From the IMG/VR virus record IMGVR_UViG_3300006133_000005, positions 1 through 64,000 of that record: a stretch of 64,000 bases of DNA; one strand, given 5' to 3'. Below are positions 1 through 64,000 of this stretch, one piece after another. Each line of letters starts with the position of its first letter. Within the stretch, counting starts at the first letter, position 1. Made by a program: the position numbers and the translations under genes. Below the pieces are notes generated by a model. It was not told the origin of the DNA. It made no database searches and was given only the letters and a program-made list of their open reading frames with translations. The stretch comes from a virus. Lineage: Duplodnaviria; Caudoviricetes.

Positions 1-77
1 GTGTAACAGGTCTCACAGCACGTCAGGGACGTGTAACAGGTCTCACAGCACGTCAGGGACGTGTAACAGGTCTCACA
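1..77. repeat. 30-bp perfect tandem repeat, about 2.6 copies, truncated by the window start
   Basis: gtgtaacaggtctcacagcacgtcagggac at 1-30 and 31-60, partial copy at 61-77; no spacers. Confidence 0.95.
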
Positions 78-330
78 AGACCAACTGATAGACCAAAAAC
101 AATCCTTATGTTATTGTAGTTAAAGATGACCTCATTACTGAACCCACATGGACTATGTTTTAATGAGTTCAAGTCCATAGTTCCTTAAGTAGTGTTAGTG
201 ATTCAAGCCACTCCGCCAACCTGACCTAATAAGTAGTCATTTCAGTCACCAGTCCACTTACCTAAGGACTGCCGAGCCTGATTTGTAAAAAAGAAAATTT
301 TCATTTTTCATAAAAATTTGTTGAAAAGGC

Positions 331-359
331 TTGACAAATGTCGAAAAGTGTGATATAAT
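331..359 (+). promoter_or_regulatory. Consensus sigma-A promoter with extended -10
   Basis: TTGACA 331-336, 17-bp spacer, TG-n-TATAAT 354-359; AT-rich upstream; RBS AAAGGAGGTG at 370-379. Confidence 0.9.
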
Positions 360-386
360 AGTAGTATAGAAAGGAGGTGGAAAATA

Positions 387-560
387 ATGAATGACAGCAT
401 TAAAAAGTTGATTTGTTGGTTGTGTGGTTTCAATACAAACAATAATTTTTACAATATCATTACTGTAAAAATTAAAGTAAAGAAAAACACAAGACACAAA
501 ATGTCTGAGATACTTAGTGCAGTTGAAAAAGAGCTAAAAGAACTCGGCATATTTGACTAA
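387..560 (+). CDS. 57-aa hypothetical protein, below the ORF-track cutoff; the only credible plus-strand gene
   Basis: MNDSIKKLICWLCGFNTNNNFYNIITVKIKVKKNTRHKMSEILSAVEKELKELGIFD; consensus promoter, strong RBS and downstream hairpin. Confidence 0.8.
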   Translation: MNDSIKKLICWLCGFNTNNNFYNIITVKIKVKKNTRHKMSEILSAVEKELKELGIFD

Positions 561-571
561 TACAACAAGCG

Positions 572-600
572 GAGAGTGCGGACAAGCACTCTCTGTCTTT
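572..600 (+). terminator. Intrinsic terminator
   Basis: gagagtgc-ggacaa-gcactctc stem followed by tgtcttt. Confidence 0.6.
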
Positions 601-631
601 CGCCTACCCAATGTCCTTTAATCACATAAAT

Positions 632-674
632 AAGAAAAGACCCAATTGGAATAACTCCTTTCGGGTCTTTTCTT
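632..674. terminator. Probable bidirectional terminator between convergent units
   Basis: aagaaaagaccc (632-643) / gggtcttttctt (663-674) inverted repeat with A and T tracts on its flanks. Confidence 0.65.
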
Positions 675-678
675 TATA

Positions 679-1122
679 TTATCTGTGTGTCAGACAGTAT
701 TTTGGTTTTCTCACCGTCATTGGTTTAGGACTATTCTCCACTGGTGGTTCAGTCACTACAGCAAGTCTTTTCTTGGTCCTCGCAGACTTAAAGGACTTAA
801 ATATAGGAGAGTTACTCCTTGTCTCTTCAAGTGCTTTAGTCACAGTGGACTTAATTGCATTAGACCACAGTGGTGCAAGCTCATTATAGTCCTTTTCATA
901 CTGTGCATAAATAGTTTCATTCACACGTCCCTTGTCTTCCATTTTTGACAGTGCAGTGTTAAGTCCTTTGACTGTCTTATACTTCTTTGTAAGTCTTACC
1001 ACTGTATTTAACAGTGCTTGTACATCATCACAAGCACCTAAACAGTAGTGCGTGGAAGTGGTATGAAGTCTGTACCAGTCCTCTCTTACTTGTACTATAT
1101 AAAAAGCGTTAATCATGTCCAT
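679..1122 (-). CDS. Hypothetical protein, 147 aa
   Basis: ORF with GGAGG RBS; basic C-terminus. Confidence 0.75.
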   Translation of the reverse strand: MDMINAFYIVQVREDWYRLHTTSTHYCLGACDDVQALLNTVVRLTKKYKTVKGLNTALSKMEDKGRVNETIYAQYEKDYNELAPLWSNAIKSTVTKALEETRSNSPIFKSFKSARTKKRLAVVTEPPVENSPKPMTVRKPKYCLTHR

Positions 1123-1127
1123 AGTCT

Positions 1128-1319
1128 TTAGTCCTCCCTATAGTCTTTCAATACACCATAAAGGTCGTCGGCATAATATAATCCTGTGAATACATTAAAG
1201 ATAGCAGTACAGTATACTCCCTCTTTAGTCTTTACTACATAGTCATTTTCTCTCTTCTTTATTAAGGTCACGTCCTCTTGTGTATTAGTGGAGTGTACCT
1301 GTGCTTTAACAGTAGTCAT
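1128..1319 (-). CDS. Hypothetical protein, 63 aa
   Basis: ORF with GGAGG RBS, directly downstream of a promoter. Confidence 0.7.
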   Translation of the reverse strand: MTTVKAQVHSTNTQEDVTLIKKRENDYVVKTKEGVYCTAIFNVFTGLYYADDLYGVLKDYRED

Positions 1320-1380
1320 TTTTAAGTCCTCCTAAGTCTTTATCACTGTTCAGTGCAGTAGTTCTCTTTACTACTCTTAT

Positions 1381-1409
1381 ATTATATCACACTTAAACAC
1401 TTTCCGCAA
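1381..1409 (-). promoter_or_regulatory. Sigma-A-type promoter
   Basis: TTGCGG-17bp-TATAAT with TG extension on the minus strand. Confidence 0.7.
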
Positions 1410-2190
1410 ATACTTGGTCTGTAGTGGCACACCACAGTGGTGTGAGGTGATGCAAGTCTTTAAGTGTTTTACTCCAGAGGTATATAAGAGTATAGTATAA
1501 AGGGACTACTAAAACACAGTCCCTTGTAAACACTCAGTGGTCCCTAATCACTGTTTACAACAGTGATTGTAGTCCTTTGGACTAAGTGCCGGTATATAAA
1601 GAGTATAATATATATATAAAGGGGAGTATAAATGAAGTATAAAGAATAGAATATAATATTCCTACCACAGTGAATAAAAGACTGTTAAAATGACCGTGAA
1701 CACTGTTGTGGACAGTGGCGAAAGTCCTTTGAGTGTAAAAGCGGTATAAGAAACCTATATATATATATAAAGAAAGTATAGAGTATAATCCTTATATCAC
1801 TAAAACACCACTAATGTCACTACTATCTCTCTCTTTTAGTCCTGTCTTATACCCTTACCACTGTGGACTAAATAGTCTTTTTATTACCCTCAACCACTGT
1901 AAACGGTCCTCCCAGTCCTTTATGACCTCTCCAATATTGTATAAACCCTCCTCTGGTTCACTGACTGTCAGTGACAGTAAGACAAGTGGTTATTATAATA
2001 GTGGTTTATACCCTTTCTATACTTCTTTCTTTATATATATATTCTTTATCTATTATAATACTCTAATGCTAATACTCTAAACTCTTCTCCGGCTCTTCCC
2101 TCAATTTATAACTATTACTAAATCTTCTTCCCGGCTTTTCGGTAAAATTAAGGACTACCACAGTGTTGTTAATACTATGATAGTCCTATT
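1410..2190. other. About 780-bp non-coding region with clustered hairpins and repeats; candidate origin or structured element
   Basis: Short palindromes with CACTG/CAGTG and GGACT/AGTCC cores, GGTATA repeats, (TA)n tracts, purine-to-pyrimidine skew switch near 1795. Confidence 0.5.
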
Positions 2191-2192
2191 AT

Positions 2193-2882
2193 TTATTCTA
2201 TTACAGGTACAGGCTTGAAGTCCCTTAATAAGCTATCAAACAATTCCTCTATACTAAGTACAATAAAGGACCCGGAACTGTTTTTACTAACTTTTCCGTC
2301 TTTTTTAAGAGGGTGGAACTTTACTGAGTCACTCATATACTTTGCATTTGATACAACTACAATCTTACCAACGATACCGTCTGAATTTCTCTGGCATAAC
2401 TTATCTAAGTTATTGATTTTCAAGAAGTCCTCAATAAGTCGTTCTTTTTCTATAAGAAAGTTTCTATCCGCTTTATCAGCTAATAACTTAAGTTCATTAA
2501 GGTCATGTATTTTCTTATTTAAATCCCTCATCACTACATTGCCCCTTTTAAATCGCAATTCAATAAGCCAGTTTCTTAACTGTTCACGCTCTATTTTACA
2601 CTCCCCACAACCACAATCAAGGTTGGGGTCATTTAGTGTATCAAGGTGTTCTATTGCTTCTGTAAGCTCCTTATTGTCACTTTTGTCAAGTGAAATTATA
2701 TCAAGATAATCTACCATCCATTCTTCAATATTATCAAGGTCATAAGAACCGTGTCCTACGTTCCATGTGTTGTTAGTTATATCATAGTAAATAAGCTCAT
2801 AATAAGCTCTCTCGGTATTACCACTAATAATTATTTGTGGGTTGATAGCCTTAATTTTTGTGGTATTCAGACATTCTCCCAT
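2193..2882 (-). CDS. Hypothetical protein, 229 aa
   Basis: ORF with GGAGG RBS; contains LxEAIxH...CxxC...QLxxWLxEL motif. Confidence 0.8.
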   Translation of the reverse strand: MGECLNTTKIKAINPQIIISGNTERAYYELIYYDITNNTWNVGHGSYDLDNIEEWMVDYLDIISLDKSDNKELTEAIEHLDTLNDPNLDCGCGECKIEREQLRNWLIELRFKRGNVVMRDLNKKIHDLNELKLLADKADRNFLIEKERLIEDFLKINNLDKLCQRNSDGIVGKIVVVSNAKYMSDSVKFHPLKKDGKVSKNSSGSFIVLSIEELFDSLLRDFKPVPVIE

Positions 2883-3111
2883 TTATTTCCTCCTCAAACT
2901 TAAATTTAAATTTTAAATTCTTCATTCCATAGTATTCAGCACACTCTTTACATACATGGTACTTACTATGCACCACTTTCCAACCTTTTTGCTTACAAAT
3001 ATGTTTCTCAAAGAATAATCTACTTGCACAATCATGCATTCTTACTCCACTTGATATTAAGGTAGTACCGCATACATCACATTTAAGTCTGGTAGTACAA
3101 CTAAACGACAT
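2851..3111 (-). CDS. Small Cys-rich, zinc-ribbon-like protein
   Basis: CDVCG ... CKEC motifs. Confidence 0.65.
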   Translation of the reverse strand: MSFSCTTRLKCDVCGTTLISSGVRMHDCASRLFFEKHICKQKGWKVVHSKYHVCKECAEYYGMKNLKFKFKFEEEINGRMSEYHKN

Positions 3112-3148
3112 ACTCTTTCACCTGCTCTATATACTTTTTTATACATAA

Positions 3149-3661
3149 TTAAACACCTTTCAATACTGCTTTTTCTTTTCTAAGACTTTCTTGACAGTCT
3201 AAATACCTTTGATTTAATGAACCTCGATATTTTAATTCATAGCTCTTAAGCTTTTCTACAAACTCTCCGTCTATTAAAATATCTGTTACTTTTAAAAGGT
3301 CTAACCACTCAGGTCTTTCACTGTAAGCGCCTCTTAAAAGCTCTTCAAAGGTGTAACCTGTATAGGTTACTATATTTAAGTCTCTTTCTAAAGACTTAAC
3401 CAACTCTGCAAACTTTGTCAGTGCAGTTGCTTGCTCAAAAGGCTCACCTCCACTGAATGTAATTCCGTCAAGTAGTGTGTTACTCTTTATGTCACTTAAC
3501 AACTCTTTAAAATCAACTTCTTTACCTCCGCTGAGAGAATGTGTTTGAGGGTTATGACAACCTTTACAGTGATGAGGACAACCCTGTACAAATACTGTAT
3601 ACCTAAGACCCTCTCCGTCAACAATAGAATCATTTACTACTCCGGCTATTCTTAATTTCAT
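3149..3661 (-). CDS. nrdG: Anaerobic ribonucleotide reductase activating protein
   Basis: DGEGLRYTVFVQGCPHHCKGCHNP (CxxxCxxC), FSGGEP, RGSLNQR; adjacent to nrdD. Confidence 0.97.
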   Translation of the reverse strand: MKLRIAGVVNDSIVDGEGLRYTVFVQGCPHHCKGCHNPQTHSLSGGKEVDFKELLSDIKSNTLLDGITFSGGEPFEQATALTKFAELVKSLERDLNIVTYTGYTFEELLRGAYSERPEWLDLLKVTDILIDGEFVEKLKSYELKYRGSLNQRYLDCQESLRKEKAVLKGV

Positions 3662-3683
3662 AGGGTTTCACCTTTCTTAAAAT

Positions 3684-3711
3684 AAGCTCCACATGAAATA
3701 CTGTGGAGCTT
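3684..3711 (-). terminator. Hairpin between nrdD and nrdG
   Basis: aagctccaca / tgtggagctt 10-bp stem. Confidence 0.5.
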
Positions 3712-3720
3712 AAGTAATTA

Positions 3721-6054
3721 TTAGTTCTTATTTCTTACATTATGTTTTACTCTGTCTCTCTCCTCAGCTCTTTTAGCGTTGTTAAATCTGTCAAGAGTTC
3801 CTACGAGATAACCTGTAATACGTCTGATACGCTCAAAAGGTCTGTCATTCTCTTCTCTACCACATTTAGGACAAGTATCACCAATTATACCTGTGAACCC
3901 ACATTCGGGGTCACGGTCAACAGGGTGGTTGATAGAACCATAACCAATACCACTTTCTTTCATACATCTTATAATCTTTTCAAATGCAGGAAGATTTTCA
4001 AGTGGGTCACCGTCAAGCTCTATATAACTTATGTGTCCACCGTTTGTAAGCTCATGGTAAGGCGCTTCGATTTTTATTTTATCCAAAGCATTGATATTGT
4101 AATAAACAGGAACATGGAAAGAGTTAGTATAGTAGTCCCTATCTGTTACTTCTTCAATAACTCCATATTTTTCTCTGTCTATCTTTACAAAACGTCCAGA
4201 AAGTCCCTCGGCAGGTGTAGCAATAAGAGAATAGTTAAGACCTGTCTTTTCACTTTCAAGGTCAACCCTCTTTCTCATATAAGAGACTATTTCGAGTCCC
4301 AGCTTTCTTGCTTCTTCACTCTCTCCGTGATGCTTTCCGATAAGGGATTTAAGCGTTTCTGCAAGACCAATAAATCCAACAGCAAGAGTACCATGTTTTA
4401 ACACTTCTTCTACTGTATCATCAATTGAGAGCTTATCAGAATCAATCCATACACCCTGTCCCATAAGGAAAGGATAATTTCTCACTTTCTTACAGCACTG
4501 AATTTTAAACCTCTCATTCAACTGGTCAATAGTAAGGTCGAGCATATCCTTTAGCATTTCAAAGAACTTATTTATGTCGTGCTCAGCCTTTATAGCAAGA
4601 CGAGGTAAATTGATTGAAGTAAAGCTCAAATTACCTCTACTGTACGCTATTTCTCTCGTAGAGTCATAATTATTACCTAAAACTCTTGTACGACAACCCA
4701 TATATGCTACTTCTGTTTCTGGGTATCCCTTTTTATAGTATTGCAAGTTAAAAGGGGCATCAATGAATGAGAAGTTGGGGAATAACCTCTTAGCTGATAC
4801 CCTCATAGCTAACTTAAACAAGTCATAGTTTGGGTCTGTTGGGTTATAGCTAACTCCCTCTTTAACTTTAAATATGTGAATAGGGAATATAGGTGTTTCA
4901 CCATTTCCCAGTCCTGCTTCAAGAGCGTAAAGAAGATTTTTAATTACAAGTCTTCCTTCTGGTGAGGTATCAGTTCCATAGTTTATGGAGCTAAACGGGA
5001 CTTGTGCTCCTGCTCTGCTGTGCATGGTGTTGAGATTATGAACAAAAGCTTCCATAGCTTGATATGTAGCTCTTTCAGTCTCTAACAAAGCACTATCCAC
5101 TGCAAATTTCTGTACCTTGTCACACACACATAAAGAGTATGATTTATGAAGTTCAGCAAGTTCATGAATCCTGTAGTCATTATCGTCTGAAATTACAGGC
5201 TTAACACCCTTTGTGTCATACACACATTTAGAAATATTTTTTGCTAAATCAAAGGCATCCTTGTAGCTTAAATCTTCAACAATAAGAGAAAGACCTTTTG
5301 CTAAGTTCTCTACATACTTTTTTTCATAAGTCTTTCTTACTCCCTCTGACATAGCATAGTCAAAGTTAGGAACACTTTGACCTCCGTGTTGGTCATTCTG
5401 ATTAGACTGAATGGCAATACACGCAAGAGCCGAATAACTGGAGATGTCATTAGGTTCTCTCAAATGTCCATGACCTGTAGAGAAACCACCTTTAAAAAGA
5501 CGGACTAAATCAATCTGACAACAAGTAGTTGTAAGAGTGTAAAAATCCAAGTCATGTATATGAATGTCTCCGTCAGAATGAGCCTTAGAATGCTCTTTCT
5601 TAAGAATGTTCATAAGATAAAACGCTTTAGCAGAGGAAGAACCATACTTAAGCATAGTTCCCATTGCTGTATCTCCGTCAATATTAGCGTTCTCTCGCTT
5701 TGTATCACTGTCCTTTGCGGAGCTGTATGTAAGCTCACCTAAGACTTTCATAATATTTGTTTTACTGTCACGAATATTAGTCCTGTCATTTCGGTATAAA
5801 ATGTAAGCTTTAGCAGTTGTAGTGTGACCTCGTTCAATGAGTACTTTCTCAACAACATCCTGAATCTCTTCAACTGTGGGTATCTCATCTTTGTGATACT
5901 TCTCATAAAGTCTTACTACCTCATTTGCTACTTTCTCGGCTTCATTCTTATCTGTACCTCCGACAGAACGAGCGGCTTTAAAAACAGCTACTGTAATTCT
6001 GCTGACATCAAAAGGGACGACACGTCCGTCACGCTTTATAATACTTGTTATCAT
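3721..6054 (-). CDS. nrdD: Class III anaerobic ribonucleoside-triphosphate reductase with N-terminal ATP cone
   Basis: IIKRDGRVVPFD ATP cone, TTCCQID, YMGCRT, RIRRITGYL glycyl-radical motif. Confidence 0.98.
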   Translation of the reverse strand: MITSIIKRDGRVVPFDVSRITVAVFKAARSVGGTDKNEAEKVANEVVRLYEKYHKDEIPTVEEIQDVVEKVLIERGHTTTAKAYILYRNDRTNIRDSKTNIMKVLGELTYSSAKDSDTKRENANIDGDTAMGTMLKYGSSSAKAFYLMNILKKEHSKAHSDGDIHIHDLDFYTLTTTCCQIDLVRLFKGGFSTGHGHLREPNDISSYSALACIAIQSNQNDQHGGQSVPNFDYAMSEGVRKTYEKKYVENLAKGLSLIVEDLSYKDAFDLAKNISKCVYDTKGVKPVISDDNDYRIHELAELHKSYSLCVCDKVQKFAVDSALLETERATYQAMEAFVHNLNTMHSRAGAQVPFSSINYGTDTSPEGRLVIKNLLYALEAGLGNGETPIFPIHIFKVKEGVSYNPTDPNYDLFKLAMRVSAKRLFPNFSFIDAPFNLQYYKKGYPETEVAYMGCRTRVLGNNYDSTREIAYSRGNLSFTSINLPRLAIKAEHDINKFFEMLKDMLDLTIDQLNERFKIQCCKKVRNYPFLMGQGVWIDSDKLSIDDTVEEVLKHGTLAVGFIGLAETLKSLIGKHHGESEEARKLGLEIVSYMRKRVDLESEKTGLNYSLIATPAEGLSGRFVKIDREKYGVIEEVTDRDYYTNSFHVPVYYNINALDKIKIEAPYHELTNGGHISYIELDGDPLENLPAFEKIIRCMKESGIGYGSINHPVDRDPECGFTGIIGDTCPKCGREENDRPFERIRRITGYLVGTLDRFNNAKRAEERDRVKHNVRNKN

Positions 6055-6084
6055 AATAATCGGTTCTCCTCTCTATAAGTGAGT

Positions 6085-6321
6085 TTAAGTATTCTGCATA
6101 TCTTCTGTCTCTATAGGTACTTTTATATCACTTCTGTCAACAGCATAAATAGCAGAAACTTCCGAAACATTGAAGTATATAGGAATTCCCTTAGTCTGGT
6201 CTAAACCCTCTATTTGGTAACCAGAAAGACTTCCGTCTGAGTTGTTTACCTGTGTTTTAATTGACTCACAATTAAATCGAATTACGGCTCCACTCTTCAT
6301 AAACACTTTTACATTTATCAT
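6085..6321 (-). CDS. Hypothetical protein, 78 aa
   Basis: ORF with GGAGG RBS. Confidence 0.7.
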   Translation of the reverse strand: MINVKVFMKSGAVIRFNCESIKTQVNNSDGSLSGYQIEGLDQTKGIPIYFNVSEVSAIYAVDRSDIKVPIETEDMQNT

Positions 6322-6336
6322 ATTAACTACCTCCCG

Positions 6337-6606
6337 TTACGTTAAAAGCTTGTATACAAGTTTAAGTTGTCTTAGCCAGTTTGCAACATTTAACAGGTTT
6401 TCTCTGCTAATTTGAATGTCCTCAGGATTAAACCTTTCATTATAAGAATTCTCAAAGTATTTTATGGCTTCGTCCAAAGTCATTAGCGTTGAACTTTGTG
6501 TCTGTTCCAGTGTCTTTTTAAGACGACAATTTTCACGTGTTAAATGGTCAATTTTACTTTCAAGTTTAAAACATTTCTCTGTAAGACATTTCTCTGTGTT
6601 ATTCAC
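6337..6606 (-). CDS. Hypothetical protein, 89 aa
   Basis: GTG start with GAGGTG RBS; MTLDEAI...NWLRQL motif. Confidence 0.65.
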   Translation of the reverse strand: MNNTEKCLTEKCFKLESKIDHLTRENCRLKKTLEQTQSSTLMTLDEAIKYFENSYNERFNPEDIQISRENLLNVANWLRQLKLVYKLLT

Positions 6607-6619
6607 TCAAAATCACCTC

Positions 6620-6874
6620 ATTCCAAAGTACTTATTTTTTTTGAGATAATGTCCCGATTGCTATTAGTTACAGCTCTAATATTTGATTCCTACACCACAT
6701 AAATAAACAAGTGGAATAGGAGAACAGTTAAATTCAAATCTGTTTGTGACAGTGCTTGCGCACAAAGCCACCTATTTTATTTTCAGAATAAAACACAGAG
6801 GTTTCGCCACAATGGCTACATTGTACAACAATAAATTCTTTGTATGTATCAGGAATAGACTTTTTAGACGGCAT
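6620..6874 (-). pseudogene. Short zinc-ribbon ORF (6734-6874, 46 aa), possibly a frameshifted remnant extending toward 6620
   Basis: RBS AAAGAGG then MPSKKSIP...CSHCG...RKHCHKQI*; a further CG-containing segment follows in another frame. Confidence 0.35.
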
Positions 6875-6923
6875 AGTGTTTTACCTCTTTAACTGTTATT
6901 CACTCAAATTAGAGTGTACAAGC

Positions 6924-6952
6924 ATTATAGCATAGTAAACTTACTTTGTCAA
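6924..6952 (-). promoter_or_regulatory. Consensus sigma-A promoter
   Basis: TTGACA-17bp-TATAAT with TG extension. Confidence 0.9.
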
Positions 6953-6964
6953 AAATCCAAACCA

Positions 6965-7055
6965 ATGTAATTTATTATCTGCATAATTTATAATATATAT
7001 ATAATATAACTATATTTATTTTATAATATTCCCTAAAGGGAATATAGCCTATGGC
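6965..7055. repeat. AT-rich element with CCC-nn-AGGG hairpin, copy 1
   Basis: tataatatatata tract plus atattccct-aa-agggaatat; resembles 36880-36945. Confidence 0.55.
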
Positions 7056-7466
7056 TTAAAACTTCAAATAAATATCTGGTAAAAATTCCTGCTCAATAAA
7101 ATTTTCAAGCATAACTAAATGCTGATTTAATTGTTCCTCTGGGTTTAACTCCTCTAAGGTCAATACAGACTTTTGCTGACTACCCTCTCTCCAATTAATG
7201 GTTATTACTTTGTTGTTTGAATAGCACCAAGATACTTTGCTTGAGGTTTTTTGTGTAAACTTGTACTCACAGTCATTTACAACCACTGATACAGGAAACA
7301 CCTTTATTCTACTCACAGAGAAGTATTGTTTGTCACCTCTATAATTGACTTTCTCAACACCTCTCAGAACAAGTTGATAACTAAATGTACAGTCATTGAT
7401 GTTCAAAACACTTTTAGAGCTTATATAAGGCACTTCCCACAATGTATGTGTAGTTTGTGTGTTCAT
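7056..7466 (-). CDS. Hypothetical protein, 136 aa
   Basis: ORF with AGGAGGT RBS. Confidence 0.75.
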   Translation of the reverse strand: MNTQTTHTLWEVPYISSKSVLNINDCTFSYQLVLRGVEKVNYRGDKQYFSVSRIKVFPVSVVVNDCEYKFTQKTSSKVSWCYSNNKVITINWREGSQQKSVLTLEELNPEEQLNQHLVMLENFIEQEFLPDIYLKF

Positions 7467-7537
7467 ACTACTACCTCCTGCTTAAAACGTGTTCCCAGTG
7501 TGCTAAGCGTTTGCATAAAGTTAGTAATATAGGTAAT

Positions 7538-9604
7538 TTATTCATTAGATTCTCCTTTATCTGTAGCTTTAATTTCTACTACATCTGTAACTTCATTATC
7601 CTCATTATTAGATTGTCTGTTCATCATAGAGCCAAATAGCTTCTCCATGATACCACCACTCTGTGGGTTAGTAATAGATGTAGTTGTTTCTTCTGTGCCG
7701 TCAGACCTTAATACCCTTGTCTGTCTTAAGACTTCTGGACTACCTGTCTCATACATCTGCTTTAACATCTGCATATACTTTATGTTTGTGTCCATAAGCT
7801 GTGAAACTTGTGGGTCAACAGCACCATTGAGAGTTTCAAAAATCATTGCTTTCTGCATTCGGGTCATATTGTATTCTACAATACCCTGCATAGCTTGAAT
7901 AATGTCTCCCATACTTCGTGTATCAAACCTGTCAAACATCTTGTTATAAGCACATACATACCCTGATTTGTACTCAGGACATTTAGCCGCCGCATAACAA
8001 GTATCACATGATAACTTAGGGAATTTTTTAGAGTAAACCCTTTTAGGCTTTCGTGCTATCATCTGTCCCTTTACAAATTTACCATGTTCATCAAAGGTGG
8101 GTATAATTTCAGCCTTTTTGAATATTTCCTCGTCAAGACTGTCAATTTCGGGAGCTTCACTGTCTAATTCCACAGATTTATCAGGTAGTAAGCTATGAAG
8201 TCGGGACTTAATTTCTTCCTTTGACAACTCTATGTATTCCACTTCATCATCTTGTACATACTCTTCTTCTTTACGTTCCTTGACAATGCGGTCAAAATTA
8301 GTTCCAAGATTCAAAAGCTTATCATTGTTACCAGAAACACAGTCAGTAAAGAAGTTAATCAGGTCCTTAACTTTGGTTTCTTTATCAGGTACTATTCTGT
8401 TGACATAAAGGTCGTGCAATTCTGTGATAAGACATTCCTGTTCTGAATCATTGTACCAGTCCACCATTTTTTGATGTGTTCCTGTGTTCCAATTTAAGAA
8501 AGTTGTAATATCATACAGGATGTTTCTTGCACCCTCTACTTCGGGATTCACATTCATTTTGACACAGTAGTCTTTAACTCCCTCTGTAGAGCCGCTATCA
8601 AACCACTCGACTGTAGGGAAAAAGTCCTCTGGAAGATTGTTAATATCAGTTTTAATAGCCTTTGGCTTAAGCCAGTACAACAATGACTTGAGTCTATCTG
8701 TAATGTAATTTTCAGCATCAATGAACGCACCTAAATTAGCTCTCATCATAGACGTAGGGTCTTCATTAAGTAACAAATCCCTGTCAAGAGAATACCTGTT
8801 ACATATTTCATCAAGATACTTATTACTTTGCCACTTGTCTTTTTTAAGTCTGGTCATTTTATTTCCAGTCCAGAAGTTCATTTCGCCATACTGTAGTCCG
8901 ACAAGCCATGTAGTAGAGTCTACTGTATAAAAAGGAAGTTCGGGTAGTAATGCTGTTTTTGTCATTCCAAATCCGTGTGCTAAAGAGTTATACTTTTCAG
9001 TGTATTTAAGCATCTCTTTGAATTGACTTAAATCCATTACTTTATCATCAGAAACAGAAGAAAATCCGACATATGGGTATCTCTTACACATGAAATCCCA
9101 TACGTCTAATCCGTCGTCATGGTATACAAAGCAAACGGGTATTCCTGTTTCAAGCATAAAAGGTTCAAAGTATTCTCTTCTCCACCTATTAACTACATCA
9201 AGTCCTACAAGATTCTGTAAGTCAAGTTCAGCCATTCCAAATATGCTGTCTTTATGCTTTCTCGCCCAATTTAAGTAAGACTGTATGTGCTGTTCCCACT
9301 GTTCTACAGTGTAGTCATGATACTCTGGATTAGCCATATAGGTGTAAGCACCTGAGTCTATGAACAGACTAATATCAGGATATGTTTTAAGCTGTTTAGC
9401 TCCTTTGGTTCTTAAGTACTCATAAGACATAAGAAAATTACGTATGCCCATGTTATAGCATATTTCAAGATAAGCAGGATTTTCTACACCAGAATAAAAC
9501 ATAGAAAATCCTCTCTTATAATCCATAACTTCTTTTAGGTTAGCATACTTAGGCTTTTCACTTGAAACTTTACCTGTGTTTTTACTCCTTTTTACAAGTT
9601 TCAT
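7538..9604 (-). CDS. dpdA: DpdA/TGT-like 7-deazaguanine DNA transglycosylase with a long Cys4-containing C-terminal extension
   Basis: FIDSGAY, FVYH, AHGFGMT, FYTVDSTTW match TGT-fold motifs with both catalytic Asp; start overlaps the folE stop; C-terminal CDTC-x5-C-x8-C. Confidence 0.75.
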   Translation of the reverse strand: MKLVKRSKNTGKVSSEKPKYANLKEVMDYKRGFSMFYSGVENPAYLEICYNMGIRNFLMSYEYLRTKGAKQLKTYPDISLFIDSGAYTYMANPEYHDYTVEQWEQHIQSYLNWARKHKDSIFGMAELDLQNLVGLDVVNRWRREYFEPFMLETGIPVCFVYHDDGLDVWDFMCKRYPYVGFSSVSDDKVMDLSQFKEMLKYTEKYNSLAHGFGMTKTALLPELPFYTVDSTTWLVGLQYGEMNFWTGNKMTRLKKDKWQSNKYLDEICNRYSLDRDLLLNEDPTSMMRANLGAFIDAENYITDRLKSLLYWLKPKAIKTDINNLPEDFFPTVEWFDSGSTEGVKDYCVKMNVNPEVEGARNILYDITTFLNWNTGTHQKMVDWYNDSEQECLITELHDLYVNRIVPDKETKVKDLINFFTDCVSGNNDKLLNLGTNFDRIVKERKEEEYVQDDEVEYIELSKEEIKSRLHSLLPDKSVELDSEAPEIDSLDEEIFKKAEIIPTFDEHGKFVKGQMIARKPKRVYSKKFPKLSCDTCYAAAKCPEYKSGYVCAYNKMFDRFDTRSMGDIIQAMQGIVEYNMTRMQKAMIFETLNGAVDPQVSQLMDTNIKYMQMLKQMYETGSPEVLRQTRVLRSDGTEETTTSITNPQSGGIMEKLFGSMMNRQSNNEDNEVTDVVEIKATDKGESNE

Positions 9605-10197
9605 ACAGGAGTTACACCTCCTGTTAAGTCAACCTTAAAACCATTATTGAAAGCTATTTGATTATTGACCTTGGTTTTAAAGTAGTGTGTTTCAGTGTTA
9701 CAGTCACTTTCTGCTCCTCTGCACATAACGCAAGTATGTGTTGCAGTAAGTTCAACAGCTAACCACTCAGGCTGTAACAGATTAAACAAGTAGTCTCCTA
9801 CTTCGTCTGTTAGTCTTTCCTGTAATTGTGGCTTCTGTGAAAAATATTTAACTACTCTTGGAATTTTTGAAAGACCAATGATTTTGTTAGAGGGCATATA
9901 AGAAATGGTTGCAATACCCATAAAAGGCAACCAGTGATGTTCACAAGTAGAATGAAACTCAATACCTCTAACAGTAACAGGCTGTTTAATTCCACTACTC
10001 GAAATATAATCAAAAAGTTTCATCTTGGAATTAAGCTCCTCTATATTGTTGTTATTCCTGTTCCTAAAAAGTTCGTTGCAATACATCTTTGCTACCCTTA
10101 ATGGTGTATCAATGTTACTATGTGTTTTATCCAGTTCAAGAATGTCAAACACAGCCTCAAGGTGTTGTCTTATTTCTTCCACTTTAATTTCATTCAT
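9601..10197 (-). CDS. folE: GTP cyclohydrolase I
   Basis: DTPLRVAKMY, STCEHHWLPF, GLSKIPR, QLQERLT, HTCVMCRG; start moved to the ATG after the GGAGGT RBS. Confidence 0.97.
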   Translation of the reverse strand: MNEIKVEEIRQHLEAVFDILELDKTHSNIDTPLRVAKMYCNELFRNRNNNNIEELNSKMKLFDYISSSGIKQPVTVRGIEFHSTCEHHWLPFMGIATISYMPSNKIIGLSKIPRVVKYFSQKPQLQERLTDEVGDYLFNLLQPEWLAVELTATHTCVMCRGAESDCNTETHYFKTKVNNQIAFNNGFKVDLTGGVTPV

Positions 10198-10231
10198 TTT
10201 AATTACCTCCATATTTTCTGCTGGTGTCTTA

Positions 10232-10260
10232 AGTATATCACGCTTTTATATAAAAGTAAA
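10232..10260 (-). promoter_or_regulatory. Sigma-A promoter for folE-dpdA
   Basis: TTTACT-17bp-TATACT with TG extension. Confidence 0.7.
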
Positions 10261-10263
10261 GTA

Positions 10264-10294
10264 AACCCCTACTCCAACATTAATCGGGTAGGGG
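10264..10294 (-). terminator. Intrinsic terminator
   Basis: cccctac / gtagggg stem followed by a T-rich tract on the minus strand. Confidence 0.55.
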
Positions 10295-10299
10295 AAAAG

Positions 10300-10527
10300 T
10301 TACTTAATTTTTACCTTATCAAGGTTCATAATTGTTGCAGGATTTTTTCGACCGGTAATAGGGGTAGGAGTAGGGGTGTTGTTCAAAGCTTTTGTGCAAT
10401 CATCAACAGAATCTTTAATACATTTCTGAGCTCTTTTAAGTCTTTGGGGATTTCTGATAATTTCCTGATAACGTCTTAACGTATCAGCATCTGCTCTCGT
10501 TGCCCAGTCAACATCTTCTCTATACAC
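10300..10527 (-). CDS. Small basic hypothetical protein, 75 aa
   Basis: AGGAG RBS then GTG TAT AGA; W-x4-DA-x2-L...I...P-x-RL-x2-A pattern; the track start at 10614 overlaps another gene. Confidence 0.7.
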   Translation of the reverse strand: MYREDVDWATRADADTLRRYQEIIRNPQRLKRAQKCIKDSVDDCTKALNNTPTPTPITGRKNPATIMNLDKVKIK

Positions 10528-10540
10528 TATATAAACTCCT

Positions 10541-10702
10541 TTACTTAGATTTCTTTGTATACGACGAAACAGGAGTTGAAGCTGGGTCAATGTTAGTATA
10601 CTTCGTAGAATCAAGAGCGCCTAAAGTGGCTTTATTCTTAGGAACATTAGGCTTACCTGTTGTACTCTTTGTCTTAATGGGTGATTTACAAGCCTCATTC
10701 AT
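10541..10702 (-). CDS. Lys/Ser/Thr-rich 53-aa protein, not in the ORF track
   Basis: GGAGGT RBS; MNEACKSPIKTKSTTGKPNVPKNKATLGALDSTKYTNIDPASTPVSSYTKKSK. Confidence 0.7.
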   Translation of the reverse strand: MNEACKSPIKTKSTTGKPNVPKNKATLGALDSTKYTNIDPASTPVSSYTKKSK

Positions 10703-10729
10703 GTTAATTTACCTCCGTTATTTATTATA

Positions 10730-10903
10730 TTAACCTCTGCCTCTTTGGGTTCTGGTGGTTGCTGTGTTACCACCTCTTACCCTATTGATAGCATTTCTTA
10801 CTGTCTGGGTTACACGACCTATAATACCTCCTCTTCTCTGAGGAGCATTTCCGCTGGTATTTGACTTATTACCGTTTCTGGGCTGTGCATGAACAGTGAA
10901 CAC
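10730..10903 (-). CDS. Arg/Gly-rich basic peptide B with VHA leader
   Basis: AAGGAGGT RBS 7 nt before GTG at 10903 (the GTG at 10912 lies inside the RBS); FTVHAQP ... TTRTQRGRG. Confidence 0.75.
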   Translation of the reverse strand: MFTVHAQPRNGNKSNTSGNAPQRRGGIIGRVTQTVRNAINRVRGGNTATTRTQRGRG

Positions 10904-10929
10904 TTTGCTCACCTCCTTTATTTAATAGA

Positions 10930-10957
10930 AAACCACCACTTAACTAAGTGGTGGTTT
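10930..10957 (-). terminator. Intrinsic terminator between peptides A and B
   Basis: aaaccaccactta / taagtggtggttt stem with T tract on the minus strand. Confidence 0.7.
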
Positions 10958-10994
10958 GTGTTGGTAACTTCTTCTGTTGCAGAAAGAGTGTAGA

Positions 10995-11177
10995 TTAGCC
11001 TCTTCCTCTTGTTCTGGCAGTGTTAGTACCATTGTTGCCGCCACGCTGTACTCTTACTCTACGAATAGGGGAAGTCTGACCACTCTGGGTTCTTGCTGTA
11101 CCTACTACGGTACTACCACCACCGCCACCCTTACTCTTAGGCTGTGCGTGAACAACCATAGCAAAAAGTCTTTTCAT
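10995..11177 (-). CDS. Arg/Gly-rich basic peptide A with VHA leader
   Basis: GGAGGTG RBS then MKRLFAMVVHAQP ... TARTRGRG; paralogue of peptide B. Confidence 0.8.
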   Translation of the reverse strand: MKRLFAMVVHAQPKSKGGGGGSTVVGTARTQSGQTSPIRRVRVQRGGNNGTNTARTRGRG

Positions 11178-11287
11178 GCTATTCACCTCCATTTTAGTCC
11201 TTAAAGGGTACTTATGTAATTAGGTGTATGAGAGAGAATGAAGTAAACCTCAATACACTACCTTTAGACTATAACAATATTATACCC

Positions 11288-12874
11288 TTATTTGTCTTTA
11301 TTGTCAATAGAGTTGCAACAATTTCTGCCCGAAAAATTACAAACTGCATTTTTAAGACTATCATAATCCTTTATTTCAGAAAGGTCAATACCTGTTTTTG
11401 GTCTTTCATAGGCACAATTACCACAACCATATACTTTTCCGTCATAGTTTACAAAGATTGAGGTATAACCTGATGTACATACAGGGTCTAAGTCAAAACA
11501 TATAGGTCTATCAATGTACTGTGGGGTATCATATTTAAACATATCTGAGTACTTTTTAGTGAGATTCCTATACTTAAAAGGGATTGAGAACATCACCAAA
11601 GGTATTGGAAATTCAGATGAGACAACTTCATTTATAACAGAATCATACAAGTCCTCACTTATAGAGTAGCTCTTGTCACAACCGCCCCAGTCTTCAATAG
11701 GCTTTATGTATACTGATGATACACCTAATTTATGGAACTTAACAAGGAATTTATTAAGTTCAAACCAATTTTTATTGTGTAGGTCTATTGAAATAGAAAC
11801 TGGAAGTCCATTTTCAATAAGATATGTCAGTGTGCTATCCTTAACAGTAAAAGGTCGATAGGCACCTCCGTCAAAAGATACAGTAATTTCCTGTAGTGTG
11901 CTGTCAATTAAAGAGGGAGCATACTTATCAAGGTTCTTTCCATTTGTAATCATGCTGAAATATATATCTTGATAGTCTTTAAACTGCTCTAAAAGGTTTA
12001 TTACTGTATCATCAAATAGAGGTTCTTTTCCGAATATATCGAACTTCTTTATACCGAAACTGTAAAGCTTATATACAATATCTGGTAAAGACATTGTGGG
12101 TTTATCTGTGTGGTCTACACCTGTCATTAAGCAATAGGGGCACTTTAAGTTACAGCTATTATTTATGCTTAACTTAGCACTTGTAATCTTACCTCTTTTT
12201 CTTACAAGGTCTATACATTTGTCACCGTCACCCACTCTATGGTAAGTGTCCTCCAAATCATTAGAATCATCAAAGTACTCTGAATACTCAGAAATGAGTT
12301 GACAGTTAGAGCACATATCCCCCTCATTCTTTTCAGTTTTAAAGCAAGAGCAGAAGTCATTCAGTTTAATACCATACTTACGAGCCAGCATAAATATATA
12401 CTGTTTATCATAAGTAATAAACGGAGTACAAAACTCTAAATCGCATAGGCTCATAACCGCTGAAATCTTCTCAGAAAATTCAGCGGTAGCATCAGGGTAC
12501 GGGTCTTCGGGAGGTTTAATTATAGCACCATACACTTTCACAGCACCTATACTTTGTGCATATGATGTTGCATAAGATATAAAAATCATATTCCGCATTT
12601 CAAGGTATAAAGAATTATATGATTCCTCTGATTCGCTATCAACTATAGAGCTATTAGACCATTTAAATGGATTGATAGTTATTTCTTCCCACTTGTAACC
12701 CAGTTTGGTTGCTACATCTCGTGAAGCTTTTCTCTCAAATTCTAAAGCTTTTTGACCATAATCAAAAAACAGTGTATGTACTTCTACATTAGGAAACTTT
12801 TCATTTAAGTGGTGCATAAGTACAACACTATCTAATCCACCACTGTTGAGTGCTACTATCTTTACCTTATTCAT
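11288..12874 (-). CDS. queC: 7-cyano-7-deazaguanine synthase (QueC) fused to a radical SAM/SPASM-like domain
   Basis: N-terminal: LNSGGLDS, FFDYGQ, RNMIFIS, YPDAT, SCF...CSNC; C-terminal: CNLKCPYC, FGKEPL, ITNG, CTSG...DGKVYGCGNC. Confidence 0.85.
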   Translation of the reverse strand: MNKVKIVALNSGGLDSVVLMHHLNEKFPNVEVHTLFFDYGQKALEFERKASRDVATKLGYKWEEITINPFKWSNSSIVDSESEESYNSLYLEMRNMIFISYATSYAQSIGAVKVYGAIIKPPEDPYPDATAEFSEKISAVMSLCDLEFCTPFITYDKQYIFMLARKYGIKLNDFCSCFKTEKNEGDMCSNCQLISEYSEYFDDSNDLEDTYHRVGDGDKCIDLVRKRGKITSAKLSINNSCNLKCPYCLMTGVDHTDKPTMSLPDIVYKLYSFGIKKFDIFGKEPLFDDTVINLLEQFKDYQDIYFSMITNGKNLDKYAPSLIDSTLQEITVSFDGGAYRPFTVKDSTLTYLIENGLPVSISIDLHNKNWFELNKFLVKFHKLGVSSVYIKPIEDWGGCDKSYSISEDLYDSVINEVVSSEFPIPLVMFSIPFKYRNLTKKYSDMFKYDTPQYIDRPICFDLDPVCTSGYTSIFVNYDGKVYGCGNCAYERPKTGIDLSEIKDYDSLKNAVCNFSGRNCCNSIDNKDK

Positions 12875-12891
12875 TATAACTACTCCTTTAA

Positions 12892-13248
12892 TTACTTTGG
12901 CTTTTTCTTAAAGCCTTTCTTATTATTTTTCTTTGTGGACTTAGAACCACATTTAGACTTGTTACAAGACACTGTATATCCTCCCTCCTGTAGCTTAGAA
13001 CTTAGCATATTAATATACTCCAAATCCTCAGAAATCCTAATAAGACTTACCATAAGGTAAGTCTGTAGTTTCTTAGGGACAATTTTATGTATTGAAAGGT
13101 AAACCAAGTACTTTGCAGTGCTGTAGTTTTTAATATGTGTATGTCCTTGCTCAAAAGGCTTATGTGAGTTATGTACTATATAACCATATAAAGTCTCATA
13201 AATCTTAAACTGTCTGTTGCTATAAATCTGGTGACTCATTAAGCTCAC
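12892..13248 (-). CDS. Hypothetical protein with Lys-rich tail
   Basis: GHTH motif; C-terminal KKNNKKGFKKKPK. Confidence 0.7.
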   Translation of the reverse strand: MSLMSHQIYSNRQFKIYETLYGYIVHNSHKPFEQGHTHIKNYSTAKYLVYLSIHKIVPKKLQTYLMVSLIRISEDLEYINMLSSKLQEGGYTVSCNKSKCGSKSTKKNNKKGFKKKPK

Positions 13249-13252
13249 AACC

Positions 13253-13663
13253 TTATTTATTATTAAACCACTTAAATGGAAGATTGTACTTTACCATGAT
13301 TAAAGTCTTAGCCAATTGTTCAAGCTTTTGATGTTCCATTGTATCTACATACATTTGCTCATACAATCCGCTACCCTCTTCCCAGTTATACTTACAGTGT
13401 AAAAGTTCATGTACCAAAGTACACTCATCACACACCTTTGTAATAAACTCACTTCTCGCCTCATCAGGTATAACCGCAATGCGTATTAAACTACTTTTAT
13501 TTATGAACTCGAACTCATTTGTTCCTGCACATCCGTCTATATCTTGTTGTGGAACAAGTTTTGCTTTTATGTTCCAATCATTAAGGAACAATTTTTTCTG
13601 CCACCACTGAAGTGATTTCTGTAAAGTCTCCTCCGTGAACTTCATAATAGGTCCTTTACTCAT
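13253..13663 (-). CDS. Putative zinc metallopeptidase (HExxH)
   Basis: TLVHELLH; start codon overlaps the queE stop (TAATG). Confidence 0.6.
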   Translation of the reverse strand: MSKGPIMKFTEETLQKSLQWWQKKLFLNDWNIKAKLVPQQDIDGCAGTNEFEFINKSSLIRIAVIPDEARSEFITKVCDECTLVHELLHCKYNWEEGSGLYEQMYVDTMEHQKLEQLAKTLIMVKYNLPFKWFNNK

Positions 13664-14334
13664 TACATAACCCCCAAACACTTGTGCATCTGTATTTGTA
13701 CCCTGATATTAAAAAGTTTATCATCAAGTAACCATTGTACAAGGTCTTTTGCAACTGGACTAAAGTACTCTCCCTGTGAACGGTAATAAAAAACGGGACT
13801 CACAAGAATTTTTGCAGGAGTAGGGTATGTTTTAAGGACCTGTTTCATAAAGTCATAGTCATGTCTATTTCCTATAACGAATTTTACTTCGTCCCTCTGC
13901 TTTAACACCATAAGGTTTTCATAAATGTTTCTGTGAGAAACACCACTTGTAGGACATTTAATGTCCATTATAAATTTCAGCTTAGAGGGGTAGTAAAGGT
14001 CGGTAGGGATTTTAGTACAACCATTCGTCTCAATGGATACGTTACAGTCATAGTCCGAGATAAATTCAAGTGCAAGCTGATAGACCGCTTCCTGCTGAAT
14101 AAGTGGTTCACCACCAGTGATACAAATATTCTTGCAACCATACTTAACAACTTCTTGAACTAAATGCTCAACTGATATTTTATGTCTGTCCTTTTTAGTC
14201 TGGGGTTGGTCGCAGTAAGTACACGTCATATTGCAACCATATAGTCTTATAAAAACACAAGGCAGTCCTGCACCTGTGCTTTCACCTTGTATACTTAAAA
14301 ATACCTCATGGTAATAAAGAATACCCTCTGACAT
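13663..14334 (-). CDS. queE: 7-carboxy-7-deazaguanine synthase (radical SAM)
   Basis: FLSIQGES, CNMTCTYCD, ITGGEPL, IETNG, QMHK. Confidence 0.95.
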   Translation of the reverse strand: MSEGILYYHEVFLSIQGESTGAGLPCVFIRLYGCNMTCTYCDQPQTKKDRHKISVEHLVQEVVKYGCKNICITGGEPLIQQEAVYQLALEFISDYDCNVSIETNGCTKIPTDLYYPSKLKFIMDIKCPTSGVSHRNIYENLMVLKQRDEVKFVIGNRHDYDFMKQVLKTYPTPAKILVSPVFYYRSQGEYFSPVAKDLVQWLLDDKLFNIRVQIQMHKCLGVM

Positions 14335-14336
14335 AT

Positions 14337-14741
14337 TTATTCACCTCGATATTCAGCATAGCTATCTTCTGTCTCCCACAACTTGACGGAGTACACCTTA
14401 TAGTCACTGTTAGGGAGAATGTCCTCAGACAGCATATCATATATATGCACCGTCATTACTTCTGCTGTAGGTTGTGAAAAAAAGCTATTAAGATTAGAGT
14501 GGTCGTAAATATCGAGAATTTTATGCTTTACTCTCCTCTTAATATCACTAAAGTCGCACACCATAGCTTCTGTTGCAAGAGTTTCACTATTTATGGTGTT
14601 TGGGTCGATATTTCCTACAAATGTAACTTCGAGCTTGTAACTGTGCCCATGTAACTGAGAACACTTCCCCTCATAGTTATTGAGACGGTGACAAGCTTCA
14701 AATGTCATTCTTTTTGTTACATACACTTTTCTTTCTGCCAT
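14337..14741 (-). CDS. queD: 6-carboxy-5,6,7,8-tetrahydropterin synthase
   Basis: FEACHRL, LHGHSY, DHSNLN, PTAE. Confidence 0.95.
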   Translation of the reverse strand: MAERKVYVTKRMTFEACHRLNNYEGKCSQLHGHSYKLEVTFVGNIDPNTINSETLATEAMVCDFSDIKRRVKHKILDIYDHSNLNSFFSQPTAEVMTVHIYDMLSEDILPNSDYKVYSVKLWETEDSYAEYRGE

Positions 14742-14757
14742 AATATTTCTCCTTTAA

Positions 14758-15030
14758 TTACTGAATAACAAGATAAGCAACCATAACAGTTCTCTCTACC
14801 TCATCTTCTTTGATTTCATCAAATCCTGGCTTGATATAGAGGTCATGACCCTTAGTAGCTAAAATACCTCTTGCACTTGCAATAGCTTTGTACATTTGGT
14901 TTACTGCACTCGCACCCACACCTCTTACTTCTACATCACAACCCTCTTCAATACTGACAACAATACTGCCAGATAACTGAGGGACGGGGGACTTAGAAGA
15001 CACCTTAATTACTTTCCTTTTAGAGTTCAT
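14758..15030 (-). CDS. spoVS: Stage V sporulation protein S family
   Basis: KVSSKSP...GVGASAVNQMYKAIASARG...PGF; start moved to the ATG after the AAAGGAG RBS. Confidence 0.9.
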   Translation of the reverse strand: MNSKRKVIKVSSKSPVPQLSGSIVVSIEEGCDVEVRGVGASAVNQMYKAIASARGILATKGHDLYIKPGFDEIKEDEVERTVMVAYLVIQ

Positions 15031-15442
15031 TATCTTCTCCTTTCTGGTAACTTTCATAATTATTTCTGTAGTTACCTATTACTTTAGCTACAACAGCATC
15101 ACTCTTAAAAAGACCGTGCTGTCTGCTATCATAGCTTACTAATGTGTTATCACCTCTAAAGTCATAAAGAACGCCGTCGTTATGTGGATATATGTCCTTT
15201 AGTCTTTTTACAATGAAATAGGGACTTCCGTCTTCTTCATCTCTTAAGTGGATAACGTATATTTTACCTTTCTTGCACTTACTTCTGTTGAAATGAAACA
15301 GTCTTCTGCACCAAAGTAATCTCCCCTCTCGGAAAGTCGGGAACATGGAATCACCCTTGACTTTCACGATAGGGAATAAAAAAATTAGGGGGAAAACTGT
15401 TGTCACGACAACAAGAATAGTTATGACAACCTTAAATAACAT
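15020..15442 (-). CDS. Signal peptidase I-like (S26) protease, membrane-anchored
   Basis: N-terminal hydrophobic helix, GDSMFPT (catalytic Ser), IVKR (catalytic Lys), GDN...SYDSRQHG (box E). Confidence 0.9.
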   Translation of the reverse strand: MLFKVVITILVVVTTVFPLIFLFPIVKVKGDSMFPTFREGRLLWCRRLFHFNRSKCKKGKIYVIHLRDEEDGSPYFIVKRLKDIYPHNDGVLYDFRGDNTLVSYDSRQHGLFKSDAVVAKVIGNYRNNYESYQKGEDNEL

Positions 15443-15445
15443 AAT

Positions 15446-15898
15446 TTAATTACAGCCTTTCTCCAACAAAATTTTTGAACTATCTGCACATTCAAAGAAG
15501 TCCTCTAACTTCATTACTATGTAATCTTGTGAGCTGTTATGCTTGTGCATAATAACACAAGGTTTCTTATCCTTTGGACAATCACTTTCAGCTTGTCTAA
15601 GCCATGTAGGTAAAGACCACGTTTGAGCATTTTTGCATTCAACATGAAGCATTAAATCGACGTCCTTATCAGCTGATACAATGTCACCTCTGAACTCATC
15701 AGCTTTAACAGACTTCTTTGCAAATCCTCCGCTTTGCGGTGTGCGTACAAGGTCAATACCAAAGAACTCCTTAAACTTCTTTGCTACTGTTCGTTCAAAG
15801 CTTGCTCCCTTATTACGACTTCTTTTACCTCTTTTTCTGTTCTGTTCTTTAATTTCCTCTTTTGTGGGAGTGTTAGGTAATTTCTTCTTTAATTTCAT
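15446..15898 (-). CDS. PD-(D/E)XK Holliday junction resolvase-like nuclease
   Basis: SRNKGASFER, GDI, VECK, W..QA motifs. Confidence 0.8.
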   Translation of the reverse strand: MKLKKKLPNTPTKEEIKEQNRKRGKRSRNKGASFERTVAKKFKEFFGIDLVRTPQSGGFAKKSVKADEFRGDIVSADKDVDLMLHVECKNAQTWSLPTWLRQAESDCPKDKKPCVIMHKHNSSQDYIVMKLEDFFECADSSKILLEKGCN

Positions 15899-15989
15899 CT
15901 TTATTACTCCTTATAAAAATAGTTACAGGTCTGCTTTTTCGCTAACCTGTAACTATTGTACCACATTCACAAATAAAAAGCAACAGGAA

Positions 15990-16934
15990 TTATATTTTAT
16001 TATATTCCTTGTACTTCTGTAATGCTATATCTGCAACTCTTTTCATGTTAGGATGTGGACTTCCAGTTGTACCACGAGAACGAAGATTAAAGAAGTGTTG
16101 CCATTCTTCGTCATTTGCTGTCATGACAATCTGTGCTTTAGTATCTACTGGGAGAACACCTCTTGCAAGCTGTGGCTTAAGACCTTGTTTCGTGAGAAAT
16201 AAATAAGTCATTTCCGCAAATTCAAGTAGTTTTGTGTATGAGCATTTCTGAGCTTCATTCCATTCATCAAAAGTAGCTGGAGTGATAAACTCAATCTGAT
16301 TTTCAAACTTGTCTTTACTGTAGTTACAATACCTTGTACTCTCTTGTGAATAGCTTGCAGGTCTGTGTCTTACCATTTCATGAGTAACACCACGGTCTGT
16401 AATAAAGGATATTGTAGTGTAAAGGTGTTTACTAACCTCCTTTTTAGTAGGACTAAGGTCAAAAAATTCCTCTCTGGATAGAAGCTTAAATGACGGACAG
16501 TGTACCTCTTCGTCATACTCATTGCTGTCTTTATCAAGATTAAAATAACCCGAAAACTGAGGGTAAACTTTTTCAAGACATACCATTAAGCTAACAACTC
16601 CGCTTTCTTTAATAGCTCGGAGGTTTCCTGAGACTAAAATTCTGCTTGTATGCTTACCACCCTCACTTAAGAAATCGACCTGTGTGCAGTTAATATACTT
16701 TTTCTTAAAAACTGAGGAGGTAGCACAAGGAATATTAGTAATAGCCTCAAAGATAAAAGTTGCGTGTTCGAGAACAGAATGATGTCCACTTTTAACAAGT
16801 CCATTAAAGAACTTCTCAGCCGTTTCGGGTATAAGCTCACTATTAGACTTGTAACACACTCTTCCAATTTTCTCAATGTGTATAAAAGGGTCACTCATAG
16901 AAATGACCTCAGCACTTGAATGTGTAAACTTCAT
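15990..16934 (-). CDS. thyX: FAD-dependent thymidylate synthase
   Basis: GHHSVLEHA, RGVTHEMVRHR, SYSQESTRY, ARGVLP. Confidence 0.95.
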   Translation of the reverse strand: MKFTHSSAEVISMSDPFIHIEKIGRVCYKSNSELIPETAEKFFNGLVKSGHHSVLEHATFIFEAITNIPCATSSVFKKKYINCTQVDFLSEGGKHTSRILVSGNLRAIKESGVVSLMVCLEKVYPQFSGYFNLDKDSNEYDEEVHCPSFKLLSREEFFDLSPTKKEVSKHLYTTISFITDRGVTHEMVRHRPASYSQESTRYCNYSKDKFENQIEFITPATFDEWNEAQKCSYTKLLEFAEMTYLFLTKQGLKPQLARGVLPVDTKAQIVMTANDEEWQHFFNLRSRGTTGSPHPNMKRVADIALQKYKEYNKI

Positions 16935-16950
16935 TCTTTACCTCCATTTG

Positions 16951-17508
16951 TTACTTCCTTTCATTCTCGCTATCAAGGTTAATTAAAGAACCTGTAGCTC
17001 CTGTTTGACTCTGATACTTTCCACTGTAAGGAACTTTGCAGTCACTACTCATTTTACAGAATACAAGTTGTGCAACCCTTGTAAGGGGTTTTAGTAGTAT
17101 CGGGACTTCACTTGCATTAAACAGTTCAAGGGTAATCTGTCCCTCAAATCCCGGGTCAACCCAACCTGCATTCTGAACAAACAAACCCATTCGTCCTATT
17201 GAAGAGCGTCCCTCAACAAAGGCGGTGAAGTTGTTAGGAAGTTTTAAATACTCAACCGTAGTAGCTAAGATAAACTCATGAGGTTGTATAATGTACTCTC
17301 CTGAGAACTTTTCATACTCAACAGGCATATTAAAAGCGTTGTAGTTATCTGAATCCCCATAAAGTACACTTGTACTCGGTTTAAGAAATGTGTTTCCAAG
17401 TCTAACGTCTACACTTGCAGGTTGTATTCCGTTGTCAGAAACAGGGTAAACAAGGGGACTATCTTCAACCTCTATAAGAGCTTTTAACTCTTTGTCATTT
17501 AAAATCAT
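16951..17508 (-). CDS. dcd: dCTP deaminase
   Basis: QPASVDVRLG, GRSSIGRMG, AGWVDPGFEGQITLEL. Confidence 0.93.
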   Translation of the reverse strand: MILNDKELKALIEVEDSPLVYPVSDNGIQPASVDVRLGNTFLKPSTSVLYGDSDNYNAFNMPVEYEKFSGEYIIQPHEFILATTVEYLKLPNNFTAFVEGRSSIGRMGLFVQNAGWVDPGFEGQITLELFNASEVPILLKPLTRVAQLVFCKMSSDCKVPYSGKYQSQTGATGSLINLDSENERK

Positions 17509-17669
17509 TATTTCACCTCCTTTAATGGTTTTAATTTTTCAGACTGCTTTTGTCTTAAATAAATTCCAGCATTACCTAAAACACAATATGTGCATAAAGT
17601 ACCTGTTACTTCGCACATTGTTAAAGAGGGTTTGTTTCCCTCATTCACAATTTTTGCATATTCGCACAC
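17508..17669 (-). CDS. 53-aa Cys-containing protein, not in the ORF track
   Basis: GGAGGT RBS, GTG start, four Cys including CTYC; stop overlaps the dcd start. Confidence 0.6.
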   Translation of the reverse strand: MCEYAKIVNEGNKPSLTMCEVTGTLCTYCVLGNAGIYLRQKQSEKLKPLKEVK

Positions 17670-17682
17670 TATATTGACCTCC

Positions 17683-19110
17683 TTAATTTAGTATGATAAC
17701 TTTCTTTTTTGCTCTTGTAATTCCTACATACATGACTTTTCTTTCCTCGTCATTCTTTCGATAAAAAGGGACTACAACAGGGAAGTTTCCATACATGATA
17801 ACATTATCAACTTCAAGTCCCTTTGAGGTGTGTACAGTTAGAACCTTTACTCTATTAGAGTTCATCTCTCTATTAAGCTCTGCAAGAGTCATTCCCTCAC
17901 GTTTAAAAGAGGTGTAAGGAATATTAAGCTGTCGTAGCATATCAGCAACCTCATAAAGCTCTTTATTTGTACGGACAAGCAAGAACCACTCTTTGTATGA
18001 CGTTTCATTCTTAAGAGAGTTAAGTGTTTCACCTATACTTCTCTTAGAGCGAATATCATACTCACCTGAGTAAGTCATGATAGGATTTATGTCTTTATCA
18101 ATTCTGTTGTCCACCTGTCTTATCACACTATCAGCAAGTTTAACAATGTCAGTACCGTTTCTGTAGTTATTAGTTAGGTAATAAGTTTGAAAGCTTGAGT
18201 CATTAGCAAGGGACTTAAAGATATTTACATTTCCTCCTTTAAATCCATAAATACTCTGGTAATCGTCACCTACAAAGAAATAATTATCAGAATTAAGAGA
18301 CTTAATGAAGTTATATTCGAGTGTTCCTACATCTTGAAACTCGTCCACAAACACATATTCAATATGTGCATTGAGCTTTTCAAAGTACGCTTTAGCCTTT
18401 ATTAAAAGCTCGTCAAAGGTTATAATACCTCTTTTCTTGCATAATGTTTTGATGCTTTCACCAAAAGTGGCATGAGTTCCACTTTTAATGTCATCATATA
18501 CTACTTGACAAGGGAGATGTAACAGATTGAAGTCCGCTTCTTCAGAGGGTATTAAAAACCCTTGTAGTAATCTTTCATCTGCTCTACCCATGTCTATTTG
18601 AGACTGTAAGTTCTTATAATCAAGGTATCTATCAATGGTTAAGTGGTTACAGTACTTAGTAATAAGCTCCCTGTGTAACTGTATGTCAAGCTCATCATTA
18701 AACAGTGAGTACTTCTCTCCACTTTCTTTCATAATACGGTTTGCAAAGGAATGAATAGTACCTATAAAGCAGTCTCCTGCTTTTGGTACGTCACTTAACC
18801 TTAGCTTCATTTCTTCTGCCGCCATGTTAGTGAAAGTGATAGCAACAACGTTGTGCGGAGGTACATTTAATTCCTCAATTAAGTACCTAACACGCTCTGT
18901 AAGAGTTCTTGTTTTACCTGACCCTGCTCCTGCTATAACAAGAATGTTGTTTGCTGTACTGTGCACAATAGCTTCCTGCTGACTATCAAGAGTGATTTTC
19001 TGAGGAACAGGAATTTCACTAAGTTCCTCAACTGTACTTCCTCTTTCCTGACTTTTGAACATAGTCTTACCTGAGGGTTTATTATTGAACCCTCTTGAAA
19101 ATAAACTCAT
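17683..19110 (-). CDS. SF1 UvrD/PcrA-like helicase
   Basis: AGAGSGKT, ITFTNMAA, VDEFQD, VGDDYQSIYGF, NYRN, TVHTSKGLE, YVGITRA. Confidence 0.95.
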   Translation of the reverse strand: MSLFSRGFNNKPSGKTMFKSQERGSTVEELSEIPVPQKITLDSQQEAIVHSTANNILVIAGAGSGKTRTLTERVRYLIEELNVPPHNVVAITFTNMAAEEMKLRLSDVPKAGDCFIGTIHSFANRIMKESGEKYSLFNDELDIQLHRELITKYCNHLTIDRYLDYKNLQSQIDMGRADERLLQGFLIPSEEADFNLLHLPCQVVYDDIKSGTHATFGESIKTLCKKRGIITFDELLIKAKAYFEKLNAHIEYVFVDEFQDVGTLEYNFIKSLNSDNYFFVGDDYQSIYGFKGGNVNIFKSLANDSSFQTYYLTNNYRNGTDIVKLADSVIRQVDNRIDKDINPIMTYSGEYDIRSKRSIGETLNSLKNETSYKEWFLLVRTNKELYEVADMLRQLNIPYTSFKREGMTLAELNREMNSNRVKVLTVHTSKGLEVDNVIMYGNFPVVVPFYRKNDEERKVMYVGITRAKKKVIILN

Positions 19111-19158
19111 AGTTGTTACTCCTTTATTACAGCTTTATAGTGAAATTATTTTCACTCA

Positions 19159-19698
19159 TTAGTTTTTACCTACATTGTAATTTCTGTTTTCATCATCAAA
19201 ATCAGACGTTCTTCTTGATACTTCCCTGCTCAAAAGGAATATAGCATCTTCAATATTGGCTATGTTGTAAGTCAACAAGTCTCTTTTCTTACACCAGTCA
19301 ACGTATTCATAATAATGAGGTTTCACATCTGGCTCTGAATTTATAAGACGTTCCTTGGCAGTCTCAGAAAGCTTACTGCTGGATAGAGCTTTATATACCT
19401 TTTCACTTGAAACAACATAATTCCGCTTGGCATTTTCAAGTTCTATATCAACCCTACCTAATAGTGTTCTAAGATAAAGCTTCTGCTGTGTAAAAGCATT
19501 AAGAAACTCGCCCAATTCTCTTGAAGTAACCCCTGTAATCTGTGCAGGAAGCATTAAAAAATCTTCATTTATATTTAAATTCTTTCCTGCTTCAAAGAAT
19601 ACTACACCCCGAGTTTCAAGGTTATCTTCAAGGTTGTTTAAGTATGTCTTGTGTAATTCTCTTGGGTTCATTTTCTTTCCACTCTTAATCTGTTTCAT
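19159..19698 (-). CDS. Helical protein, possibly a UvsY-like recombination mediator
   Basis: Coiled-coil character and position in the recombination cluster; function is inferred only. Confidence 0.35.
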   Translation of the reverse strand: MKQIKSGKKMNPRELHKTYLNNLEDNLETRGVVFFEAGKNLNINEDFLMLPAQITGVTSRELGEFLNAFTQQKLYLRTLLGRVDIELENAKRNYVVSSEKVYKALSSSKLSETAKERLINSEPDVKPHYYEYVDWCKKRDLLTYNIANIEDAIFLLSREVSRRTSDFDDENRNYNVGKN

Positions 19699-19715
19699 TT
19701 AATCACCTCACTGTG

Positions 19716-20615
19716 TTAGTTCCAACACTCAGTCTTGTAAGAACACCAACGGCACATATTGTCATTTTTAGTGCTACCCTGTCTCGGAGGAATAGTACCA
19801 TTCTCTATTGAGGAGTTCAGCTCCTTAAACTCATTTAAAATCTCTTCCATAAGTATAATGGAGTTAGATTCTGTAGAGGTAACACAGTACTCTTTTAAGT
19901 CCTGGGTGTCTTTATTTTCATAGAGGAATACTACCTTTGTTATAGGTTTCTCACAATTAAACAGAAGTGTGTCCCTCTGCTTACAAAGCTGTACTTGAAG
20001 TCTTATTTTATCTTTCTTTGAGTATTTATTTCCGCTTTTGAGATAACTGTACAACTTGTGATAGGTCATAGACCTTGAAGTACTTGACTTTTCAAACTCC
20101 TCAGCATTATTGTATTTTTCCCTTAAGTACTTTCTGTACTCCTCTAAACAATAGATGTATACAAGTCCTTGTTTTTTATGCTCAGGCTTTTCAGACTTAA
20201 GCTCGGAAAATCCCCTCGAATTGATAGACTTTATTTCAAGAACACCTAATTCGCTATTTTTAAGGTCAAGAATACCGTCTGTATGTCCTTGGATATTAAA
20301 CTCTGCATTGTACAGAGGTACTTCGTCCATAAGTAACATTCCCATAGTCTTAAGGTAGTTTTGAAGTCTCTCATGAACTCCTGTACCGTTATCGAATATT
20401 CTTCTTGTTCTTGCATCAATAGAATATGGGTCACAGGGAGTATTTGTCCGTGTGTAGTATCTTGACCTTAAGCACTGACCTACTGCTGACGGAGCATTAA
20501 CATTTATTGCTCTGTCTCCGTCTTTAGCACTAAGACTTAAAAGGTACATTTCAAGAGGTTTTACTACATACCCCTCTTTTTTCATTGACGAAAATATCTT
20601 ATTTAGACTCATCAT
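19716..20615 (-). CDS. Cas4-like PD-(D/E)XK exonuclease (not CRISPR-linked)
   Basis: PSAVGQCLR, GTGVH, GHTDG, EIKS, C-terminal CRWC-x5-C. Confidence 0.85.
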   Translation of the reverse strand: MMSLNKIFSSMKKEGYVVKPLEMYLLSLSAKDGDRAINVNAPSAVGQCLRSRYYTRTNTPCDPYSIDARTRRIFDNGTGVHERLQNYLKTMGMLLMDEVPLYNAEFNIQGHTDGILDLKNSELGVLEIKSINSRGFSELKSEKPEHKKQGLVYIYCLEEYRKYLREKYNNAEEFEKSSTSRSMTYHKLYSYLKSGNKYSKKDKIRLQVQLCKQRDTLLFNCEKPITKVVFLYENKDTQDLKEYCVTSTESNSIILMEEILNEFKELNSSIENGTIPPRQGSTKNDNMCRWCSYKTECWN

Positions 20616-20651
20616 CTTTTCCTTTCATGTTTAGTATTATCTTCTGAATAT

Positions 20652-20680
20652 ATTATAATGTGTTCCATAAATAAAGTAAA
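20652..20680 (-). promoter_or_regulatory. Sigma-A promoter
   Basis: TTTACT-17bp-TATAAT. Confidence 0.7.
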
Positions 20681-20685
20681 ACGAC

Positions 20686-21141
20686 CTAATTGTAAGTCCT
20701 AAATACTTCATCAAGAAAGGTGTCCCAATCTATTACAGATAAGTCATAACACTTGTCACCCTTGCTTATGAGGTGTCTCTGTTCGTGTTGAACCCTAAAT
20801 GATAAAGACTTATTATGCAGTTCAGCTAATTCGATAGTAAGCTCTTTAGGAATATCCTTAGAACACATAACTGCAAATCTCTTTCCGCCATTTTCAAGGT
20901 CAATACACATGACAGGAATACGTAAACCGTCTTTTATAGCTTCTCTGTATATCTTGTCCCATGTATTAAAAGTCAGAGAGTAAAATTTATCACCTGTGGT
21001 CTTACACTCGACTAAGAATGCATCATTTCTTACATCACCTTTTGCTCCCCATAAAGCTCCGCTTGCAGGAGTAACTCTACCTGACAATTCTTTTGCTACT
21101 TTATCCTCCTGTTTTTTTGAACTTCTTTTTCTTATGTCCAT
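20686..21141 (-). CDS. Second PD-(D/E)XK resolvase-like nuclease
   Basis: QE..VAK, SGA, KGDV, VECK. Confidence 0.7.
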   Translation of the reverse strand: MDIRKRSSKKQEDKVAKELSGRVTPASGALWGAKGDVRNDAFLVECKTTGDKFYSLTFNTWDKIYREAIKDGLRIPVMCIDLENGGKRFAVMCSKDIPKELTIELAELHNKSLSFRVQHEQRHLISKGDKCYDLSVIDWDTFLDEVFRTYN

Positions 21142-21397
21142 TCAAACTCACTCCTTTTTTAAAGGTAGTTGCACCACTTCTCTTGTTTAACTTCCACCTA
21201 TTGCAATAAATGTTAGTAGCTGTAACTACCATGTCATACTTAAGAACATTGGGATTCTGGCATACTTCCTCTTTGTCACCAAAATCTTGATAAAAGTACT
21301 CGCAGTTATAACAAGACATAGTGTACTTAGACCCTTTAGAAAGCTTTTCTCTAACAGGGTCATAACCTCTGGTAAATTTCATTTCTTGTCTCACCAC
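21101..21397 (-). CDS. Small Cys-rich hypothetical protein
   Basis: CYNC ... C ... C; start uncertain (21382 possible). Confidence 0.6.
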   Translation of the reverse strand: MVRQEMKFTRGYDPVREKLSKGSKYTMSCYNCEYFYQDFGDKEEVCQNPNVLKYDMVVTATNIYCNRWKLNKRSGATTFKKGVSLNGHKKKKFKKTGG

Positions 21398-21407
21398 TCA
21401 TTACTTA

Positions 21408-22499
21408 TCACTTAACCTTTGTTGCAAGGTCAATGACTTGCTTTTTAATTTCTTCTACCATTTCATGCTTGTCTTTAAAGTCTAAGATAAGAGCATCAAG
21501 TCCCTGATACTTACTGTCTTTATAATAGAACCAAGCGCCACGTCTTTCAATAACTCCCCATTCTACTGCAAGCACGACTATTTCCTTGAAATTATCATTA
21601 TAGAGTCTTCTAACACCTGCATTATTATCCGTAAAATAAAAATCAAATTCACCACTCTGCATACGCTTATAGGTCTTATTCTTCTCTATCTTAAACTTAA
21701 CTACCTGACCTACTACTGCTTTATTATCTCCCTTTCCCTCTGTTATCCAGTCACCACGTCTAAAACGGAGGTTCACAGAGCTAAAGAACTTCTTTGCATT
21801 TCCTCCGGGAGTGTACTCAGGGTCACCGTATGCACCAATCTTCTCTCTAAGCTGATTGATACCAATGAGAGTAAATGGCGTTTTACCCTCTCTTTCAAGT
21901 CGGTTGTTATTAGCTTGCCACTTTCTTAAGAACTCACCAAGTAACTGCTGTGGTATACCCATACGAACTGTCTCGTCCATTTTACTTTCAGCTTCTTTAT
22001 TAGGGGTCATTGATGCAATACTGTCAATTACACCAAAAGTAACTTCTCCGCTACGCTGTAGCTGTAACATTGCTTCTGTGGCTTCTTCCATACTGTCAGG
22101 TCGGGAATAAATAAGGCAATCTACGTCCACACCAATCTGCTTAAAATACTCCATATCTGATGTTCCCTCAACATCAAAAAATGCTACCACATAACCAAGC
22201 TTTTGTGCTTCCCTGATAATGTGACAAGTCTGTGTTGTCTTTGTGGAACTCTCATTACCTGAGATTTCAATAAAACGCCCCTCTGGAATACCGCCTCCAA
22301 GAGCAATATCAAGAGTAGTGCTTCCTGTTGGTATTCTCTTAATAGTCATTTGCTCTTCTGACACACCAACTCTTACAGTGTTATCACCGAACTTTTTGTT
22401 AAGGTCATTTATAACTTTTAATACTTCTGGTGATAGCTGTTTCTTTTTGGCTTTCTCAACCGCTGTAGCAGTAGACTTCTTATTAGCAATCTTCGGCAT
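21408..22499 (-). CDS. recA: RecA-family recombinase
   Basis: LDIALGGGIPEGRFIEISGNESSTKTT, VIDSIA, INQLREKIG, TPGGNAKKFFSSV. Confidence 0.95.
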   Translation of the reverse strand: MPKIANKKSTATAVEKAKKKQLSPEVLKVINDLNKKFGDNTVRVGVSEEQMTIKRIPTGSTTLDIALGGGIPEGRFIEISGNESSTKTTQTCHIIREAQKLGYVVAFFDVEGTSDMEYFKQIGVDVDCLIYSRPDSMEEATEAMLQLQRSGEVTFGVIDSIASMTPNKEAESKMDETVRMGIPQQLLGEFLRKWQANNNRLEREGKTPFTLIGINQLREKIGAYGDPEYTPGGNAKKFFSSVNLRFRRGDWITEGKGDNKAVVGQVVKFKIEKNKTYKRMQSGEFDFYFTDNNAGVRRLYNDNFKEIVVLAVEWGVIERRGAWFYYKDSKYQGLDALILDFKDKHEMVEEIKKQVIDLATKVK

Positions 22500-22677
22500 T
22501 TTCTTTTTCCTCCATAATCATATCCCTTACTTCAAAGTCACCGTCATTTTCAAGCTGATTAATAATAGCTCTGGTGTAAAATTCAGTAAGATTTTCTCCT
22601 CTGCTCTTTGCATGGGATTGAACTCTATCCATAAGGCTTGGGTCAGCCATTATGGTTATTGTAGTTTTTGCGAACAT
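22483..22677 (-). CDS. Ribbon-helix-helix DNA-binding protein
   Basis: KTTITIMADPSLMDRVQSHAKSRGENLTEFYTRAI; first gene after a promoter. Confidence 0.65.
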   Translation of the reverse strand: MFAKTTITIMADPSLMDRVQSHAKSRGENLTEFYTRAIINQLENDGDFEVRDMIMEEKENAEDC

Positions 22678-22726
22678 ATTTACCTCCAATTTTCATAATT
22701 CATAAACATTAAGAGTTTGTATGTTT

Positions 22727-22755
22727 ATTATATCACATTGATTTTAAGGTGTCAA
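22727..22755 (-). promoter_or_regulatory. Consensus sigma-A promoter
   Basis: TTGACA-17bp-TATAAT with TG extension. Confidence 0.9.
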
Positions 22756-22761
22756 ATCCAT

Positions 22762-22793
22762 AAATAAAGACCCAAATTATCAGGTCTTTATTT
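22762..22793 (-). terminator. Intrinsic terminator
   Basis: aaataaagacc / ggtctttattt inverted repeat. Confidence 0.6.
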
Positions 22794-23216
22794 TTAGTCC
22801 ATGTTTTTAAAGTCTTTAACTGTAGGTGCAGTCATTACAGCGGTATCAAATCCGGACAATCCAAGTACTTTAAACACATCATTGAAAACTACTTCTGCAT
22901 TGTCTATAAATAACTTATATCTTTTGTTACTTAAATTACTTTTGTTATTTACCAACTCCATGATTGTGCAAATAGTAAAATCAGGATAGACACCGTACTT
23001 TTTATAGTATTCTTCCTTTAAGGTTAAAACTGTATGTTTATCTGGGACAAGTACTAAAGGTTGGTCCGGAGATTGTGTGCATACCTTAACTGCATCATGC
23101 GAACATGAAATCTGTTTTTTTTTATAGTACTGGTACTTCTCCCACTGTTCAATTGCTTTTTTGAGTACATAAGAGCTTTTACCACTCTGTCTCGGTGCAT
23201 TATAAATCATACCCAT
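22794..23216 (-). CDS. Hypothetical protein with an N-terminal P-loop-like motif
   Basis: APRQSGKS. Confidence 0.55.
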   Translation of the reverse strand: MGMIYNAPRQSGKSSYVLKKAIEQWEKYQYYKKKQISCSHDAVKVCTQSPDQPLVLVPDKHTVLTLKEEYYKKYGVYPDFTICTIMELVNNKSNLSNKRYKLFIDNAEVVFNDVFKVLGLSGFDTAVMTAPTVKDFKNMD

Positions 23217-23354
23217 TACAATTCGTCCTCCAAATCAAATAAATCTTTTAACTCTTTAGCCAATCATGTGATATGTTTTCCCATTCTTCTTCATGGGTTC
23301 CAAAGAATTTCTATCTATATCATAAAAGGTCTTAAGACTCGCAATTACATCACC

Positions 23355-25487
23355 TCACTTAGCTTCTTGATAGCTCCAACCACTATCAAAATCAGCTTTC
23401 ATTGCAAGGTTTAACTCAACTTTTTCCCCAAATGGGTGTTCCATGTAAGCTTTAGTTCTTGTTATACACTCATCAACATACTGTTCGGGACATTCAAACA
23501 CCAGTTCATCATGTACTTGTACAACCATAAGAACTCCGTGTTCTTCATACCAAGGGTCATTGTCTACAAGATTCTGTGCTGAACCTGTAATATCTGCGGC
23601 ACTTCCTTGCACAGATGCGTTTACAGCAAGTCTTTCACAATAAGCAACCTGTTTAAAGTCTCTGCTCCTTATATCAGGAAGTCTTCTCTTACGTCTTAAA
23701 AGTGTGAAAACACACCCATACTTGTGCGCAAATCTTTTCTGCTGTTTAATGAAGTCTGATACCCCAGAATATGTGTTAAAGTATTTGTCAATATAAATCT
23801 GCGCTACTTCTTCACCAGACTTAACACCGTAAGCTTCTGTATACGACTTATCTCCTAAATCAATAGGATTCCATAGGTCGTCTTTTAGGTTATTATACAG
23901 AGTAAACGCTCCTCCCCCATACATAAGCAAGAAGTTAATAACTTTAGCCGCTTGTCTAAGATGTGGGTACTTTTTCTTGACCTCTTCTGGTGTACAATCA
24001 AGCTCAAACATATTGACTGCGGTAGAACCGTGAGTATCACTGTCATTTGCAAACATTTCAAGGAGGTTTTTATCCTCAGAGAAATGAGCTAAGACTCTCA
24101 TTTCAAGGTTAGAAAAGTCACCTGCAACTATCTTTTTTCTCTTAACAGTACAGTACTCAAAATCCTGTGGTGTAGCATCTTTAAGCTCACATACATAATT
24201 TCCGTCTTCATCTTCGAGATACTCACTACCAATAAACAAACTTCTTATTTGGTATTTGTCTTCTTCATCTGCTTTAGGTAACTGCTGTAAGTTAGGGTTA
24301 CTGCATGAAATACGTCCACTGTCAGCACCTATAATATTAAAGTTGGGGTGTGCTTTACCGTCTTCATAAATTTGTTCAAGCATACCGTCAATAAAGGCGC
24401 TTTTCAACTTTGCAAGTTTTTTATACTCTAACAGTTTTTTGCAGAACTCAACACCTTGTTTCTTACGCTTATTTTTATATTCCATTTTAGACAGCTTGTA
24501 CAGCGTGTTAGCATTAGTCTGAGGAGCACCACTTGCTGTTTTACTTATAGGTCTTAATCCGAAAGTATTTTCAATTAAAGGGGAGGTATAGTCTGGGTCT
24601 TTGCTTAATTTCTTTTCGGGTACATAAGCAAATAAAAGCTCGCCTAACTGTTGACTGCTTCCTGCATTAAATTCAACCCCTGCTAAGTCTTGCATTTCAT
24701 ACATAAGTATTTCAGTATCTTCCTCTATCTCTGTCTTCATTTCATTAAGTCTTTCGGTATCAACAGTAACCCCTCTTTCCTCCATTCTGAAAAGAGTGCG
24801 TAAGAATTTAACATGGTATCTCTTAAAGATTTTTTCCATTCCCTCTTCTTCAAGTCTATCTAACCAGTATATATAATTAATCCAAGTAAAGAAAGCATCA
24901 TCAAGAGCATAAGGACTTCCGTCGTCAATTAAAACGAGGTCAAAAGTTACTTTTTGATTAGCTTTATAACCAAACTCTTTTTTTACTTCATTAGGTACAT
25001 CATTAGTTACCTCTTTAAAGTGAGTTTGGTCTATGCTCCATATCTCTTGTGTGTTCTCTTTAAGACCGTTAGGGGTATTTTCATCACACAGCCAACTTGC
25101 AACCATTGTGTCAAACAGGTCTTTAGTCTTTATGACTATTCCAAGTCTTGCCATGACGTGCATATCGAACTTAAGATTGTGTCCTATAATTCGTATGTCT
25201 TCACGTTCAAATATCTTTTTAAGATATTTTCTGAGTATGTCTTCTGGGATATTTCTGTAATAGTCCTCATGTCTTCTGTGGTGCAGTGGAATATAGTAGT
25301 TGTTATACTCTCCCCATGATATTGAAATACCTACACATAAAAAGCTTTCGTTATCTCCTACAACTCTCAGAGTATTAGTTTCGGTATCGAATGCAAATTC
25401 TTGAATATCCTGCATCTTCTTTGCAAGTCTTTTAAGTTTTTTTACATTGTCTACCACTATGGACTTTTTTCTAAAAGGTACACTCAA
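23355..25487 (-). CDS. polA: Family A DNA polymerase (3'-5' exonuclease plus polymerase)
   Basis: AFDTET, GHNLKFD, SGRISCSNPNLQQLP, DFSNLEMRVLA, AKVINF..YG, QGSAADI, QVHDEL; TTG start at 25487 fits the RBS and promoter. Confidence 0.97.
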   Translation of the reverse strand: MSVPFRKKSIVVDNVKKLKRLAKKMQDIQEFAFDTETNTLRVVGDNESFLCVGISISWGEYNNYYIPLHHRRHEDYYRNIPEDILRKYLKKIFEREDIRIIGHNLKFDMHVMARLGIVIKTKDLFDTMVASWLCDENTPNGLKENTQEIWSIDQTHFKEVTNDVPNEVKKEFGYKANQKVTFDLVLIDDGSPYALDDAFFTWINYIYWLDRLEEEGMEKIFKRYHVKFLRTLFRMEERGVTVDTERLNEMKTEIEEDTEILMYEMQDLAGVEFNAGSSQQLGELLFAYVPEKKLSKDPDYTSPLIENTFGLRPISKTASGAPQTNANTLYKLSKMEYKNKRKKQGVEFCKKLLEYKKLAKLKSAFIDGMLEQIYEDGKAHPNFNIIGADSGRISCSNPNLQQLPKADEEDKYQIRSLFIGSEYLEDEDGNYVCELKDATPQDFEYCTVKRKKIVAGDFSNLEMRVLAHFSEDKNLLEMFANDSDTHGSTAVNMFELDCTPEEVKKKYPHLRQAAKVINFLLMYGGGAFTLYNNLKDDLWNPIDLGDKSYTEAYGVKSGEEVAQIYIDKYFNTYSGVSDFIKQQKRFAHKYGCVFTLLRRKRRLPDIRSRDFKQVAYCERLAVNASVQGSAADITGSAQNLVDNDPWYEEHGVLMVVQVHDELVFECPEQYVDECITRTKAYMEHPFGEKVELNLAMKADFDSGWSYQEAK

Positions 25488-25541
25488 AGTTACCAACTCC
25501 TTTAGTTTTATATTATGTAAAATAAAGCGTGTTACAAATAT

Positions 25542-25570
25542 ATTATAACACGCTTTCATATTTCAGTCAA
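25542..25570 (-). promoter_or_regulatory. Sigma-A promoter for the polymerase
   Basis: TTGACT-17bp-TATAAT with TG extension. Confidence 0.85.
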
Positions 25571-25667
25571 AACCCTGATTTAGTTGAGCTTTCCTGTTCT
25601 GATTAACATTGTATAGCTGTCTTCATTTTAATTAAACTGTAAATCGTTGTCGAGGTTTACAATATCA

Positions 25668-26522
25668 TCATATGTTATTTTTTTTAAATACACCCTTGAT
25701 ACTTGATTTTTTTTTAGCAAGAACAGCTTTATTCTTAAGAAGAGGTTCATATTCTTCGTCATCTTCTTCGTCCTCGTCTTCATCATAGCTAACAAGATTT
25801 TTACGTCCTTTGTACTTATCTCTGGAAGACTTATCTCTTCTCGGACGTTCCTCGTAATCATCTTCTTCGTCCTCGTCTTCATCATCCTCATCAGCATCAT
25901 AGTCAGGGAGATACATTTTAAGCTGTTCCTCAACAATTGCATACAAAGACTCCATAGTACCGTCAAAAGATTCTTTCAGCTTATCAGGTAACATATTAGA
26001 AATCTTAGCCTTTGTAAGAGGTGATACCTCATCAGTTCTCTCAATCATATAAGAGGTATCTGTACCTGTTCCTGTTCGAGAGATTTCATAGTCACGGTCA
26101 GTAAGACCATAACGATTAGACAGTCTGTCGAGCTGTGAAAGTACTCTTGTTCCTGCAACATAAAGCTTTAAAGAGCCCTTGACAGTCTTTTTCTTGCCCT
26201 TGCTATCTTTTGTTTCAAATTCAGTGTAGTCCCAAATAAGGAAAGCACCTTTGAATGAAGACTTGTTACCCTCATCACAATATGGGCAATCTTTGTCCTG
26301 TGTACACAGGAATGAGTCATAACACTCTTTTCCATTTTTGAACACCTTTACAGTATGCTCATTAAAGTTAATAGGCTCTTCGGTAAGGAAACGTACTCTT
26401 GCTTCTGCTCCGTCACCAGAAAGAAAAAAACGAAACAATCTCTTACCCATTTGCTCTCTTATTTCTTCCTGTCTCTTCTTTTCCTGTCTTGCGGCTTCAT
26501 AGCCTTTCTTAAACAATGCCAT
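25668..26522 (-). CDS. Single-stranded DNA-binding protein (gp32-like)
   Basis: ARVRFL...H...C...CPYC core with a strongly acidic tail. Confidence 0.75.
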   Translation of the reverse strand: MALFKKGYEAARQEKKRQEEIREQMGKRLFRFFLSGDGAEARVRFLTEEPINFNEHTVKVFKNGKECYDSFLCTQDKDCPYCDEGNKSSFKGAFLIWDYTEFETKDSKGKKKTVKGSLKLYVAGTRVLSQLDRLSNRYGLTDRDYEISRTGTGTDTSYMIERTDEVSPLTKAKISNMLPDKLKESFDGTMESLYAIVEEQLKMYLPDYDADEDDEDEDEEDDYEERPRRDKSSRDKYKGRKNLVSYDEDEDEEDDEEYEPLLKNKAVLAKKKSSIKGVFKKNNI

Positions 26523-26579
26523 TCTCTTTTACCTCCATTTTAATAATCTCATTTAATTCTACTTAAACGGCATGAATAC

Positions 26580-26608
26580 ATTATAGCACAGTCTGAAATT
26601 TATGTCAA
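26580..26608 (-). promoter_or_regulatory. Consensus sigma-A promoter
   Basis: TTGACA-17bp-TATAAT with TG extension. Confidence 0.9.
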
Positions 26609-26616
26609 ATAGACCA

Positions 26617-27636
26617 CTATAGTCTTGGTAATTCTGTAACCCCCATATACTTTGCTGACTCTATAACTTTAACTGTCTCTAACTCTCCCCATTCACAAGG
26701 GTCTTTTCCAAACTTAGGTGTGTATGAGGGCAAATAAATATGCAAATCCTTACTTAAATACTTCTTAGCAGTATCTAATAAAATCTTTCCTCTCTCGTCA
26801 AGGTCACAAAGTATAATAAGCTTTCTGCATCTGCTTTTTATCTGCTCTGCTTGCTCTCTGCTGACCTTATTTGTCATTGTGGCTATAGCATTAGGAAAAC
26901 CCCATTTATTAAGCATAATAACATCAAAACAAGCTTCTACAAGTATTAGAGTATCTTCTACTACTTCAACCTTATCAAGCGGATAAATGAGCTTACTCTT
27001 TTTAAACTCATACACCTTAAATCTACCATTCTTAGGTCTGTCGGGGTCAATGTATCTTCCAATAACTCCAGCAAGCTTTTCATCTTCCCAAAAGACAGGT
27101 ATAGTAACAGTCTCTTCTTTAAGGTCACGACCTATCATAAAGGTTTTCATATCCTCTTTGTCAAAACCTCTATCAAAGAAGTACTGATAAGTCTCTTTTC
27201 CGCTTTTAAAAGGTGCAAGAGTTGATAGAGGTTTTACTTCCCTATCATCTTCAATTTTATCTATGTCGATACATTTGTCCTCGTATCTGTGCAAGATTAC
27301 ATTTGAATCTCTTGACATAAACCGTGTAGTAATTCCGTATCTCTGTCGGAGAAACTTTTCTGCTTTTCCAACAGATTTAAACCTGTCTGGTAAAGACTTA
27401 TACAAAAGATAAGCTATAGACCCACTTTCACCACATGAGAAACAATTAAATACTTGTCCGTGTAAGTCTGGTTCGTCAGGAGGACAATAATCAATATCAA
27501 TACCACATGACGGATTTCTCTCACCATGTATAGTACAACAAAACTGTATCTTGTTACCTTTCCAGTCATTCATTTTAGGAGTGTCAAGGACATTTATTAA
27601 TAAGTCCTCAATCTGCTCTTTGCTGAACACACCCAT
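26617..27636 (-). CDS. DnaG-like DNA primase
   Basis: CTIHGERNPS...FNCFSCG zinc finger; TOPRIM LVEACFD, CDLDERG, KDP. Confidence 0.9.
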   Translation of the reverse strand: MGVFSKEQIEDLLINVLDTPKMNDWKGNKIQFCCTIHGERNPSCGIDIDYCPPDEPDLHGQVFNCFSCGESGSIAYLLYKSLPDRFKSVGKAEKFLRQRYGITTRFMSRDSNVILHRYEDKCIDIDKIEDDREVKPLSTLAPFKSGKETYQYFFDRGFDKEDMKTFMIGRDLKEETVTIPVFWEDEKLAGVIGRYIDPDRPKNGRFKVYEFKKSKLIYPLDKVEVVEDTLILVEACFDVIMLNKWGFPNAIATMTNKVSREQAEQIKSRCRKLIILCDLDERGKILLDTAKKYLSKDLHIYLPSYTPKFGKDPCEWGELETVKVIESAKYMGVTELPRL

Positions 27637-28369
27637 ACTTGCTCATATCCTTTATTTCTTTATTATTAAGCAGGTCTAAACCTATCTCAAAATACTGCTT
27701 GTCTATTTCACAACCAATAAACTTCCTATTTAACTTCTTACAAGCTATTGCAGTTGTGAAAATTCCTGCAAAGGGGTCTACTACAAGTTCTCCCTCTTTA
27801 CTGGAATTCTGTATAAGTATTTCCATAAGCTCAACAGGTTTCGCAGTAACATGAAGAACTGAACCTTTACTGTCTTTAGGTTTCTTATTAGGTACTCTTA
27901 AGATGTCACTTGTTCCACAATCATTTATTTGTACACCTCTTCCTTTACGGAAAAATAAAATATACTCAAACTGTGACATATAAAATTTGCCCATAATCTT
28001 ATTTCCCTTGTCCCAAATGAGTGATTTAACAAAGTGAAAACCAACGGCTGTAAATGAGTTTATCATCTCTTGTAGGTTTACATGGTTACACATGACATAA
28101 CAATGACTACCATCTTTTAACACTCTAAACATTGCTTTTGCGTAATCTTTGGGCACTAAGTCATTGTGTTTAAACATTCGTCCTTTCTTACAAATGTCAG
28201 TCTGCATCATTCCACCTGATGTTCCTGCGTTACCTCTTGAAGTGGTTTTATACGGAGGGTCAGTCACTATTAAGTCTACAGAACACTCCCTAAGGCTATT
28301 TAGAGTACTTACACCGTCTTGATATAAACACTGTATGCTATTGTGTTTTGACTTCTTTACTAACCGCAC
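27608..28369 (-). CDS. Beta-class N6-A/N4-C DNA methyltransferase
   Basis: DLIVTDPPY, IWDK, KPVEL, VVDPFAG, FIGCEID; GTG start after GGAGG. Confidence 0.88.
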   Translation of the reverse strand: MRLVKKSKHNSIQCLYQDGVSTLNSLRECSVDLIVTDPPYKTTSRGNAGTSGGMMQTDICKKGRMFKHNDLVPKDYAKAMFRVLKDGSHCYVMCNHVNLQEMINSFTAVGFHFVKSLIWDKGNKIMGKFYMSQFEYILFFRKGRGVQINDCGTSDILRVPNKKPKDSKGSVLHVTAKPVELMEILIQNSSKEGELVVDPFAGIFTTAIACKKLNRKFIGCEIDKQYFEIGLDLLNNKEIKDMSKYGCVQQRAD

Positions 28370-28725
28370 AGAGCTTCCCTCCAATCAAAACATACAGCTT
28401 GTTCATAGCTTATGTTTTTGTTGGACTTGAAAACTTCACCTCTACAGGCTAATTTTCTGTCTACTACCATAAACTTATTTGACAACTGTACTGGAACGGG
28501 ATAAAAATATTCATTAGGGTATGAAATATAGTTGTCCTTTAATATCTCTTCAACTTGTTTTTGGTCATAAATAATGTGGTTTCTTACAAGGTTTATGTTC
28601 ACACCATCTTCCCATGCAGGGTCAGGACAACCGTTGTTGAATATGTCTTTCCACCTTTTAAAATCATTGTGTATTAACACACCTAACTCTTTTGAAGTAG
28701 GTAGTCTATTTTTTTTCTTACCCAT
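28360..28725 (-). CDS. Hypothetical protein, 121 aa
   Basis: GGAGG RBS; GCPDPAWEDGVNINLVRNHI. Confidence 0.75.
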   Translation of the reverse strand: MGKKKNRLPTSKELGVLIHNDFKRWKDIFNNGCPDPAWEDGVNINLVRNHIIYDQKQVEEILKDNYISYPNEYFYPVPVQLSNKFMVVDRKLACRGEVFKSNKNISYEQAVCFDWREALCG

Positions 28726-28737
28726 AGTAAATCCTCC

Positions 28738-28911
28738 TTAAAATGTAGCTCTGTCATACTGTGATTGTGTTATCTCACCATTCTTACACAAGCTGTCTAT
28801 AAAGCAAGACCACTGAAACTGTACTTTGCAATAGTCATCTTTTCTCGCTCTGAGATAAGCTGTATAGTCACTGTTAAAGACTTCGATAACAAATCTTCTC
28901 TTAAGTGTCAT
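28738..28911 (-). CDS. 57-aa hypothetical protein, not in the ORF track
   Basis: AAGGAGG RBS; MTLKRRFVIEVF...QYDRATF; fills the gap exactly. Confidence 0.7.
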   Translation of the reverse strand: MTLKRRFVIEVFNSDYTAYLRARKDDYCKVQFQWSCFIDSLCKNGEITQSQYDRATF

Positions 28912-28961
28912 AATCAATTCCTCCTTAACTGTTCTCCTCTAATCGAATACATAGCATAGCT

Positions 28962-30314
28962 TTAGTCCTCCATTATATCAAGAGTGTTATCTTTTGAGGA
29001 GTGTTTCACACCCTCAGAATCTTCACTTTCTGTTTCAAACTCCTCAGCTTCATTAGTGTCTGCATAAATTTCTGAAAAGTCCATAATGTCAAAGTTCCAG
29101 TTCAATAAAAGCTTTCCGAGAATACCCTCACGCTGTTTGAGAACTTTAAGAGCCATTTCTTTATCATTTATCATTACTTCATCTCTAAACAATGCCCACA
29201 CATCATCACTATCTTGTCCAATAGCTTGTGTGTACATAATAGAGCCTAACTCTGGTCCTGTTTTCTTACTGGTATTCTTGTCAGCCTGAGTATTTATAAG
29301 AATAGGCTTCTTACACCTCTTTGCAAGCTTCTTAAGGTCACGAGTAATATGTGCTACTCTTAACCAGTCGTCTTTTGCTCCTTGGTCATCTTCCATGAGG
29401 TATGCAGAGTCAATAAAAACTACATCAGGGTCATATTTTTCAATATCAGCAGATAATCCCATTACACCTGTTGCTGTTGTTATATACAAGGGTTCAAAGT
29501 TGGGCAAATCATTTTCCAGAAATTCAAAATATAGCTTTTCTGTCTTTAAATCTAATGCTCCGCTTTTAAAAGCATTATAATTAAAAGGCTCACCATAACA
29601 CATAGAGAACAGCATAGCTTCATATCTGTCCCTCATTATATCTTCTGACATTTCAGTTACACACTGTAAAACCCTATAGTTTTGCAACTGTAAATAAGAA
29701 CCCATAATAATTTCAAGCCACGTCTTACCAACACCAGTATTAGCTATGACTGTCGTAAGAGTACTATTCTTGAGTCCCTTAGTTATGTAGTCAAGCTTAC
29801 TGAAACCAGTAGGAAGACCTTGCATACCCTTATTCTTTTTCTTTTCAAGGTAAGCATCTTTTCTACTCTGAGTATCTTTTGTAATATCCACATCAGTGGT
29901 TTCAGTTACTTCAGACTCAATATAAGCTATTGACTTCTTAATTAATGTATAAGCATCCTCTGACTCATAGTCCTGTAACTTAGTTGCCGCTTTTTCTACA
30001 GTTTCGGCAATAAAGTTGTGTCTTACCTTTTTCTTTACTTCATTACACCAGAACTTTAAATTCTCTTCTGTACCAACTATTTTGTCACCAGAAGTATCAG
30101 TAGTATATTCCAATTTGTATCTTGGAAACTGCTGTTTAAATGCTCTCACACTTGGAACTTCACCAGTTTCCATAACAGTCTCATAAATATAGTCAAAAGC
30201 TGTACGACTATCTCCTGTAAAAAAGTCCGATTTAATATGACTGTCTTTTACTGTAAGAATATCCTTTGTCTGCAACAGCTTAGATATAAAGCCTATTTCT
30301 ACATTGTATTTCAA
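28962..30314 (-). CDS. DnaB-like replicative helicase
   Basis: ANTGVGKT, VTEMS, VFIDSAYLM, RDLKKLAK, QAIGQDSD, KQREG. Confidence 0.93.
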   Translation of the reverse strand: MKYNVEIGFISKLLQTKDILTVKDSHIKSDFFTGDSRTAFDYIYETVMETGEVPSVRAFKQQFPRYKLEYTTDTSGDKIVGTEENLKFWCNEVKKKVRHNFIAETVEKAATKLQDYESEDAYTLIKKSIAYIESEVTETTDVDITKDTQSRKDAYLEKKKNKGMQGLPTGFSKLDYITKGLKNSTLTTVIANTGVGKTWLEIIMGSYLQLQNYRVLQCVTEMSEDIMRDRYEAMLFSMCYGEPFNYNAFKSGALDLKTEKLYFEFLENDLPNFEPLYITTATGVMGLSADIEKYDPDVVFIDSAYLMEDDQGAKDDWLRVAHITRDLKKLAKRCKKPILINTQADKNTSKKTGPELGSIMYTQAIGQDSDDVWALFRDEVMINDKEMALKVLKQREGILGKLLLNWNFDIMDFSEIYADTNEAEEFETESEDSEGVKHSSKDNTLDIMED

Positions 30315-30748
30315 AGCTTTATACCTCCGTTCCTAATAATTTGGTTAAATTGGGACAAAGTAATAACATGAGAATTATTAAGAAGTCCCATTCGATTTTC
30401 TACACAGTCTACAACATAGGTTAAGTCTCCTGTCAGGAGACGTGATGTTATTTGACTATATTTATTATACAACACAATTCGACAAAAAGGCAAATCCCCA
30501 ATTAAACTCTTAAGTCCTTGATTATACTCATTCTCATTTATGATTAAATCTATGGTATACTCCGTTTGTCTGTAAGCATACTCCATTGAGTGTGATACAA
30601 GACAGTCTATTTCTGCTCTTTTTGTTTTACCGAAAATAGTGTTAAGAACTTTATCTTTAAAAGTATTCTCCTTATACTTTATGACAAAATCCTCACACAT
30701 AAATCCGAATGTTGCTCTGACCTTATTTGATATATCACCATGCAACAT
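30311..30748 (-). CDS. Hypothetical protein, 145 aa
   Basis: Tightly packed ORF overlapping its neighbours. Confidence 0.7.
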   Translation of the reverse strand: MLHGDISNKVRATFGFMCEDFVIKYKENTFKDKVLNTIFGKTKRAEIDCLVSHSMEYAYRQTEYTIDLIINENEYNQGLKSLIGDLPFCRIVLYNKYSQITSRLLTGDLTYVVDCVENRMGLLNNSHVITLSQFNQIIRNGGIKL

Positions 30749-31107
30749 TATTCCATTAAACCCTCCTTATCTAAGTCAATATCGAAATTCTCCTTAATAT
30801 AGTTAATGCAATCAACAGGAGTAAACTGATTGTTAAATACACCAGTCTGCATAATAGAAAACCAAGCTTCTACACCGGATTTAACTCTAAGAAGTCTGGT
30901 CTTTCCAAACCCGAAATCTTTGTTTAAGACTGTAAAGAACACTGAAAGAATCTGATTAGCTACATCATTCTTTACCTCTGTGTACACTAAGTCTTTTTTC
31001 TGCTCCCATTCTTCTTCAAGATATTGTAATATCTCTTCTTTAGTGAGAACCATTTTATTTTTAAAGATTTCGCTTGTTTCTTTATTTCTTCTATAATTCG
31101 CTTTCAT
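30748..31107 (-). CDS. Hypothetical protein, 119 aa
   Basis: ORF; DFGFGKTRL. Confidence 0.7.
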   Translation of the reverse strand: MKANYRRNKETSEIFKNKMVLTKEEILQYLEEEWEQKKDLVYTEVKNDVANQILSVFFTVLNKDFGFGKTRLLRVKSGVEAWFSIMQTGVFNNQFTPVDCINYIKENFDIDLDKEGLME

Positions 31108-31122
31108 TACTGCATTTCCTCA

Positions 31123-31446
31123 TCAATCGTCCAACAATGTATTTAAAATATTCTTACATAAAGTGAATGCTTTCCTTAATCTCTTCAACTCTACTATTGG
31201 ATTGGGCGTATGCTCTTGTATATACTCAACATCATTAATAGCATCATACACAGCATCAAGTAACTCCTCTAACACATCACAACAGGATATGCTTTCCCCA
31301 ACTAAGAAATCAGCGAATCCCTCACCTAAATGGTCTGACAAGTATTTCTTGTACTCCTGCTCATCTCGTATATACACACTGTCACCGTCATTTGTAAAAA
31401 GGAGTTTATCAGGGTCTACTCTTAAATGCAATTCTTTGTCATTCAT
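31123..31446 (-). CDS. Hypothetical protein, 107 aa
   Basis: ORF coupled to the upstream gene. Confidence 0.65.
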   Translation of the reverse strand: MNDKELHLRVDPDKLLFTNDGDSVYIRDEQEYKKYLSDHLGEGFADFLVGESISCCDVLEELLDAVYDAINDVEYIQEHTPNPIVELKRLRKAFTLCKNILNTLLDD

Positions 31447-32093
31447 GGTTTAACACCTCTTTTCAAACGCTTTTTAAAAGCAGTGTTCCTCTTATCTCTA
31501 CTCTCAATAGTAATAGGTACTGTATTACCTCTTAGCAAGCTCATACAGCTCTCTCCATATCTCTCTGAAAGTATATCTACATTAAGATTTGTACAGATAA
31601 TAGTGACAAGACCGTGGTCTTCTCTGTATCTTAAAAGGTCTTCTAGTATTGGTGCGGCAACTTTACTATCAATCTCTTTTCCAACTTCCTCGAGAACTAA
31701 AAACTCAACTGCTTTGTAGTAAGTATAAAGCTCGTCCTCAAACTGGTCTTTTTCTTCTACACTTCTTGCTGACCACACTTTAGTATACTTGTCTATATAG
31801 TCAACAAAGGTTGCTCTCCTTGTAGTGTATCTACGCTTGTACGCTTCTTTAAGGATAAGGCAGGAAAGCATTGTCTTTCCTACGCCGTTACTACCACATA
31901 AAAACAACCCCTTGTTATTTTCAAAATTCTTATCAAGGTTATCAAGGTACTCCCTGACAAAATTCTTTACCTCTTTCAAACAACTGTTTGACTTTGTGTC
32001 AAAATCTGATAAATTTGTATCAAGAAACGACTTAGGAATACCTATAAGACTCAAGCTTGTAGGATTTACATAAGTCCTTAATGGTCTACTCAT
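31443..32093 (-). CDS. DnaC/IstB-like ATPase (helicase loader)
   Basis: GSNGVGKT, FLVLEEVGKE, TIICTN; start moved to MSRPL. Confidence 0.85.
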   Translation of the reverse strand: MSRPLRTYVNPTSLSLIGIPKSFLDTNLSDFDTKSNSCLKEVKNFVREYLDNLDKNFENNKGLFLCGSNGVGKTMLSCLILKEAYKRRYTTRRATFVDYIDKYTKVWSARSVEEKDQFEDELYTYYKAVEFLVLEEVGKEIDSKVAAPILEDLLRYREDHGLVTIICTNLNVDILSERYGESCMSLLRGNTVPITIESRDKRNTAFKKRLKRGVKP

Positions 32094-32637
32094 CTCTCCA
32101 GTCTCCAATCTTTGTTTTATTACTCTTAGTCTTTTTCCACTCTCTCTTGTCGGTATAGCTGTTTGACTTACTCTTTTTATCAATGTAACTGTCATTCGCC
32201 CAATCAATGCTATCTTGATAAATGGTATTTACCCAGTTACTTGCAAGGACTGTTGGCTGTGTCCTGCTTATGTCAAGATATGTCTGGTCACCAGAAAAAA
32301 TAAACTCTATCATAAGAAGTATTTCTGATATAGAGAAACTTTCCTTTAATCTCTTAAAGATACCCATATCACGCTTCATGTTAGCTATAACATACTTAGC
32401 TCCTGCTTCTCTGGACTTCTCTCTAAAGAAGTAGACTAAATCATGTGTTGTAAACCTGTTGAAGCTTTGCTCCAAATCATTATACTTTGAAAGAAAATTT
32501 TCGTAGCTTGTATGCTGTGTACCACTTGTTTTCTTACGTTCTGGAACTCCTTTAAGGTCTGTATTGATGCTTTCTGTGGATTGACCTCTTGCTTTTCTAA
32601 AGCAGTCTGAAAGGTCTGTATTGAACTTTATACCCAT
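32086..32637 (-). CDS. Hypothetical protein, possibly the replication initiator partner of the loader
   Basis: Overlaps the DnaC-like start; function inferred from position. Confidence 0.4.
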   Translation of the reverse strand: MGIKFNTDLSDCFRKARGQSTESINTDLKGVPERKKTSGTQHTSYENFLSKYNDLEQSFNRFTTHDLVYFFREKSREAGAKYVIANMKRDMGIFKRLKESFSISEILLMIEFIFSGDQTYLDISRTQPTVLASNWVNTIYQDSIDWANDSYIDKKSKSNSYTDKREWKKTKSNKTKIGDWRDE

Positions 32638-32681
32638 TTAACTTTGCACCTCTATTAACTTAGAAATATTATAATATACTC

Positions 32682-32710
32682 ATTATACTACAAATTGCAA
32701 TTATCGTCAA
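32682..32710 (-). promoter_or_regulatory. Sigma-A promoter
   Basis: TTGACG-17bp-TATAAT. Confidence 0.8.
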
Positions 32711-32716
32711 AATTAA

Positions 32717-32742
32717 AGGAGCAACCTTAAAGAGTTGCTCCT
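32717..32742 (-). terminator. Intrinsic terminator
   Basis: aggagcaac / gttgctcct stem. Confidence 0.65.
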
Positions 32743-32749
32743 GATATGT

Positions 32750-33076
32750 TTATTCGCCTACTGTATTGCATATTGCATTTTCAAGAGCCTTGTCAATAAA
32801 TGCTTCGATTCGTATAAGTGCCTGTTCTTTTGTCTCATTAGGCTGTACAGTGTCACTAAGCCATACATCAACTCTTAAACTTTCATAATTGTCCATGTTC
32901 TTTGTGACACCTTTACTCATACCGACAATTGGCTGAGACTTAGGGTCATGTTTAACAGCGTGGTCTAAAGGATTTCCACCTTTAAGTGTTTCAACTTCTC
33001 CGCTGGACTTCTTCTGAATAGTGGTATTCTCTTCTGCTTTCTCTGCAAGTCCTTTTTTTCTCTTTAATACTGCCAT
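32750..33076 (-). CDS. Hypothetical protein, 108 aa
   Basis: ORF; NYESLRVDV motif. Confidence 0.7.
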   Translation of the reverse strand: MAVLKRKKGLAEKAEENTTIQKKSSGEVETLKGGNPLDHAVKHDPKSQPIVGMSKGVTKNMDNYESLRVDVWLSDTVQPNETKEQALIRIEAFIDKALENAICNTVGE

Positions 33077-33078
33077 AA

Positions 33079-33540
33079 TTACACCTCAGCATTTACTTTA
33101 GGCAATACAATACCCTCAATTACTGCCCTTGTTTCAAGACAAGTAATATAATCTCTCATAGCTCTTATCTGGAAGTTATAAGTTCCTTTAGGACAAGCTG
33201 GGATAAAGTCAAGCTCATCATTTTCCAACTTGTTCAGCATAGACTCAAGTTTTGTAAACCTTACTACAGTCTGGGTATACTCTGCTATAAAGCGTTCTTT
33301 ATAGTCCGCACTCACCATAAAGAGAGCAGTATCAGATAGAGGATTTACTCCTATCTCATGGTATGCTTCTTCAAACTGCTTTTTGGGTGACCATGAAACA
33401 TAACCGTCAGAGTACTCAATAACATAACCCTCATCAGCAGGATTTTCATTCTCAGGAATTATCCAACCTCTGTAGTCATTGTAAGCACCTCTGGTCATAG
33501 GTTTTGCTTCAATTTTCTTAATACCAATATAGCTCTTCAT
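33079..33540 (-). CDS. Conserved phage protein (DUF2829-like plus crAss001_48-like halves)
   Basis: YIGIKKIEAKPMTRG...GYVSWSPK..FEEAY; ERFIAEY...QIRAMRDY..CLE.RA. Confidence 0.6.
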   Translation of the reverse strand: MKSYIGIKKIEAKPMTRGAYNDYRGWIIPENENPADEGYVIEYSDGYVSWSPKKQFEEAYHEIGVNPLSDTALFMVSADYKERFIAEYTQTVVRFTKLESMLNKLENDELDFIPACPKGTYNFQIRAMRDYITCLETRAVIEGIVLPKVNAEV

Positions 33541-33550
33541 GATTATCACC

Positions 33551-33874
33551 TCACTTCTTTAATTCAAGATGCATGAGAATATCGGAAGACTTGATAACAA
33601 ACTGCGCCTCATATTCACTATTAGCAAGAGTAGCAACGACTTTGTTTCCCTTGTCGCTATACCCGATAAGCTCGAAATGTTTACCCTTGAGATTAAATTC
33701 GTCCTGCAAGAGTTCAATAACGCTGTTCATTTTCTTAGATGATACCTTAGTAACATCTTCAATGTACTGCTCTCCGTCTGCATCAAGCACTTCTTTCTCA
33801 TCCTCATTCATATAAGGGGACTGCTCTTTGTTAGTATCAGTCGCATCAGCGGATATTTTTTTGAGTGTTGTCAT
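33551..33874 (-). CDS. Hypothetical protein, 107 aa
   Basis: ORF with GGAGGT RBS. Confidence 0.7.
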   Translation of the reverse strand: MTTLKKISADATDTNKEQSPYMNEDEKEVLDADGEQYIEDVTKVSSKKMNSVIELLQDEFNLKGKHFELIGYSDKGNKVVATLANSEYEAQFVIKSSDILMHLELKK

Positions 33875-33876
33875 TT

Positions 33877-34194
33877 TTACTTACCTCCAAAATATTTTTT
33901 ATGCAATTCTTCAAAAGCTTTATGACAGTCCTCACTAAAATTAGTAAGCGCCAAGCTTTTTCCACGCATAATTTTATTAACTTCTGCACTATGAACAATA
34001 GCTTGTATCTGTTCCTCTGTGTACAGACGTTTACCATATTTGTCTCTGAACCATGTTTCGGGTATAATACCTTTGCTCTCCCACATACGAACAGCAACAG
34101 TAGTTCTATTTAGTCTCTTTGCAAGAACACCTATGTGGTAAACTTTAACTTTCTTTCCACCTATAGTGGTAACTTTGTGTTCACTTGCAGGCAC
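33877..34194 (-). CDS. MerR-type HTH DNA-binding protein
   Basis: YHIGVLAKRLNRTTVAVRMWESKGIIP...RLYT. Confidence 0.8.
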   Translation of the reverse strand: MPASEHKVTTIGGKKVKVYHIGVLAKRLNRTTVAVRMWESKGIIPETWFRDKYGKRLYTEEQIQAIVHSAEVNKIMRGKSLALTNFSEDCHKAFEELHKKYFGGK

Positions 34195-34200
34195 TATAAA

Positions 34201-34578
34201 TCACACCTTTTTAGCTTTTTCATCACGCTCAACAACTTCAAGATAAACGAGAGTCATAGTAGCGTAGTTTGCAATATCAACAAGAGTGTCCTTAATAGAC
34301 TCATCAAGTGGGTCAATATCAGGATTCTTTACCATAAACTTAAGTCTACTAAGTTTATCTCCGAGACGCATTATTACAGAAGATAAATCTCCGTCTTCTT
34401 CACACTGCTTAAAAAAAGCGGCATCATACCTCTTATTTTTCTGCTCAAAGAGTTCAGCACCTTTCTTCTGCTCTTCTTTGAATAGATAATTAATAAATCC
34501 GAGTTCAACAAGAGTAAGCTCTTTATCAAAGTTCTTGAAAGATTCTCTTGTATGTTCTCCATTATATACGTTTCCCAA
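34201..34578 (-). CDS. DUF1599 / nucleotide-modification-associated domain 1 protein
   Basis: KNKRYD.AF, RLGDKLSRL, DESIKDTLVDIANYA. Confidence 0.8.
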   Translation of the reverse strand: MGNVYNGEHTRESFKNFDKELTLVELGFINYLFKEEQKKGAELFEQKNKRYDAAFFKQCEEDGDLSSVIMRLGDKLSRLKFMVKNPDIDPLDESIKDTLVDIANYATMTLVYLEVVERDEKAKKV

Positions 34579-34589
34579 TATGTGTTACC

Positions 34590-35084
34590 TCACTTTCTCT
34601 TTAACACAGGCTTTTTCTTACTTGCCGCAATCACAGTCTGCTGTACTTCAACAACCTCTTCTTTCGGCTTGACTACCACTGCATATGAGGACTTTGTAGT
34701 TGTTATTTTTTCAAGCTCTTCAATAGTAATATCACCGTCACTGAAACGTCTATTAACAGCAGATTCGTCAATCTTAGGTACAAGCTTTATACACTCATCA
34801 AATCCTTTTGACTGAAAAAACTTTGAAGCCTTATCCTCATCAAAGCTGACGGACTTCTTACACTGTGCTCCAAATGTGAATTTAGGATTTTCAGAATAGA
34901 AAGAACCATTACCATCTTTAACACCATTAGCAAGAGCATAAGACTTAATAGCATCAGCAAGAACTTTCTTTCTATCAGCTATCTGTTTCTCCTGTTTTCT
35001 GAGTGCTTCGTACTCTGCAACCATTTCATTCACAAGACCCTCACTTGGCGCAATTGCAGAGTGTTCATTCTTTTTTTTTGTCAC
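34590..35084 (-). CDS. Hypothetical protein, possibly Gam/gp157-like
   Basis: N-terminal coiled coil; weak resemblance only. Confidence 0.35.
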   Translation of the reverse strand: MTKKKNEHSAIAPSEGLVNEMVAEYEALRKQEKQIADRKKVLADAIKSYALANGVKDGNGSFYSENPKFTFGAQCKKSVSFDEDKASKFFQSKGFDECIKLVPKIDESAVNRRFSDGDITIEELEKITTTKSSYAVVVKPKEEVVEVQQTVIAASKKKPVLKRK

Positions 35085-35135
35085 TTTTAATTACCTCCAT
35101 TTTTGAAAATTGTACTATACTTTTACAGCAATAAC

Positions 35136-35164
35136 AGTATATCATGTATAGAAAATGTTGTCAA
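35136..35164 (-). promoter_or_regulatory. Sigma-A promoter
   Basis: TTGACA-17bp-TATACT with TG extension. Confidence 0.85.
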
Positions 35165-35168
35165 ATGG

Positions 35169-36728
35169 TTACTTTTTAAACCCTTTTGAAAAGAGTTTCC
35201 CCTTAAGTGTTTTACCTCCGTCAAGTTTCAACAATAAATAGCGTTTATCTCTTGTTTCACCATGTCTTAAAAGCTGAAAACACTGTGAATACCTATAGTC
35301 ATAAAGTTTAGCTTTTGATAACTTACAACTGGGTTTGATTCTTCTTATTCTGCCTACAGCTTGCTCAACATTTTTACCATTATTTATAGAAGAAACAAGA
35401 AAACCTACTTCCCACTGTTTAACATTAGTACCCTCAGTAGCTTTTGAATAAGTGGCAAGAGTAATGTATTGTCTTTTAGTCTCCGCAGTCTCTTTAACAA
35501 GGTCACATTCTTTATTATTACCATAATAAAGACCTATATCATCAGGACTCACACCTAAATCAAGGAGTTTACTATAATACAACTCTATATGTTCCTTTTG
35601 TGTAAAAAAAGCAATACAGCTATGACCATGTCCATGTTCAGACACAATATCTTTGCACACCATATTCAATGTAATATCATCACCCACAACAACCTTATCT
35701 AAGTCCATGTGTGAAATACTGGGTCTTGAATCAAAGGGTATATCAGTTATTCTTCTTTCTTTAGGACTTAAAGCATAGGAACACTGATAATTTCCCGCAT
35801 AATTTAAATTTTTAAGAACGTACTTATTTGCCCTTTGGGTCACTATGGGATTAAAATAAACGGGTACTTCTCTCCTAATCACATCAACAGGAAGTATATC
35901 TTCATCATCTTTTCTGTGACCGTACTCAAAACAGAAATCACCATAGTATAAATTCATGACATGAGCAAGTCCATCACTTCTTTCGGGTGTTGCAGTAAGT
36001 CCTAAACGGTATCTACTCATAAAGTTGTCCGCAAGAGAGAATGAACTACTTGGACAGTGATGCATTTCGTCCTGTATAACAAGCCCAAAAGTCTGATAAA
36101 GCTGTTCTAAGGTATTTTTATCAAGATTATTTAGCGTTTGTATAGTAGCAATAGTAAAATGTCTTCCACACTTTCTTTTCTGTCCTTGGATATAACCTAC
36201 ATCAGCTTTGTCACCAAAAGCTTCTGTTATGTCTTTTTTCCAACCTGTAACAAGGTCTATCTTATGAACTATAATTAAAGTCCTACACTTATAGTGCTCT
36301 GCAATAGCAAGACCTAAAACTGTCTTACCTTTACCAGTGGGCATTTGTACACTACCCGAAACACCTAAGTTATAGTCATTGCATTCAATAAACTTATTAA
36401 GTGCTTCCTGCTGTGTGGTTCTTAAAGTCATTAAAAATTTAGGGAAGTCCTTTTGTACTCTTGCAAATCTGTGGTCTTCTACATTTCTGACCTCTATACT
36501 ATCAGGAAGTTTGTAACCTATAGGTACTTGCATAGCAATACTTCCGTCTTTTTGAAAGTAATTAAAGTACTCTATATACTTTGGTTCTCTTGTACTTCCC
36601 CACTTAGAGTATTTTTTTATTTGTTCATACTTAGGATTACTATATGTCAAGTCCTTTTCAATTAATTCACGCTCTTTAAGAGTAAGACCTAATAAATACA
36701 TCTGACCTCTAATATCTATATCTATCAA
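35169..36728 (-). CDS. SF2 DEAD/DEAH helicase (UvsW/D10-like)
   Basis: PTGKGKT, DEMHH, GLTATPERSDG, QAVGRIRR. Confidence 0.92.
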   Translation of the reverse strand: MIDIDIRGQMYLLGLTLKERELIEKDLTYSNPKYEQIKKYSKWGSTREPKYIEYFNYFQKDGSIAMQVPIGYKLPDSIEVRNVEDHRFARVQKDFPKFLMTLRTTQQEALNKFIECNDYNLGVSGSVQMPTGKGKTVLGLAIAEHYKCRTLIIVHKIDLVTGWKKDITEAFGDKADVGYIQGQKRKCGRHFTIATIQTLNNLDKNTLEQLYQTFGLVIQDEMHHCPSSSFSLADNFMSRYRLGLTATPERSDGLAHVMNLYYGDFCFEYGHRKDDEDILPVDVIRREVPVYFNPIVTQRANKYVLKNLNYAGNYQCSYALSPKERRITDIPFDSRPSISHMDLDKVVVGDDITLNMVCKDIVSEHGHGHSCIAFFTQKEHIELYYSKLLDLGVSPDDIGLYYGNNKECDLVKETAETKRQYITLATYSKATEGTNVKQWEVGFLVSSINNGKNVEQAVGRIRRIKPSCKLSKAKLYDYRYSQCFQLLRHGETRDKRYLLLKLDGGKTLKGKLFSKGFKK

Positions 36729-36766
36729 TTACATTCACCGTCTTTCAGTAATTTTAAAACAACATA

Positions 36767-36795
36767 ATTATAACACAAGTTCAAGAATACGTCAA
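36767..36795 (-). promoter_or_regulatory. Sigma-A promoter
   Basis: TTGACG-17bp-TATAAT with TG extension. Confidence 0.85.
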
Positions 36796-36803
36796 ATAAA
36801 TAA

Positions 36804-36830
36804 GCGGACAGCCTTTTATTGACTGTCCGC
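36804..36830 (-). terminator. Terminator of the lysis operon
   Basis: gcggacag / ctgtccgc stem. Confidence 0.7.
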
Positions 36831-36834
36831 ATAA

Positions 36835-36958
36835 CGTAGATAATAATAAATATAATTATATACCTAATTTAATTACATAGATAATTATTATAATATATAT
36901 AAATAATATTATTATAATATTATCCCTACGGGATAATGCCATTCGCTTCGCTCATACA
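36835..36958. repeat. AT-rich element with CCC-nnn-GGG hairpin, copy 2
   Basis: tataatatatata tract plus attatccc-tac-gggataat; resembles 6965-7055. Confidence 0.55.
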
Positions 36959-36959
36959 T

Positions 36960-37274
36960 TCACTTTCGCATAAAACGGTCTTTTAATTCTTTAAACTCAC
37001 TCCAACCGTATGTTGCTATAAAGGCTACAATAAAGCCTATAGCAATACTTCCGAGTACTATGTACAACTTTATTTCTACCGATTTGTAAGACAGATAACA
37101 CAGTATAGCTGTAACTGTTACAGCAACCGAAAGAATAAGAACGTAGAGTTTAGTCGGTACAGTCTTCGGAACAAACTCCTTAGTAAGCTGTGTTACAATT
37201 GCAATAAAAAATGCAAGAACACCTACGATTGATACAAGAGTGACTCCACCACTCAACATTGTTTCTAAGTTCAT
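36960..37274 (-). CDS. Holin-like membrane protein
   Basis: Three hydrophobic segments, charged C-terminus, next to the endolysin. Confidence 0.7.
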   Translation of the reverse strand: MNLETMLSGGVTLVSIVGVLAFFIAIVTQLTKEFVPKTVPTKLYVLILSVAVTVTAILCYLSYKSVEIKLYIVLGSIAIGFIVAFIATYGWSEFKELKDRFMRK

Positions 37275-37427
37275 AAATAAACCTCCTTGTCTTATTTATC
37301 ATTAAATTAGGTTTGAAAGTGACTTTTAAAATGAGCTGTAATGTCTTTATTAGCTATTTTAAGGGACTTCCAAACACTAACTAATGAAAATTACTCTTAT
37401 TAATTAAACACCGTCTCAAAAGGTCAT

Positions 37428-38684
37428 TTAAAGCTTTTCTATTTTCATAAAAGGCTTTCCGTCTTTAAGGACTGTATACACGTCCTTTTCTTCTGTTTCG
37501 GGAGGGGTTACGGGTTTGTTGTCGGACTCCCCTTGTTTCTTAATTCCATAGTATGTATAGAAGTCATTGGTAACTGTGTTGTTATTTACAACTTCATTAC
37601 CATACCACTTAGAACCACTGCGAACATCAAGGTGAATTGCTTGATAGTCTGATGTGATATTAGCAATACCTGAGAAACCTAAATCCTGAGCAACACAAGA
37701 GACTATCTTAGAGCTGATAATGCTCCCGTCTTTTGCATAACATACAACATCAGCGGCAGTACCTTTAGTGTGCTGACCAGAACCATTTCCACCAACATTT
37801 TTATCATGTGTAGAACAACGATAACCACTGTTTACAATGATTTTTGAGCAGTCAAGCTTTTTAAACAGTTTTTCAAGCATTTCAATAAGTTTTTTACTGA
37901 TAAGAGTATTGTGAGAACCACCACACTTACACTTAAATTCAGAAACATTAAAATGCTCAGTAAGCTGTGTTTTATCCTTGCTACTGTAGGTCACAACGTC
38001 CGTGTTTTCAACTGGCTTAGTTGGTGTATTAGTGACAAAGTTAAGTCCTGATTTCTTAACAAGTGAGGGATAGTCAATATAACAGTAGTCTACATCACAC
38101 TGACCACTAACACCTTTAATAGACTTAACATTCTTAGTGTCCCAGTTAGGGTGTCCTGCAATCCCATACTGCCAAATACCATACTGACCTGTGTATGTAC
38201 ATTTGGAGCTATACTGTGCAACCCATATTGCATATCTGTCACGAACCTCATTAGAAACGTAATCGAGAAGATAACTGGTACTCATGTAAAGACCTACCCA
38301 ATATCCTGCTTTTTCTACTGTCTCTAAAAAGGCTTTTACAATAGCAGTGACTTTTGTCTTTCCAAGGTTAAACTGTTTTGTTTCTTCAACGTCATAATAA
38401 ACAGGAAACTCAAATGACTTACCCTTAACTGTCGAAAGAAACGTGTTAGCTTCAATGACCGCTTCTTCTGGTGACATAGCATAACTGTACCAATAAGCAC
38501 CGCATGGAATGGTATTTGACTTACAACCTGAGTAGTTGCTTTCAAACTGCACGTCTTTTTGTGACAGCTCACGTCCATAACCTGCACGAATAAGAGCGAA
38601 CTGTACACCACTGTTTTTAACTTGTGACCAGTCTACTCTACCCTGTGCATAACTTACGTCAATTCCTTTCATTAAAGTACTCAT
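37428..38684 (-). CDS. Endolysin: GH25 muramidase plus peptidase M15-like domain
   Basis: GIDVS...YDVEE...IWQY (GH25); FKCKCG...SGYRC...SGQH...AAD...IHLDVR (M15). Confidence 0.92.
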   Translation of the reverse strand: MSTLMKGIDVSYAQGRVDWSQVKNSGVQFALIRAGYGRELSQKDVQFESNYSGCKSNTIPCGAYWYSYAMSPEEAVIEANTFLSTVKGKSFEFPVYYDVEETKQFNLGKTKVTAIVKAFLETVEKAGYWVGLYMSTSYLLDYVSNEVRDRYAIWVAQYSSKCTYTGQYGIWQYGIAGHPNWDTKNVKSIKGVSGQCDVDYCYIDYPSLVKKSGLNFVTNTPTKPVENTDVVTYSSKDKTQLTEHFNVSEFKCKCGGSHNTLISKKLIEMLEKLFKKLDCSKIIVNSGYRCSTHDKNVGGNGSGQHTKGTAADVVCYAKDGSIISSKIVSCVAQDLGFSGIANITSDYQAIHLDVRSGSKWYGNEVVNNNTVTNDFYTYYGIKKQGESDNKPVTPPETEEKDVYTVLKDGKPFMKIEKL

Positions 38685-38762
38685 AGTAATTTACCTCCTT
38701 GAGTCTTTTATTGTTTATGTACTTCACTACCTGACTGTGCAGGGAGTGTTAGTATCATAAAT

Positions 38763-39077
38763 TTAAATTATTTTCAACCCTTTACAGCGTTCAAACAGTT
38801 CTGTTCCAGTACCGTTACCACCTAAAGAGTGATAGCTATTGTAGAGTACCTCTAAGTTATTAAGCTCAGAGATAGTTATTTCACCTTTCTTTATGTACTG
38901 CTCACAATTTTTAAACAGGATGTCATGCAAAATTGCGACCATACCATTTTTAATACTTTTCTGTTCCTGAGACTCTTTTTTAAAGTCTATATACACTTTC
39001 TTTAAGATGAAAACTGCTCCACTTGAAATAGCTGTAAGAATAAACTCTAACCAGTACTGACTAATAAAGCTTAACAT
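38763..39077 (-). CDS. Holin-like single-TM protein
   Basis: N-terminal TM; LYNSYHSLGGNG motif; lysis context. Confidence 0.65.
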   Translation of the reverse strand: MLSFISQYWLEFILTAISSGAVFILKKVYIDFKKESQEQKSIKNGMVAILHDILFKNCEQYIKKGEITISELNNLEVLYNSYHSLGGNGTGTELFERCKGLKII

Positions 39078-39124
39078 TCGGTTTAACCTCCTCTCATTTA
39101 GTAATTACAGTTAGTCTTATAAGC

Positions 39125-42100
39125 TTAATTAAATGTAACTGCTCTGTTTATCCAAACAAGAATATGAGTATCATCAATACGTTTCATAACTCTAAATCCA
39201 GTTTCAGAAGCAGTAGCAATACCACCACTCTTGGGTCTGCAATAGCTATTAGGCTGACAAGTACCATCATCTACAACTACAAGTCTTCCACAGCACGATA
39301 CATAAGACCACTCAGGTCTTTGACTTCTTGGAATGTACTCCTCATTAGGGTCATAGTCGGGATTAATAACAGGTGCTTTTACTGTATGTTCTGGCTCTAT
39401 AATAACCTCTACTTCTCTACCGTCTTCATTGATAGTCTTTTCTGTAACAGCAGGAATTACTTTATCCTCATACAAGATTTCTCCAAACACATCTGTAAGA
39501 TATTTCTTATTCCATGCATCTTCGTAAGCATTACCTACAAATGAAGGACGGGCAGAAACAATTCCGTGTACATACGGTGTATTCCCATCAGCAAGAGTAA
39601 TTTTATCACCAACAAGAGTTACAAAAAGACCTCTTCTGTCTTCATTATTAGTGTTTGCATCCTCCCACTCAAACCATTCTGCTATGTCAGCACCAGTGGT
39701 GTTAATTGTATTATTAGTGTAAATTTGACCTGAGTTATTGATGCTTAAAGCATTTGCTCTTTCAGAGGTAGCTTCACTTGTTCCACAACCTATTACAAAA
39801 AATCTGTCATTAAGATTAGCATTATTGATAAGATTGTATTTACCTAAGAATGTACTTCCGTCCGAAGCAAATGTAACAGGGTTATCCTGACTATAAGTAG
39901 GGAACGAACCAGAGTAATGGGAATGGTCGATTAGTCCCTTTCCTATAAGAGTATTGTTAGTTCCTAAAGAACTATTGTTACTTCCTAACAGTATATTATT
40001 TGTTTGGTTTTTTATAGTATCTTGTGGGTCAGAGGGACTTCCAAAATAATAGCCACAACCATTAGCAAACCCTACAAGAAAATTACTTGCACCTGCAACA
40101 AGATTGTTTCTGCCAAATACCTGACTTTTAGCACTTCTAATGTAATTGTCATTGCCTACTACAGTATTACCCGTAAAAGTCACGCCTGTATTATCGACAG
40201 GAACATTAGTAGCACCACCAAGTCCGTAGTTAGCTCCTACTTGATTATTTGTACCTACAATTAAACTTCCCTCTGCTTGTTTAACAGAGGTAGATTTTCC
40301 TGATACTATACAGCTATCTATATCTTGAACAGTAGTACCCTGTGTACCTAAAACTAAACTGTTTTTAGTTGAGTTTGCGTGAACATTATTTCCTGATACT
40401 ATGTTATTTGAACTCAAAGAAGTAATACTGACCTGGGTACCATTCACTGTATTGTTATCAGAATTGAGTATGCTACAGTTAGTTCCGCTTGCAATACAGT
40501 TATCTGAATCATTAACTGTATTAGTAGTTCCAAAAACACCGCTATACTGTGAGTATCTAACAGCATTACTATCTCCGGATGTAAAGCAAGCAACAGTGTT
40601 ACTAACTGTGTTGTTTTCACCAGATACTAAACTGGTTATATCTGTATCAGCAACATTGTCAGCACCGCATATGAAAGTTCCTGCTGAATTTGAATCTGCT
40701 ATATTATTATTATTAAATACTGCTGTTGCTTGTCCGTGTGCTTTCGATAGGTTTCCTGCGGCAAAAGCATAGTCAGCAAGAGCTTCACTTGCTTGACCTA
40801 TGGCACATGACTGATTACCACTTGCACGAGTATGTGCACCCATAGATACAGCATTTGTTCCAGAAGCTTCCGTAGCATCACCCATTGCAACAGCATTTTC
40901 AGCGTTTGCGACATTGGCAGAGAGATTACCAAATATGAGAGAGTTGGTCCCAGTACCATTTGCAATACCATCTAACTTTAATCCACCATTAATTTCTATA
41001 TCAGAGCCATCTTCATTCTTAAAACCACTTGCATATAAATTTTTTACATGGAGATTACCCTGCCAGTCAAGTGTTAAAATGTTCTTACGGTTTTCGTCAT
41101 TATAACCTCCGCCTACAACAACAGCATATTTATTTTCAGTGTCTTCAGTATTCCACTTACCAAGCGTAACACTTAAGTTGCTTGAAGAAATAAGGTTCTG
41201 CCCTGATGTAAGTGAGATATTACCTTTAACTGTATTGTCATGACCAAACACTACCTGAGAATGTTGATGATTTTCAATACTGTTGTGCTTACCCATTACA
41301 AGAACTGAATTAGTAACTGCTCCAGCAGGGGTGTTAAGACCGTCAACACTATTGTGCTGACCACCAATAAATGAATCATGTATATTACTGATAGTATTAT
41401 CAAAACCAGTAACAACAGAAGAATAGATGCCTGTTATCTCGTTAGCTTCACCAGAAATAACATTGTTACAAGAACGCAACCACTCTCCTGGAATGTTATT
41501 AGGTCGGTAGTCTTTAACATTATTTGTTCTACCTGTAACAACTGAGTTTTCAGTGTGAGAAATTGTGTTAGTGTGACCTGTAACAAAGCTACGTCCAATA
41601 CCATAAGTCTTAGATTTACTTCCCTCAAACATTGGTCTTTCAATTATATTACTTGTTCCTGAGATAATTGATTCGTCTGCCTGTTGTACATCATTGCTAC
41701 TACCTGATATAATACTACTATGGGTATCACAAGCAACATTGCTCTCACCCATTACTGCATTGCTATAGGATTCAAGGTACTCGTCCTTTGTAAGAGTATT
41801 TGATTTTCCTATAACTAAACTTCTTGTTACACTCTTATTGGTTGTGTTGGAATAACCGCTAATAATAGATTCATTAGTGTAGTCAACATTATTCTTCTTT
41901 CCAAAAATAGAAGTTCCGTCTGAATGGTGAACAGAATTTTCACTACCCGAAACAAAAGTAAAGTCACAACCCATAGTTACGTTATTACTGTAACCAATAA
42001 CACAAATGTGCGAATTTGTGTTTATTTCATTGGATTCTCCACCTACAAATGAGTTATGGGATTCAATCAGTCTATTAGAGTTTCCTGATATAAAGCTCGC

Positions 42101-43357
42101 ATTACTGCTAACAGTAGTGTTTGACATACCATATATACTTGAAGAATTACAATCGACAACAATATTTGACTTACCACCTACTGATACATAAGAAGAACTT
42201 GTTACTTTATTTTGAGAACCACTTATATGATTTACATTACCACCATTACAGTCATTTAACTCTCCCTCAATGTGACATAAAGTTCCATTGTTGTTTACAT
42301 TCTTTTTACCCTCAATGTGAGAGCAATAACCAGTTCCTTTATTGTGCGAACCCTCGATATGCTGAGTCCAACCGTCCATAGCTGAATTACGCTCACCCTC
42401 AACATGAGTTCCTCTGTTAGCATTGTGGGACATATCACCCTCAGAATCATCAGAAGAAAATCCTGCATAATTTTCTACACCCTCAACATGACAAGCATCT
42501 GCTGTAGCTAAGTTATGTGCACCCTCAACATGACAAGCAGTACCTGTGGCTATATTGTCAGCATAAGGGTCGTTACCACTTGTATCAGGTGTCTCATAAA
42601 GATTAAATCTTTCAGCAGTTTTATCTCCTGTTACTTCAGAAAGCAAACTATCTTCTCTTGACCAATCCCTGCTGTCGGGGTTATATGCAGGTTGCCATAA
42701 CTTAAAAGTTAATTCACTTGTATTCTGACCTACACCACCTGTCTGGATGCTGTTAATGACATTCCATATTTCGGTTATATCGGTGTCGTGCTCATCTTTA
42801 GTAACATAACCGTCTTTATTAATATTGACCTGGATGCTTGCAACTCCTGAGTGTATAATATATAAATCATAATTAATGATAGTAGGGTTGCTGTCAAAAG
42901 CGGGGAGGAGGTCATAGTCATCCTTTTCTGGTGTTGCCTCAGACTGTGCTACCATGTATGGTACTTCACCTACATCTTCTACCCCCTCTGTAATATCAAT
43001 AAGCTTCATAAACACAATGACCTGTCTTACCTGTACGTCATTACCCTCTGTCACAAGCTCATTAGAGAATCGAACTTTAATAAGACTTGAATCTGCATTT
43101 GATGTATTGCTCTTATCAGGGTCAAGAACACCACCGTCAGGATTAATACCCTCTTTGGGTTTGTAAATGTCACCCCAAATTTTTATTCCGTTAAGTGCTG
43201 TATTTAAGTTTAACTTTCTATTGTTTTCAATAGAATCATAGGTACTACGAACACCAACTCTGGTAACAATCATTTTACCAAGGCCGACTTGTGCTTTTGA
43301 AAGCATAGTAAGTCCTGCATCTGTAAGCACAGCATTATCGGGTTTCCAGTTTGCCAT
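39125..43357 (-). CDS. Tail fibre / receptor-binding protein with beta-repeats and a C-terminal peptidase G2-like chaperone
   Basis: Baseplate-anchor N-terminus, HVEG/SG.xN repeats, GADIAEWFEW...YIPRSQRPEW...GRLVVVDDG. Confidence 0.85.
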   Translation of the reverse strand: MANWKPDNAVLTDAGLTMLSKAQVGLGKMIVTRVGVRSTYDSIENNRKLNLNTALNGIKIWGDIYKPKEGINPDGGVLDPDKSNTSNADSSLIKVRFSNELVTEGNDVQVRQVIVFMKLIDITEGVEDVGEVPYMVAQSEATPEKDDYDLLPAFDSNPTIINYDLYIIHSGVASIQVNINKDGYVTKDEHDTDITEIWNVINSIQTGGVGQNTSELTFKLWQPAYNPDSRDWSREDSLLSEVTGDKTAERFNLYETPDTSGNDPYADNIATGTACHVEGAHNLATADACHVEGVENYAGFSSDDSEGDMSHNANRGTHVEGERNSAMDGWTQHIEGSHNKGTGYCSHIEGKKNVNNNGTLCHIEGELNDCNGGNVNHISGSQNKVTSSSYVSVGGKSNIVVDCNSSSIYGMSNTTVSSNASFISGNSNRLIESHNSFVGGESNEINTNSHICVIGYSNNVTMGCDFTFVSGSENSVHHSDGTSIFGKKNNVDYTNESIISGYSNTTNKSVTRSLVIGKSNTLTKDEYLESYSNAVMGESNVACDTHSSIISGSSNDVQQADESIISGTSNIIERPMFEGSKSKTYGIGRSFVTGHTNTISHTENSVVTGRTNNVKDYRPNNIPGEWLRSCNNVISGEANEITGIYSSVVTGFDNTISNIHDSFIGGQHNSVDGLNTPAGAVTNSVLVMGKHNSIENHQHSQVVFGHDNTVKGNISLTSGQNLISSSNLSVTLGKWNTEDTENKYAVVVGGGYNDENRKNILTLDWQGNLHVKNLYASGFKNEDGSDIEINGGLKLDGIANGTGTNSLIFGNLSANVANAENAVAMGDATEASGTNAVSMGAHTRASGNQSCAIGQASEALADYAFAAGNLSKAHGQATAVFNNNNIADSNSAGTFICGADNVADTDITSLVSGENNTVSNTVACFTSGDSNAVRYSQYSGVFGTTNTVNDSDNCIASGTNCSILNSDNNTVNGTQVSITSLSSNNIVSGNNVHANSTKNSLVLGTQGTTVQDIDSCIVSGKSTSVKQAEGSLIVGTNNQVGANYGLGGATNVPVDNTGVTFTGNTVVGNDNYIRSAKSQVFGRNNLVAGASNFLVGFANGCGYYFGSPSDPQDTIKNQTNNILLGSNNSSLGTNNTLIGKGLIDHSHYSGSFPTYSQDNPVTFASDGSTFLGKYNLINNANLNDRFFVIGCGTSEATSERANALSINNSGQIYTNNTINTTGADIAEWFEWEDANTNNEDRRGLFVTLVGDKITLADGNTPYVHGIVSARPSFVGNAYEDAWNKKYLTDVFGEILYEDKVIPAVTEKTINEDGREVEVIIEPEHTVKAPVINPDYDPNEEYIPRSQRPEWSYVSCCGRLVVVDDGTCQPNSYCRPKSGGIATASETGFRVMKRIDDTHILVWINRAVTFN

Positions 43358-43370
43358 TTAAGTAACCTCC

Positions 43371-44249
43371 TTATACTTTGGGTCGAATTGTTTTTTTAAT
43401 AAATGTACTCTGAGAAATTGCGCTGTTTCTTCTGACTTTAATTGACCTATTTGGATTCACCTTATCTGCACTTCTTATAACCTTATGGGTGTTGCTGACA
43501 ATAAAGTTAGCGTTATATCTTCCAACTCTATCAATATAGCTTATAACAAACACCACAGCAGAAGTGATGTAATAGGGTATCTGTGTATCAATAAACCTTT
43601 TTATAACTTTAGCGCTCATATTAAGGTTTTCAATCTGTTTTTGACTTTCTGCGAGCAGATAAACCCATAAAATTCTCGCTCTTGTGGTTCTGTCCTCATT
43701 AAACACTCTTTCATATTCAATGTCCACTGGCATTTCAGCTAATGTCTTTGCTATATATCTTACAACAGACTCAGTGCCTCTTCTCTTATAAATATCTCCT
43801 ATATTACAAAGAAAAGTCCTAATGTAGTAGTACTCATCTCTATCATCACCTTTAGGTTTAGATATAAGGTCAGGAAACCACTTAATTCCCATACTTTCAC
43901 AATAATACTGCAAAAACTGTGAGGGGCATTTTTCGGGGTCAACTAAGTCAAGAAGATTATCAATACCATATAGCTTAAGTTCATTACTGTTGATAAGGCT
44001 TGCATAACCTCCCTCTAACAATGACTGTAGGTATCTGTACAAAGGCTTTCCTAAAGGCTCGTCAAAAGTTCTGTAGACTTCGGGAAGTTTGTGGTAGTAC
44101 ATAAAATCAGTAAGAGGGCTGTGTTTACCATACCCATCTTTATAGGGTAGCATTTTTGGCTTTGCATCTCTATAGGGAACTAAATACTTTTCAAGTAGTT
44201 CCCTATCAGATTCATTTTCTATATTGTGCCTCCCATACTTTTCTGCCAT
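43371..44249 (-). CDS. Baseplate wedge protein (P2 gpI-like)
   Basis: DLVDPEKCP..FL, YKRRGT; follows baseplate J. Confidence 0.75.
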   Translation of the reverse strand: MAEKYGRHNIENESDRELLEKYLVPYRDAKPKMLPYKDGYGKHSPLTDFMYYHKLPEVYRTFDEPLGKPLYRYLQSLLEGGYASLINSNELKLYGIDNLLDLVDPEKCPSQFLQYYCESMGIKWFPDLISKPKGDDRDEYYYIRTFLCNIGDIYKRRGTESVVRYIAKTLAEMPVDIEYERVFNEDRTTRARILWVYLLAESQKQIENLNMSAKVIKRFIDTQIPYYITSAVVFVISYIDRVGRYNANFIVSNTHKVIRSADKVNPNRSIKVRRNSAISQSTFIKKTIRPKV

Positions 44250-46036
44250 GTTATATCACCTCCACCTACATCAGTATTAGGTGAGGACTTCAAGTCTTGT
44301 TCAAAACCTCCTAATACTATTATAGTACCTATCTTTGGAATAATCAAGTCCTTATTCACATAATCATATGTATTGGTGTGAATTTCCTCATTCTCATCTT
44401 TAGTCTCACCGGAAATATCAAAGCTTAAAAACCGTATTCCCTCAATCCCACTGTTGTCTATGATGTCATATGCAAGGTCTTGAAAGGAAACAATCTGACC
44501 AAAAGGTATGTTACCTATAAAGAAATAGTTCTTTAAATACTTTTCAAGTTCCTCTGCTATAGACTCAGGGTCATAATAACTTCTCGCCATTAAGGTGTAT
44601 TTTAAAGTAATAGGTGCATAGTTAGGATTGAAGAGATATATGTACCTTGTTCCAGATAATTTTCTTCCAGTGTCTAAAGTACCACTTTCAATGTTGGTGT
44701 AACTTACATTAGAGTTGAAAAACTCCACAATGTTATTAAACACTGGTATTTTACTGTAAGTACTGTAATTATGTGGGTCTATTTTAAACTCACTTTCAAA
44801 ATCTTCTGAAACATCTGTACCATCTTTGTCATTAAATAAAGGTTTCTCCTGAGAGTTTCCTGTTAAGCTTAACTGGTACTCTATTTCCGCATTTGTAAGG
44901 AGGTAAATATTTATATCATCAACCTCTGGTAATGTCCAATCCTCAGATGCTTTCTGTGCTTCGGCATCTTTTATGTCAGGGAAGTAAGTCTTAACCACTC
45001 CTGCATAATCATCTGTAGTTAAAGCTCCCCAAATATTTCTGTGGGCAATAGGTGCATTAATCTTTATTTCTTCCAATGTCTCATTGTCATAACCATGTGT
45101 AATTTGTTCAACATTTCTTGTTTCTTTAACATAAGACAAAGCAGTTTCCATGTCTTTTATAGCACCAATACCTACATTACCAGACTCACCACCACCCACA
45201 AAGTAAGAACAAGTAATCGAACCTATAGGTATTTTACCAAAAATACCATTACCAAAAACAACACTTGTTTCATTGTAGTCATTGTTTTCAACCATATACA
45301 CTTTACTGTCAGAGTCTGAACCTGCAAAGGTATTAACTCTCCTCCATGGTTCGAAACCTTTTCCCTCATCAACATATATCTTAAATGTGCTATCTATTAA
45401 AGCCGGAGCATAATTAAGACTGTATGTCTGACTTGGGGTTTCCTGAGTTAGTCCACTTACAAGTATCTCATTATTTACAGGTAACCCATGTATAACGTCT
45501 ACATAACAACGATAATAAGGAGTTACAGAATTTCCTTGTTCATCTTCAGTAATTAGCACACCCTTATAATAAGGGTTTAAGTGGTACTTATCTGCTCTCC
45601 TAAAATTTTCAAATTTCTCATTTGCAACTACAGTAAAGTATACTATGTTTTCTTGAATAGAACTGTATGTCTTTACCTTAGTTCCTACAGGGATAATGAA
45701 CTCTTCCTTATTATCATAGTTGTCTACACTTATAAACTCTTGCTTATAGTGTGCGGCTGTAGCATATCTGGGTGTATACCCTAACATCTTGCAGAATTTA
45801 AGTATATTACTTCTCTGCTCCGCTGTAACAAGAAAACACTCGTTTGCAATACTGTCCAAATAATAAGATAAAATATCAAGGCACATTGCATTAAGTTCCA
45901 AAATGACTACACCAGCATCAGACTGTCTAAGGTCGGTATACTCAGGCATAAGCTCTTTTAGCTTATTTATCATGAGTTGTCTAAATCCCTCATAGTCTCT
46001 TGTGGTATAATCAAGTCCTTTAATTACTTGTCGCAT
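44219..46036 (-). CDS. Baseplate J-like protein
   Basis: DYTTRDYEGFR, DAGVVILE, FGNGIFGKIP, GGGESGN, ALTTDDY. Confidence 0.9.
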   Translation of the reverse strand: MRQVIKGLDYTTRDYEGFRQLMINKLKELMPEYTDLRQSDAGVVILELNAMCLDILSYYLDSIANECFLVTAEQRSNILKFCKMLGYTPRYATAAHYKQEFISVDNYDNKEEFIIPVGTKVKTYSSIQENIVYFTVVANEKFENFRRADKYHLNPYYKGVLITEDEQGNSVTPYYRCYVDVIHGLPVNNEILVSGLTQETPSQTYSLNYAPALIDSTFKIYVDEGKGFEPWRRVNTFAGSDSDSKVYMVENNDYNETSVVFGNGIFGKIPIGSITCSYFVGGGESGNVGIGAIKDMETALSYVKETRNVEQITHGYDNETLEEIKINAPIAHRNIWGALTTDDYAGVVKTYFPDIKDAEAQKASEDWTLPEVDDINIYLLTNAEIEYQLSLTGNSQEKPLFNDKDGTDVSEDFESEFKIDPHNYSTYSKIPVFNNIVEFFNSNVSYTNIESGTLDTGRKLSGTRYIYLFNPNYAPITLKYTLMARSYYDPESIAEELEKYLKNYFFIGNIPFGQIVSFQDLAYDIIDNSGIEGIRFLSFDISGETKDENEEIHTNTYDYVNKDLIIPKIGTIIVLGGFEQDLKSSPNTDVGGGDITWQKSMGGTI

Positions 46037-46418
46037 TATTTTCACCCACCCTTACTTTATTACTGTATGTTGTATTGTACATTAAAACTTTAAAAGTTAT
46101 TGAAGCATACACCTTGTTATTATCAGACTGTACATCCACACTTACTATTTCTATTCTGTCTTCAAGTGTGGTAAGTGCTTCCCTTATCTGGTGTTCAATC
46201 AAACACCTTGCACTCATGTCATTAGGTTCAAATATGTCAAGGTCTAAGTCCGACTTAAAATGGTACTCCATTCTTCTTTCTCTTGGTTTAGTAAGGAGGA
46301 TTTGTTCTATAGCCTCTGTTATATGCGGAACGTCTGAAATACTGGTGGAACTCATAGTGACTCCACCTATGCTGTTAATTCTAAAAGGAAAACTAATTCC
46401 TTTAAAACCAGATTGCAT
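46020..46418 (-). CDS. gp25/gpW-like baseplate protein
   Basis: GISFPFRI, IEQIL.T.PRER, LEDRI. Confidence 0.9.
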   Translation of the reverse strand: MQSGFKGISFPFRINSIGGVTMSSTSISDVPHITEAIEQILLTKPRERRMEYHFKSDLDLDIFEPNDMSARCLIEHQIREALTTLEDRIEIVSVDVQSDNNKVYASITFKVLMYNTTYSNKVRVGENNATSN

Positions 46419-46430
46419 TTAGACACCTCC

Positions 46431-47240
46431 TTAAATCATTTCCCATGAAGTCCAATTACCGTCTGGGTTATCTCTCATAGATTTAATAGTATTATTGTAA
46501 GAGTCTACATTAGAATCCATTCTACTATTAAGCTCATCAACTTGGCGTTGTAATTCCCTAAGATTGCTGTCGATTTCAACTATTTTTGGTGATAAATTAG
46601 CAAGGTCATTCTTTATGCTATCAAGTGTGCTTGAAATAGCTTCCATTGCAGGATTGTATGCTGTATCAATAAAACTGTTAAGCATATCCGTCATTTCTTG
46701 TTTTGTGGCATTTATAAGGCTATAAACTTCTTTTGGAAATTCATCAAAAATAAAATTCTTTCCTCTTATAATGTCATTTAAGTCTGAGATTTCGTCTATC
46801 GTTTTACTACCTATATAGTTAAGTCCAACCCATGTTGAAGTATCTATAGCAACAGTATAAGAATCATTTCCGTCCCTTAACTCAAAAATAAACTCTTTTT
46901 CTCCCATTCTTAAGACAGAGTTTTTAAACACTATGTACCGATAGTCTGTAGGATTTGCATTTTGGGTTAAAGGTGAACTGTTAATCTTGTACCAACCACC
47001 ACCCCATATAGGCTTATCTACATCTCCCTCTTCAAATTCAACCCATATAGCTTCACTAACAGGAGGAACATAATAATCCCCTGCATAATCTGTAGCATAA
47101 GGAATGCAAGGCTCACACCAAGAGCTTAAATAATCACCTAAAACTGTTGGACATTGCACTCTTATACGACCTCTTCTTTCTGGGTCATTATTATCCATAA
47201 CAATAGCTCGGTACTTACCAAGCCATTTAGTCTCAGCCAT
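46431..47240 (-). CDS. Baseplate spike (gpV/gp5 OB-fold) with a helical C-terminus
   Basis: GKYRAIV.DNNDPERRGRIRV, VPPVSEAIWVEFEEGDVDKPIWGG. Confidence 0.85.
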   Translation of the reverse strand: MAETKWLGKYRAIVMDNNDPERRGRIRVQCPTVLGDYLSSWCEPCIPYATDYAGDYYVPPVSEAIWVEFEEGDVDKPIWGGGWYKINSSPLTQNANPTDYRYIVFKNSVLRMGEKEFIFELRDGNDSYTVAIDTSTWVGLNYIGSKTIDEISDLNDIIRGKNFIFDEFPKEVYSLINATKQEMTDMLNSFIDTAYNPAMEAISSTLDSIKNDLANLSPKIVEIDSNLRELQRQVDELNSRMDSNVDSYNNTIKSMRDNPDGNWTSWEMI

Positions 47241-47251
47241 ACTTCATCACC

Positions 47252-48139
47252 TCACGCTTGTTTTAAAAACTTTGTATAAGTCCAAGACCAAATAGGGTTA
47301 AGTCTTACTCTTGCTCCGTCTTCACTGATAGCATCAATAGTAAGGACTTGCTGTTTAACCCAATTTGGAACTCTAACTCCGTCATGCGCATTTGCGTATA
47401 TAGCATCATCACCGACAATTTTAACTTTATCCCCAACCTTAAACTTATTGTTGACTGTGTTTTTGGATGTGTCCACTTTTTCAACTCTATTGTCCTGTGC
47501 GGGAGATTTAGCAGGAGGAACAGTACTTTTTAAGGTATCTCCAAATCCGTTCTTATACAAGGTAGCAGTCATGGAAAAACCATTATCTTTATCAATTTTA
47601 CGCTTTATTTCAGCAATAAAATATAATCCTGATAAGTACTTTCCAATACCTCTAAACTCTACTGTCTGTCCTGCCTTTAGCTTCATGTTGTTTTTAGTGG
47701 GTATTAATTCAACATCTCCAGTTAAGGTATTAAACTCGACATCAATATATTCTTTTTCAGCATCAGTCTTACTATCTGTTGCGGCATCTTTTTCAGAGTT
47801 TACCGCTCCTGCTTGTGAAATAGCTCCACCAGAACCACCAGAAAATCCAAGACCAGAACCACCGTTAGACGTTGATAAATTGAGATTTAGACTATCTGTG
47901 CTAAAGGACATAGAGCCTTGCTCTGTCCACATTCCTAAAGCAGGATTATACATATAGGCAGTACTTAATGCTTTCTTTGCGGCCCAATCTTTTGAACCCC
48001 AGTTACCTGCATACCCATTTCCACCATAAGTTTCATAGAAACACTGTGCATCCCATGCTGAATTAATACTTCTTCTTGCTTTTTCTTTTTCTTCATAAAA
48101 GCATTTAGCATCCCATGCTGAATTAATAACAATTGCCAT
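47252..48139 (-). CDS. C-terminal part of the baseplate hub (gpD/gp27-like) with an SH3-like tail domain
   Basis: LKAGQTVEFRGIGKYLSGLYFI..I...NGFSMT; FKVGDKVKI...PNWVK. Confidence 0.65.
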   Translation of the reverse strand: MAIVINSAWDAKCFYEEKEKARRSINSAWDAQCFYETYGGNGYAGNWGSKDWAAKKALSTAYMYNPALGMWTEQGSMSFSTDSLNLNLSTSNGGSGLGFSGGSGGAISQAGAVNSEKDAATDSKTDAEKEYIDVEFNTLTGDVELIPTKNNMKLKAGQTVEFRGIGKYLSGLYFIAEIKRKIDKDNGFSMTATLYKNGFGDTLKSTVPPAKSPAQDNRVEKVDTSKNTVNNKFKVGDKVKIVGDDAIYANAHDGVRVPNWVKQQVLTIDAISEDGARVRLNPIWSWTYTKFLKQA

Positions 48140-48149
48140 TGGCTACACC

Positions 48150-49028
48150 TCACTTCTTTACCCACTCTCTCTTAACAGGGTCATAAACCATATTAGATGT
48201 GTCGGACTTTTCAAGACTTGTGTCATTAAGAGCAGGAGAAGATGAAGTTTTAACACTCTCACCTTGTACGTCCCTGCTAACATTACCATCATTGGCTGTG
48301 TAGGACTCATAAGCCTTAGTATCAGTACTGATATTGGACTTAGTTACCTCTTCTTGCTTTGTTTCCTTATTTATTTGAGGTGTAAAACTGATAACATCAA
48401 AAGGGTATGTTTTATACCCTATAGTAGTAGTGGGACTTTGTAACAATCCCTTTTTCTTATAAATTATTCTGCTGTCAACAATCTTGCACATAAAAGGTTC
48501 TCGCTCCTCTGTTGCAAGGTTTTCAAGGAACTCTATGTCTGTTTGGTTACTCTGTGATATAGTATCAATAGTAGCAAAAGTATACCCAGATTCAATATCA
48601 GTTGAAAAACCGTACTCCATAGCTACTTTCTTAACTACGTCTGCTCTTGTAACATTGTCCCAAGACCTGTCTTTTTTCTTTCTATTCATAAGGTGTGAAT
48701 TGTCTAAACAAGTCACCGTGAGGGTAGGTGAACCCTCTTGTGGAAAAGATATATCAATAGCAGAAATGTAACCTGTGAAACTATGTCTGTCTATGTCCTC
48801 GTTGAATCCAAACCTGACAATTACCTTTGCTTCATCAATGTAGATATTATCCTCTATAAAGATAAAGTCAGGGTCAGTGATATTTAGAGTACAAGTATCA
48901 GAACCGTCGCAGAGTTCATCAAATTCAATACTGTTTACACAGGCTTTAGCACGCCCAACTATTTCTACGTTATTTACCCATAACTGAAAATATACGCTTG
49001 AAACATTGCTTTTACTTTCGTTACTCAC
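48150..49028 (-). CDS. N-terminal part of the baseplate hub (late control gpD-like)
   Basis: DTCTLNI.DP, FTGYI, LTVTCLD, QSNQTDIEFL..LA. Confidence 0.8.
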   Translation of the reverse strand: MSNESKSNVSSVYFQLWVNNVEIVGRAKACVNSIEFDELCDGSDTCTLNITDPDFIFIEDNIYIDEAKVIVRFGFNEDIDRHSFTGYISAIDISFPQEGSPTLTVTCLDNSHLMNRKKKDRSWDNVTRADVVKKVAMEYGFSTDIESGYTFATIDTISQSNQTDIEFLENLATEEREPFMCKIVDSRIIYKKKGLLQSPTTTIGYKTYPFDVISFTPQINKETKQEEVTKSNISTDTKAYESYTANDGNVSRDVQGESVKTSSSPALNDTSLEKSDTSNMVYDPVKREWVKK

Positions 49029-49314
49029 TTACTCTTGTCACCTCTTCAAAATCAGGTATCATAAGTACATCTCCGACCTCTATGTCAAGCTCAGACTGTA
49101 ATTGTGGGTTGGCATCCATGATAGCCCAGTAAAGATTGGCATTACCATAAAACTTATAAGCTATTCCATCAATGCTGTCTCCCTGTACAACTGTGTAATA
49201 CATTGAGTTTTCGGAATTAAATTTATACTTGTTTCTTATGTCAAATATAAACTCTTGTCCTCTTCGAGCATACACAGGGGTATGTATGTAACGTGAACCT
49301 TTATGTATTGCCAT
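49021..49314 (-). CDS. LysM/gpX-like baseplate protein
   Basis: YTVVQGDSIDGIAYKFYG...YWAIMDANP. Confidence 0.85.
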   Translation of the reverse strand: MAIHKGSRYIHTPVYARRGQEFIFDIRNKYKFNSENSMYYTVVQGDSIDGIAYKFYGNANLYWAIMDANPQLQSELDIEVGDVLMIPDFEEVTRVSE

Positions 49315-49317
49315 TCA

Positions 49318-49776
49318 TCACACCTGCCTCAAGCTTAAAGTAAATGTTGCTTCATTCGGGAGTAAATCACTTGTAAAAGAGGTATAGGTTGTGGACAATG
49401 TGTCCACAACACAACTTCTAATAAAATTTCCCATAACAAACAACATCTCATCAGGTTTAGTGTAGCCACTTGTATTTTCAGTGGGTGGTACAAACTTATT
49501 AAGAAAGTCTTCCCATGCTTTAACTTCACCGCTATATGGTTTGTCATAGATATAAAGTGGTACACTAAACGTCAGAATATTTCCTCGTACATACTGAGTA
49601 ATAGGGTAGCTAAGTCCAGGTGAGGATATTTCAGAATAAGTTGCTCCTCTGTCAAAGCTTAACTCAGCAGGATTGAACATAAAGCTCTTTTTTACACCAG
49701 TACTCTTATTTTTAATATAACCCTTTGTCTTAGCACCTGCTGTATACTTATGTGATGTTACACTATAAACTGACAT
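49318..49776 (-). CDS. Tube initiator (Afp7/CIS-tube-like)
   Basis: FMFNPAELS...PGLSYP..QYVRG. Confidence 0.75.
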   Translation of the reverse strand: MSVYSVTSHKYTAGAKTKGYIKNKSTGVKKSFMFNPAELSFDRGATYSEISSPGLSYPITQYVRGNILTFSVPLYIYDKPYSGEVKAWEDFLNKFVPPTENTSGYTKPDEMLFVMGNFIRSCVVDTLSTTYTSFTSDLLPNEATFTLSLRQV

Positions 49777-49788
49777 ATAGTCACCTCC

Positions 49789-52700
49789 TTATACTCTTGT
49801 CTGCATATTTCTTAACTGCATTTTTCTTGATATTTTTTTCATGAGCTTATCTGCAAGAACATCAAGTCCCTCATCAGATAAATCAGTGTCCTTGTCTATA
49901 TTAAACACAACACTTCCTGCTTCGAATGTAACCCTGTTGTCCTGTGTACTGTTATCATCAGAGCTGCTCTCATCATATGTGTTGTTGTTAGTAGTGTTAT
50001 TAACCAATGACTGCATAGGACTACTGCCGTCGTTGTCCTCATCTGTAGGAGGGGGAAGTACTACAGGTGTTGGATTGATTGGATTATCCTCATCTGTATA
50101 ATCATCTGTGGCAACAATATCCTGCTTAATAAGTGGGGAAGAAGTAGTCTTTGCACTGCTATAGTCACTAAGGAAACTTCCAAGACGTTTAGTTAAAATA
50201 TCGTTTACTACTACTTCATTTGGGTGCAGACAAGCAACACCAGTTTCTTTAACATAACCACCTGTGCTAAGACCTACAAAGTCTGCAATTCCGTCTCCTA
50301 TTCCACCGAAGAAGTCACCTATACCACCGAAGAAACCGCCTATTGCATCAATAATACCTGATATAGCATCAACAATCCAACTAATAGCATCTCCTATTGC
50401 TTCAATGATAGGCATAACAATGTCAGAAGCTTTCTGAATAGCACCACATATGAAATCTTTTATAGCACCAAATACAGTCTCAAATATACCTTTAAGCCAC
50501 TCAACCTTTTCAGCAATAGTTTCAAAAATGCCCTTAAAGAAGTCACAGACAGGACTAATGACATTGTCTTTAAGCCATGCGAAAGCAGTACCTATAGCCT
50601 CAATAACAGGACTAATGACATTGTCATACACCCAACTAAACGCCGCTCCAATTGTCTCTACCACAGGACTTATGACGTTTTCATAAATCCAACTAAAGAT
50701 TGTTGCGAACAGGTTGTATATGAAACTTAGTCCTGCACTTATTCCGTCCCAAAGGATTTTGAACACAGCAATTACAGCAAGTACTATAGTTCTTACTATT
50801 TGGTAAATAGCATAAATTATGTTCTTTATAAGGTTTACTACTGAGCTTATTACTCCCCATATGCTCATTACTACCTGTTTAATCACATTGAATATGGTCG
50901 TGATTACATTCCAGATAGCTTGTGCCGCTGTCTGTATTATACTAATAATAGTACTTATTACAGTCCAGACAATACTTGCTATGCTTTTTATAATATTTAT
51001 AATGGGTTCAAGAATAGACATTACAACTTGAATAACCTTGCTGATAGCATCTTTAACAGCTTGAATAATACCTTGTACAAATCCTATAACAGATTGTACC
51101 CAAGGTATATTACTAAACCACTCCCAAGCTTTTGAGAATGCTTCTGCTATGGCATTGCCTATATTAACAAAAAATGCTTTTATTTCGTCCCAGAAGATTA
51201 CAATTAAAGCTATTAGTGCGGCAATAGCCGCTACAATAAGTCCCACTAACCAAGCAGGTATGCTAACTACTATACCCATTGCACCTAAGATAGCAGTAAC
51301 AATCTTACCTATACCCGTGAGAATCCATAGTATAGCAGTCTTAAATCCACCAAATATGGTTTTGAGTAAAGTACCTATACTTTTTATTCCACTTAGTATA
51401 GCTCCCCAAGGGATTGACTTAACAAGGTTTACAATAAATTTAAATCCATTATATATCATTTTTATTACATTACCTATAGTCTTAAGAACATTCCAGATAA
51501 ACTTAGCAGTTTTCCAGATAGTTTCACATATAGTTACAACTGTTTTAATGCTCTTTATCACTATAGGTAGCATAACGATAGCTACAGCAATCCAACCTGC
51601 GGCTTTTCCTATAAAGTAACCAACTTTCTCCCAAGTGTCAGTCATTCCGGGTGCAGTCATTTTATCAATGAGCGCTACAATAAGTTCACCAAAACTTGAA
51701 ACATCTACATCAAGTATTCCAAGCTTAGTAAGCACATTCTTTAAGGATTCAAAGAAAGCATCTAAACCCTTTTTAAATCCGTCAACAAAGAACTGCCAAT
51801 GATACTTTAATTGAAGAATACCCTCAATAAGAGGTAGTATTCCCATGTCTTTTGCTTTTTGGAAATTTTCAGCAGAAAGGGTGTTATCTGTAAACGCATC
51901 AGCTACAAGCTTTATAGTCTCCCATATGGTCTTAAGTGAATTAGTGACACTATCACGCATTCCTAAGAAATCTCTGTCCCAAGCGGCTTTTAATAGGGCA
52001 CTTAAAGCAACGAGAGGAAGTATGTACGAAAACATACCCTTAAAAATACCTAATAACTTTGTTCCCCCACTTAAAGCTTCGCTACCTTTAAATAGCATAC
52101 TTATAGAGAAACGTAACATACCTAATGCAGAAACAAGTTTAAGACCTGCTCCGGTTAATAATGTAGCTACTCCTGCAAGTGCAATAAATTTAATAACACT
52201 CTGAGCTAATTCTGGATTTGTCTTTACAAGGTTTCTAAACGCATCAGCAAGTTTGATTATTCCGTCAATAACAGGGTCTAAAAGTCCCATAACACTTGTT
52301 AGTGCAGAACCTATAACTTTTGCTAAGTTTTCAAGTTCCTCTTCTGGTATACTCCCAAGGTACTCGGACAGTCTACCTATTATTTCAGTAAACTTCTCAT
52401 ACACACCTGCATCTGAAATTTGAGCCTTTAATGAGAATAAGGTGTCACCCATATTTGACAGCATAGTCATAGGGTTATTTTCCATTTGCTTTACAATAGG
52501 TAACATATTGAGTTGGTCTATAAGGTCAGCAACTTGTCTTGAGCGCTCCTCTATTGACCCACCCTTATCTTCCCCTAACAAGGCATTTATATCAAGAGAT
52601 GCACCTCTTTTAAGGGACATAGCGTTTCCCTCAGCAATGTATTCATTCAAAGCTCCCATTGCGGCTTGAACACCGGTACCGTAAGCATTTCTCATTTGAG

Positions 52701-53214
52701 GGTTAAAAGCGGCTAACGCAGATGCATAATCCATAAGTGTAGCTTTTGCTCCCTCTACACCGTCACTGGCAAGGTAAGAACTTGTTGCAATTTCTTCAAA
52801 AGCTTCAATACCATTAGCTTTGAGCATAATAACAGAGGGTATTAAATTTTCAAAATCAAAAACACTTTTCTTAGCATAGTCTTGAATCTGAGCTAATTTT
52901 GCGTTTCCTGCTTCTGCACTTCCATATAGGGTACTTAGCTGTGTTCTTGCATAATTTACTGTTGCACCCGTATCTGTTATACTTTTTATCACACTTGTGA
53001 ACATACCAGTTATGCTCTTGCCAACTTGATAAAGTTCATTACCCACTATACCTGCCGCTACTGATATTTGCATCAAAGCGGCTTCTACACCATTAGCTTG
53101 TGAAAAAGCGGCAGTAGTATTGTTTAAATCATTAAACGCACCTGTTACGCTTCGCAAACCAGATGTAGCATTGTCTGTACAACTAATTATAAGACCTAAA
53201 CCAAAGTTATTCAA
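49789..53214 (-). CDS. Tape measure protein
   Basis: 1141 aa, helical, with W/F-spaced repeats, hydrophobic segments and C-terminal GGYV...LHPNE.VV. Confidence 0.92.
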   Translation of the reverse strand: MNNFGLGLIISCTDNATSGLRSVTGAFNDLNNTTAAFSQANGVEAALMQISVAAGIVGNELYQVGKSITGMFTSVIKSITDTGATVNYARTQLSTLYGSAEAGNAKLAQIQDYAKKSVFDFENLIPSVIMLKANGIEAFEEIATSSYLASDGVEGAKATLMDYASALAAFNPQMRNAYGTGVQAAMGALNEYIAEGNAMSLKRGASLDINALLGEDKGGSIEERSRQVADLIDQLNMLPIVKQMENNPMTMLSNMGDTLFSLKAQISDAGVYEKFTEIIGRLSEYLGSIPEEELENLAKVIGSALTSVMGLLDPVIDGIIKLADAFRNLVKTNPELAQSVIKFIALAGVATLLTGAGLKLVSALGMLRFSISMLFKGSEALSGGTKLLGIFKGMFSYILPLVALSALLKAAWDRDFLGMRDSVTNSLKTIWETIKLVADAFTDNTLSAENFQKAKDMGILPLIEGILQLKYHWQFFVDGFKKGLDAFFESLKNVLTKLGILDVDVSSFGELIVALIDKMTAPGMTDTWEKVGYFIGKAAGWIAVAIVMLPIVIKSIKTVVTICETIWKTAKFIWNVLKTIGNVIKMIYNGFKFIVNLVKSIPWGAILSGIKSIGTLLKTIFGGFKTAILWILTGIGKIVTAILGAMGIVVSIPAWLVGLIVAAIAALIALIVIFWDEIKAFFVNIGNAIAEAFSKAWEWFSNIPWVQSVIGFVQGIIQAVKDAISKVIQVVMSILEPIINIIKSIASIVWTVISTIISIIQTAAQAIWNVITTIFNVIKQVVMSIWGVISSVVNLIKNIIYAIYQIVRTIVLAVIAVFKILWDGISAGLSFIYNLFATIFSWIYENVISPVVETIGAAFSWVYDNVISPVIEAIGTAFAWLKDNVISPVCDFFKGIFETIAEKVEWLKGIFETVFGAIKDFICGAIQKASDIVMPIIEAIGDAISWIVDAISGIIDAIGGFFGGIGDFFGGIGDGIADFVGLSTGGYVKETGVACLHPNEVVVNDILTKRLGSFLSDYSSAKTTSSPLIKQDIVATDDYTDEDNPINPTPVVLPPPTDEDNDGSSPMQSLVNNTTNNNTYDESSSDDNSTQDNRVTFEAGSVVFNIDKDTDLSDEGLDVLADKLMKKISRKMQLRNMQTRV

Positions 53215-53273
53215 TGTTACATCACCTCCATAACCTATGCTTAATACGATACACTACCGCTTTAAAATTCAGT

Positions 53274-53444
53274 TTATTTTCTTCTTGGTGATTTAGGTGT
53301 CTTTGGCATTTTTGGAGATTTGATAGAATCATTCTCCATTTTCTTCTGTGTCATTATCATTTTTACCCACATTCGCCTTTCTCGACTGGGAAGTCCCCAT
53401 ATTGTGTCTCTATCCCAATGGTACACATAAGCCAGTATGTGCAT
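53274..53444 (-). CDS. gpT-like C-terminal tail chaperone segment (-1 frame)
   Basis: MHILAYVYHWDRDTIWGLP..ERR.W; frame is open back through the slippery site at 53510-53516. Confidence 0.75.
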   Translation of the reverse strand: MHILAYVYHWDRDTIWGLPSRERRMWVKMIMTQKKMENDSIKSPKMPKTPKSPRRK

Positions 53445-53503
53445 TTCTTCAAGAGTGTTTCGGAAACTGAATTTTTTAGAAAACTCCCAATCAAAAAAGG
53501 TGT

Positions 53504-54373
53504 TTATATAAAATTTGTCTGATTAAGATTACCCTTAAAGTACTCTCCGCAGTGGTCGCACATAACATCAACTGTCATATCAATGCCAAACTGGTGGTCG
53601 TTAAGTAATGCTTGTAAGTAGTTTCTATCTCTTACTGAAAGACTTGCCATGACAGACTCATCAATGTAAGCGCCGTCGTCAAATTTACAAATTCTTGTAA
53701 GCAGTGTTGTCTCAGCTTTTGCAATGTTATTCTTTGCAAGAGGAGTGAGAAGTTCACCGTCAAGACCATTTGGTCTTCTCATGATACCTGTCTTATGCAA
53801 TACTCCCTTTCTGTCTTTATATCCTCTTGGGAGCTCAAATGGGATTTCACGCATACCATCAAATTCAAGGATATTCAGTTCATCAATTTCGACTTCTGTC
53901 TTTAACTTTGCCTTACACTCAGGGTTAGGACAAGTATGTGTCACTTCAATTGTATCTCCAATAGAAATTCTGCGGAGTTCAAGGAGCATAATGTCTCTAT
54001 CTCCTGTATACATCTCTTTAAAAATGTTCTCCCAGTCTTTCGGATTTCCTACAGACTTTCTTGTAAGAGTTCCAACACTTAGTACACAGCGAGAAAGAAG
54101 AGCAGTAGCAACTTTAGTACCGTTTGTCTTAATGTCTGAACGATTTACAAACTCTTCATCTGCACCTGTCATTTCACGCAGGGTAAATGTGGAATGTGTA
54201 ATTCCGTCTTTGTCAACATATCCTGCAAGGAGGTTGTACTCTTTATTTTCATCAAAACTTCCGTTGGTTTGCTCTTCTGCGAGAGCTTTAATAGAATCGG
54301 AATACTCCTTTTCTCTTTCTTTTTCAAGATTCTTTTCTTCCATGTTACTGTCAATTCTGCTTTTCATATTCAA
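53504..54373 (-). CDS. Tail assembly chaperone
   Basis: LREMTGADE, FELPRGY, CPNPEC and CDHC; lies between tube and tape measure. Confidence 0.8.
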   Translation of the reverse strand: MNMKSRIDSNMEEKNLEKEREKEYSDSIKALAEEQTNGSFDENKEYNLLAGYVDKDGITHSTFTLREMTGADEEFVNRSDIKTNGTKVATALLSRCVLSVGTLTRKSVGNPKDWENIFKEMYTGDRDIMLLELRRISIGDTIEVTHTCPNPECKAKLKTEVEIDELNILEFDGMREIPFELPRGYKDRKGVLHKTGIMRRPNGLDGELLTPLAKNNIAKAETTLLTRICKFDDGAYIDESVMASLSVRDRNYLQALLNDHQFGIDMTVDVMCDHCGEYFKGNLNQTNFI

Positions 54374-54413
54374 ATTCCTCCATTTAGTAATTTAGGCTAT
54401 AGCCTTTAACTCT

Positions 54414-54442
54414 ATTATACAGTAAAACCTCACAAATTGCAA
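54414..54442 (-). promoter_or_regulatory. Sigma-A promoter whose -35 overlaps a terminator hairpin
   Basis: TTGCAA-17bp-TATAAT. Confidence 0.65.
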
Positions 54443-54460
54443 TAATAATTTGTGAGGTTT
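54425..54460 (-). terminator. Terminator after the tail tube gene
   Basis: aaacctcacaaatt / aatttgtgaggttt 14-bp stem. Confidence 0.75.
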
Positions 54461-54484
54461 ATAAGTGTTTATTAAATTTCCAGT

Positions 54485-54964
54485 TTAATCTTCAAGGAAA
54501 TACTCAAACTGGATTGTGAGTGTTTCGATAGCTACATCATCAGAAGTAGCATCAAGGTCACTACTCTCCCACTTTGATACCCAAGCTTCTGCAAGCTTGT
54601 AAGTTCTTCCGGGATTTCCGAAACGGTCAAGATGTTCAATAACAATTGTCTGTCGGAAGTCAGGGTTTGTAAGAGTTTCCTTAATCAAGTCAGCAAGAGA
54701 AGAGTCCTGATAAGCGCCACGCTCACAAGTAACTTCACCTACTGTGGGTTTACCGGGGAGCTTGTGTGTGTACTCGTAACCACCCTCACCATACTCAGCA
54801 ACACCTACTTCAAGAGACAGCCCACTTACAGTCTGGAAACCCATTTCAGACGGAAGTCCAGGAATGGTAAGTCTGAAACGGAATTTCTGCAAAGGGTCAA
54901 GGGATGCTGTTCTTGCCGCATGAGTAGTCATAAACATCTTTTTAAGTGCATTAGTCATTTTCAT
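54485..54964 (-). CDS. Tail tube protein (T4 gp19/Afp1-like) with THA leader
   Basis: DPLQKFRF, SGLSLE...EY.EGG, KLPG, SDLDATS. Confidence 0.92.
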   Translation of the reverse strand: MKMTNALKKMFMTTHAARTASLDPLQKFRFRLTIPGLPSEMGFQTVSGLSLEVGVAEYGEGGYEYTHKLPGKPTVGEVTCERGAYQDSSLADLIKETLTNPDFRQTIVIEHLDRFGNPGRTYKLAEAWVSKWESSDLDATSDDVAIETLTIQFEYFLED

Positions 54965-54980
54965 AAATTACACCTCCCTA

Positions 54981-56450
54981 TTAAGCTGTTGTAAGTTCGT
55001 GAGAGATACGGAAGATAATGAATTCCGCAGGCTTCTTTGTAGCATACCCAATCTCACAGATAAGCTTACCTTGATTGCGGACACTGACAGGGTTAAGGTC
55101 TTCGTCACACTTAACATAGTATGCTTCACCTGCATTACCACCAAAGAATGCTCCCTGCTGATAGAGACTGTTGAGATAGTCCTGACAAGTCGTTCTGACT
55201 TTAGTCCACAGTGTGGAGTCATGAGGTTCAAATACAAACCGCTGTGTAAGGTCATAAATGTTCTTCTTAAGCGTGATATTCATGTACAAATCAGATACAT
55301 AGTTAAATTCGGGGTTACAGCTTCTTGCTCCCCATACACAGATACCATAATTGGTCTTAGGTAAAAGAGCATTAATGCCCTTTGGATTGAGGATATTTGT
55401 AGACTCAAGCGTGTAAATCTTCTGTACATCTACTGCACCCCTAATAACTGCTTCTGTTCCGGCAGGTGCTTTCCAGAAACCTCTTGAATCTGAAATACGA
55501 GAATAAACGCCACAGATATGACCACAAGCAGGAACAGCAATTAAAGCGCCGCTTGAAGACAGTGGATTTACAACTTTAATCCAAGGTGCATATAGTACAG
55601 CGTTCTTACCATCAAGCTCATTTCTTAATGTCTGTAGCATAGCATCTGTATCTGTTTCCTGACCCTCACAGATAGCAATCCGGTATTTATTAGCTGTACA
55701 GTAGTCAGCAACATCTACCTGTAAGGCGTTACTTGCACCGGGGATAGCAACAAGTCTGATGTCCTCCATAAAATCAAACTGTTTGAGTGACTCTTTATAT
55801 ACAGCATCAGGAACAGGAGCGCCACTTGTAGCAAGACCGTCTTCTCCACCTGCAAAATCAACCTTAATGTCAGCAGAGGGTTTATTTATCTGCTTAGTAA
55901 GGTCAGTAACCTTAATATAGTTGCTCTCAGAGTTGATAATATCTGCAAAGCAACCTTGAATGTTTACACCGTCTTTTAAATTACCCCAAGACTCAACAAC
56001 ACTTCCGTTGTACTTAACCTTAAGAGTAAAGACAGGTGGATTAACTTCGTCATTATATTCACTTGCTGGAATTTCAACGGAGATTTTATCTCCCCAAGCT
56101 CCCTCACTTTTTGCTTCAAATGCGACACCCGATACTGTAGCTTTAGCGGACTTAGCGTTATACGTTGATGCAGTCTTATCAGTTACACGCTGTACAAAAC
56201 ACCTAATACCACCGTTCTGGAAAAATCCGTACACAGCATATGCAAGCTTACTGTTTGCAAGGAAAGCAGAATCCTGTCCTGTTGCAAATGTGGTTAAATA
56301 AGAATTCCATGATGTAATGAGTACGGGAACTCCTACTGGTCCAGTTGCGGCTACACCTGTAAATGCGGCAATAGGAGCAGTACCTACAGGCATCTTAACA
56401 ACCTGTTTAATGTCCTCAACATATACACCGGGGGTTAAATATTCAGCCAT
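54981..56450 (-). CDS. Contractile tail sheath
   Basis: YLTPGVYVE, YAPWIKV, KAPAG, LNPKGIN, VWGARS, KPAEFIIFRI. Confidence 0.97.
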   Translation of the reverse strand: MAEYLTPGVYVEDIKQVVKMPVGTAPIAAFTGVAATGPVGVPVLITSWNSYLTTFATGQDSAFLANSKLAYAVYGFFQNGGIRCFVQRVTDKTASTYNAKSAKATVSGVAFEAKSEGAWGDKISVEIPASEYNDEVNPPVFTLKVKYNGSVVESWGNLKDGVNIQGCFADIINSESNYIKVTDLTKQINKPSADIKVDFAGGEDGLATSGAPVPDAVYKESLKQFDFMEDIRLVAIPGASNALQVDVADYCTANKYRIAICEGQETDTDAMLQTLRNELDGKNAVLYAPWIKVVNPLSSSGALIAVPACGHICGVYSRISDSRGFWKAPAGTEAVIRGAVDVQKIYTLESTNILNPKGINALLPKTNYGICVWGARSCNPEFNYVSDLYMNITLKKNIYDLTQRFVFEPHDSTLWTKVRTTCQDYLNSLYQQGAFFGGNAGEAYYVKCDEDLNPVSVRNQGKLICEIGYATKKPAEFIIFRISHELTTA

Positions 56451-56662
56451 TACTTATTAGCACCTCCTGATTTTTCTTTAGTGGACTTTGTTTCTGTAAC
56501 ATCTGTTAAAGAGACAATTCCTAATCTCTCTGCTTCAAGGAGTGCATCACTTACAAGGTCACCCTTGATAGTAACTGTCTCACCTGACTGTAAAGAGAGG
56601 TTAGTACCGTCTGAAAGAGTTACACTAAACAAATGTCCCCTGAGTTCACCTACTTTAGTCAT
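56450..56662 (-). CDS. Small hypothetical tail protein
   Basis: 70 aa, coupled to the sheath start. Confidence 0.65.
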   Translation of the reverse strand: MTKVGELRGHLFSVTLSDGTNLSLQSGETVTIKGDLVSDALLEAERLGIVSLTDVTETKSTKEKSGGANK

Positions 56663-56676
56663 AGTAAACTACCTCC

Positions 56677-57267
56677 TTAGGACTTTTTAGTTTGAATGTC
56701 AACCTCTTTTACAATGTTGACCTCGTTTAGCTTTTCAGCACTCTCTTCATCAAGCTCTGCCCAAATTCGATATGTCATTGATGTGCAATACACCCTACTA
56801 CCGTCTTTGAGTTTATCAAGCTTTCTGATATTACTGCCTTTCTGCAAACAGTGAGTATATCTTAGTACACCACCACTGTCCACAACAGGCAAGTTAAATT
56901 CTCGATTTACTTCAAACTCCCACAAAGCAGTCATGGCATTCATGTCGGTTTGAAGTGTACTCCACAAGTCAATTTGATACATTAATGAGTAGGGTACTGC
57001 TGTTCTCTCCATGTTTACTTTACCTGTTTCATAATTAAACCCTCTCGGAACTCTGAAAGGATAGTATCTAACTTCCTCTCGTCTGCTTATGTTAAGGTTA
57101 TATATAGTAACCATTGGATAGTTTTCTTTTTTGAAATCCTCATCAGCTTTCCTTACTCTGACGGGAACAGGAACTAAAAGTCCCTCACGATTTTTAAGCT
57201 GTACAACACTCTTAATGAATTTAATAAGACCTGCATCAATCTGGTCATACCAAACAGTTCCGTTCAT
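56677..57267 (-). CDS. Tail terminator (DUF4255/Pvc16-like)
   Basis: YPMVTIYNL, PYSLMYQIDLW; position before the sheath. Confidence 0.65.
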   Translation of the reverse strand: MNGTVWYDQIDAGLIKFIKSVVQLKNREGLLVPVPVRVRKADEDFKKENYPMVTIYNLNISRREEVRYYPFRVPRGFNYETGKVNMERTAVPYSLMYQIDLWSTLQTDMNAMTALWEFEVNREFNLPVVDSGGVLRYTHCLQKGSNIRKLDKLKDGSRVYCTSMTYRIWAELDEESAEKLNEVNIVKEVDIQTKKS

Positions 57268-57271
57268 TCAC

Positions 57272-57745
57272 TTAACCTCCCTTGATTAAGTCTTTCAAAC
57301 AGTTTTCCCAATGCTTTTTGATTGTGTTCTCTAACTCTTCAAAGGTGGGACGTATTAAGGGTCTTGCAGGAATGTTGGCTGTACCGTATTCAAGATAAAT
57401 CATAAGGTCACTAAACTTAAGTCCACTTGGATGTTTAGTCCATGCATCAGCACCTATAAAATAGGTTACCCCATTTTTAGGTGCTTTTACTTTTCGCACT
57501 TTCAGATTGTCTTTTAAGAAACCTGTTTCAACATAAATTGTCTCGTCACCACTTTTAAGAGATATTGTATGCTCTGATAGTGGTGTCCAATTCAAATCTT
57601 GTGCATCTATATGACCTCTTATCTTTTCAAGTATCATATCTCCGTCCTCTTTTAGCTGTGCAGAAAATGCAGGAACTATTTTAGAAGACAAAGCTTGTAA
57701 TACTATACCTGCTTTTGTCCAAGCACCAAACTTACTTATTCTCAT
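57272..57745 (-). CDS. HK97 gp10-like tail completion protein
   Basis: LEYGTANIPARPLIRP; start moved to MRISKF. Confidence 0.75.
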   Translation of the reverse strand: MRISKFGAWTKAGIVLQALSSKIVPAFSAQLKEDGDMILEKIRGHIDAQDLNWTPLSEHTISLKSGDETIYVETGFLKDNLKVRKVKAPKNGVTYFIGADAWTKHPSGLKFSDLMIYLEYGTANIPARPLIRPTFEELENTIKKHWENCLKDLIKGG

Positions 57746-57746
57746 A

Positions 57747-58205
57747 TTAATTACTCCTCTGCAATGAGTCTTTCTTTGCTTCTGTAGCGGAAAACTCAAA
57801 AAACTGCCAAATGTCGGCTACTAATGTAGAGGGTTCTACAGTATCTATTAAATACTCTGTCCCCTCATACACTAACTTTGCTTTTCTCATTTTCTCCCAA
57901 TCAGCTTCATGCAGGAAAGGTATTCCCAATGTTAAGAATTGTTTGGTTGGTACTCTGAACTTAGCTGTTCTGTCAACAGTTACTTCCTCGTCAACACCTT
58001 TTGGGTGACTGTATGTTACTTTAGCTATCAACTCATAAGGTTCAAGATACTTTTTCTTTGGAGTTTCACCATAAATATCATCTACTTCTGTGTCCTCCTC
58101 ATCTAAAAAGTAAAGAAACAAGTGGTTGCAAAGTAAAGTACTATACACCTCTTCGATACCGTCAAGGAATGCTTGTTGTATGTCATTGTTAGGTTCATAA
58201 GCCAT
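57747..58205 (-). CDS. Head closure / neck protein
   Basis: Position; YEGTEY.I. Confidence 0.5.
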   Translation of the reverse strand: MAYEPNNDIQQAFLDGIEEVYSTLLCNHLFLYFLDEEDTEVDDIYGETPKKKYLEPYELIAKVTYSHPKGVDEEVTVDRTAKFRVPTKQFLTLGIPFLHEADWEKMRKAKLVYEGTEYLIDTVEPSTLVADIWQFFEFSATEAKKDSLQRSN

Positions 58206-59050
58206 TACTCATCACCGCCCTCATCAGGTTTAGTGATTTCTATGTCAGTTGGCTCACATGTAGGTTCTTCACTCTCTTCATCAAAAGGCCCTGTCTCTAT
58301 TTCAGACTGTGCATACCCACAAAGAGTTGCCATATTAGTTGCTTGCACCGCTATATAGTACTTAGTCTTTTCTGCAAGACCTGTTACTCGGCAATGTACT
58401 TGGTGAATGTCTTTTATTTCAGCAACCATTTTAGCACCGTCAGCTATGTGAGACTTCAAATTAAACAAGTCTACAATAGGCTCTGTAGATATATAGACTT
58501 TATAACGGTAAAAACGACTTATGTTTTTCACACTCCACCAAAACTCTACTGAGTTTTCAGTGATAGTACCAACATAAAGAGTTACTTTAGGGACTGCGGC
58601 ATTCTCATAGTTATATCGAGTACCATAACGGTCACTCAATGTCACACTATAAGACTTAACTGTTCCTATTCCGTCTTCTCCACCGTTTTCTAACCAGTCA
58701 CCATACTCTTTGTCTGCTTGTGCTATCAACTTCATGTAGTGGTCGAATCTCTGTGACCGCTTCAAGTAGTTATTGTTATCAGCACCCATGTCAAACAGCG
58801 GAGCTTCTTTGACTGCAAGAGTGTAGTATAACTCTTTCTTTGCCAGAATAATGACACCATAAACAGCATCTTCCGGCAAGTACTTAAGTGAGGGAGTATC
58901 AGAATAGTTCCTTGACATGGCAAGATTTAAATAGAGCAATAAGTCCTCATCAGTCATACACAAATACTGTGGGTCTTGCACTGTTATCTTGTCCTTGTCT
59001 TGAACATAAACTGATATTCTTAAAAACTGTATCATTTGCTCAACCGTCAT
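58205..59050 (-). CDS. Head-tail adaptor with C-terminal fibronectin type III domain
   Basis: PKVT...W....YKVY...VTGL..KTKYYIAVQA. Confidence 0.6.
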   Translation of the reverse strand: MTVEQMIQFLRISVYVQDKDKITVQDPQYLCMTDEDLLLYLNLAMSRNYSDTPSLKYLPEDAVYGVIILAKKELYYTLAVKEAPLFDMGADNNNYLKRSQRFDHYMKLIAQADKEYGDWLENGGEDGIGTVKSYSVTLSDRYGTRYNYENAAVPKVTLYVGTITENSVEFWWSVKNISRFYRYKVYISTEPIVDLFNLKSHIADGAKMVAEIKDIHQVHCRVTGLAEKTKYYIAVQATNMATLCGYAQSEIETGPFDEESEEPTCEPTDIEITKPDEGGDE

Positions 59051-59069
59051 AGTTGAGAACACCTCCTGT

Positions 59070-59396
59070 TTACAGGGGTTTCAAAAGACCTGACTTATTG
59101 AGAATGTCCTTTACTTCCTGTGGGACTACTATCTGTACTCCCTTTTTCAGAAAGTATCTTGTACCTCCGATACAGCAGGTGTGGTTAGTGTTAGGGAGAA
59201 TTTTTACGTTCTTCACCGCAGGCTTCTGTTCAATTGTCTCATTAACAGTTACCTCATCTACACCCTCAACGGAGTTTTCAACAGGATTTTCAACACCCTC
59301 TGTTTCGCTGACATTTGTAGTTACTTCTTCCTCTGGTGTGGAAGTTTCCATAATAGTTGCACCATTAGTCTTAGGCTTAAACTTACCTGTAGCCAT
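59070..59396 (-). CDS. Hypothetical head-associated protein
   Basis: Acidic low-complexity N-terminus; follows the capsid gene. Confidence 0.6.
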   Translation of the reverse strand: MATGKFKPKTNGATIMETSTPEEEVTTNVSETEGVENPVENSVEGVDEVTVNETIEQKPAVKNVKILPNTNHTCCIGGTRYFLKKGVQIVVPQEVKDILNKSGLLKPL

Positions 59397-59443
59397 AATT
59401 CTACTCTCCTTTCTACATTATTACTTCTGAGATATTTTACGGT

Positions 59444-60493
59444 TTAGGCAGTAACGATTACAACACCGTACTCATCATGGAGCTTACCTACACCAAAGAT
59501 AGAGTACCACGCAAGACTTCTCTTTCTGCCGAAGTCTTCAACACCGTTATCACGAAGCTCAACAGGAAGACCATATGCAATGCCGTAATAAGCATCACCG
59601 AAAAGAACAGCTTTATACTTATTAACATCACCCTTTAACTCCTCATCATATGCAGGGTCGTCTTCTGGAGCGGCACCATTACACATAAGAGTTGTTTCAA
59701 TAAAGCGGCAGTCGTCAATTCTTCCGATTTCACCTGTAAAGAGCTGTTCGGGTGCGCCATAGTTAGAAGCATTAACCCAAGCTGGGTCGTCACGCAGAGT
59801 TCTTGACTGGTGAGGATGAACAAAGCAAACCCAATAAGTACCACCGACAGCTTTAGGGGCATTGTTTGTAGAAAGAATTTCGATAGCATCTTTAATTGTA
59901 GACACCTTAAGAATAGATGTAGCATCAAGACCTGCCATAGTAGTATTCTTAGTACCGTCAGACTTAGAAGCATAAACAATATTTGTACCAGACAGAGCCG
60001 CATCCCTTAACTCACAGTCAACAACCTGTGCATAGTCACGACCAAGAAGTGTTGTAGCAGAAGCCAGTACATCATCAAAAGAAGTCTGTACAAGCAATTC
60101 ACTTACAGAAACAGCGTTACCATACTCAGTAACAGTGAGCTGTTTTGCAGAACCGCTAAGAGCCTGTGTAACCATAGACTTAGCTTCTTCAAGCTTGCCG
60201 CCGAGTGTAAGGTTGTTATATGTAAGCATAGAAATAGTCATACCCGGTTCTGTGCCGAGTTCAGTCTTTGTAGTAGCAAACTGCATAAATCGCATATTAG
60301 GGAGAGCCTTAAACTCAATCTCCTTAGAGTAAACAGTTCTGATTCCCTCTGTGAACTGAGTACCGCCGTTTGTCTTCCCTAATTCAGTAGCAACGCTTAA
60401 ATTGGGTGCGTAGACTGTACCTCCGGAATTGGTTTCTGCATGAGCAGTCGTAAACAAACAACTTAAAAATGTCTTAATAAACTTCTTATTCAT
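59444..60493 (-). CDS. Major capsid protein (N4-gp56 family) with AHA leader
   Basis: EYGNAV, FVHPHQ..LRDD, GEIG..DD.RFIET, DFGR...AWY...G. Confidence 0.92.
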   Translation of the reverse strand: MNKKFIKTFLSCLFTTAHAETNSGGTVYAPNLSVATELGKTNGGTQFTEGIRTVYSKEIEFKALPNMRFMQFATTKTELGTEPGMTISMLTYNNLTLGGKLEEAKSMVTQALSGSAKQLTVTEYGNAVSVSELLVQTSFDDVLASATTLLGRDYAQVVDCELRDAALSGTNIVYASKSDGTKNTTMAGLDATSILKVSTIKDAIEILSTNNAPKAVGGTYWVCFVHPHQSRTLRDDPAWVNASNYGAPEQLFTGEIGRIDDCRFIETTLMCNGAAPEDDPAYDEELKGDVNKYKAVLFGDAYYGIAYGLPVELRDNGVEDFGRKRSLAWYSIFGVGKLHDEYGVVIVTA

Positions 60494-60535
60494 TTTATAA
60501 ATTCCTCCATTTATATAGTATTAAATGCTCAAGTC

Positions 60536-61354
60536 TTACTTAAGACCTAAACTCTTGCGAAACTCCTTGTACTCGTCAGAAGCAGGGTCAAGATTTCTCA
60601 CATACTCAGCATCAAATCGTCCTGTATCTGTTCCTGCATTTTCTGTAGGATTCATAACAGGGGGCTTCTTTACTGTAGGCTTAGCGGCAGTTCCTTTATT
60701 GTGCGAACCACCAACAGGGTTTCCGTTATCATCAACAAGACCAAGTTCTTTCTTAATTGAAAGGGACTTCTCTTTTGCCTTTGCTACAGAAGCATCAATT
60801 TCTTCTTTGGTACTGCCTATAATGTCGTCAAGGAAAGATGTAAGTACAGTCTCTTTATTAGCCGCTTTCTGTTCTGCAAGATAAGACTTAACTTCATACT
60901 CCTTTTCAATCTCTGCCCTTAAAGCCTCAACATTGGGAGTTTCCTTTTTCAGCTTTTCATTTTCAGCAATAAGTACATCAATCTGTGCATTGAGTTTCTT
61001 CACTTCCTCTGTGGTAATAGCACCACTCTTGTAAGAGTCAATCTCCGCAGTTAAAGTATTGACAGTCTGTGTCAAGTCCCCAATCTTAATGAGGTTGTCA
61101 TTACCTGTCTTAACAAGCTTTGCGTTATCCTCTTCAAGCTTCTTGATACGAGGGTAAAGCTTTTCTTTCTCCTCCTTACGAGCCTGTGCTATAAGCTGTT
61201 CATAATTAATCTGAGGTGTTGCAGTACCACCACTGTTTCCATCATCTGGAACAGGGTCCACCTCATCAGCGTGTACATTCATACACAAGAAAGATAATGC
61301 TTTACTCAATACACTTAATTTCTTTTCTGCTATAATACCTCTTAAATTACTCAT
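60536..61354 (-). CDS. Capsid scaffolding protein with VHA leader
   Basis: Coiled coil, EKEKLY motif; lies between portal and capsid. Confidence 0.8.
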   Translation of the reverse strand: MSNLRGIIAEKKLSVLSKALSFLCMNVHADEVDPVPDDGNSGGTATPQINYEQLIAQARKEEKEKLYPRIKKLEEDNAKLVKTGNDNLIKIGDLTQTVNTLTAEIDSYKSGAITTEEVKKLNAQIDVLIAENEKLKKETPNVEALRAEIEKEYEVKSYLAEQKAANKETVLTSFLDDIIGSTKEEIDASVAKAKEKSLSIKKELGLVDDNGNPVGGSHNKGTAAKPTVKKPPVMNPTENAGTDTGRFDAEYVRNLDPASDEYKEFRKSLGLK

Positions 61355-61391
61355 TATATTCTACCTCCATAAAAGTTTAATCTACATAACT

Positions 61392-61420
61392 ATTATAATG
61401 CATAAAAACTGATTTGTAAA
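61392..61420 (-). promoter_or_regulatory. Sigma-A promoter for the scaffold-capsid operon
   Basis: TTTACA-17bp-TATAAT. Confidence 0.75.
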
Positions 61421-61451
61421 GAGGGTAAACGATTTTTATGAAAATATTAAA

Positions 61452-62981
61452 TTACTGTTTGGGATTTTCAACGTTTGCCCCATTAGTTTCTATGTTCATT
61501 TGCTCTTGTGGTGTTTGACCATTCAAGAAACCACTATTTAACTGTGGCTGTTCGATTCCATAGATAGTTGGATTCTTTTCTCTGTCCTCATCTATCTCTT
61601 TAATTTTATTCTCAATGTCTTCACGACCCATTCTCTTTAATGCGCCAATTCTACTTTCAAGTCCTACTTGAAGTTCCTGCTGTAACTGCTGTAATTCGAG
61701 TAAGGTGTCCTTTGGGAGAGTGTCAGGAAGTGAAACCTCTGTGTGTACAAAATCCCTCATTGGTACAGTATCAGACTTAGTAATAAGACCCTCTAACAGT
61801 GAAACAAGTATAATAAGCTCATTAAGTCTTTCAAGACCGTCCTCTGTAGACTGTCTCTTTACCCTTGTCTTTTCGATAAGTGGTAAATTCATGTACTGTA
61901 GTGCAACACCACTTGTATTACTTATAGACTTTGCACCACCTAAAACAGTCTCAGGTATTCCTCCTATCTCGCACATTTCAAGCTTAAGAGCCTCAAGGTA
62001 GCTATTACTTGCGGCTAAATCACCGTTCAATTCAAGGTTCTGCACTTTTGCATCTTTAGGAAGTCCTCCCCAAAGCTTATTAGCTCCTTTTTCAAGATTT
62101 CCTATTTTAGCACCAAATACAAGAGTAACAGGTGCGGCATGATAGTCCAGTATTTCACTTACATTAGACTTTTTAAGGTTATACTCCACATTCATAGGGA
62201 TAATGTTCTCAATGTCACTAACTCCCTCGTTACGTCCTGCAAGAATAAAATTCTTTACTTGAATAAACGGAATAACACCATACTTATTAACAACTGTCTC
62301 AGGCTCTTTATTACCCTCATAAGTAGTTACACTGTCTTTAGTCCACACTTGCTTATAAGTCTTAAGTACTCTCCTTGACTTAGAATGTAAAAGACCATAC
62401 TCTTCGAGTTCATAGTACTGATAGACTATAGACAGCTTTCTTAATACACCTCTCTGGTGTGGGTCAAACTCAGGGAACACTACACTGGTAGGTTGTACTA
62501 AAAGTTTAATTCGTCCGTCAGGGTATTTACCATAAGGGTCGTCACCGTCAAGTTCTTCTGGTGAGTAGTATCTTACTTGTACCCAAGCTTCACCTGTAAC
62601 GGACTTCATTTGACCTAATTCAGTAGTGAAGATATACTGACTATTATCTTCCCAAACATCTTCAAGATACTCAAATAAAGTTCTTCCGTCATTTGTAACG
62701 GTTGTGTCTGAAAGGTCTTTATAAACTGTAAAAGTAAATCCTTTACCCAACTCAAAAGCTACAAACTTATTTACAAAAGCCGCACAGTAGTTTACTGTCA
62801 CTTCTGGTGAATCTACATCAGGCATTTCTTCCCAATGATAACCCTCGTAGAAATTCCAAAATCTCTTACACTTAGTAAGTCTTTTGAGTTGTTGGTCGTC
62901 CAAGTCATTGGAAAGCTGTGTAACAGTAGCACCTATATCAATAAAGTCTCTTACATCACGTTTTCTTTCAAAACCTAACAT
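61452..62981 (-). CDS. Portal protein
   Basis: 509 aa after terminase; NFYEG, GVIPF, G.SDI, SGVAL. Confidence 0.88.
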   Translation of the reverse strand: MLGFERKRDVRDFIDIGATVTQLSNDLDDQQLKRLTKCKRFWNFYEGYHWEEMPDVDSPEVTVNYCAAFVNKFVAFELGKGFTFTVYKDLSDTTVTNDGRTLFEYLEDVWEDNSQYIFTTELGQMKSVTGEAWVQVRYYSPEELDGDDPYGKYPDGRIKLLVQPTSVVFPEFDPHQRGVLRKLSIVYQYYELEEYGLLHSKSRRVLKTYKQVWTKDSVTTYEGNKEPETVVNKYGVIPFIQVKNFILAGRNEGVSDIENIIPMNVEYNLKKSNVSEILDYHAAPVTLVFGAKIGNLEKGANKLWGGLPKDAKVQNLELNGDLAASNSYLEALKLEMCEIGGIPETVLGGAKSISNTSGVALQYMNLPLIEKTRVKRQSTEDGLERLNELIILVSLLEGLITKSDTVPMRDFVHTEVSLPDTLPKDTLLELQQLQQELQVGLESRIGALKRMGREDIENKIKEIDEDREKNPTIYGIEQPQLNSGFLNGQTPQEQMNIETNGANVENPKQ

Positions 62982-62985
62982 ATAC

Positions 62986-63999
62986 TCATCTCCTTTTAGC
63001 AGTAATTCTATTCCTCATAAGCACTTGCTTATTTTGGTTTCTACTTCTTGCAGTAAACTTATTTCTAACCGTTTCAGTATTGTTTACTTCTGTTGCAAAA
63101 CTTGTACCCCAAACAGCTAATGCCCAACTGTCTGGGTAATCGTCATGGGCATTTTTTTCATCAGGATGTGATACAACCATATTAGCACCACTCCAACCTT
63201 TTTGAAGCTCCCCTAACTGCTCTAAAAAGTCCTTATACTCTCTTGTCTCAACAGTATTAGGACCTGCGCATACTCTTGCTCTTCCTGCGACAATCTCTCT
63301 ACTTAAATGCTTATATAACTCCGACTTTGATTTTGGCGTAAAGATATAGGGTATTACCTCACAACTCAAATTAGCTCTAAGCCTGTGAGATAAAGAAGCC
63401 TCCCTTGTTGCATCACACACAACTCTTGCTAACAAGAAATGACTTAAATAGTCCATTATCTGTGGGTATTGCTCTTCATAGTCTGGCTCATTGGATATAC
63501 ACAACCAGTCTTTTATGTAGGAGTTATAGGCAGTGTATGTCTCCTCTTCATTATCTTCATTTGTAAAAGACTCAAGAATAACAGGCATATTCCAGTTCGT
63601 TTCAACCATAGTAATAACAGTATCGTCACCCTTACCTCCCACGTCTATTCCTGCAACATGGGTAGCACTTCTGTCATACAAAGACCTTTCAAGTAAAGGC
63701 TCTGTATTCTCCTGCTCGAACTTCTCAATGTCAACAAACATACCTCTTTCAATAATCCATTCAAGACAATAAGACATTCTAAATTCATCAGACTTCTCTC
63801 CCAGTCTCTTCTTCTCTTTTTCCACATATTTAGCATACTTAGGGTTATACTTAGCGGCAATAGTCCAGTCATACTCAAAGTGATTTCGTATGTGTGACTT
63901 TCTCGTCATTGCTTCCGCTTTATTTCTCTGAATAGCATCATAAAAATCTCCTTTAAAAGTAGTTGCTGTCCCGATTTTTACAATAGTAGCATTATAAGC
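62986..63999 (-). CDS. terL: Terminase large subunit, 5' end beyond the window
   Basis: Frame open to the window edge (IVKIGT); AGIDVG, HDDYPDS nuclease motifs. Confidence 0.9.
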   Translation of the reverse strand, partial: AYNATIVKIGTATTFKGDFYDAIQRNKAEAMTRKSHIRNHFEYDWTIAAKYNPKYAKYVEKEKKRLGEKSDEFRMSYCLEWIIERGMFVDIEKFEQENTEPLLERSLYDRSATHVAGIDVGGKGDDTVITMVETNWNMPVILESFTNEDNEEETYTAYNSYIKDWLCISNEPDYEEQYPQIMDYLSHFLLARVVCDATREASLSHRLRANLSCEVIPYIFTPKSKSELYKHLSREIVAGRARVCAGPNTVETREYKDFLEQLGELQKGWSGANMVVSHPDEKNAHDDYPDSWALAVWGTSFATEVNNTETVRNKFTARSRNQNKQVLMRNRITAKRR

Positions 64000-64000
64000 C

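Follow-up and report, generated by a model that had tools for sequence, protein, structure and literature searches.

Which enzyme, if any, removes the short N-terminal leaders that are shared by the capsid, scaffold, tail tube and two small basic proteins of the phage represented in this window (the whole 64,000-nucleotide stretch of DNA that was analysed)? Phages classically control their assembly in part by stripping leaders from virion proteins. To our knowledge, this task has so far been ascribed to specialised prohead proteases and, in a single case, to a ribosomal protease of the host that the phage has hijacked. The earlier note on this DNA proposed a third kind of agent, a phage-encoded homologue of type I signal peptidase (family S26) acting as a general virion maturation protease. 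Each of its suggested tests that lends itself to computation has come out favourably.

Leaders of the virion and basic proteins

The leader-bearing genes and the peptidase gene all lie on the minus strand. They and the leaders they encode are as follows.

59444–60493, minus strand: major capsid protein (MCP), 349 residues, HK97-type (phrog_1357 major head protein, E = 2e-56; PF13252)
60437–60493, minus strand: MCP leader, 19 residues, MNKKFIKTFLSCLFTTAHA; predicted cut before ETNSGG; matrix score 15.8
60536–61354, minus strand: putative scaffolding protein, 272 residues, coiled coil (assigned from gene order and homologues in relatives)
61268–61354, minus strand: scaffold leader, 29 residues, LSKALSFLCMNVHA, ending FLCMNVHA; predicted cut before DEVDPV; matrix score 18.4
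54485–54964, minus strand: tail tube protein, 159 residues, T4 gp19 family (PF06841, E = 3e-30)
54917–54964, minus strand: tube leader, 16 residues, MKMTNALKKMFMTTHA; predicted cut before ARTASLDP; leaderless homologues exist
10995–11177, minus strand: basic Arg/Gly-rich peptide A, 60 residues; leader MKRLFAMVVHA at 11145–11177; predicted cut before QPKSKG
10730–10903, minus strand: basic peptide B, 57 residues, GTG start; leader MFTVHA at 10886–10903; predicted cut before QPRNGN
15020–15442, minus strand: type I signal peptidase homologue, 140 residues (PF10502, E = 2.6e-9)

All five leaders lie where the earlier note had placed them. The strong ribosome-binding sites described there are present as GGAGG 8–9 nt upstream of each leader start, and the codons at the leader ends do vary (GCT CAT GCA, GTA CAC GCT, ACT CAT GCG, GTT CAC GCA and GTT CAT GCA). 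The leader of peptide B, a paralogue of peptide A, is likewise in position, but its start codon is GTG rather than the ATG previously read. The scaffold gene is situated between those for portal and MCP, in the order portal, scaffold, MCP; a Pfam search of its product returned no family, and about 40 relatives have scaffold leaders ending in [AV]-x-A followed by D/E-E.

The motif and its conservation are established by 77 distinct sites in relatives, although the [VAT]-H-A ending first proposed gives way to a broader rule, hydrophobic(−7)-x-hydrophobic(−5)-[KNTR]-[A/V]-x-Ala. Position −1 is Ala in 76 of the 77 sites and Gly in the other; position −3 is Ala (55) or Val (19) in 74, and Ser in one. 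Position −2 is variable (Phe 26, Tyr 21, His 16, plus Lys, Leu, Met, Asn, Glu and Ser) with a preference for Phe, Tyr or His, which together account for 82% of sites; His at −2 is favoured locally, in the sub-lineage to which the window phage belongs. In the MCP, scaffold and tube leaders a Lys, Arg, Asn or Thr interrupts the hydrophobic core, for example at −4 (63/77). Alignment of 21 MCPs shows Ala19 to be invariant and Ala17 nearly so, the remaining leader positions being variable.

Small residues at −3 and −1 constitute the −3/−1 rule of signal peptidase I, and the leaders have this feature of a Sec-type signal peptide. They lack the other, a hydrophobic core of some 10–15 or more residues following a basic n-region. 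Whole peptide leaders comprise 5–11 residues (for example MFTVHA, MKVFA and MMKAYA), and leaders as short as MKVFA or MFTVHA are unable to span a membrane.

A position matrix trained on the relatives only was scored against every six-frame position of the complete 77.7-kb genome. The scaffold site ranked first, the MCP site second, the tube site eighth and the peptide A site tenth, and [VAT]HA occurs eight times in the whole proteome, six of them within the first 40 residues. A chance origin of the motif is excluded for the three virion proteins. The score of peptide A does not by itself exceed the noise of non-coding frames, and its leader is accepted because it is conserved in relatives: equivalents with AxA leaders occupy the same position in five of them (G001, G009, G013, G016 and L151), one of which, G016, has two copies, each beginning MKVFA|TS. 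Basic peptides with leaders of 5–11 residues recur beside queuosine genes in at least six lineages. These homologues were identified by position and composition, a sequence search of the relatives with peptide A as query having returned none.

Three further candidates were rejected. A sixth possible leader, ending TAHA at residue 36 of the product of 64998–66359 (..PMTAHA|LEE), is internal, with a conserved N-terminus upstream, and relatives read PMTAKE. Matrix matches at 54278 (..SIKALA|EEQ, in a baseplate-like protein) and 75966 (..LNAKA|EI) are either not conserved or not N-terminal, and score at the level of non-coding frames.

Within a genome the three unrelated substrates tend to agree with one another. 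Agreement is 0.35 at −2 and 0.75 at −3, compared with 0.21 and 0.49 in shuffles that ignore phylogeny, and one relative (L040) carries ITAKA on all three.

The tail tube provides an indication of where a cut would fall. Leaderless homologues begin M-[AGS]-R-T (MARTIANDP, MARTSAEDP), and leader-bearing ones read ..x-A|[ASV]-R-T; in two relatives the native start, with its Met, follows the leader directly (..ITAKA|MSRTIADDP in L040, ..QVHA|MARTSAEDP in L130). The tube leader is therefore what it had been taken for, an extension added to the native M[AGS]RT..DP start. Since leaderless tubes start at the residues that follow, the Ala is assigned to the leader and the cut is predicted to lie after it.

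The miniature signal peptidase

The S26 gene is intact, as first reported. Its product scores 37.7 bits against PF10502 (curated cut-off 22.9) and has a single N-terminal hydrophobic helix (residues 2–22), Ser32 in GDSM, Lys79 in VKR and a box E reading GDNTLVSYDSR. In an alignment of 18 sequences extending down to 29% identity, S32, M33, P35, T36, K79 and R80 are invariant, as are G97, D98, N99, S103, D105, S106 and R107 of box E. An AF2 model (pLDDT 84) finds its top Foldseek matches in SpsB (4wvj, 4wvg and 4wvh; E = 3e-4, probability 1.0), the best being S. aureus SpsB 4wvj (E = 2.6e-4); human SEC11 and E. coli LepB come next. A predicted complex of the peptidase with MCP residues 1–60 scored 0.00, the fold of the partner being uncertain, and carries no weight for or against an interaction. 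The family to which the enzyme belongs comprises at least 150 clusters at 50% identity, 105–150 residues in length and all of the same miniature architecture; two members sampled beyond the original set have the same gene neighbourhood. In the window the gene shows translational coupling to genes for a nuclease and for SpoVS. The DNA-metabolism block in which they lie also holds the small basic-peptide genes; the peptidase gene is thus outside the head module, about 40–46 kb from the head and tail genes.

The absence of a prohead protease between portal and capsid holds for the complete 77.7-kb genome, in which models for S78, S77, ClpP, S49 and Prp found no match at E ≤ 10; a canonical enzyme elsewhere in the genome, which would have counted against the proposal, was thus not found. 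The only other protease-like open reading frame, an HExxH ORF at 13253–13681, was set aside as an alternative: it belongs to no Pfam family and is present in one of four relatives. No relevant account of capsid processing by a phage signal peptidase emerged from the literature searches.

Mini-S26 is a core gene of the clade. Every clade record that spans its region has it, 17 in all (G000, BCD7, 11 IMG/VR relatives and 4 contigs from MAG bins), and seven fragments that lack it also lack the neighbouring SpoVS gene. Co-retention with the leaders is strict: in line with the proposal of the earlier note, both occur in the 17 covering records, and no relative was found to have these leaders without the enzyme or the reverse. 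Because this pattern traces to a single clade origin, it has about the weight of one event. In a set of 50,697 cultured phage records the family was found in Bacillus phage BCD7 only. A pattern search of IMG/VR with the S26 alignment recovered a single contig, its patterns being too narrow, and a SpoVS query of genome contigs found no related loci. The hosts are Firmicutes, as indicated by the phage SpoVS gene, the infection of B. cereus by BCD7 and the assignment of the MAG bins to Clostridia/Bacillota; the leaders together with mini-S26 mark a large clade of phages whose hosts form spores.

Beyond the clade, no S26 was found, even with a family-specific profile, in ten more distant MCP relatives: eight leaderless metagenome contigs, Streptomyces phage BRock, which is likewise leaderless, and Bacteroides phage BS162P1. 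The leaderless relatives do not share the PDDEXK–SpoVS block, and the comparison is therefore silent on a possible insertion of S26 at that place. In BS162P1 and contig MT835482, neither of which has S26, the MCP homologue bears a leader of another kind, strongly hydrophobic and ending T-S-A; this capsid lineage can thus have leaders in the absence of the enzyme.

A membrane-anchored peptidase acting on virion proteins, as the earlier note envisaged, would on the present model need a cytoplasm-facing domain, and the charge distribution of the family supports that prediction. Among the 150 best mini-S26 representatives the tail preceding the helix has a median of two residues and lacks Lys and Arg in 78% (of 146 members), and 88% have a catalytic domain of net positive charge. 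The signal peptidases of the hosts represented by the MAG bins, a small control set, have two or three Lys/Arg before the helix and domains of net charge −6 to −14. The reversed bias is firm; judged by the positive-inside rule alone, the short uncharged tail and basic domain argue for a topology that is probably inverted relative to the cellular enzymes, with the active site towards the cytoplasm. Exported proteins that might call for a signal peptidase of the phage's own are almost absent from its genome. One possible secreted protein is encoded at 71148–71792 (..LVCSA|NN).

Alternative agents and fates of the leaders

The support gathered for S26 as a general maturation protease (co-occurrence, no rival protease, the tube extension and charge) stands, but the earlier note had overlooked the closest precedent, the action of host Prp on the leaders of capsid, scaffold and tail proteins in staphylococcal phages. 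The cellular substrate of Prp in Firmicutes is ribosomal protein L27, whose N-terminal extension it trims. In Staphylococcus phage 80alpha, which likewise has no prohead protease, it processes the leaders of the capsid and scaffold proteins at F|A, and other phages carry a Prp motif on the capsid or major tail protein (PMC5744158). Applied here, a host Prp would cut between the aromatic residue and Ala, and the phage S26 would have another job. We regard this as improbable, a live but weaker rival that fits poorly. With Prp specificity taken from PMC9405229, PMC9261936 and PMC5744158, the leaders do resemble its substrates in their hydrophobic P6, P4 and P2, their aromatic P1 (82%) and their invariant Ala at P1′, and the MCP leader of two relatives (L041 and L042; MSKTFNFNLQTFA, FNFNLQTFA) is plainly L27-like, NLQTFA being confined to these two MCPs. 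The L27 motif itself is MLxx(D/N)LQ(F/L)F'A (PMC9405229), and SaPrp, which buries Phe at P1 and P2, no longer works once Ala or Glu replaces the P3 Gln (PMC9261936). This essential Gln is found at the equivalent position in none of the 77 sites, P2 corresponds to Ala or Val, and P1 corresponds to Phe in only 26/77, to His in 21% and to Lys, Glu, Ser, Asn, Met or Leu in 18%. Conservation is strongest at −1 and −3 rather than at P1, and the tube alignment gives the Ala to the leader. SpoVS, BCD7 and the MAG bins do indicate Firmicute hosts, and three of four bins holding relatives encode Prp and a long L27 (..IQLFA[HK]KKG); the fourth (G029, holding L130) lacks Prp, and its L27 is short (MAHKKG), although binning is weak evidence of host.

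It is also possible, though we think it unlikely, that the leaders are conserved but kept, as amphipathic helices or assembly tags, or are removed by some other host or phage protease, and that S26 faces outward and serves, for example, in processing exported proteins or, with SpoVS, in manipulating sporulation. The coupling of S26 to the nuclease and SpoVS genes, far from the head and tail genes, would suit such a role, as would the possible secreted protein and the Bacteroides-phage MCP homologues that have a leader and no S26. In 80alpha, moreover, leader cleavage is dispensable and it is the scaffold leader that is required for assembly (PMC5744158). Yet an invariant −1 Ala with Ala or Val at −3, on four unrelated families over deep divergence, has the look of a cleavage site, since an amphipathic helix needs neither. 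Exported proteins are already served by host signal peptidases, the charge bias of mini-S26 is opposite to that of outward-facing enzymes, and small substrates share its gene block. On balance we lean, if only slightly, towards mini-S26 as the maturation protease that trims the leaders of the head, tail and basic proteins.

A proposed maturation system

Taken together, the features of leaders and enzyme suggest cleavage, S26 as its agent, an inverted topology and perhaps a role for the membrane. Capsid, scaffold, tail tube and one or two small Arg/Gly-rich proteins would be made as precursors whose leaders are hydrophobic at −7, −5, −3 and −1, with polar or aromatic residues between, and end in [Ala/Val]-x-Ala. 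The 140-residue S26 homologue, with its Ser32/Lys79 dyad, would be anchored by its one N-terminal helix, the catalytic domain probably lying on the cytoplasmic face of the membrane, unlike that of cellular signal peptidases. It may bind the leader as an extended strand, with the −1 and −3 side chains in small pockets, and cut after Ala to yield products beginning ETNSGG (capsid), DEVDPV (scaffold), ARTASL (tube), and QPKSKG and QPRNGN (peptides). The enzyme would in effect stand in for the prohead protease that is missing from the genome. A bolder version, which we offer tentatively as possible but doubtful, is that such an inside-out signal peptidase carries out virion protein maturation in general throughout a large clade of Firmicute myophages, and that the amphipathic leaders of head, tail and DNA-associated basic proteins reach the inner face of the membrane, licensing assembly there.

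Each of the known systems resembles this scheme in part. The Prp system of 80alpha and its relatives likewise operates in Firmicute phages that lack a prohead protease, on short N-terminal leaders of capsid, scaffold and probably tail proteins, with Ala beside the bond that is cut and hydrophobic residues at alternate positions before it. It differs in employing a host cysteine protease (C108) and an F|A cut within LxLQ(F/L)F|A, a sequence copied from L27, whereas the window phage has a serine peptidase of its own, from an unrelated family, and leaders with conserved −1 and −3 positions, no essential Gln and a cut that would follow Ala. The S26A signal peptidases (LepB, SipS and SpsB) share with mini-S26 the Ser/Lys dyad, boxes B–E, one N-terminal membrane helix directly before the substrate-binding strand and, for SpsB, the predicted fold, and their expected small −3/−1 specificity fits the leaders. 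Mini-S26 departs from them in its length of just 105–150 residues, its uncharged N-tail of about two residues, its basic domain and its presumed substrates, which are cytoplasmic virion proteins with leaders too short or polar for Sec signal peptides. Prohead proteases (HK97 gp4, S78; T4 gp21, S77; lambda C, S49/ClpP-like) also trim the N-termini of capsid, scaffold and internal proteins, and that of T4 trims small internal peptides by way of a short targeting leader. Their folds are unrelated, their genes lie between portal and capsid, and they are packaged in the prohead; an enzyme so confined could not reach the tail tube, a presumed substrate in the window phage.

The closest cultured relative, Bacillus phage BCD7 (Becedseptimavirus), has an MCP that is 55% identical, leaders on its scaffold (..FMTVHA|EE), MCP (..FQNVFA|DA) and tube protein gp092 (..FMNVHA|DS), and a 148-residue 'putative signal peptidase I' encoded beside a SpoVS gene. 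It differs in that its genome is larger (93.8 kb) and encodes a second tube paralogue, which has no leader. In the literature searched, no published data on its virion N-termini were found; because BCD7 is in culture, the idea is directly testable.

If the scheme is correct, a membrane-anchored S26 enzyme acting on cytoplasmic virion proteins would form a class of its own among virion maturation enzymes, a new one, and would be the first homologue of signal peptidase to work on the cytoplasmic side, in a family that is not rare. It would explain why leaders occur on tail tubes and on tiny Arg/Gly-rich proteins, and it would supply a defined cleavage tag for phage engineering.

Genome setting and leader-bearing genes

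This tailed phage assembled as a complete circle of 77,739 bp with a 55-bp end overlap; the window covers its first 64 kb, and the minus strand carries nearly all genes. The late region runs from the large terminase through the portal, a protein in the scaffold position, the major capsid protein (MCP), head/connector genes, sheath, tube and tape measure to the baseplate. An earlier gene block holds the 7-deazaguanine pathway, a PDDEXK nuclease, an S26 peptidase and a SpoVS homologue.

Principal features of the window
14758-15057, SpoVS homologue, likely start ATG 15030
15020-15442, minus strand, S26 peptidase, 140 aa
15446-15898, PDDEXK_15 nuclease
54485-54964, minus strand, tube, gp19-type
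54981-56450, sheath
59444-60493, minus strand, MCP, HK97-type
60536-61354, minus strand, coiled-coil protein in the scaffold position
61452-62981, SPP1-type portal

Among cultured phages, Bacillus cereus phage BCD7 is nearest (MCP identity 55%), and the MAG bins with relatives are Candidatus Fimenecus, Clostridia and Bacillota; the SpoVS gene and the identities of these bins point to a spore-forming Firmicute as host. Lysine-rich or acidic small ORFs, none with a leader, flank the scaffold and MCP genes (BCD7 gp102, locus L081 7993-8145; window 59070-59396).

The earlier note had described a shared [VAT]-H-A leader on the MCP, scaffold, tube and two basic peptides, A and B. All five leaders are found at the positions that the note gave, the codons for the shared residues indeed differ, and the strong ribosome-binding sites are real, with GGAGG 8-9 nt upstream of every leader-gene start; peptide B starts with GTG. 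Six of the eight [VAT]-H-A occurrences in the proteome fall inside the first 40 residues. A position matrix built from relatives' sites only, and scored at every position in all six frames of the genome, put the scaffold site at rank 1, the MCP at rank 2, the tube at rank 8 and peptide A at rank 10. The scores of the last two are also reached in non-coding frames, so that both require other support.

The conserved leader ending stands, but histidine at -2 is the habit of this phage's sub-lineage rather than a rule, because this position varies among the 77 distinct sites tallied on the MCP, scaffold and tube of relatives.

Leader motif in 77 sites of relatives (-1 is the last leader residue)
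-7: F/L/I
-5: L/I/M
-4: K/N/T/R
-3: Ala 55, Val 19
-2: F 26, Y 21, H 16, otherwise K, L, M, N, E, S
-1: Ala 76, Gly 1
+1: D/A/E

The leader is present in all MCP relatives at least 59% identical, and also in BCD7 (55%); those at most 50% identical, Streptomyces phage BRock included, begin at the mature sequence. When 21 MCPs are aligned, the leader varies except at two positions, Ala19, which never changes, and Ala17, which hardly does. Leaderless tube homologues start MARTIANDP or MARTSAEDP, and leader-bearing tubes read ..HA'ARTASLDP, ..YA'SRTI.., ..ITAKA'MSRTIADDP and ..QVHA'MARTSAEDP (an apostrophe marks the predicted cut). The alignment thus makes the conserved Ala the final leader residue, and a cut after it would recreate the native tube N-terminus. 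Within one genome the -2 and -3 residues of MCP, scaffold and tube, three unrelated substrates, tend to agree (observed 0.35 versus 0.21 in shuffles at -2, 0.75 versus 0.49 at -3, in a test that ignores shared ancestry): all three are VHA-type in this genome and in relative G001, and all three are ITAKA in relative L040. Such agreement fits a recognition factor evolving alongside the phage.

Sequence searches with the basic peptide found no homologues. In every readable relative, one or two Arg/Gly/Asn-rich proteins of 50-60 residues, with a tiny leader, lie always immediately downstream of QueC.

Basic-peptide leaders in relatives
G001: MPRNAYA'
G009: MMKAYA'
G013: MATPAYA'
G016: MKVFA', two copies
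L151: MFIINAYA'

The basic peptides are conserved genes bearing the same tag as the virion proteins, and leaders of five or six residues are too short and cannot be membrane-spanning signals. In the window, one gene (11288-12874) joins a QueC domain to a radical SAM domain and has a C-terminal tail rich in Cys; the gene clusters with FolE, QueD, QueE and a 688-aa protein (7538-9604) without a Pfam match.

A miniature signal peptidase family and its predicted topology

The S26 peptidase is intact, as had been claimed: its PF10502 match exceeds the curated cut-off and its catalytic residues are conserved. Homologues down to 29% identity keep an invariant catalytic Ser, Lys, GDN..S.DSR box and the FP that closes the N-terminal helix. 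The AlphaFold model (pLDDT 84) resembles S. aureus SpsB most closely, followed by human SEC11 and E. coli LepB. When 1.8 billion representatives were searched with a profile, 1,430 proteins scored E <= 1e-10; the top 150 all fall between 87 and 166 residues. Two of these 150 that were sampled outside the original set both lie in the same PDDEXK-S26 neighbourhood, and sampled contigs of sufficient length also have SpoVS and Que genes. Because of this uniform short length and the neighbourhood shared by sampled members, the mini-S26 proteins are recognized as one large and coherent group of phage-encoded signal peptidases of miniature size. Every examined clade member, BCD7 and distant contigs included, keeps the genes in the tightly coupled order PDDEXK nuclease, mini-S26, SpoVS; S26 begins 3 nt past the stop of the nuclease gene, and its own end is overlapped by SpoVS. 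The BCD7 enzyme carries the annotation 'putative signal peptidase I', and here too SpoVS comes next.

An ordinary signal peptidase faces outwards, and cytoplasmic capsid proteins are out of its reach. The charge pattern of the mini-S26 family is reversed relative to that of host enzymes. A median of two residues precedes the helix, with no Lys/Arg there in 78% of 146 members, and the catalytic domain is net positive in 88% (median +5), whereas three of the hosts' own signal peptidases, taken from the MAG bins with relatives, have 2-3 Lys/Arg before the helix and catalytic domains with a net charge of -6 to -14. The positive-inside rule is established for reading membrane topology from charge; on this basis, and with a small control set (n=3), the phage enzyme is predicted to have its N-terminus outside and its catalytic domain in the cytoplasm, so that the active site would lie at the membrane's inner surface. 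The genome encodes hardly any exported protein for which the phage would need an outward-facing enzyme of its own. The sole clear candidate for such a protein, L127 (71148-71792, beyond the window), has the N-terminus MKIKLILFFMSMQVLLYLVCSA followed by NN, which resembles a genuine signal peptide or the signal of a lipoprotein.

Co-occurrence, rival proteases and meaning

The co-occurrence of leaders and S26 that the earlier note had raised is borne out in this genome, BCD7, 11 of 18 leader-bearing IMG/VR contigs and all four MAG bins with a relative, with a single origin. All five leader-bearing contigs that are at least 90% complete have S26; the other seven, which are 46-75% complete, are likewise without the neighbouring SpoVS gene, which means that this region is simply absent from them. 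S26 was not found, even when a profile specific to the family was run alongside a positive control, in ten MCP relatives that lie further out. Eight of them are leaderless metagenome contigs, of which two reach at least 90% completeness, one of the two with an estimate of 100%; the ninth is the leaderless phage BRock, whose genome is complete, and the tenth is Bacteroides phage BS162P1, whose record is partial and whose MCP leader is different and strongly hydrophobic. Among 50,697 cultured phage records, BCD7 alone has an S26 homologue. The link is perfect yet traces to a single clade origin; its retention through deep divergence adds weight, S26 being ~30-37% identical between branches with catalytic residues fixed.

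It is possible, though we think it unlikely, that the leaders remain uncut or are cut by something else, the peptidase doing another job. A counter-case to the leader-S26 link is found in the MCP homologues (39% identical) of BS162P1 and MT835482, which have a 25-residue, strongly hydrophobic N-terminus ending T-S-A and no S26. These MCP starts (L084 8971-9969; L150 about 2980-3975) are signal-peptide-like, and the scaffold has no leader. The claimed lack of a prohead protease holds for the complete genome, in which Prp, S78, S77, ClpP and S49 models match nothing. An HExxH ORF (13253-13681, 142 aa, HELLH), considered as an alternative protease, has no family, occurs in one of four relatives and is not conserved.

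Cleavage by host Prp, the cysteine protease that trims ribosomal protein L27, is a precedent that the earlier note did not consider: in phage 80alpha it cuts capsid and scaffold proteins at F'A, and other staphylococcal phages have the Prp motif on the capsid or major tail protein (PMC5744158), the same protein classes that carry leaders here. With the -1 Ala as P1', the leaders share with L27, whose motif is MLxx(D/N)LQ(F/L)F'A (PMC9405229), hydrophobic residues at P6, P4 and P2, a P1 that is often aromatic, and the Ala itself. SaPrp, however, buries both Phe residues and fails once the P3 Gln is changed (PMC9261936), whereas all 77 sites lack Gln at the equivalent position, Ala or Val occupies P2, P1 is non-aromatic in 18%, and the tube alignment places the cut after Ala. 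The L27 sequences of two MAG bins, ..NIQLFAHKKG and ..DIQLFAKKKG, do not resemble the leaders of relatives binned there, and one bin combines a short L27 with a lack of Prp, binning being weak host evidence. Taken together, cleavage by Prp seems quite improbable. The bin in question, a Clostridia MAG holding relative L130 (L27 gene L146, G029:C5), has the short L27 MAHKKG.. and no detectable Prp; the other three bins differ. Should the binning reflect the host, one member of the clade would infect a Firmicute that has no Prp. In relative G016 the MCP leader, MSKTFNFNLQTFA followed by D (L041 8549-9523; L042 9914-10888), is L27-like and copies the Prp motif, still fitting T-x-A; its scaffold (..TVTVFA'DE) and tube (..LKVSA'SR) have the clade's usual tag, and mini-S26 is still present. 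This leader may be a hint that the Prp and S26 systems are evolutionarily connected.

A literature search for a system in which a phage signal peptidase matures virion proteins found no published description in the library searched. On balance we lean towards the reading that the phage's own miniature, putative signal peptidase, its catalytic domain probably on the cytoplasmic side of the membrane, would remove leaders ending in [A/V]-x-Ala from the capsid, scaffold, tube and small basic proteins. The original observation is confirmed and sharpened: the conserved feature is the [A/V]-x-Ala leader, which is not specific for histidine.

Follow-up and report, generated by a model that had tools for sequence, protein, structure and literature searches.

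A phage QueC fused to a second radical-SAM enzyme with a twitch-like tail, encoded in a deazaguanine DNA-modification cluster

Results

The fusion gene and its neighbours

A virus of the Caudoviricetes encodes a true QueC joined to a second radical-SAM enzyme with a twitch-like tail, and the gene lies within a cluster for deazaguanine modification of DNA. We analysed a stretch of 64,000 nucleotides (the window; positions 1 to 64,000 of IMG/VR record IMGVR_UViG_3300006133_000005). The source phage genome is complete at 77.7 kb, and the fusion holds its sole QueC domain. The reading frame is unbroken over all 528 amino acids, and several independent contigs of 59–80 kb each yield the same 528-aa protein. 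Together with the 112 intact QueC-radical-SAM fusions among 146 retrieved family members, this rules out an assembly or frameshift artefact. The sequence motifs on which the initial annotation had relied (a QueC domain, CNLKCPYC, DGKVYGC, and CC in one 528-aa frame) were all located at exact positions, and the radical-SAM half is, as claimed, additional to QueE, which has its own gene (Table 1).

Table 1. Features of the cluster, in positions of the window
Feature	Position	Strand	Evidence and remarks
QueC-radical-SAM fusion ORF, whole	11288..12874	-	528 aa, stop codon included
QueC (PP-loop ATP pyrophosphatase) domain	12275..12874	-	residues 1-200; Pfam PF06508, PDB profile match, motifs
Helical linker	12188..12274	-	residues 201-229; AF2 helices 189-227, pLDDT 63-88
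Radical-SAM core	11540..12187	-	residues 230-445; Pfam PF04055, conservation, fold match
Twitch-like C-terminal Fe-S domain	11291..11539	-	residues 446-528; MoaA alignment, Cys conservation
Long DpdA-like DNA guanine transglycosylase, 688 aa	7538..9604	-	phrog_887, E 1.1e-68
FolE (GTP cyclohydrolase I)	9601..10212	-	Pfam, E 7.5e-44
Island of small basic proteins between queC-radical-SAM and folE	10300..11192	-	position conserved; also in BCD7, which lacks the radical-SAM domain
Class-A Arg/Gly peptides (two, within island)	10995-11192 and 10730-10912	-	
Further island ORFs	10541-10702 and 10300-10614	-	
142-aa HExxH protein, possibly SprT-like	13253..13681	-	in 5/13 related clusters compared; not in BCD7; membership of the system uncertain
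QueE, separate radical-SAM CDG synthase	13663..14334	-	Pfam Radical_SAM and Fer4_12; orthologues in all related loci
QueD	14337..14741	-	Pfam PTPS, E 2.3e-32

The gene order queD-queE-[variable]-queC(-radical-SAM)-small peptides-folE-(radical-SAM)-dpdA is common to all fetched loci that matched the radical-SAM domain strongly and had sufficient length. In related loci, the variable genes that separate queE from queC gave no Pfam match. The DpdA-like protein is 43 per cent identical to YP_007005872 of Bacillus phage BCD7, a protein that Hutinet et al. 2019 (PMC6884629) give as a DpdA in their supplementary data. The Arg/Gly peptides are Cys-free and of low complexity, with conservation limited to a short N-terminal leader. 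No QueF was found in the complete 77.7-kb genome. The phage also encodes NrdD and NrdG, which point to an anaerobic host and are compatible with oxygen-sensitive chemistry.

The QueC domain

Pfam QueC (PF06508) matches residues 5–192 (E 3.6e-31, 108.8 bits, cut-off 22), and a PDB profile search aligned the domain with 3bl5 (E 2e-20); its score against the QueC equivalog TIGR00364 is 94 bits, where the cut-off is 150.3. The motifs present are SGGLDS (residues 11–16), which is the SGGxDS PP-loop of canonical QueC, YGQ (39–41), MRN (93–95), YPD (126–128), and PFxxxxK (151–157). Clustering with queD and queE, as for canonical QueC, is also seen at the locus. The canonical motif YxQxHxxE (PMC13329287) was not found in the fusion, where the region reads Y39-G-Q-K-A-L-E-F-E and the His is absent. 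This Y-x-Q-x5-E spacing is of the Cap9 type and is common to the whole clade, BCD7 included. From the canonical VPxRN, R94-N95 are kept and V-P is missing; from YPDC, Y126-P-D is kept with Ala for Cys. We rejected the idea that these deviations track the presence of the radical-SAM domain, since BCD7 has the same ones without it.

The cysteines follow the pattern C175-x-C177-x10-C188-x2-C191, compared with C-x8-CxxCxxC in canonical QueC, in a region where the AF2 model is of low confidence. The zinc motif had been called atypical for lack of its last Cys. That Cys of CxxCxxC is indeed missing, but the extra C175 makes a total of four, and from the sequence the zinc site of the fusion probably keeps four Cys. 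More distant family members carry the canonical C-x(n)-CxxCxxC.

The radical-SAM and twitch-like domain

In its C-terminal half the protein comprises an entire radical-SAM enzyme, one that belongs to the SPASM/twitch group. Pfam Radical_SAM (PF04055) matches residues 236–340 (E 1.2e-8, 35.8 bits, cut-off 29.5), and the CxxxCxxC motif is formed by C241/C245/C248 in CNLKCPYC (241–248). The core also has GKEPL (282–286; the SAM-binding, GGE-type motif), TNGxN (310–314), S333, R340, and D364. The tail carries C466, C484 in DGKVYGC (478–484), and C519 in CC (519–520). CxxxCxxC, GKEPL, and C466/C484/C519 are each found in at least 93 per cent of 143 sequences that span 20–96 per cent identity, and the other core residues in at least 90 per cent of these. 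Pfam SPASM had no match in the fusion protein, and three auxiliary Cys, not seven, fit a twitch rather than a SPASM domain. They would also fit a second, three-ligand [4Fe-4S] cluster. A fold search returned radical-SAM matches at Z 18–22, with SuiB, PqqE, SkfB, MoaA, and BlsE tied and CteB also matched, so that peptide maturases and small-molecule enzymes tie as the nearest folds. The alignments to SuiB, PqqE, SkfB, and MoaA reach the C-terminus of the domain, which, with the three conserved Cys, bears out the twitch-like tail of the initial annotation.

Among radical-SAM proteins of solved structure, MoaA (PDB 1TV7, 2FB3) matches best by sequence, and the profile of the present family aligns with it over residues 221–506 (E 2.4e-20). 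The two share the DGxxYGC motif, the fold (Z 19.4), and a three-Cys auxiliary site in which MoaA C261 and C278 align with C466 and C484; the remaining MoaA cluster Cys is absent in the fusion, with a Cys near the C-terminus in its place. The context differs as well, being deazaguanine rather than molybdopterin synthesis. The MoaA residues that we take to be its GTP-binding basic residues (triphosphate/guanine) are R17, K163, R192, R266, and R268. When aligned to the fusion, R17 alone is basic there and the positions of K163, R192, R266, and R268 are non-basic, so MoaA-style binding is an analogy only.

We rejected an identity with MoaA itself, as the fusion scores 67.9, 66.9, and 51.5 bits against MoaA equivalog models with cut-offs of 231, 325, and 284, in the N-terminal part only. 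The domain is not QueE either: TIGR03963 gives 27 bits (cut-off 260), and the cluster has a bona fide QueE. At one related locus (L004) the fused domain was considered as a replacement for QueE, but L004 has a QueE that had been under-called. TIGR01210, which we take to be the RaSEA family model, had no match in the phage genome at a threshold as loose as E ≤ 1, although it scored above cut-off in three control genomes, and no ArcS was seen. With no detectable homology and no ArcS partner, RaSEA was rejected too, and the parallel to it drawn in the initial annotation survives as a functional analogy without homology.

Family and distribution

Besides the 112 intact fusions, the 146 retrieved members include twenty-eight stand-alone radical-SAM genes and one fusion with a degenerate radical-SAM domain. 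The intact fusions from the first search are 28–96 per cent identical to the window protein. In every case where the surroundings of a stand-alone gene were read, it has folE on one side and dpdA on the other; these genes encode minimal enzymes of 270–300 aa that start at the radical-SAM core. At two split loci the gene is directly upstream of dpdA, with a 20-nt overlap (L003) or a 21-nt gap (L005). All stand-alone genes fall in a single clade, so that one change of state is enough to account for them. With 112 fusions against twenty-eight stand-alone genes and one such change, the make-up of the family is a Rosetta-stone argument that the domain is coupled to QueC. One lineage (P0022/L006) retains the radical-SAM domain after losing all of its cluster Cys.

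Across the retrieved family the radical-SAM module is confined to the folE-queD-queE-dpdA cluster type, whether fused to QueC or separate. The fusion is kept in more than 100 uncultured phage lineages with genomes of roughly 70–85 kb, and an ESM Atlas cluster holds 268 QueC-radical-SAM proteins, 94 per cent of them viral. A scan of 185,579 species genomes gave no orthologue and no prophage copy, with two weak partial matches in termite-gut MAGs. An exhaustive profile search past the family returned generic radical-SAM/SPASM proteins only (some tandem or fused to glycosyltransferases) and no informative characterised neighbour, and a megablast of the cluster had no match. In tblastn searches of INPHARED, the fusion and the stand-alone radical-SAM protein gave matches to the QueC part and weak generic radical-SAM matches. 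The architecture is thus in no cultured phage in that set, and no description of a QueC-radical-SAM fusion was found in the literature searched, in agreement with the earlier remark that it was not known from characterised phages.

Discussion

What the radical-SAM domain may do

The reading that we favour, and regard as plausible yet short of probable, is that the radical-SAM domain, coupled to QueC, tailors the deazaguanine base, so that the long DpdA inserts a base already altered. The QueC domain would adenylate and then amidate 7-carboxy-7-deazaguanine to give ADG, perhaps preQ0, and the tethered radical-SAM domain would accept this free base. The auxiliary cluster may bind the base through its open iron, by analogy with guanine in MoaA, and the 5'-deoxyadenosyl radical could then bring about a change at C8 or in the C7 side chain. 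The long DpdA would put the altered base into phage DNA, where it might help to evade restriction and modification-sensing defences. The undescribed deazaguanine derivative suggested by the initial annotation is the most economical explanation. To our knowledge, aliphatic C-H bonds are absent from CDG, ADG, and preQ0, which leaves no obvious free-base target for ordinary H-abstraction and counts against QueC-coupled tailoring. There are precedents for radical-SAM tailoring in pathways of nucleic-acid bases: RaSEA (PMC11298593) and M6 gp53 (PMC8989533).

The absence of the module from BCD7 and the loss of cluster Cys in P0022/L006 imply that the step is dispensable or that the role of the domain is non-catalytic. 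We consider it improbable that the module leaves the final base unchanged, with the DNA carrying plain dPreQ0 or dADG, and instead supports QueC, QueE, or DpdA or acts structurally for them, for instance by scaffolding, by opening another route for nitrogen donation, or by supplying electrons. Such a role would suit BCD7, which manages without the module, and P0022, where the domain persists without any cluster Cys; apo RaSEA, too, is still needed structurally for ArcS activity (PMC11298593). However, the retention of CxxxCxxC, GKEPL, and the three auxiliary Cys across so wide a range of identity argues for selection on catalysis. It is also unlikely, in our judgement, that the module acts after insertion, modifying dPreQ0, dADG, or an appended group within DNA in the manner of M6 gp53, which offers a radical-SAM precedent in phage DNA hypermodification (PMC8989533). 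The split-form gene does lie directly upstream of dpdA, but 112 of the 146 members are joined to QueC, a free-base enzyme, and not to DpdA; Pfam found no nucleic-acid-binding domain in the fusion protein, and the stand-alone forms are minimal.

We think it quite unlikely that the radical-SAM/twitch domain serves in the maturation of peptides or proteins, acting on the adjacent Arg/Gly-rich peptides or on a conjugate of deazaguanine and peptide produced by a Cap9-like QueC. RiPP maturases (SuiB, PqqE, SkfB, CteB) are among the best fold matches, small conserved peptides always adjoin queC, the QueC has Cap9-type Y-x-Q-x5-E and PF-x4-K spacing with no canonical His, and a possible SprT-like HExxH protein is encoded upstream. 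However, synteny extends over the whole replication module, which makes the position of the peptides alone weak evidence, and BCD7 shares both the peptides and the QueC deviations with no second radical-SAM enzyme, so that a maturase role is less likely. Pfam found no RRE/PqqD leader-binding domain in the fusion protein, nothing precedes the radical-SAM core in the stand-alone forms, and the peptides themselves are Cys-free, low-complexity, and conserved in little besides their leader. The split-form gene follows folE, away from the peptides; the link to neighbouring peptides made in the initial annotation is weakened accordingly. The Cap9-type active-site spacing does raise the possibility of ligation to an amine other than ammonia. 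The QueC of this clade might join 7-carboxy-7-deazaguanine to an amino acid or to the N-terminus of a leader-cleaved Arg/Gly peptide, with the radical-SAM/twitch domain tailoring the appendage and DpdA installing the conjugate in DNA. This is a long shot; if true, the phage DNA would bear an amino-acid- or peptide-carrying deazaguanine.

Eight 7-deazaguanine bases are catalogued in phage DNA, each with a recognisable enzyme signature (PMC10516641), and the QueC-radical-SAM pairing is not among these. If the module changes the base, as in the QueC-coupled tailoring that we favour, it would add a modification to this list, the ninth or a later one, together with a new radical-SAM reaction whose substrate is a deazapurine, with a bearing on restriction evasion, defences that sense modified DNA, and DNA-labelling tools.

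Comparison with known systems

Gat-QueC of phage 9g (dG+) likewise joins QueC to another domain within a phage DpdA cluster, and there the added domain sets the final base (PMC10516641). It has an N-terminal glutamine amidotransferase, whereas the fusion described here has a C-terminal radical-SAM/twitch domain and no glutaminase. The QueC-family protein deazaguanylases Cap9 and QatC (PMC13329287, bioRxiv 10.1101/2025.04.06.647259) have the QueC fold and PP-loop in common with the fusion. Cap9 also shares the Y-x-Q-x5-E and PF-x4-K spacing (9nto_B, E 2.4e-10), but the fusion domain is nearer to canonical QueC (76 vs 43 bits), and its neighbours are FolE, QueD, QueE, and DpdA rather than CD-NTase with Cap10 or a QatA/B/D operon.

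M6 gp53 is, like the fused domain, a radical-SAM enzyme within a phage DNA-hypermodification cluster. It resembles spore photoproduct lyase, belongs to another radical-SAM subgroup, and acts on another base, isomerising DNA-bound glycine-appended (glycinyl-) thymidine (PMC8989533). RaSEA is similar in forming a complex with a 7-deazaguanine-pathway enzyme and finishing the C7 side chain; its substrate, however, is preQ0-Lys in tRNA, with ArcS, whose activity requires RaSEA as a structural partner even in the apo form (PMC11298593).

The nearest cultured relative is BCD7 (NC_019515), for which the supplementary data of Hutinet et al. 2019 (PMC6884629) record DpdA, FolE, QueD, QueE, and QueC. 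The two share a syntenic module of a RusA-like resolvase, S26 peptidase, SpoVS, QueD, QueE, QueC, two Arg/Gly-rich peptides between queC and folE, FolE, and a long DpdA. We found no report of the modified base of BCD7 in the literature searched. BCD7 differs in having a plain QueC of 215 aa with no second radical-SAM enzyme, and an aerobic class Ia RNR in contrast to NrdD/NrdG. As a cultured relative without the module, it provides a ready baseline for comparison.

A deazaguanine gene cluster in a complete phage genome

The source IMG/VR virus record is a 77,739-bp genome with direct terminal repeats, judged complete. It holds exactly one QueC domain, that of the fusion protein, and three radical-SAM (rSAM) domains, in QueE, the fusion and an NrdG-type activase beside NrdD. 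QueF is absent from the genome, the sole sub-threshold match being FolE itself. Every gene in the cluster region lies on the minus strand. From its NrdD/NrdG genes, the host of this phage is probably an anaerobe.

Features of the deazaguanine cluster, in transcription order, and of the ribonucleotide reductase genes
Feature	Position	Strand	Remarks
RusA-like resolvase	15446-15898	-	First in transcription order
S26 peptidase	Between resolvase and SpoVS	-	Second in transcription order
SpoVS	Between S26 peptidase and QueD	-	Third in transcription order
QueD	14337-14741	-	After SpoVS
QueE	13663-14334	-	After QueD
HExxH protein, 142 aa	13253-13681	-	HELLH motif; overlaps end of queE
118-aa protein	Between HExxH protein and fusion	-	phrog_9079
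QueC-rSAM fusion ORF	11288-12874	-	528 aa, intact
Four small basic ORFs	10300-11192	-	Between fusion and FolE
Class-A Arg/Gly-rich peptides	10995-11192 and 10730-10912	-	Also in related loci L001-L006 and as gp023/gp024 of Bacillus phage BCD7 (L010 7851-8328)
Two further small basic ORFs	10541-10702 and 10300-10614	-	Conserved in related loci
FolE	9601-10212	-	After small basic ORFs
DpdA-like protein, 688 aa	7538-9604	-	phrog_887, E 1.1e-68; last in transcription order
NrdD, anaerobic ribonucleotide reductase	3721-6054	-	E 5.8e-205
NrdG-type activase	3149-3661	-	Fer4_12, E 2.3e-39

The HExxH protein had no Pfam match. Its look-alikes in the ESM Atlas are viral clusters automatically named SprT-like (score 0.97), and it is present in five of the thirteen related clusters compared (the window, L001, L002, L003 and L020) and not in BCD7, the nearest cultured relative. 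In the DpdA-like protein, the TGT-like part is followed by a further 370 aa or so, an extension also present in the DpdA of BCD7, and residues 526-619 weakly match a terminase small subunit family in PHROG (E 2e-5).

All that the class-A peptides have in common is a short, hydrophobic leader at the N-terminus, which ends in (F/Y/H)-A (e.g. MLFLNVFA). The leader resembles the N-terminal extension that Prp cleaves from Firmicute ribosomal protein L27 and from capsid proteins of staphylococcal phage 80-alpha; on this parallel, the leader may be removed and the host may belong to the Bacillota. The two further ORFs share the motif K-N-x-A-T-x-G/M-x-L near a Pro-rich stretch.

The QueC-rSAM fusion

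Pfam places a QueC domain at residues 5-192 of the fusion protein (E 3.6e-31) and a Radical_SAM domain at residues 236-340 (E 1.2e-8, over the curated cut-off). All motifs quoted in the initial annotation are there: SGGLDS (11-16), C175-S-C177-x10-C188-x2-C191, CNLKCPYC (241-248), DGKVYGC (478-484) and CC (519-520). An AlphaFold2 model with seventeen homologues as input was confident overall (mean pLDDT 83, pTM 0.73) and has two globular halves linked by helices at 189-227.

Several independent contigs, 59-80 kb long, yielded this same 528-aa protein. Eighteen clusters of QueC+Radical_SAM proteins, with identities of 28-96%, came from a word-indexed search, and a profile of the rSAM half reached more than 140 clusters. 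The 146 sequences retrieved comprise 112 intact fusions, twenty-eight intact stand-alone proteins (about 270-300 aa), four partial sequences, one N-terminally truncated sequence and one degenerate fusion. In the ESM Atlas, a cluster of QueC+Radical_SAM proteins has 268 members, 94% of them viral. These comparisons exclude a frameshift or an assembly artefact, and the proposed fusion of QueC to a second rSAM enzyme is genuine, with the ORF intact and both domains recognized.

Some variants were also seen. The degenerate fusion (P0022, L006 4449-5948) keeps its rSAM domain but has lost the CxxxCxxC motif and all C-terminal Cys. In L014 (7540-9206) there are two gene calls, a 134-aa N-terminal QueC fragment and a 401-aa protein with the QueC zinc region and rSAM domain, a pattern that reflects a frameshift or else another type of gene split. 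A different protein, P0025 (643 aa), fuses QueC to a nucleoside 2-deoxyribosyltransferase domain (PF05014) and was seen once, in ENA data.

The two halves of the protein

At least 90% of 143 sequences keep N238, C241, C245 and C248; G282-K-E-P-L286; T310-N-G312 and N314; S333, R340 and D364; and C466, G479, G483-C484 and C519. In a profile search of PDB sequences the best rSAM match was MoaA (E 2.4e-20, residues 221-506), with an alignment that extends through the C-terminal DGxxYGC motif. Two of the three auxiliary-cluster Cys of MoaA align with C466 and C484, whereas the family has C519 in place of the third. A domain-only model (pLDDT 85, pTM 0.84), compared with 48,161 solved chains, scored highest against SuiB (Z 21.7), PqqE (20.1), SkfB (19.8), MoaA (19.4), BlsE (18.9), anSME (18.8) and viperin (18.4); on this predicted fold, peptide maturases and small-molecule enzymes match almost equally well. 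The rSAM half thus falls within the SPASM/twitch group as a twitch-type enzyme and probably has an auxiliary cluster with three Cys ligands.

Closer assignments were rejected. MoaA equivalog scores were far below the cut-off, and in the PDB profile alignment four of five basic MoaA residues that we take to be GTP-binding (R17, K163, R192, R266, R268) are not conserved. Family-model scores ruled out QueE, and the domain is unrelated to TIGR01210, presumably the RaSEA family model.

The QueC half was checked against the canonical signature for which PMC13329287 gives the experimental basis. It retains an intact PP-loop, R-N, Y-P-D and the lysine of PF-x4-K. The His of YxQxHxxE is missing, leaving a Y-x-Q-x5-E spacing that the same paper gives for Cap9; Ala replaces the Cys of YPDC, and the four Cys of the zinc motif are in an altered arrangement. 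The family profile scored 76 bits against Bacillus subtilis QueC and 43 bits against Cap9. The deviations from the signature run through the whole clade, including the plain QueC of BCD7, which has no second rSAM enzyme, so they are independent of the rSAM domain. The sequence would fit either a reaction that proceeds to the nitrile or one that ends at an amide.

Related loci and distribution

Assemblies in Logan, ENA, JGI and IMG/VR supplied the related loci, and the cluster gene order was repeated in every fetched locus with a strong rSAM match and enough length to show it. Their DpdA proteins are 36-60% identical to that of the window. L003, L005 and L021 have a plain QueC of about 205 aa and a separate rSAM gene between folE and dpdA, which in L003 overlaps both neighbours. 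In a FastTree phylogeny of 143 rSAM domains, one branch (support 84) sets all twenty-eight stand-alone proteins apart, and the window protein belongs to the fused subclade closest to them. On this tree, one change of state explains the fused/split pattern.

The rSAM family was not found outside the phage clade: 185,579 species genomes gave only two weak partial matches, and an exhaustive search across 1.84 billion representatives yielded generic rSAM/SPASM proteins below the family. Gene content between queE and queC varies within the clade. L012 (6235-8933) has two extra genes between queE and queC-rSAM (462 and 296 aa), neither with a Pfam match. One relative, L002, encodes an FMN_red-type flavoprotein between folE and dpdA (11113-11661) that could be an electron donor for both rSAM enzymes.

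Possible roles of the rSAM domain

The gene set is complete for CDG formation, with a single QueC, a DNA transglycosylase and a second rSAM enzyme whose catalytic residues are intact. Four of five lineages have the gene of this enzyme fused to queC; in the others it lies in the same operon. We infer, at a little short of an even chance, that the rSAM domain uses the QueC product, or feeds QueC, and alters the base; the changed base would then be inserted into DNA by DpdA. By analogy with MoaA and its three-Cys site, a purine-like ligand may bind directly to the open iron. This free-base reading meets a difficulty in the lack of any aliphatic C-H in CDG, ADG and preQ0; the reaction would need to proceed by N-H/O-H abstraction, by radical addition or on an appended group.

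Action on DNA after base insertion has a precedent in M6 gp53 (PMC8989533), and the position of the rSAM gene upstream of dpdA in the split forms favours it; fusion to QueC, a free-base enzyme, nevertheless predominates, and we consider such action unlikely. The annotation had also suggested that the enzyme may modify the neighbouring peptides. Peptide maturases among the fold neighbours, the small peptides adjoining queC-rSAM, the Cap9-like spacing of the QueC motif and the HExxH protein, possibly SprT-like, all fit a peptide or protein maturase. This idea is weakened by BCD7, where both the peptides and the QueC deviations occur and the enzyme is missing, by the lack of an RRE domain and by the low complexity of the peptides outside their short leader, and we rate it as very unlikely. 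A supporting or structural role that leaves the final base unchanged would suit both the BCD7 module, which lacks the enzyme, and the retention of a degenerate domain in P0022, but the strong conservation of all catalytic residues across the 143 sequences speaks against it, and we consider it unlikely. We allow a similarly small chance for something not considered here.

Comparison with known systems

BCD7 (NC_019515) shares the resolvase, signal peptidase, SpoVS, QueD, QueE, QueC, two small proteins, FolE and DpdA. Its 757-aa DpdA is 43% identical to that of the window, while its QueC is a plain 215-aa protein and its module has no second rSAM enzyme. Hutinet et al. 2019 (PMC6884629) list DpdA, FolE, QueD, QueE and QueC of BCD7 in a supplementary table; no report of the modified base of BCD7 was found in the literature searched. 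BCD7 has an aerobic class Ia ribonucleotide reductase, in contrast to NrdD/NrdG here, so the rSAM addition coincides with an anaerobic lifestyle.

A QueC-rSAM protein is mentioned neither in PMC10516641, which in 2023 catalogued the deazaguanines of phages with the enzymes involved, nor in a 2026 survey of the QueC superfamily (PMC13329287), nor in the other literature searched. Gat-QueC is the known QueC fusion in phages; the cluster described here is of the DpdA/preQ0 type with an undescribed, putative tailoring module.
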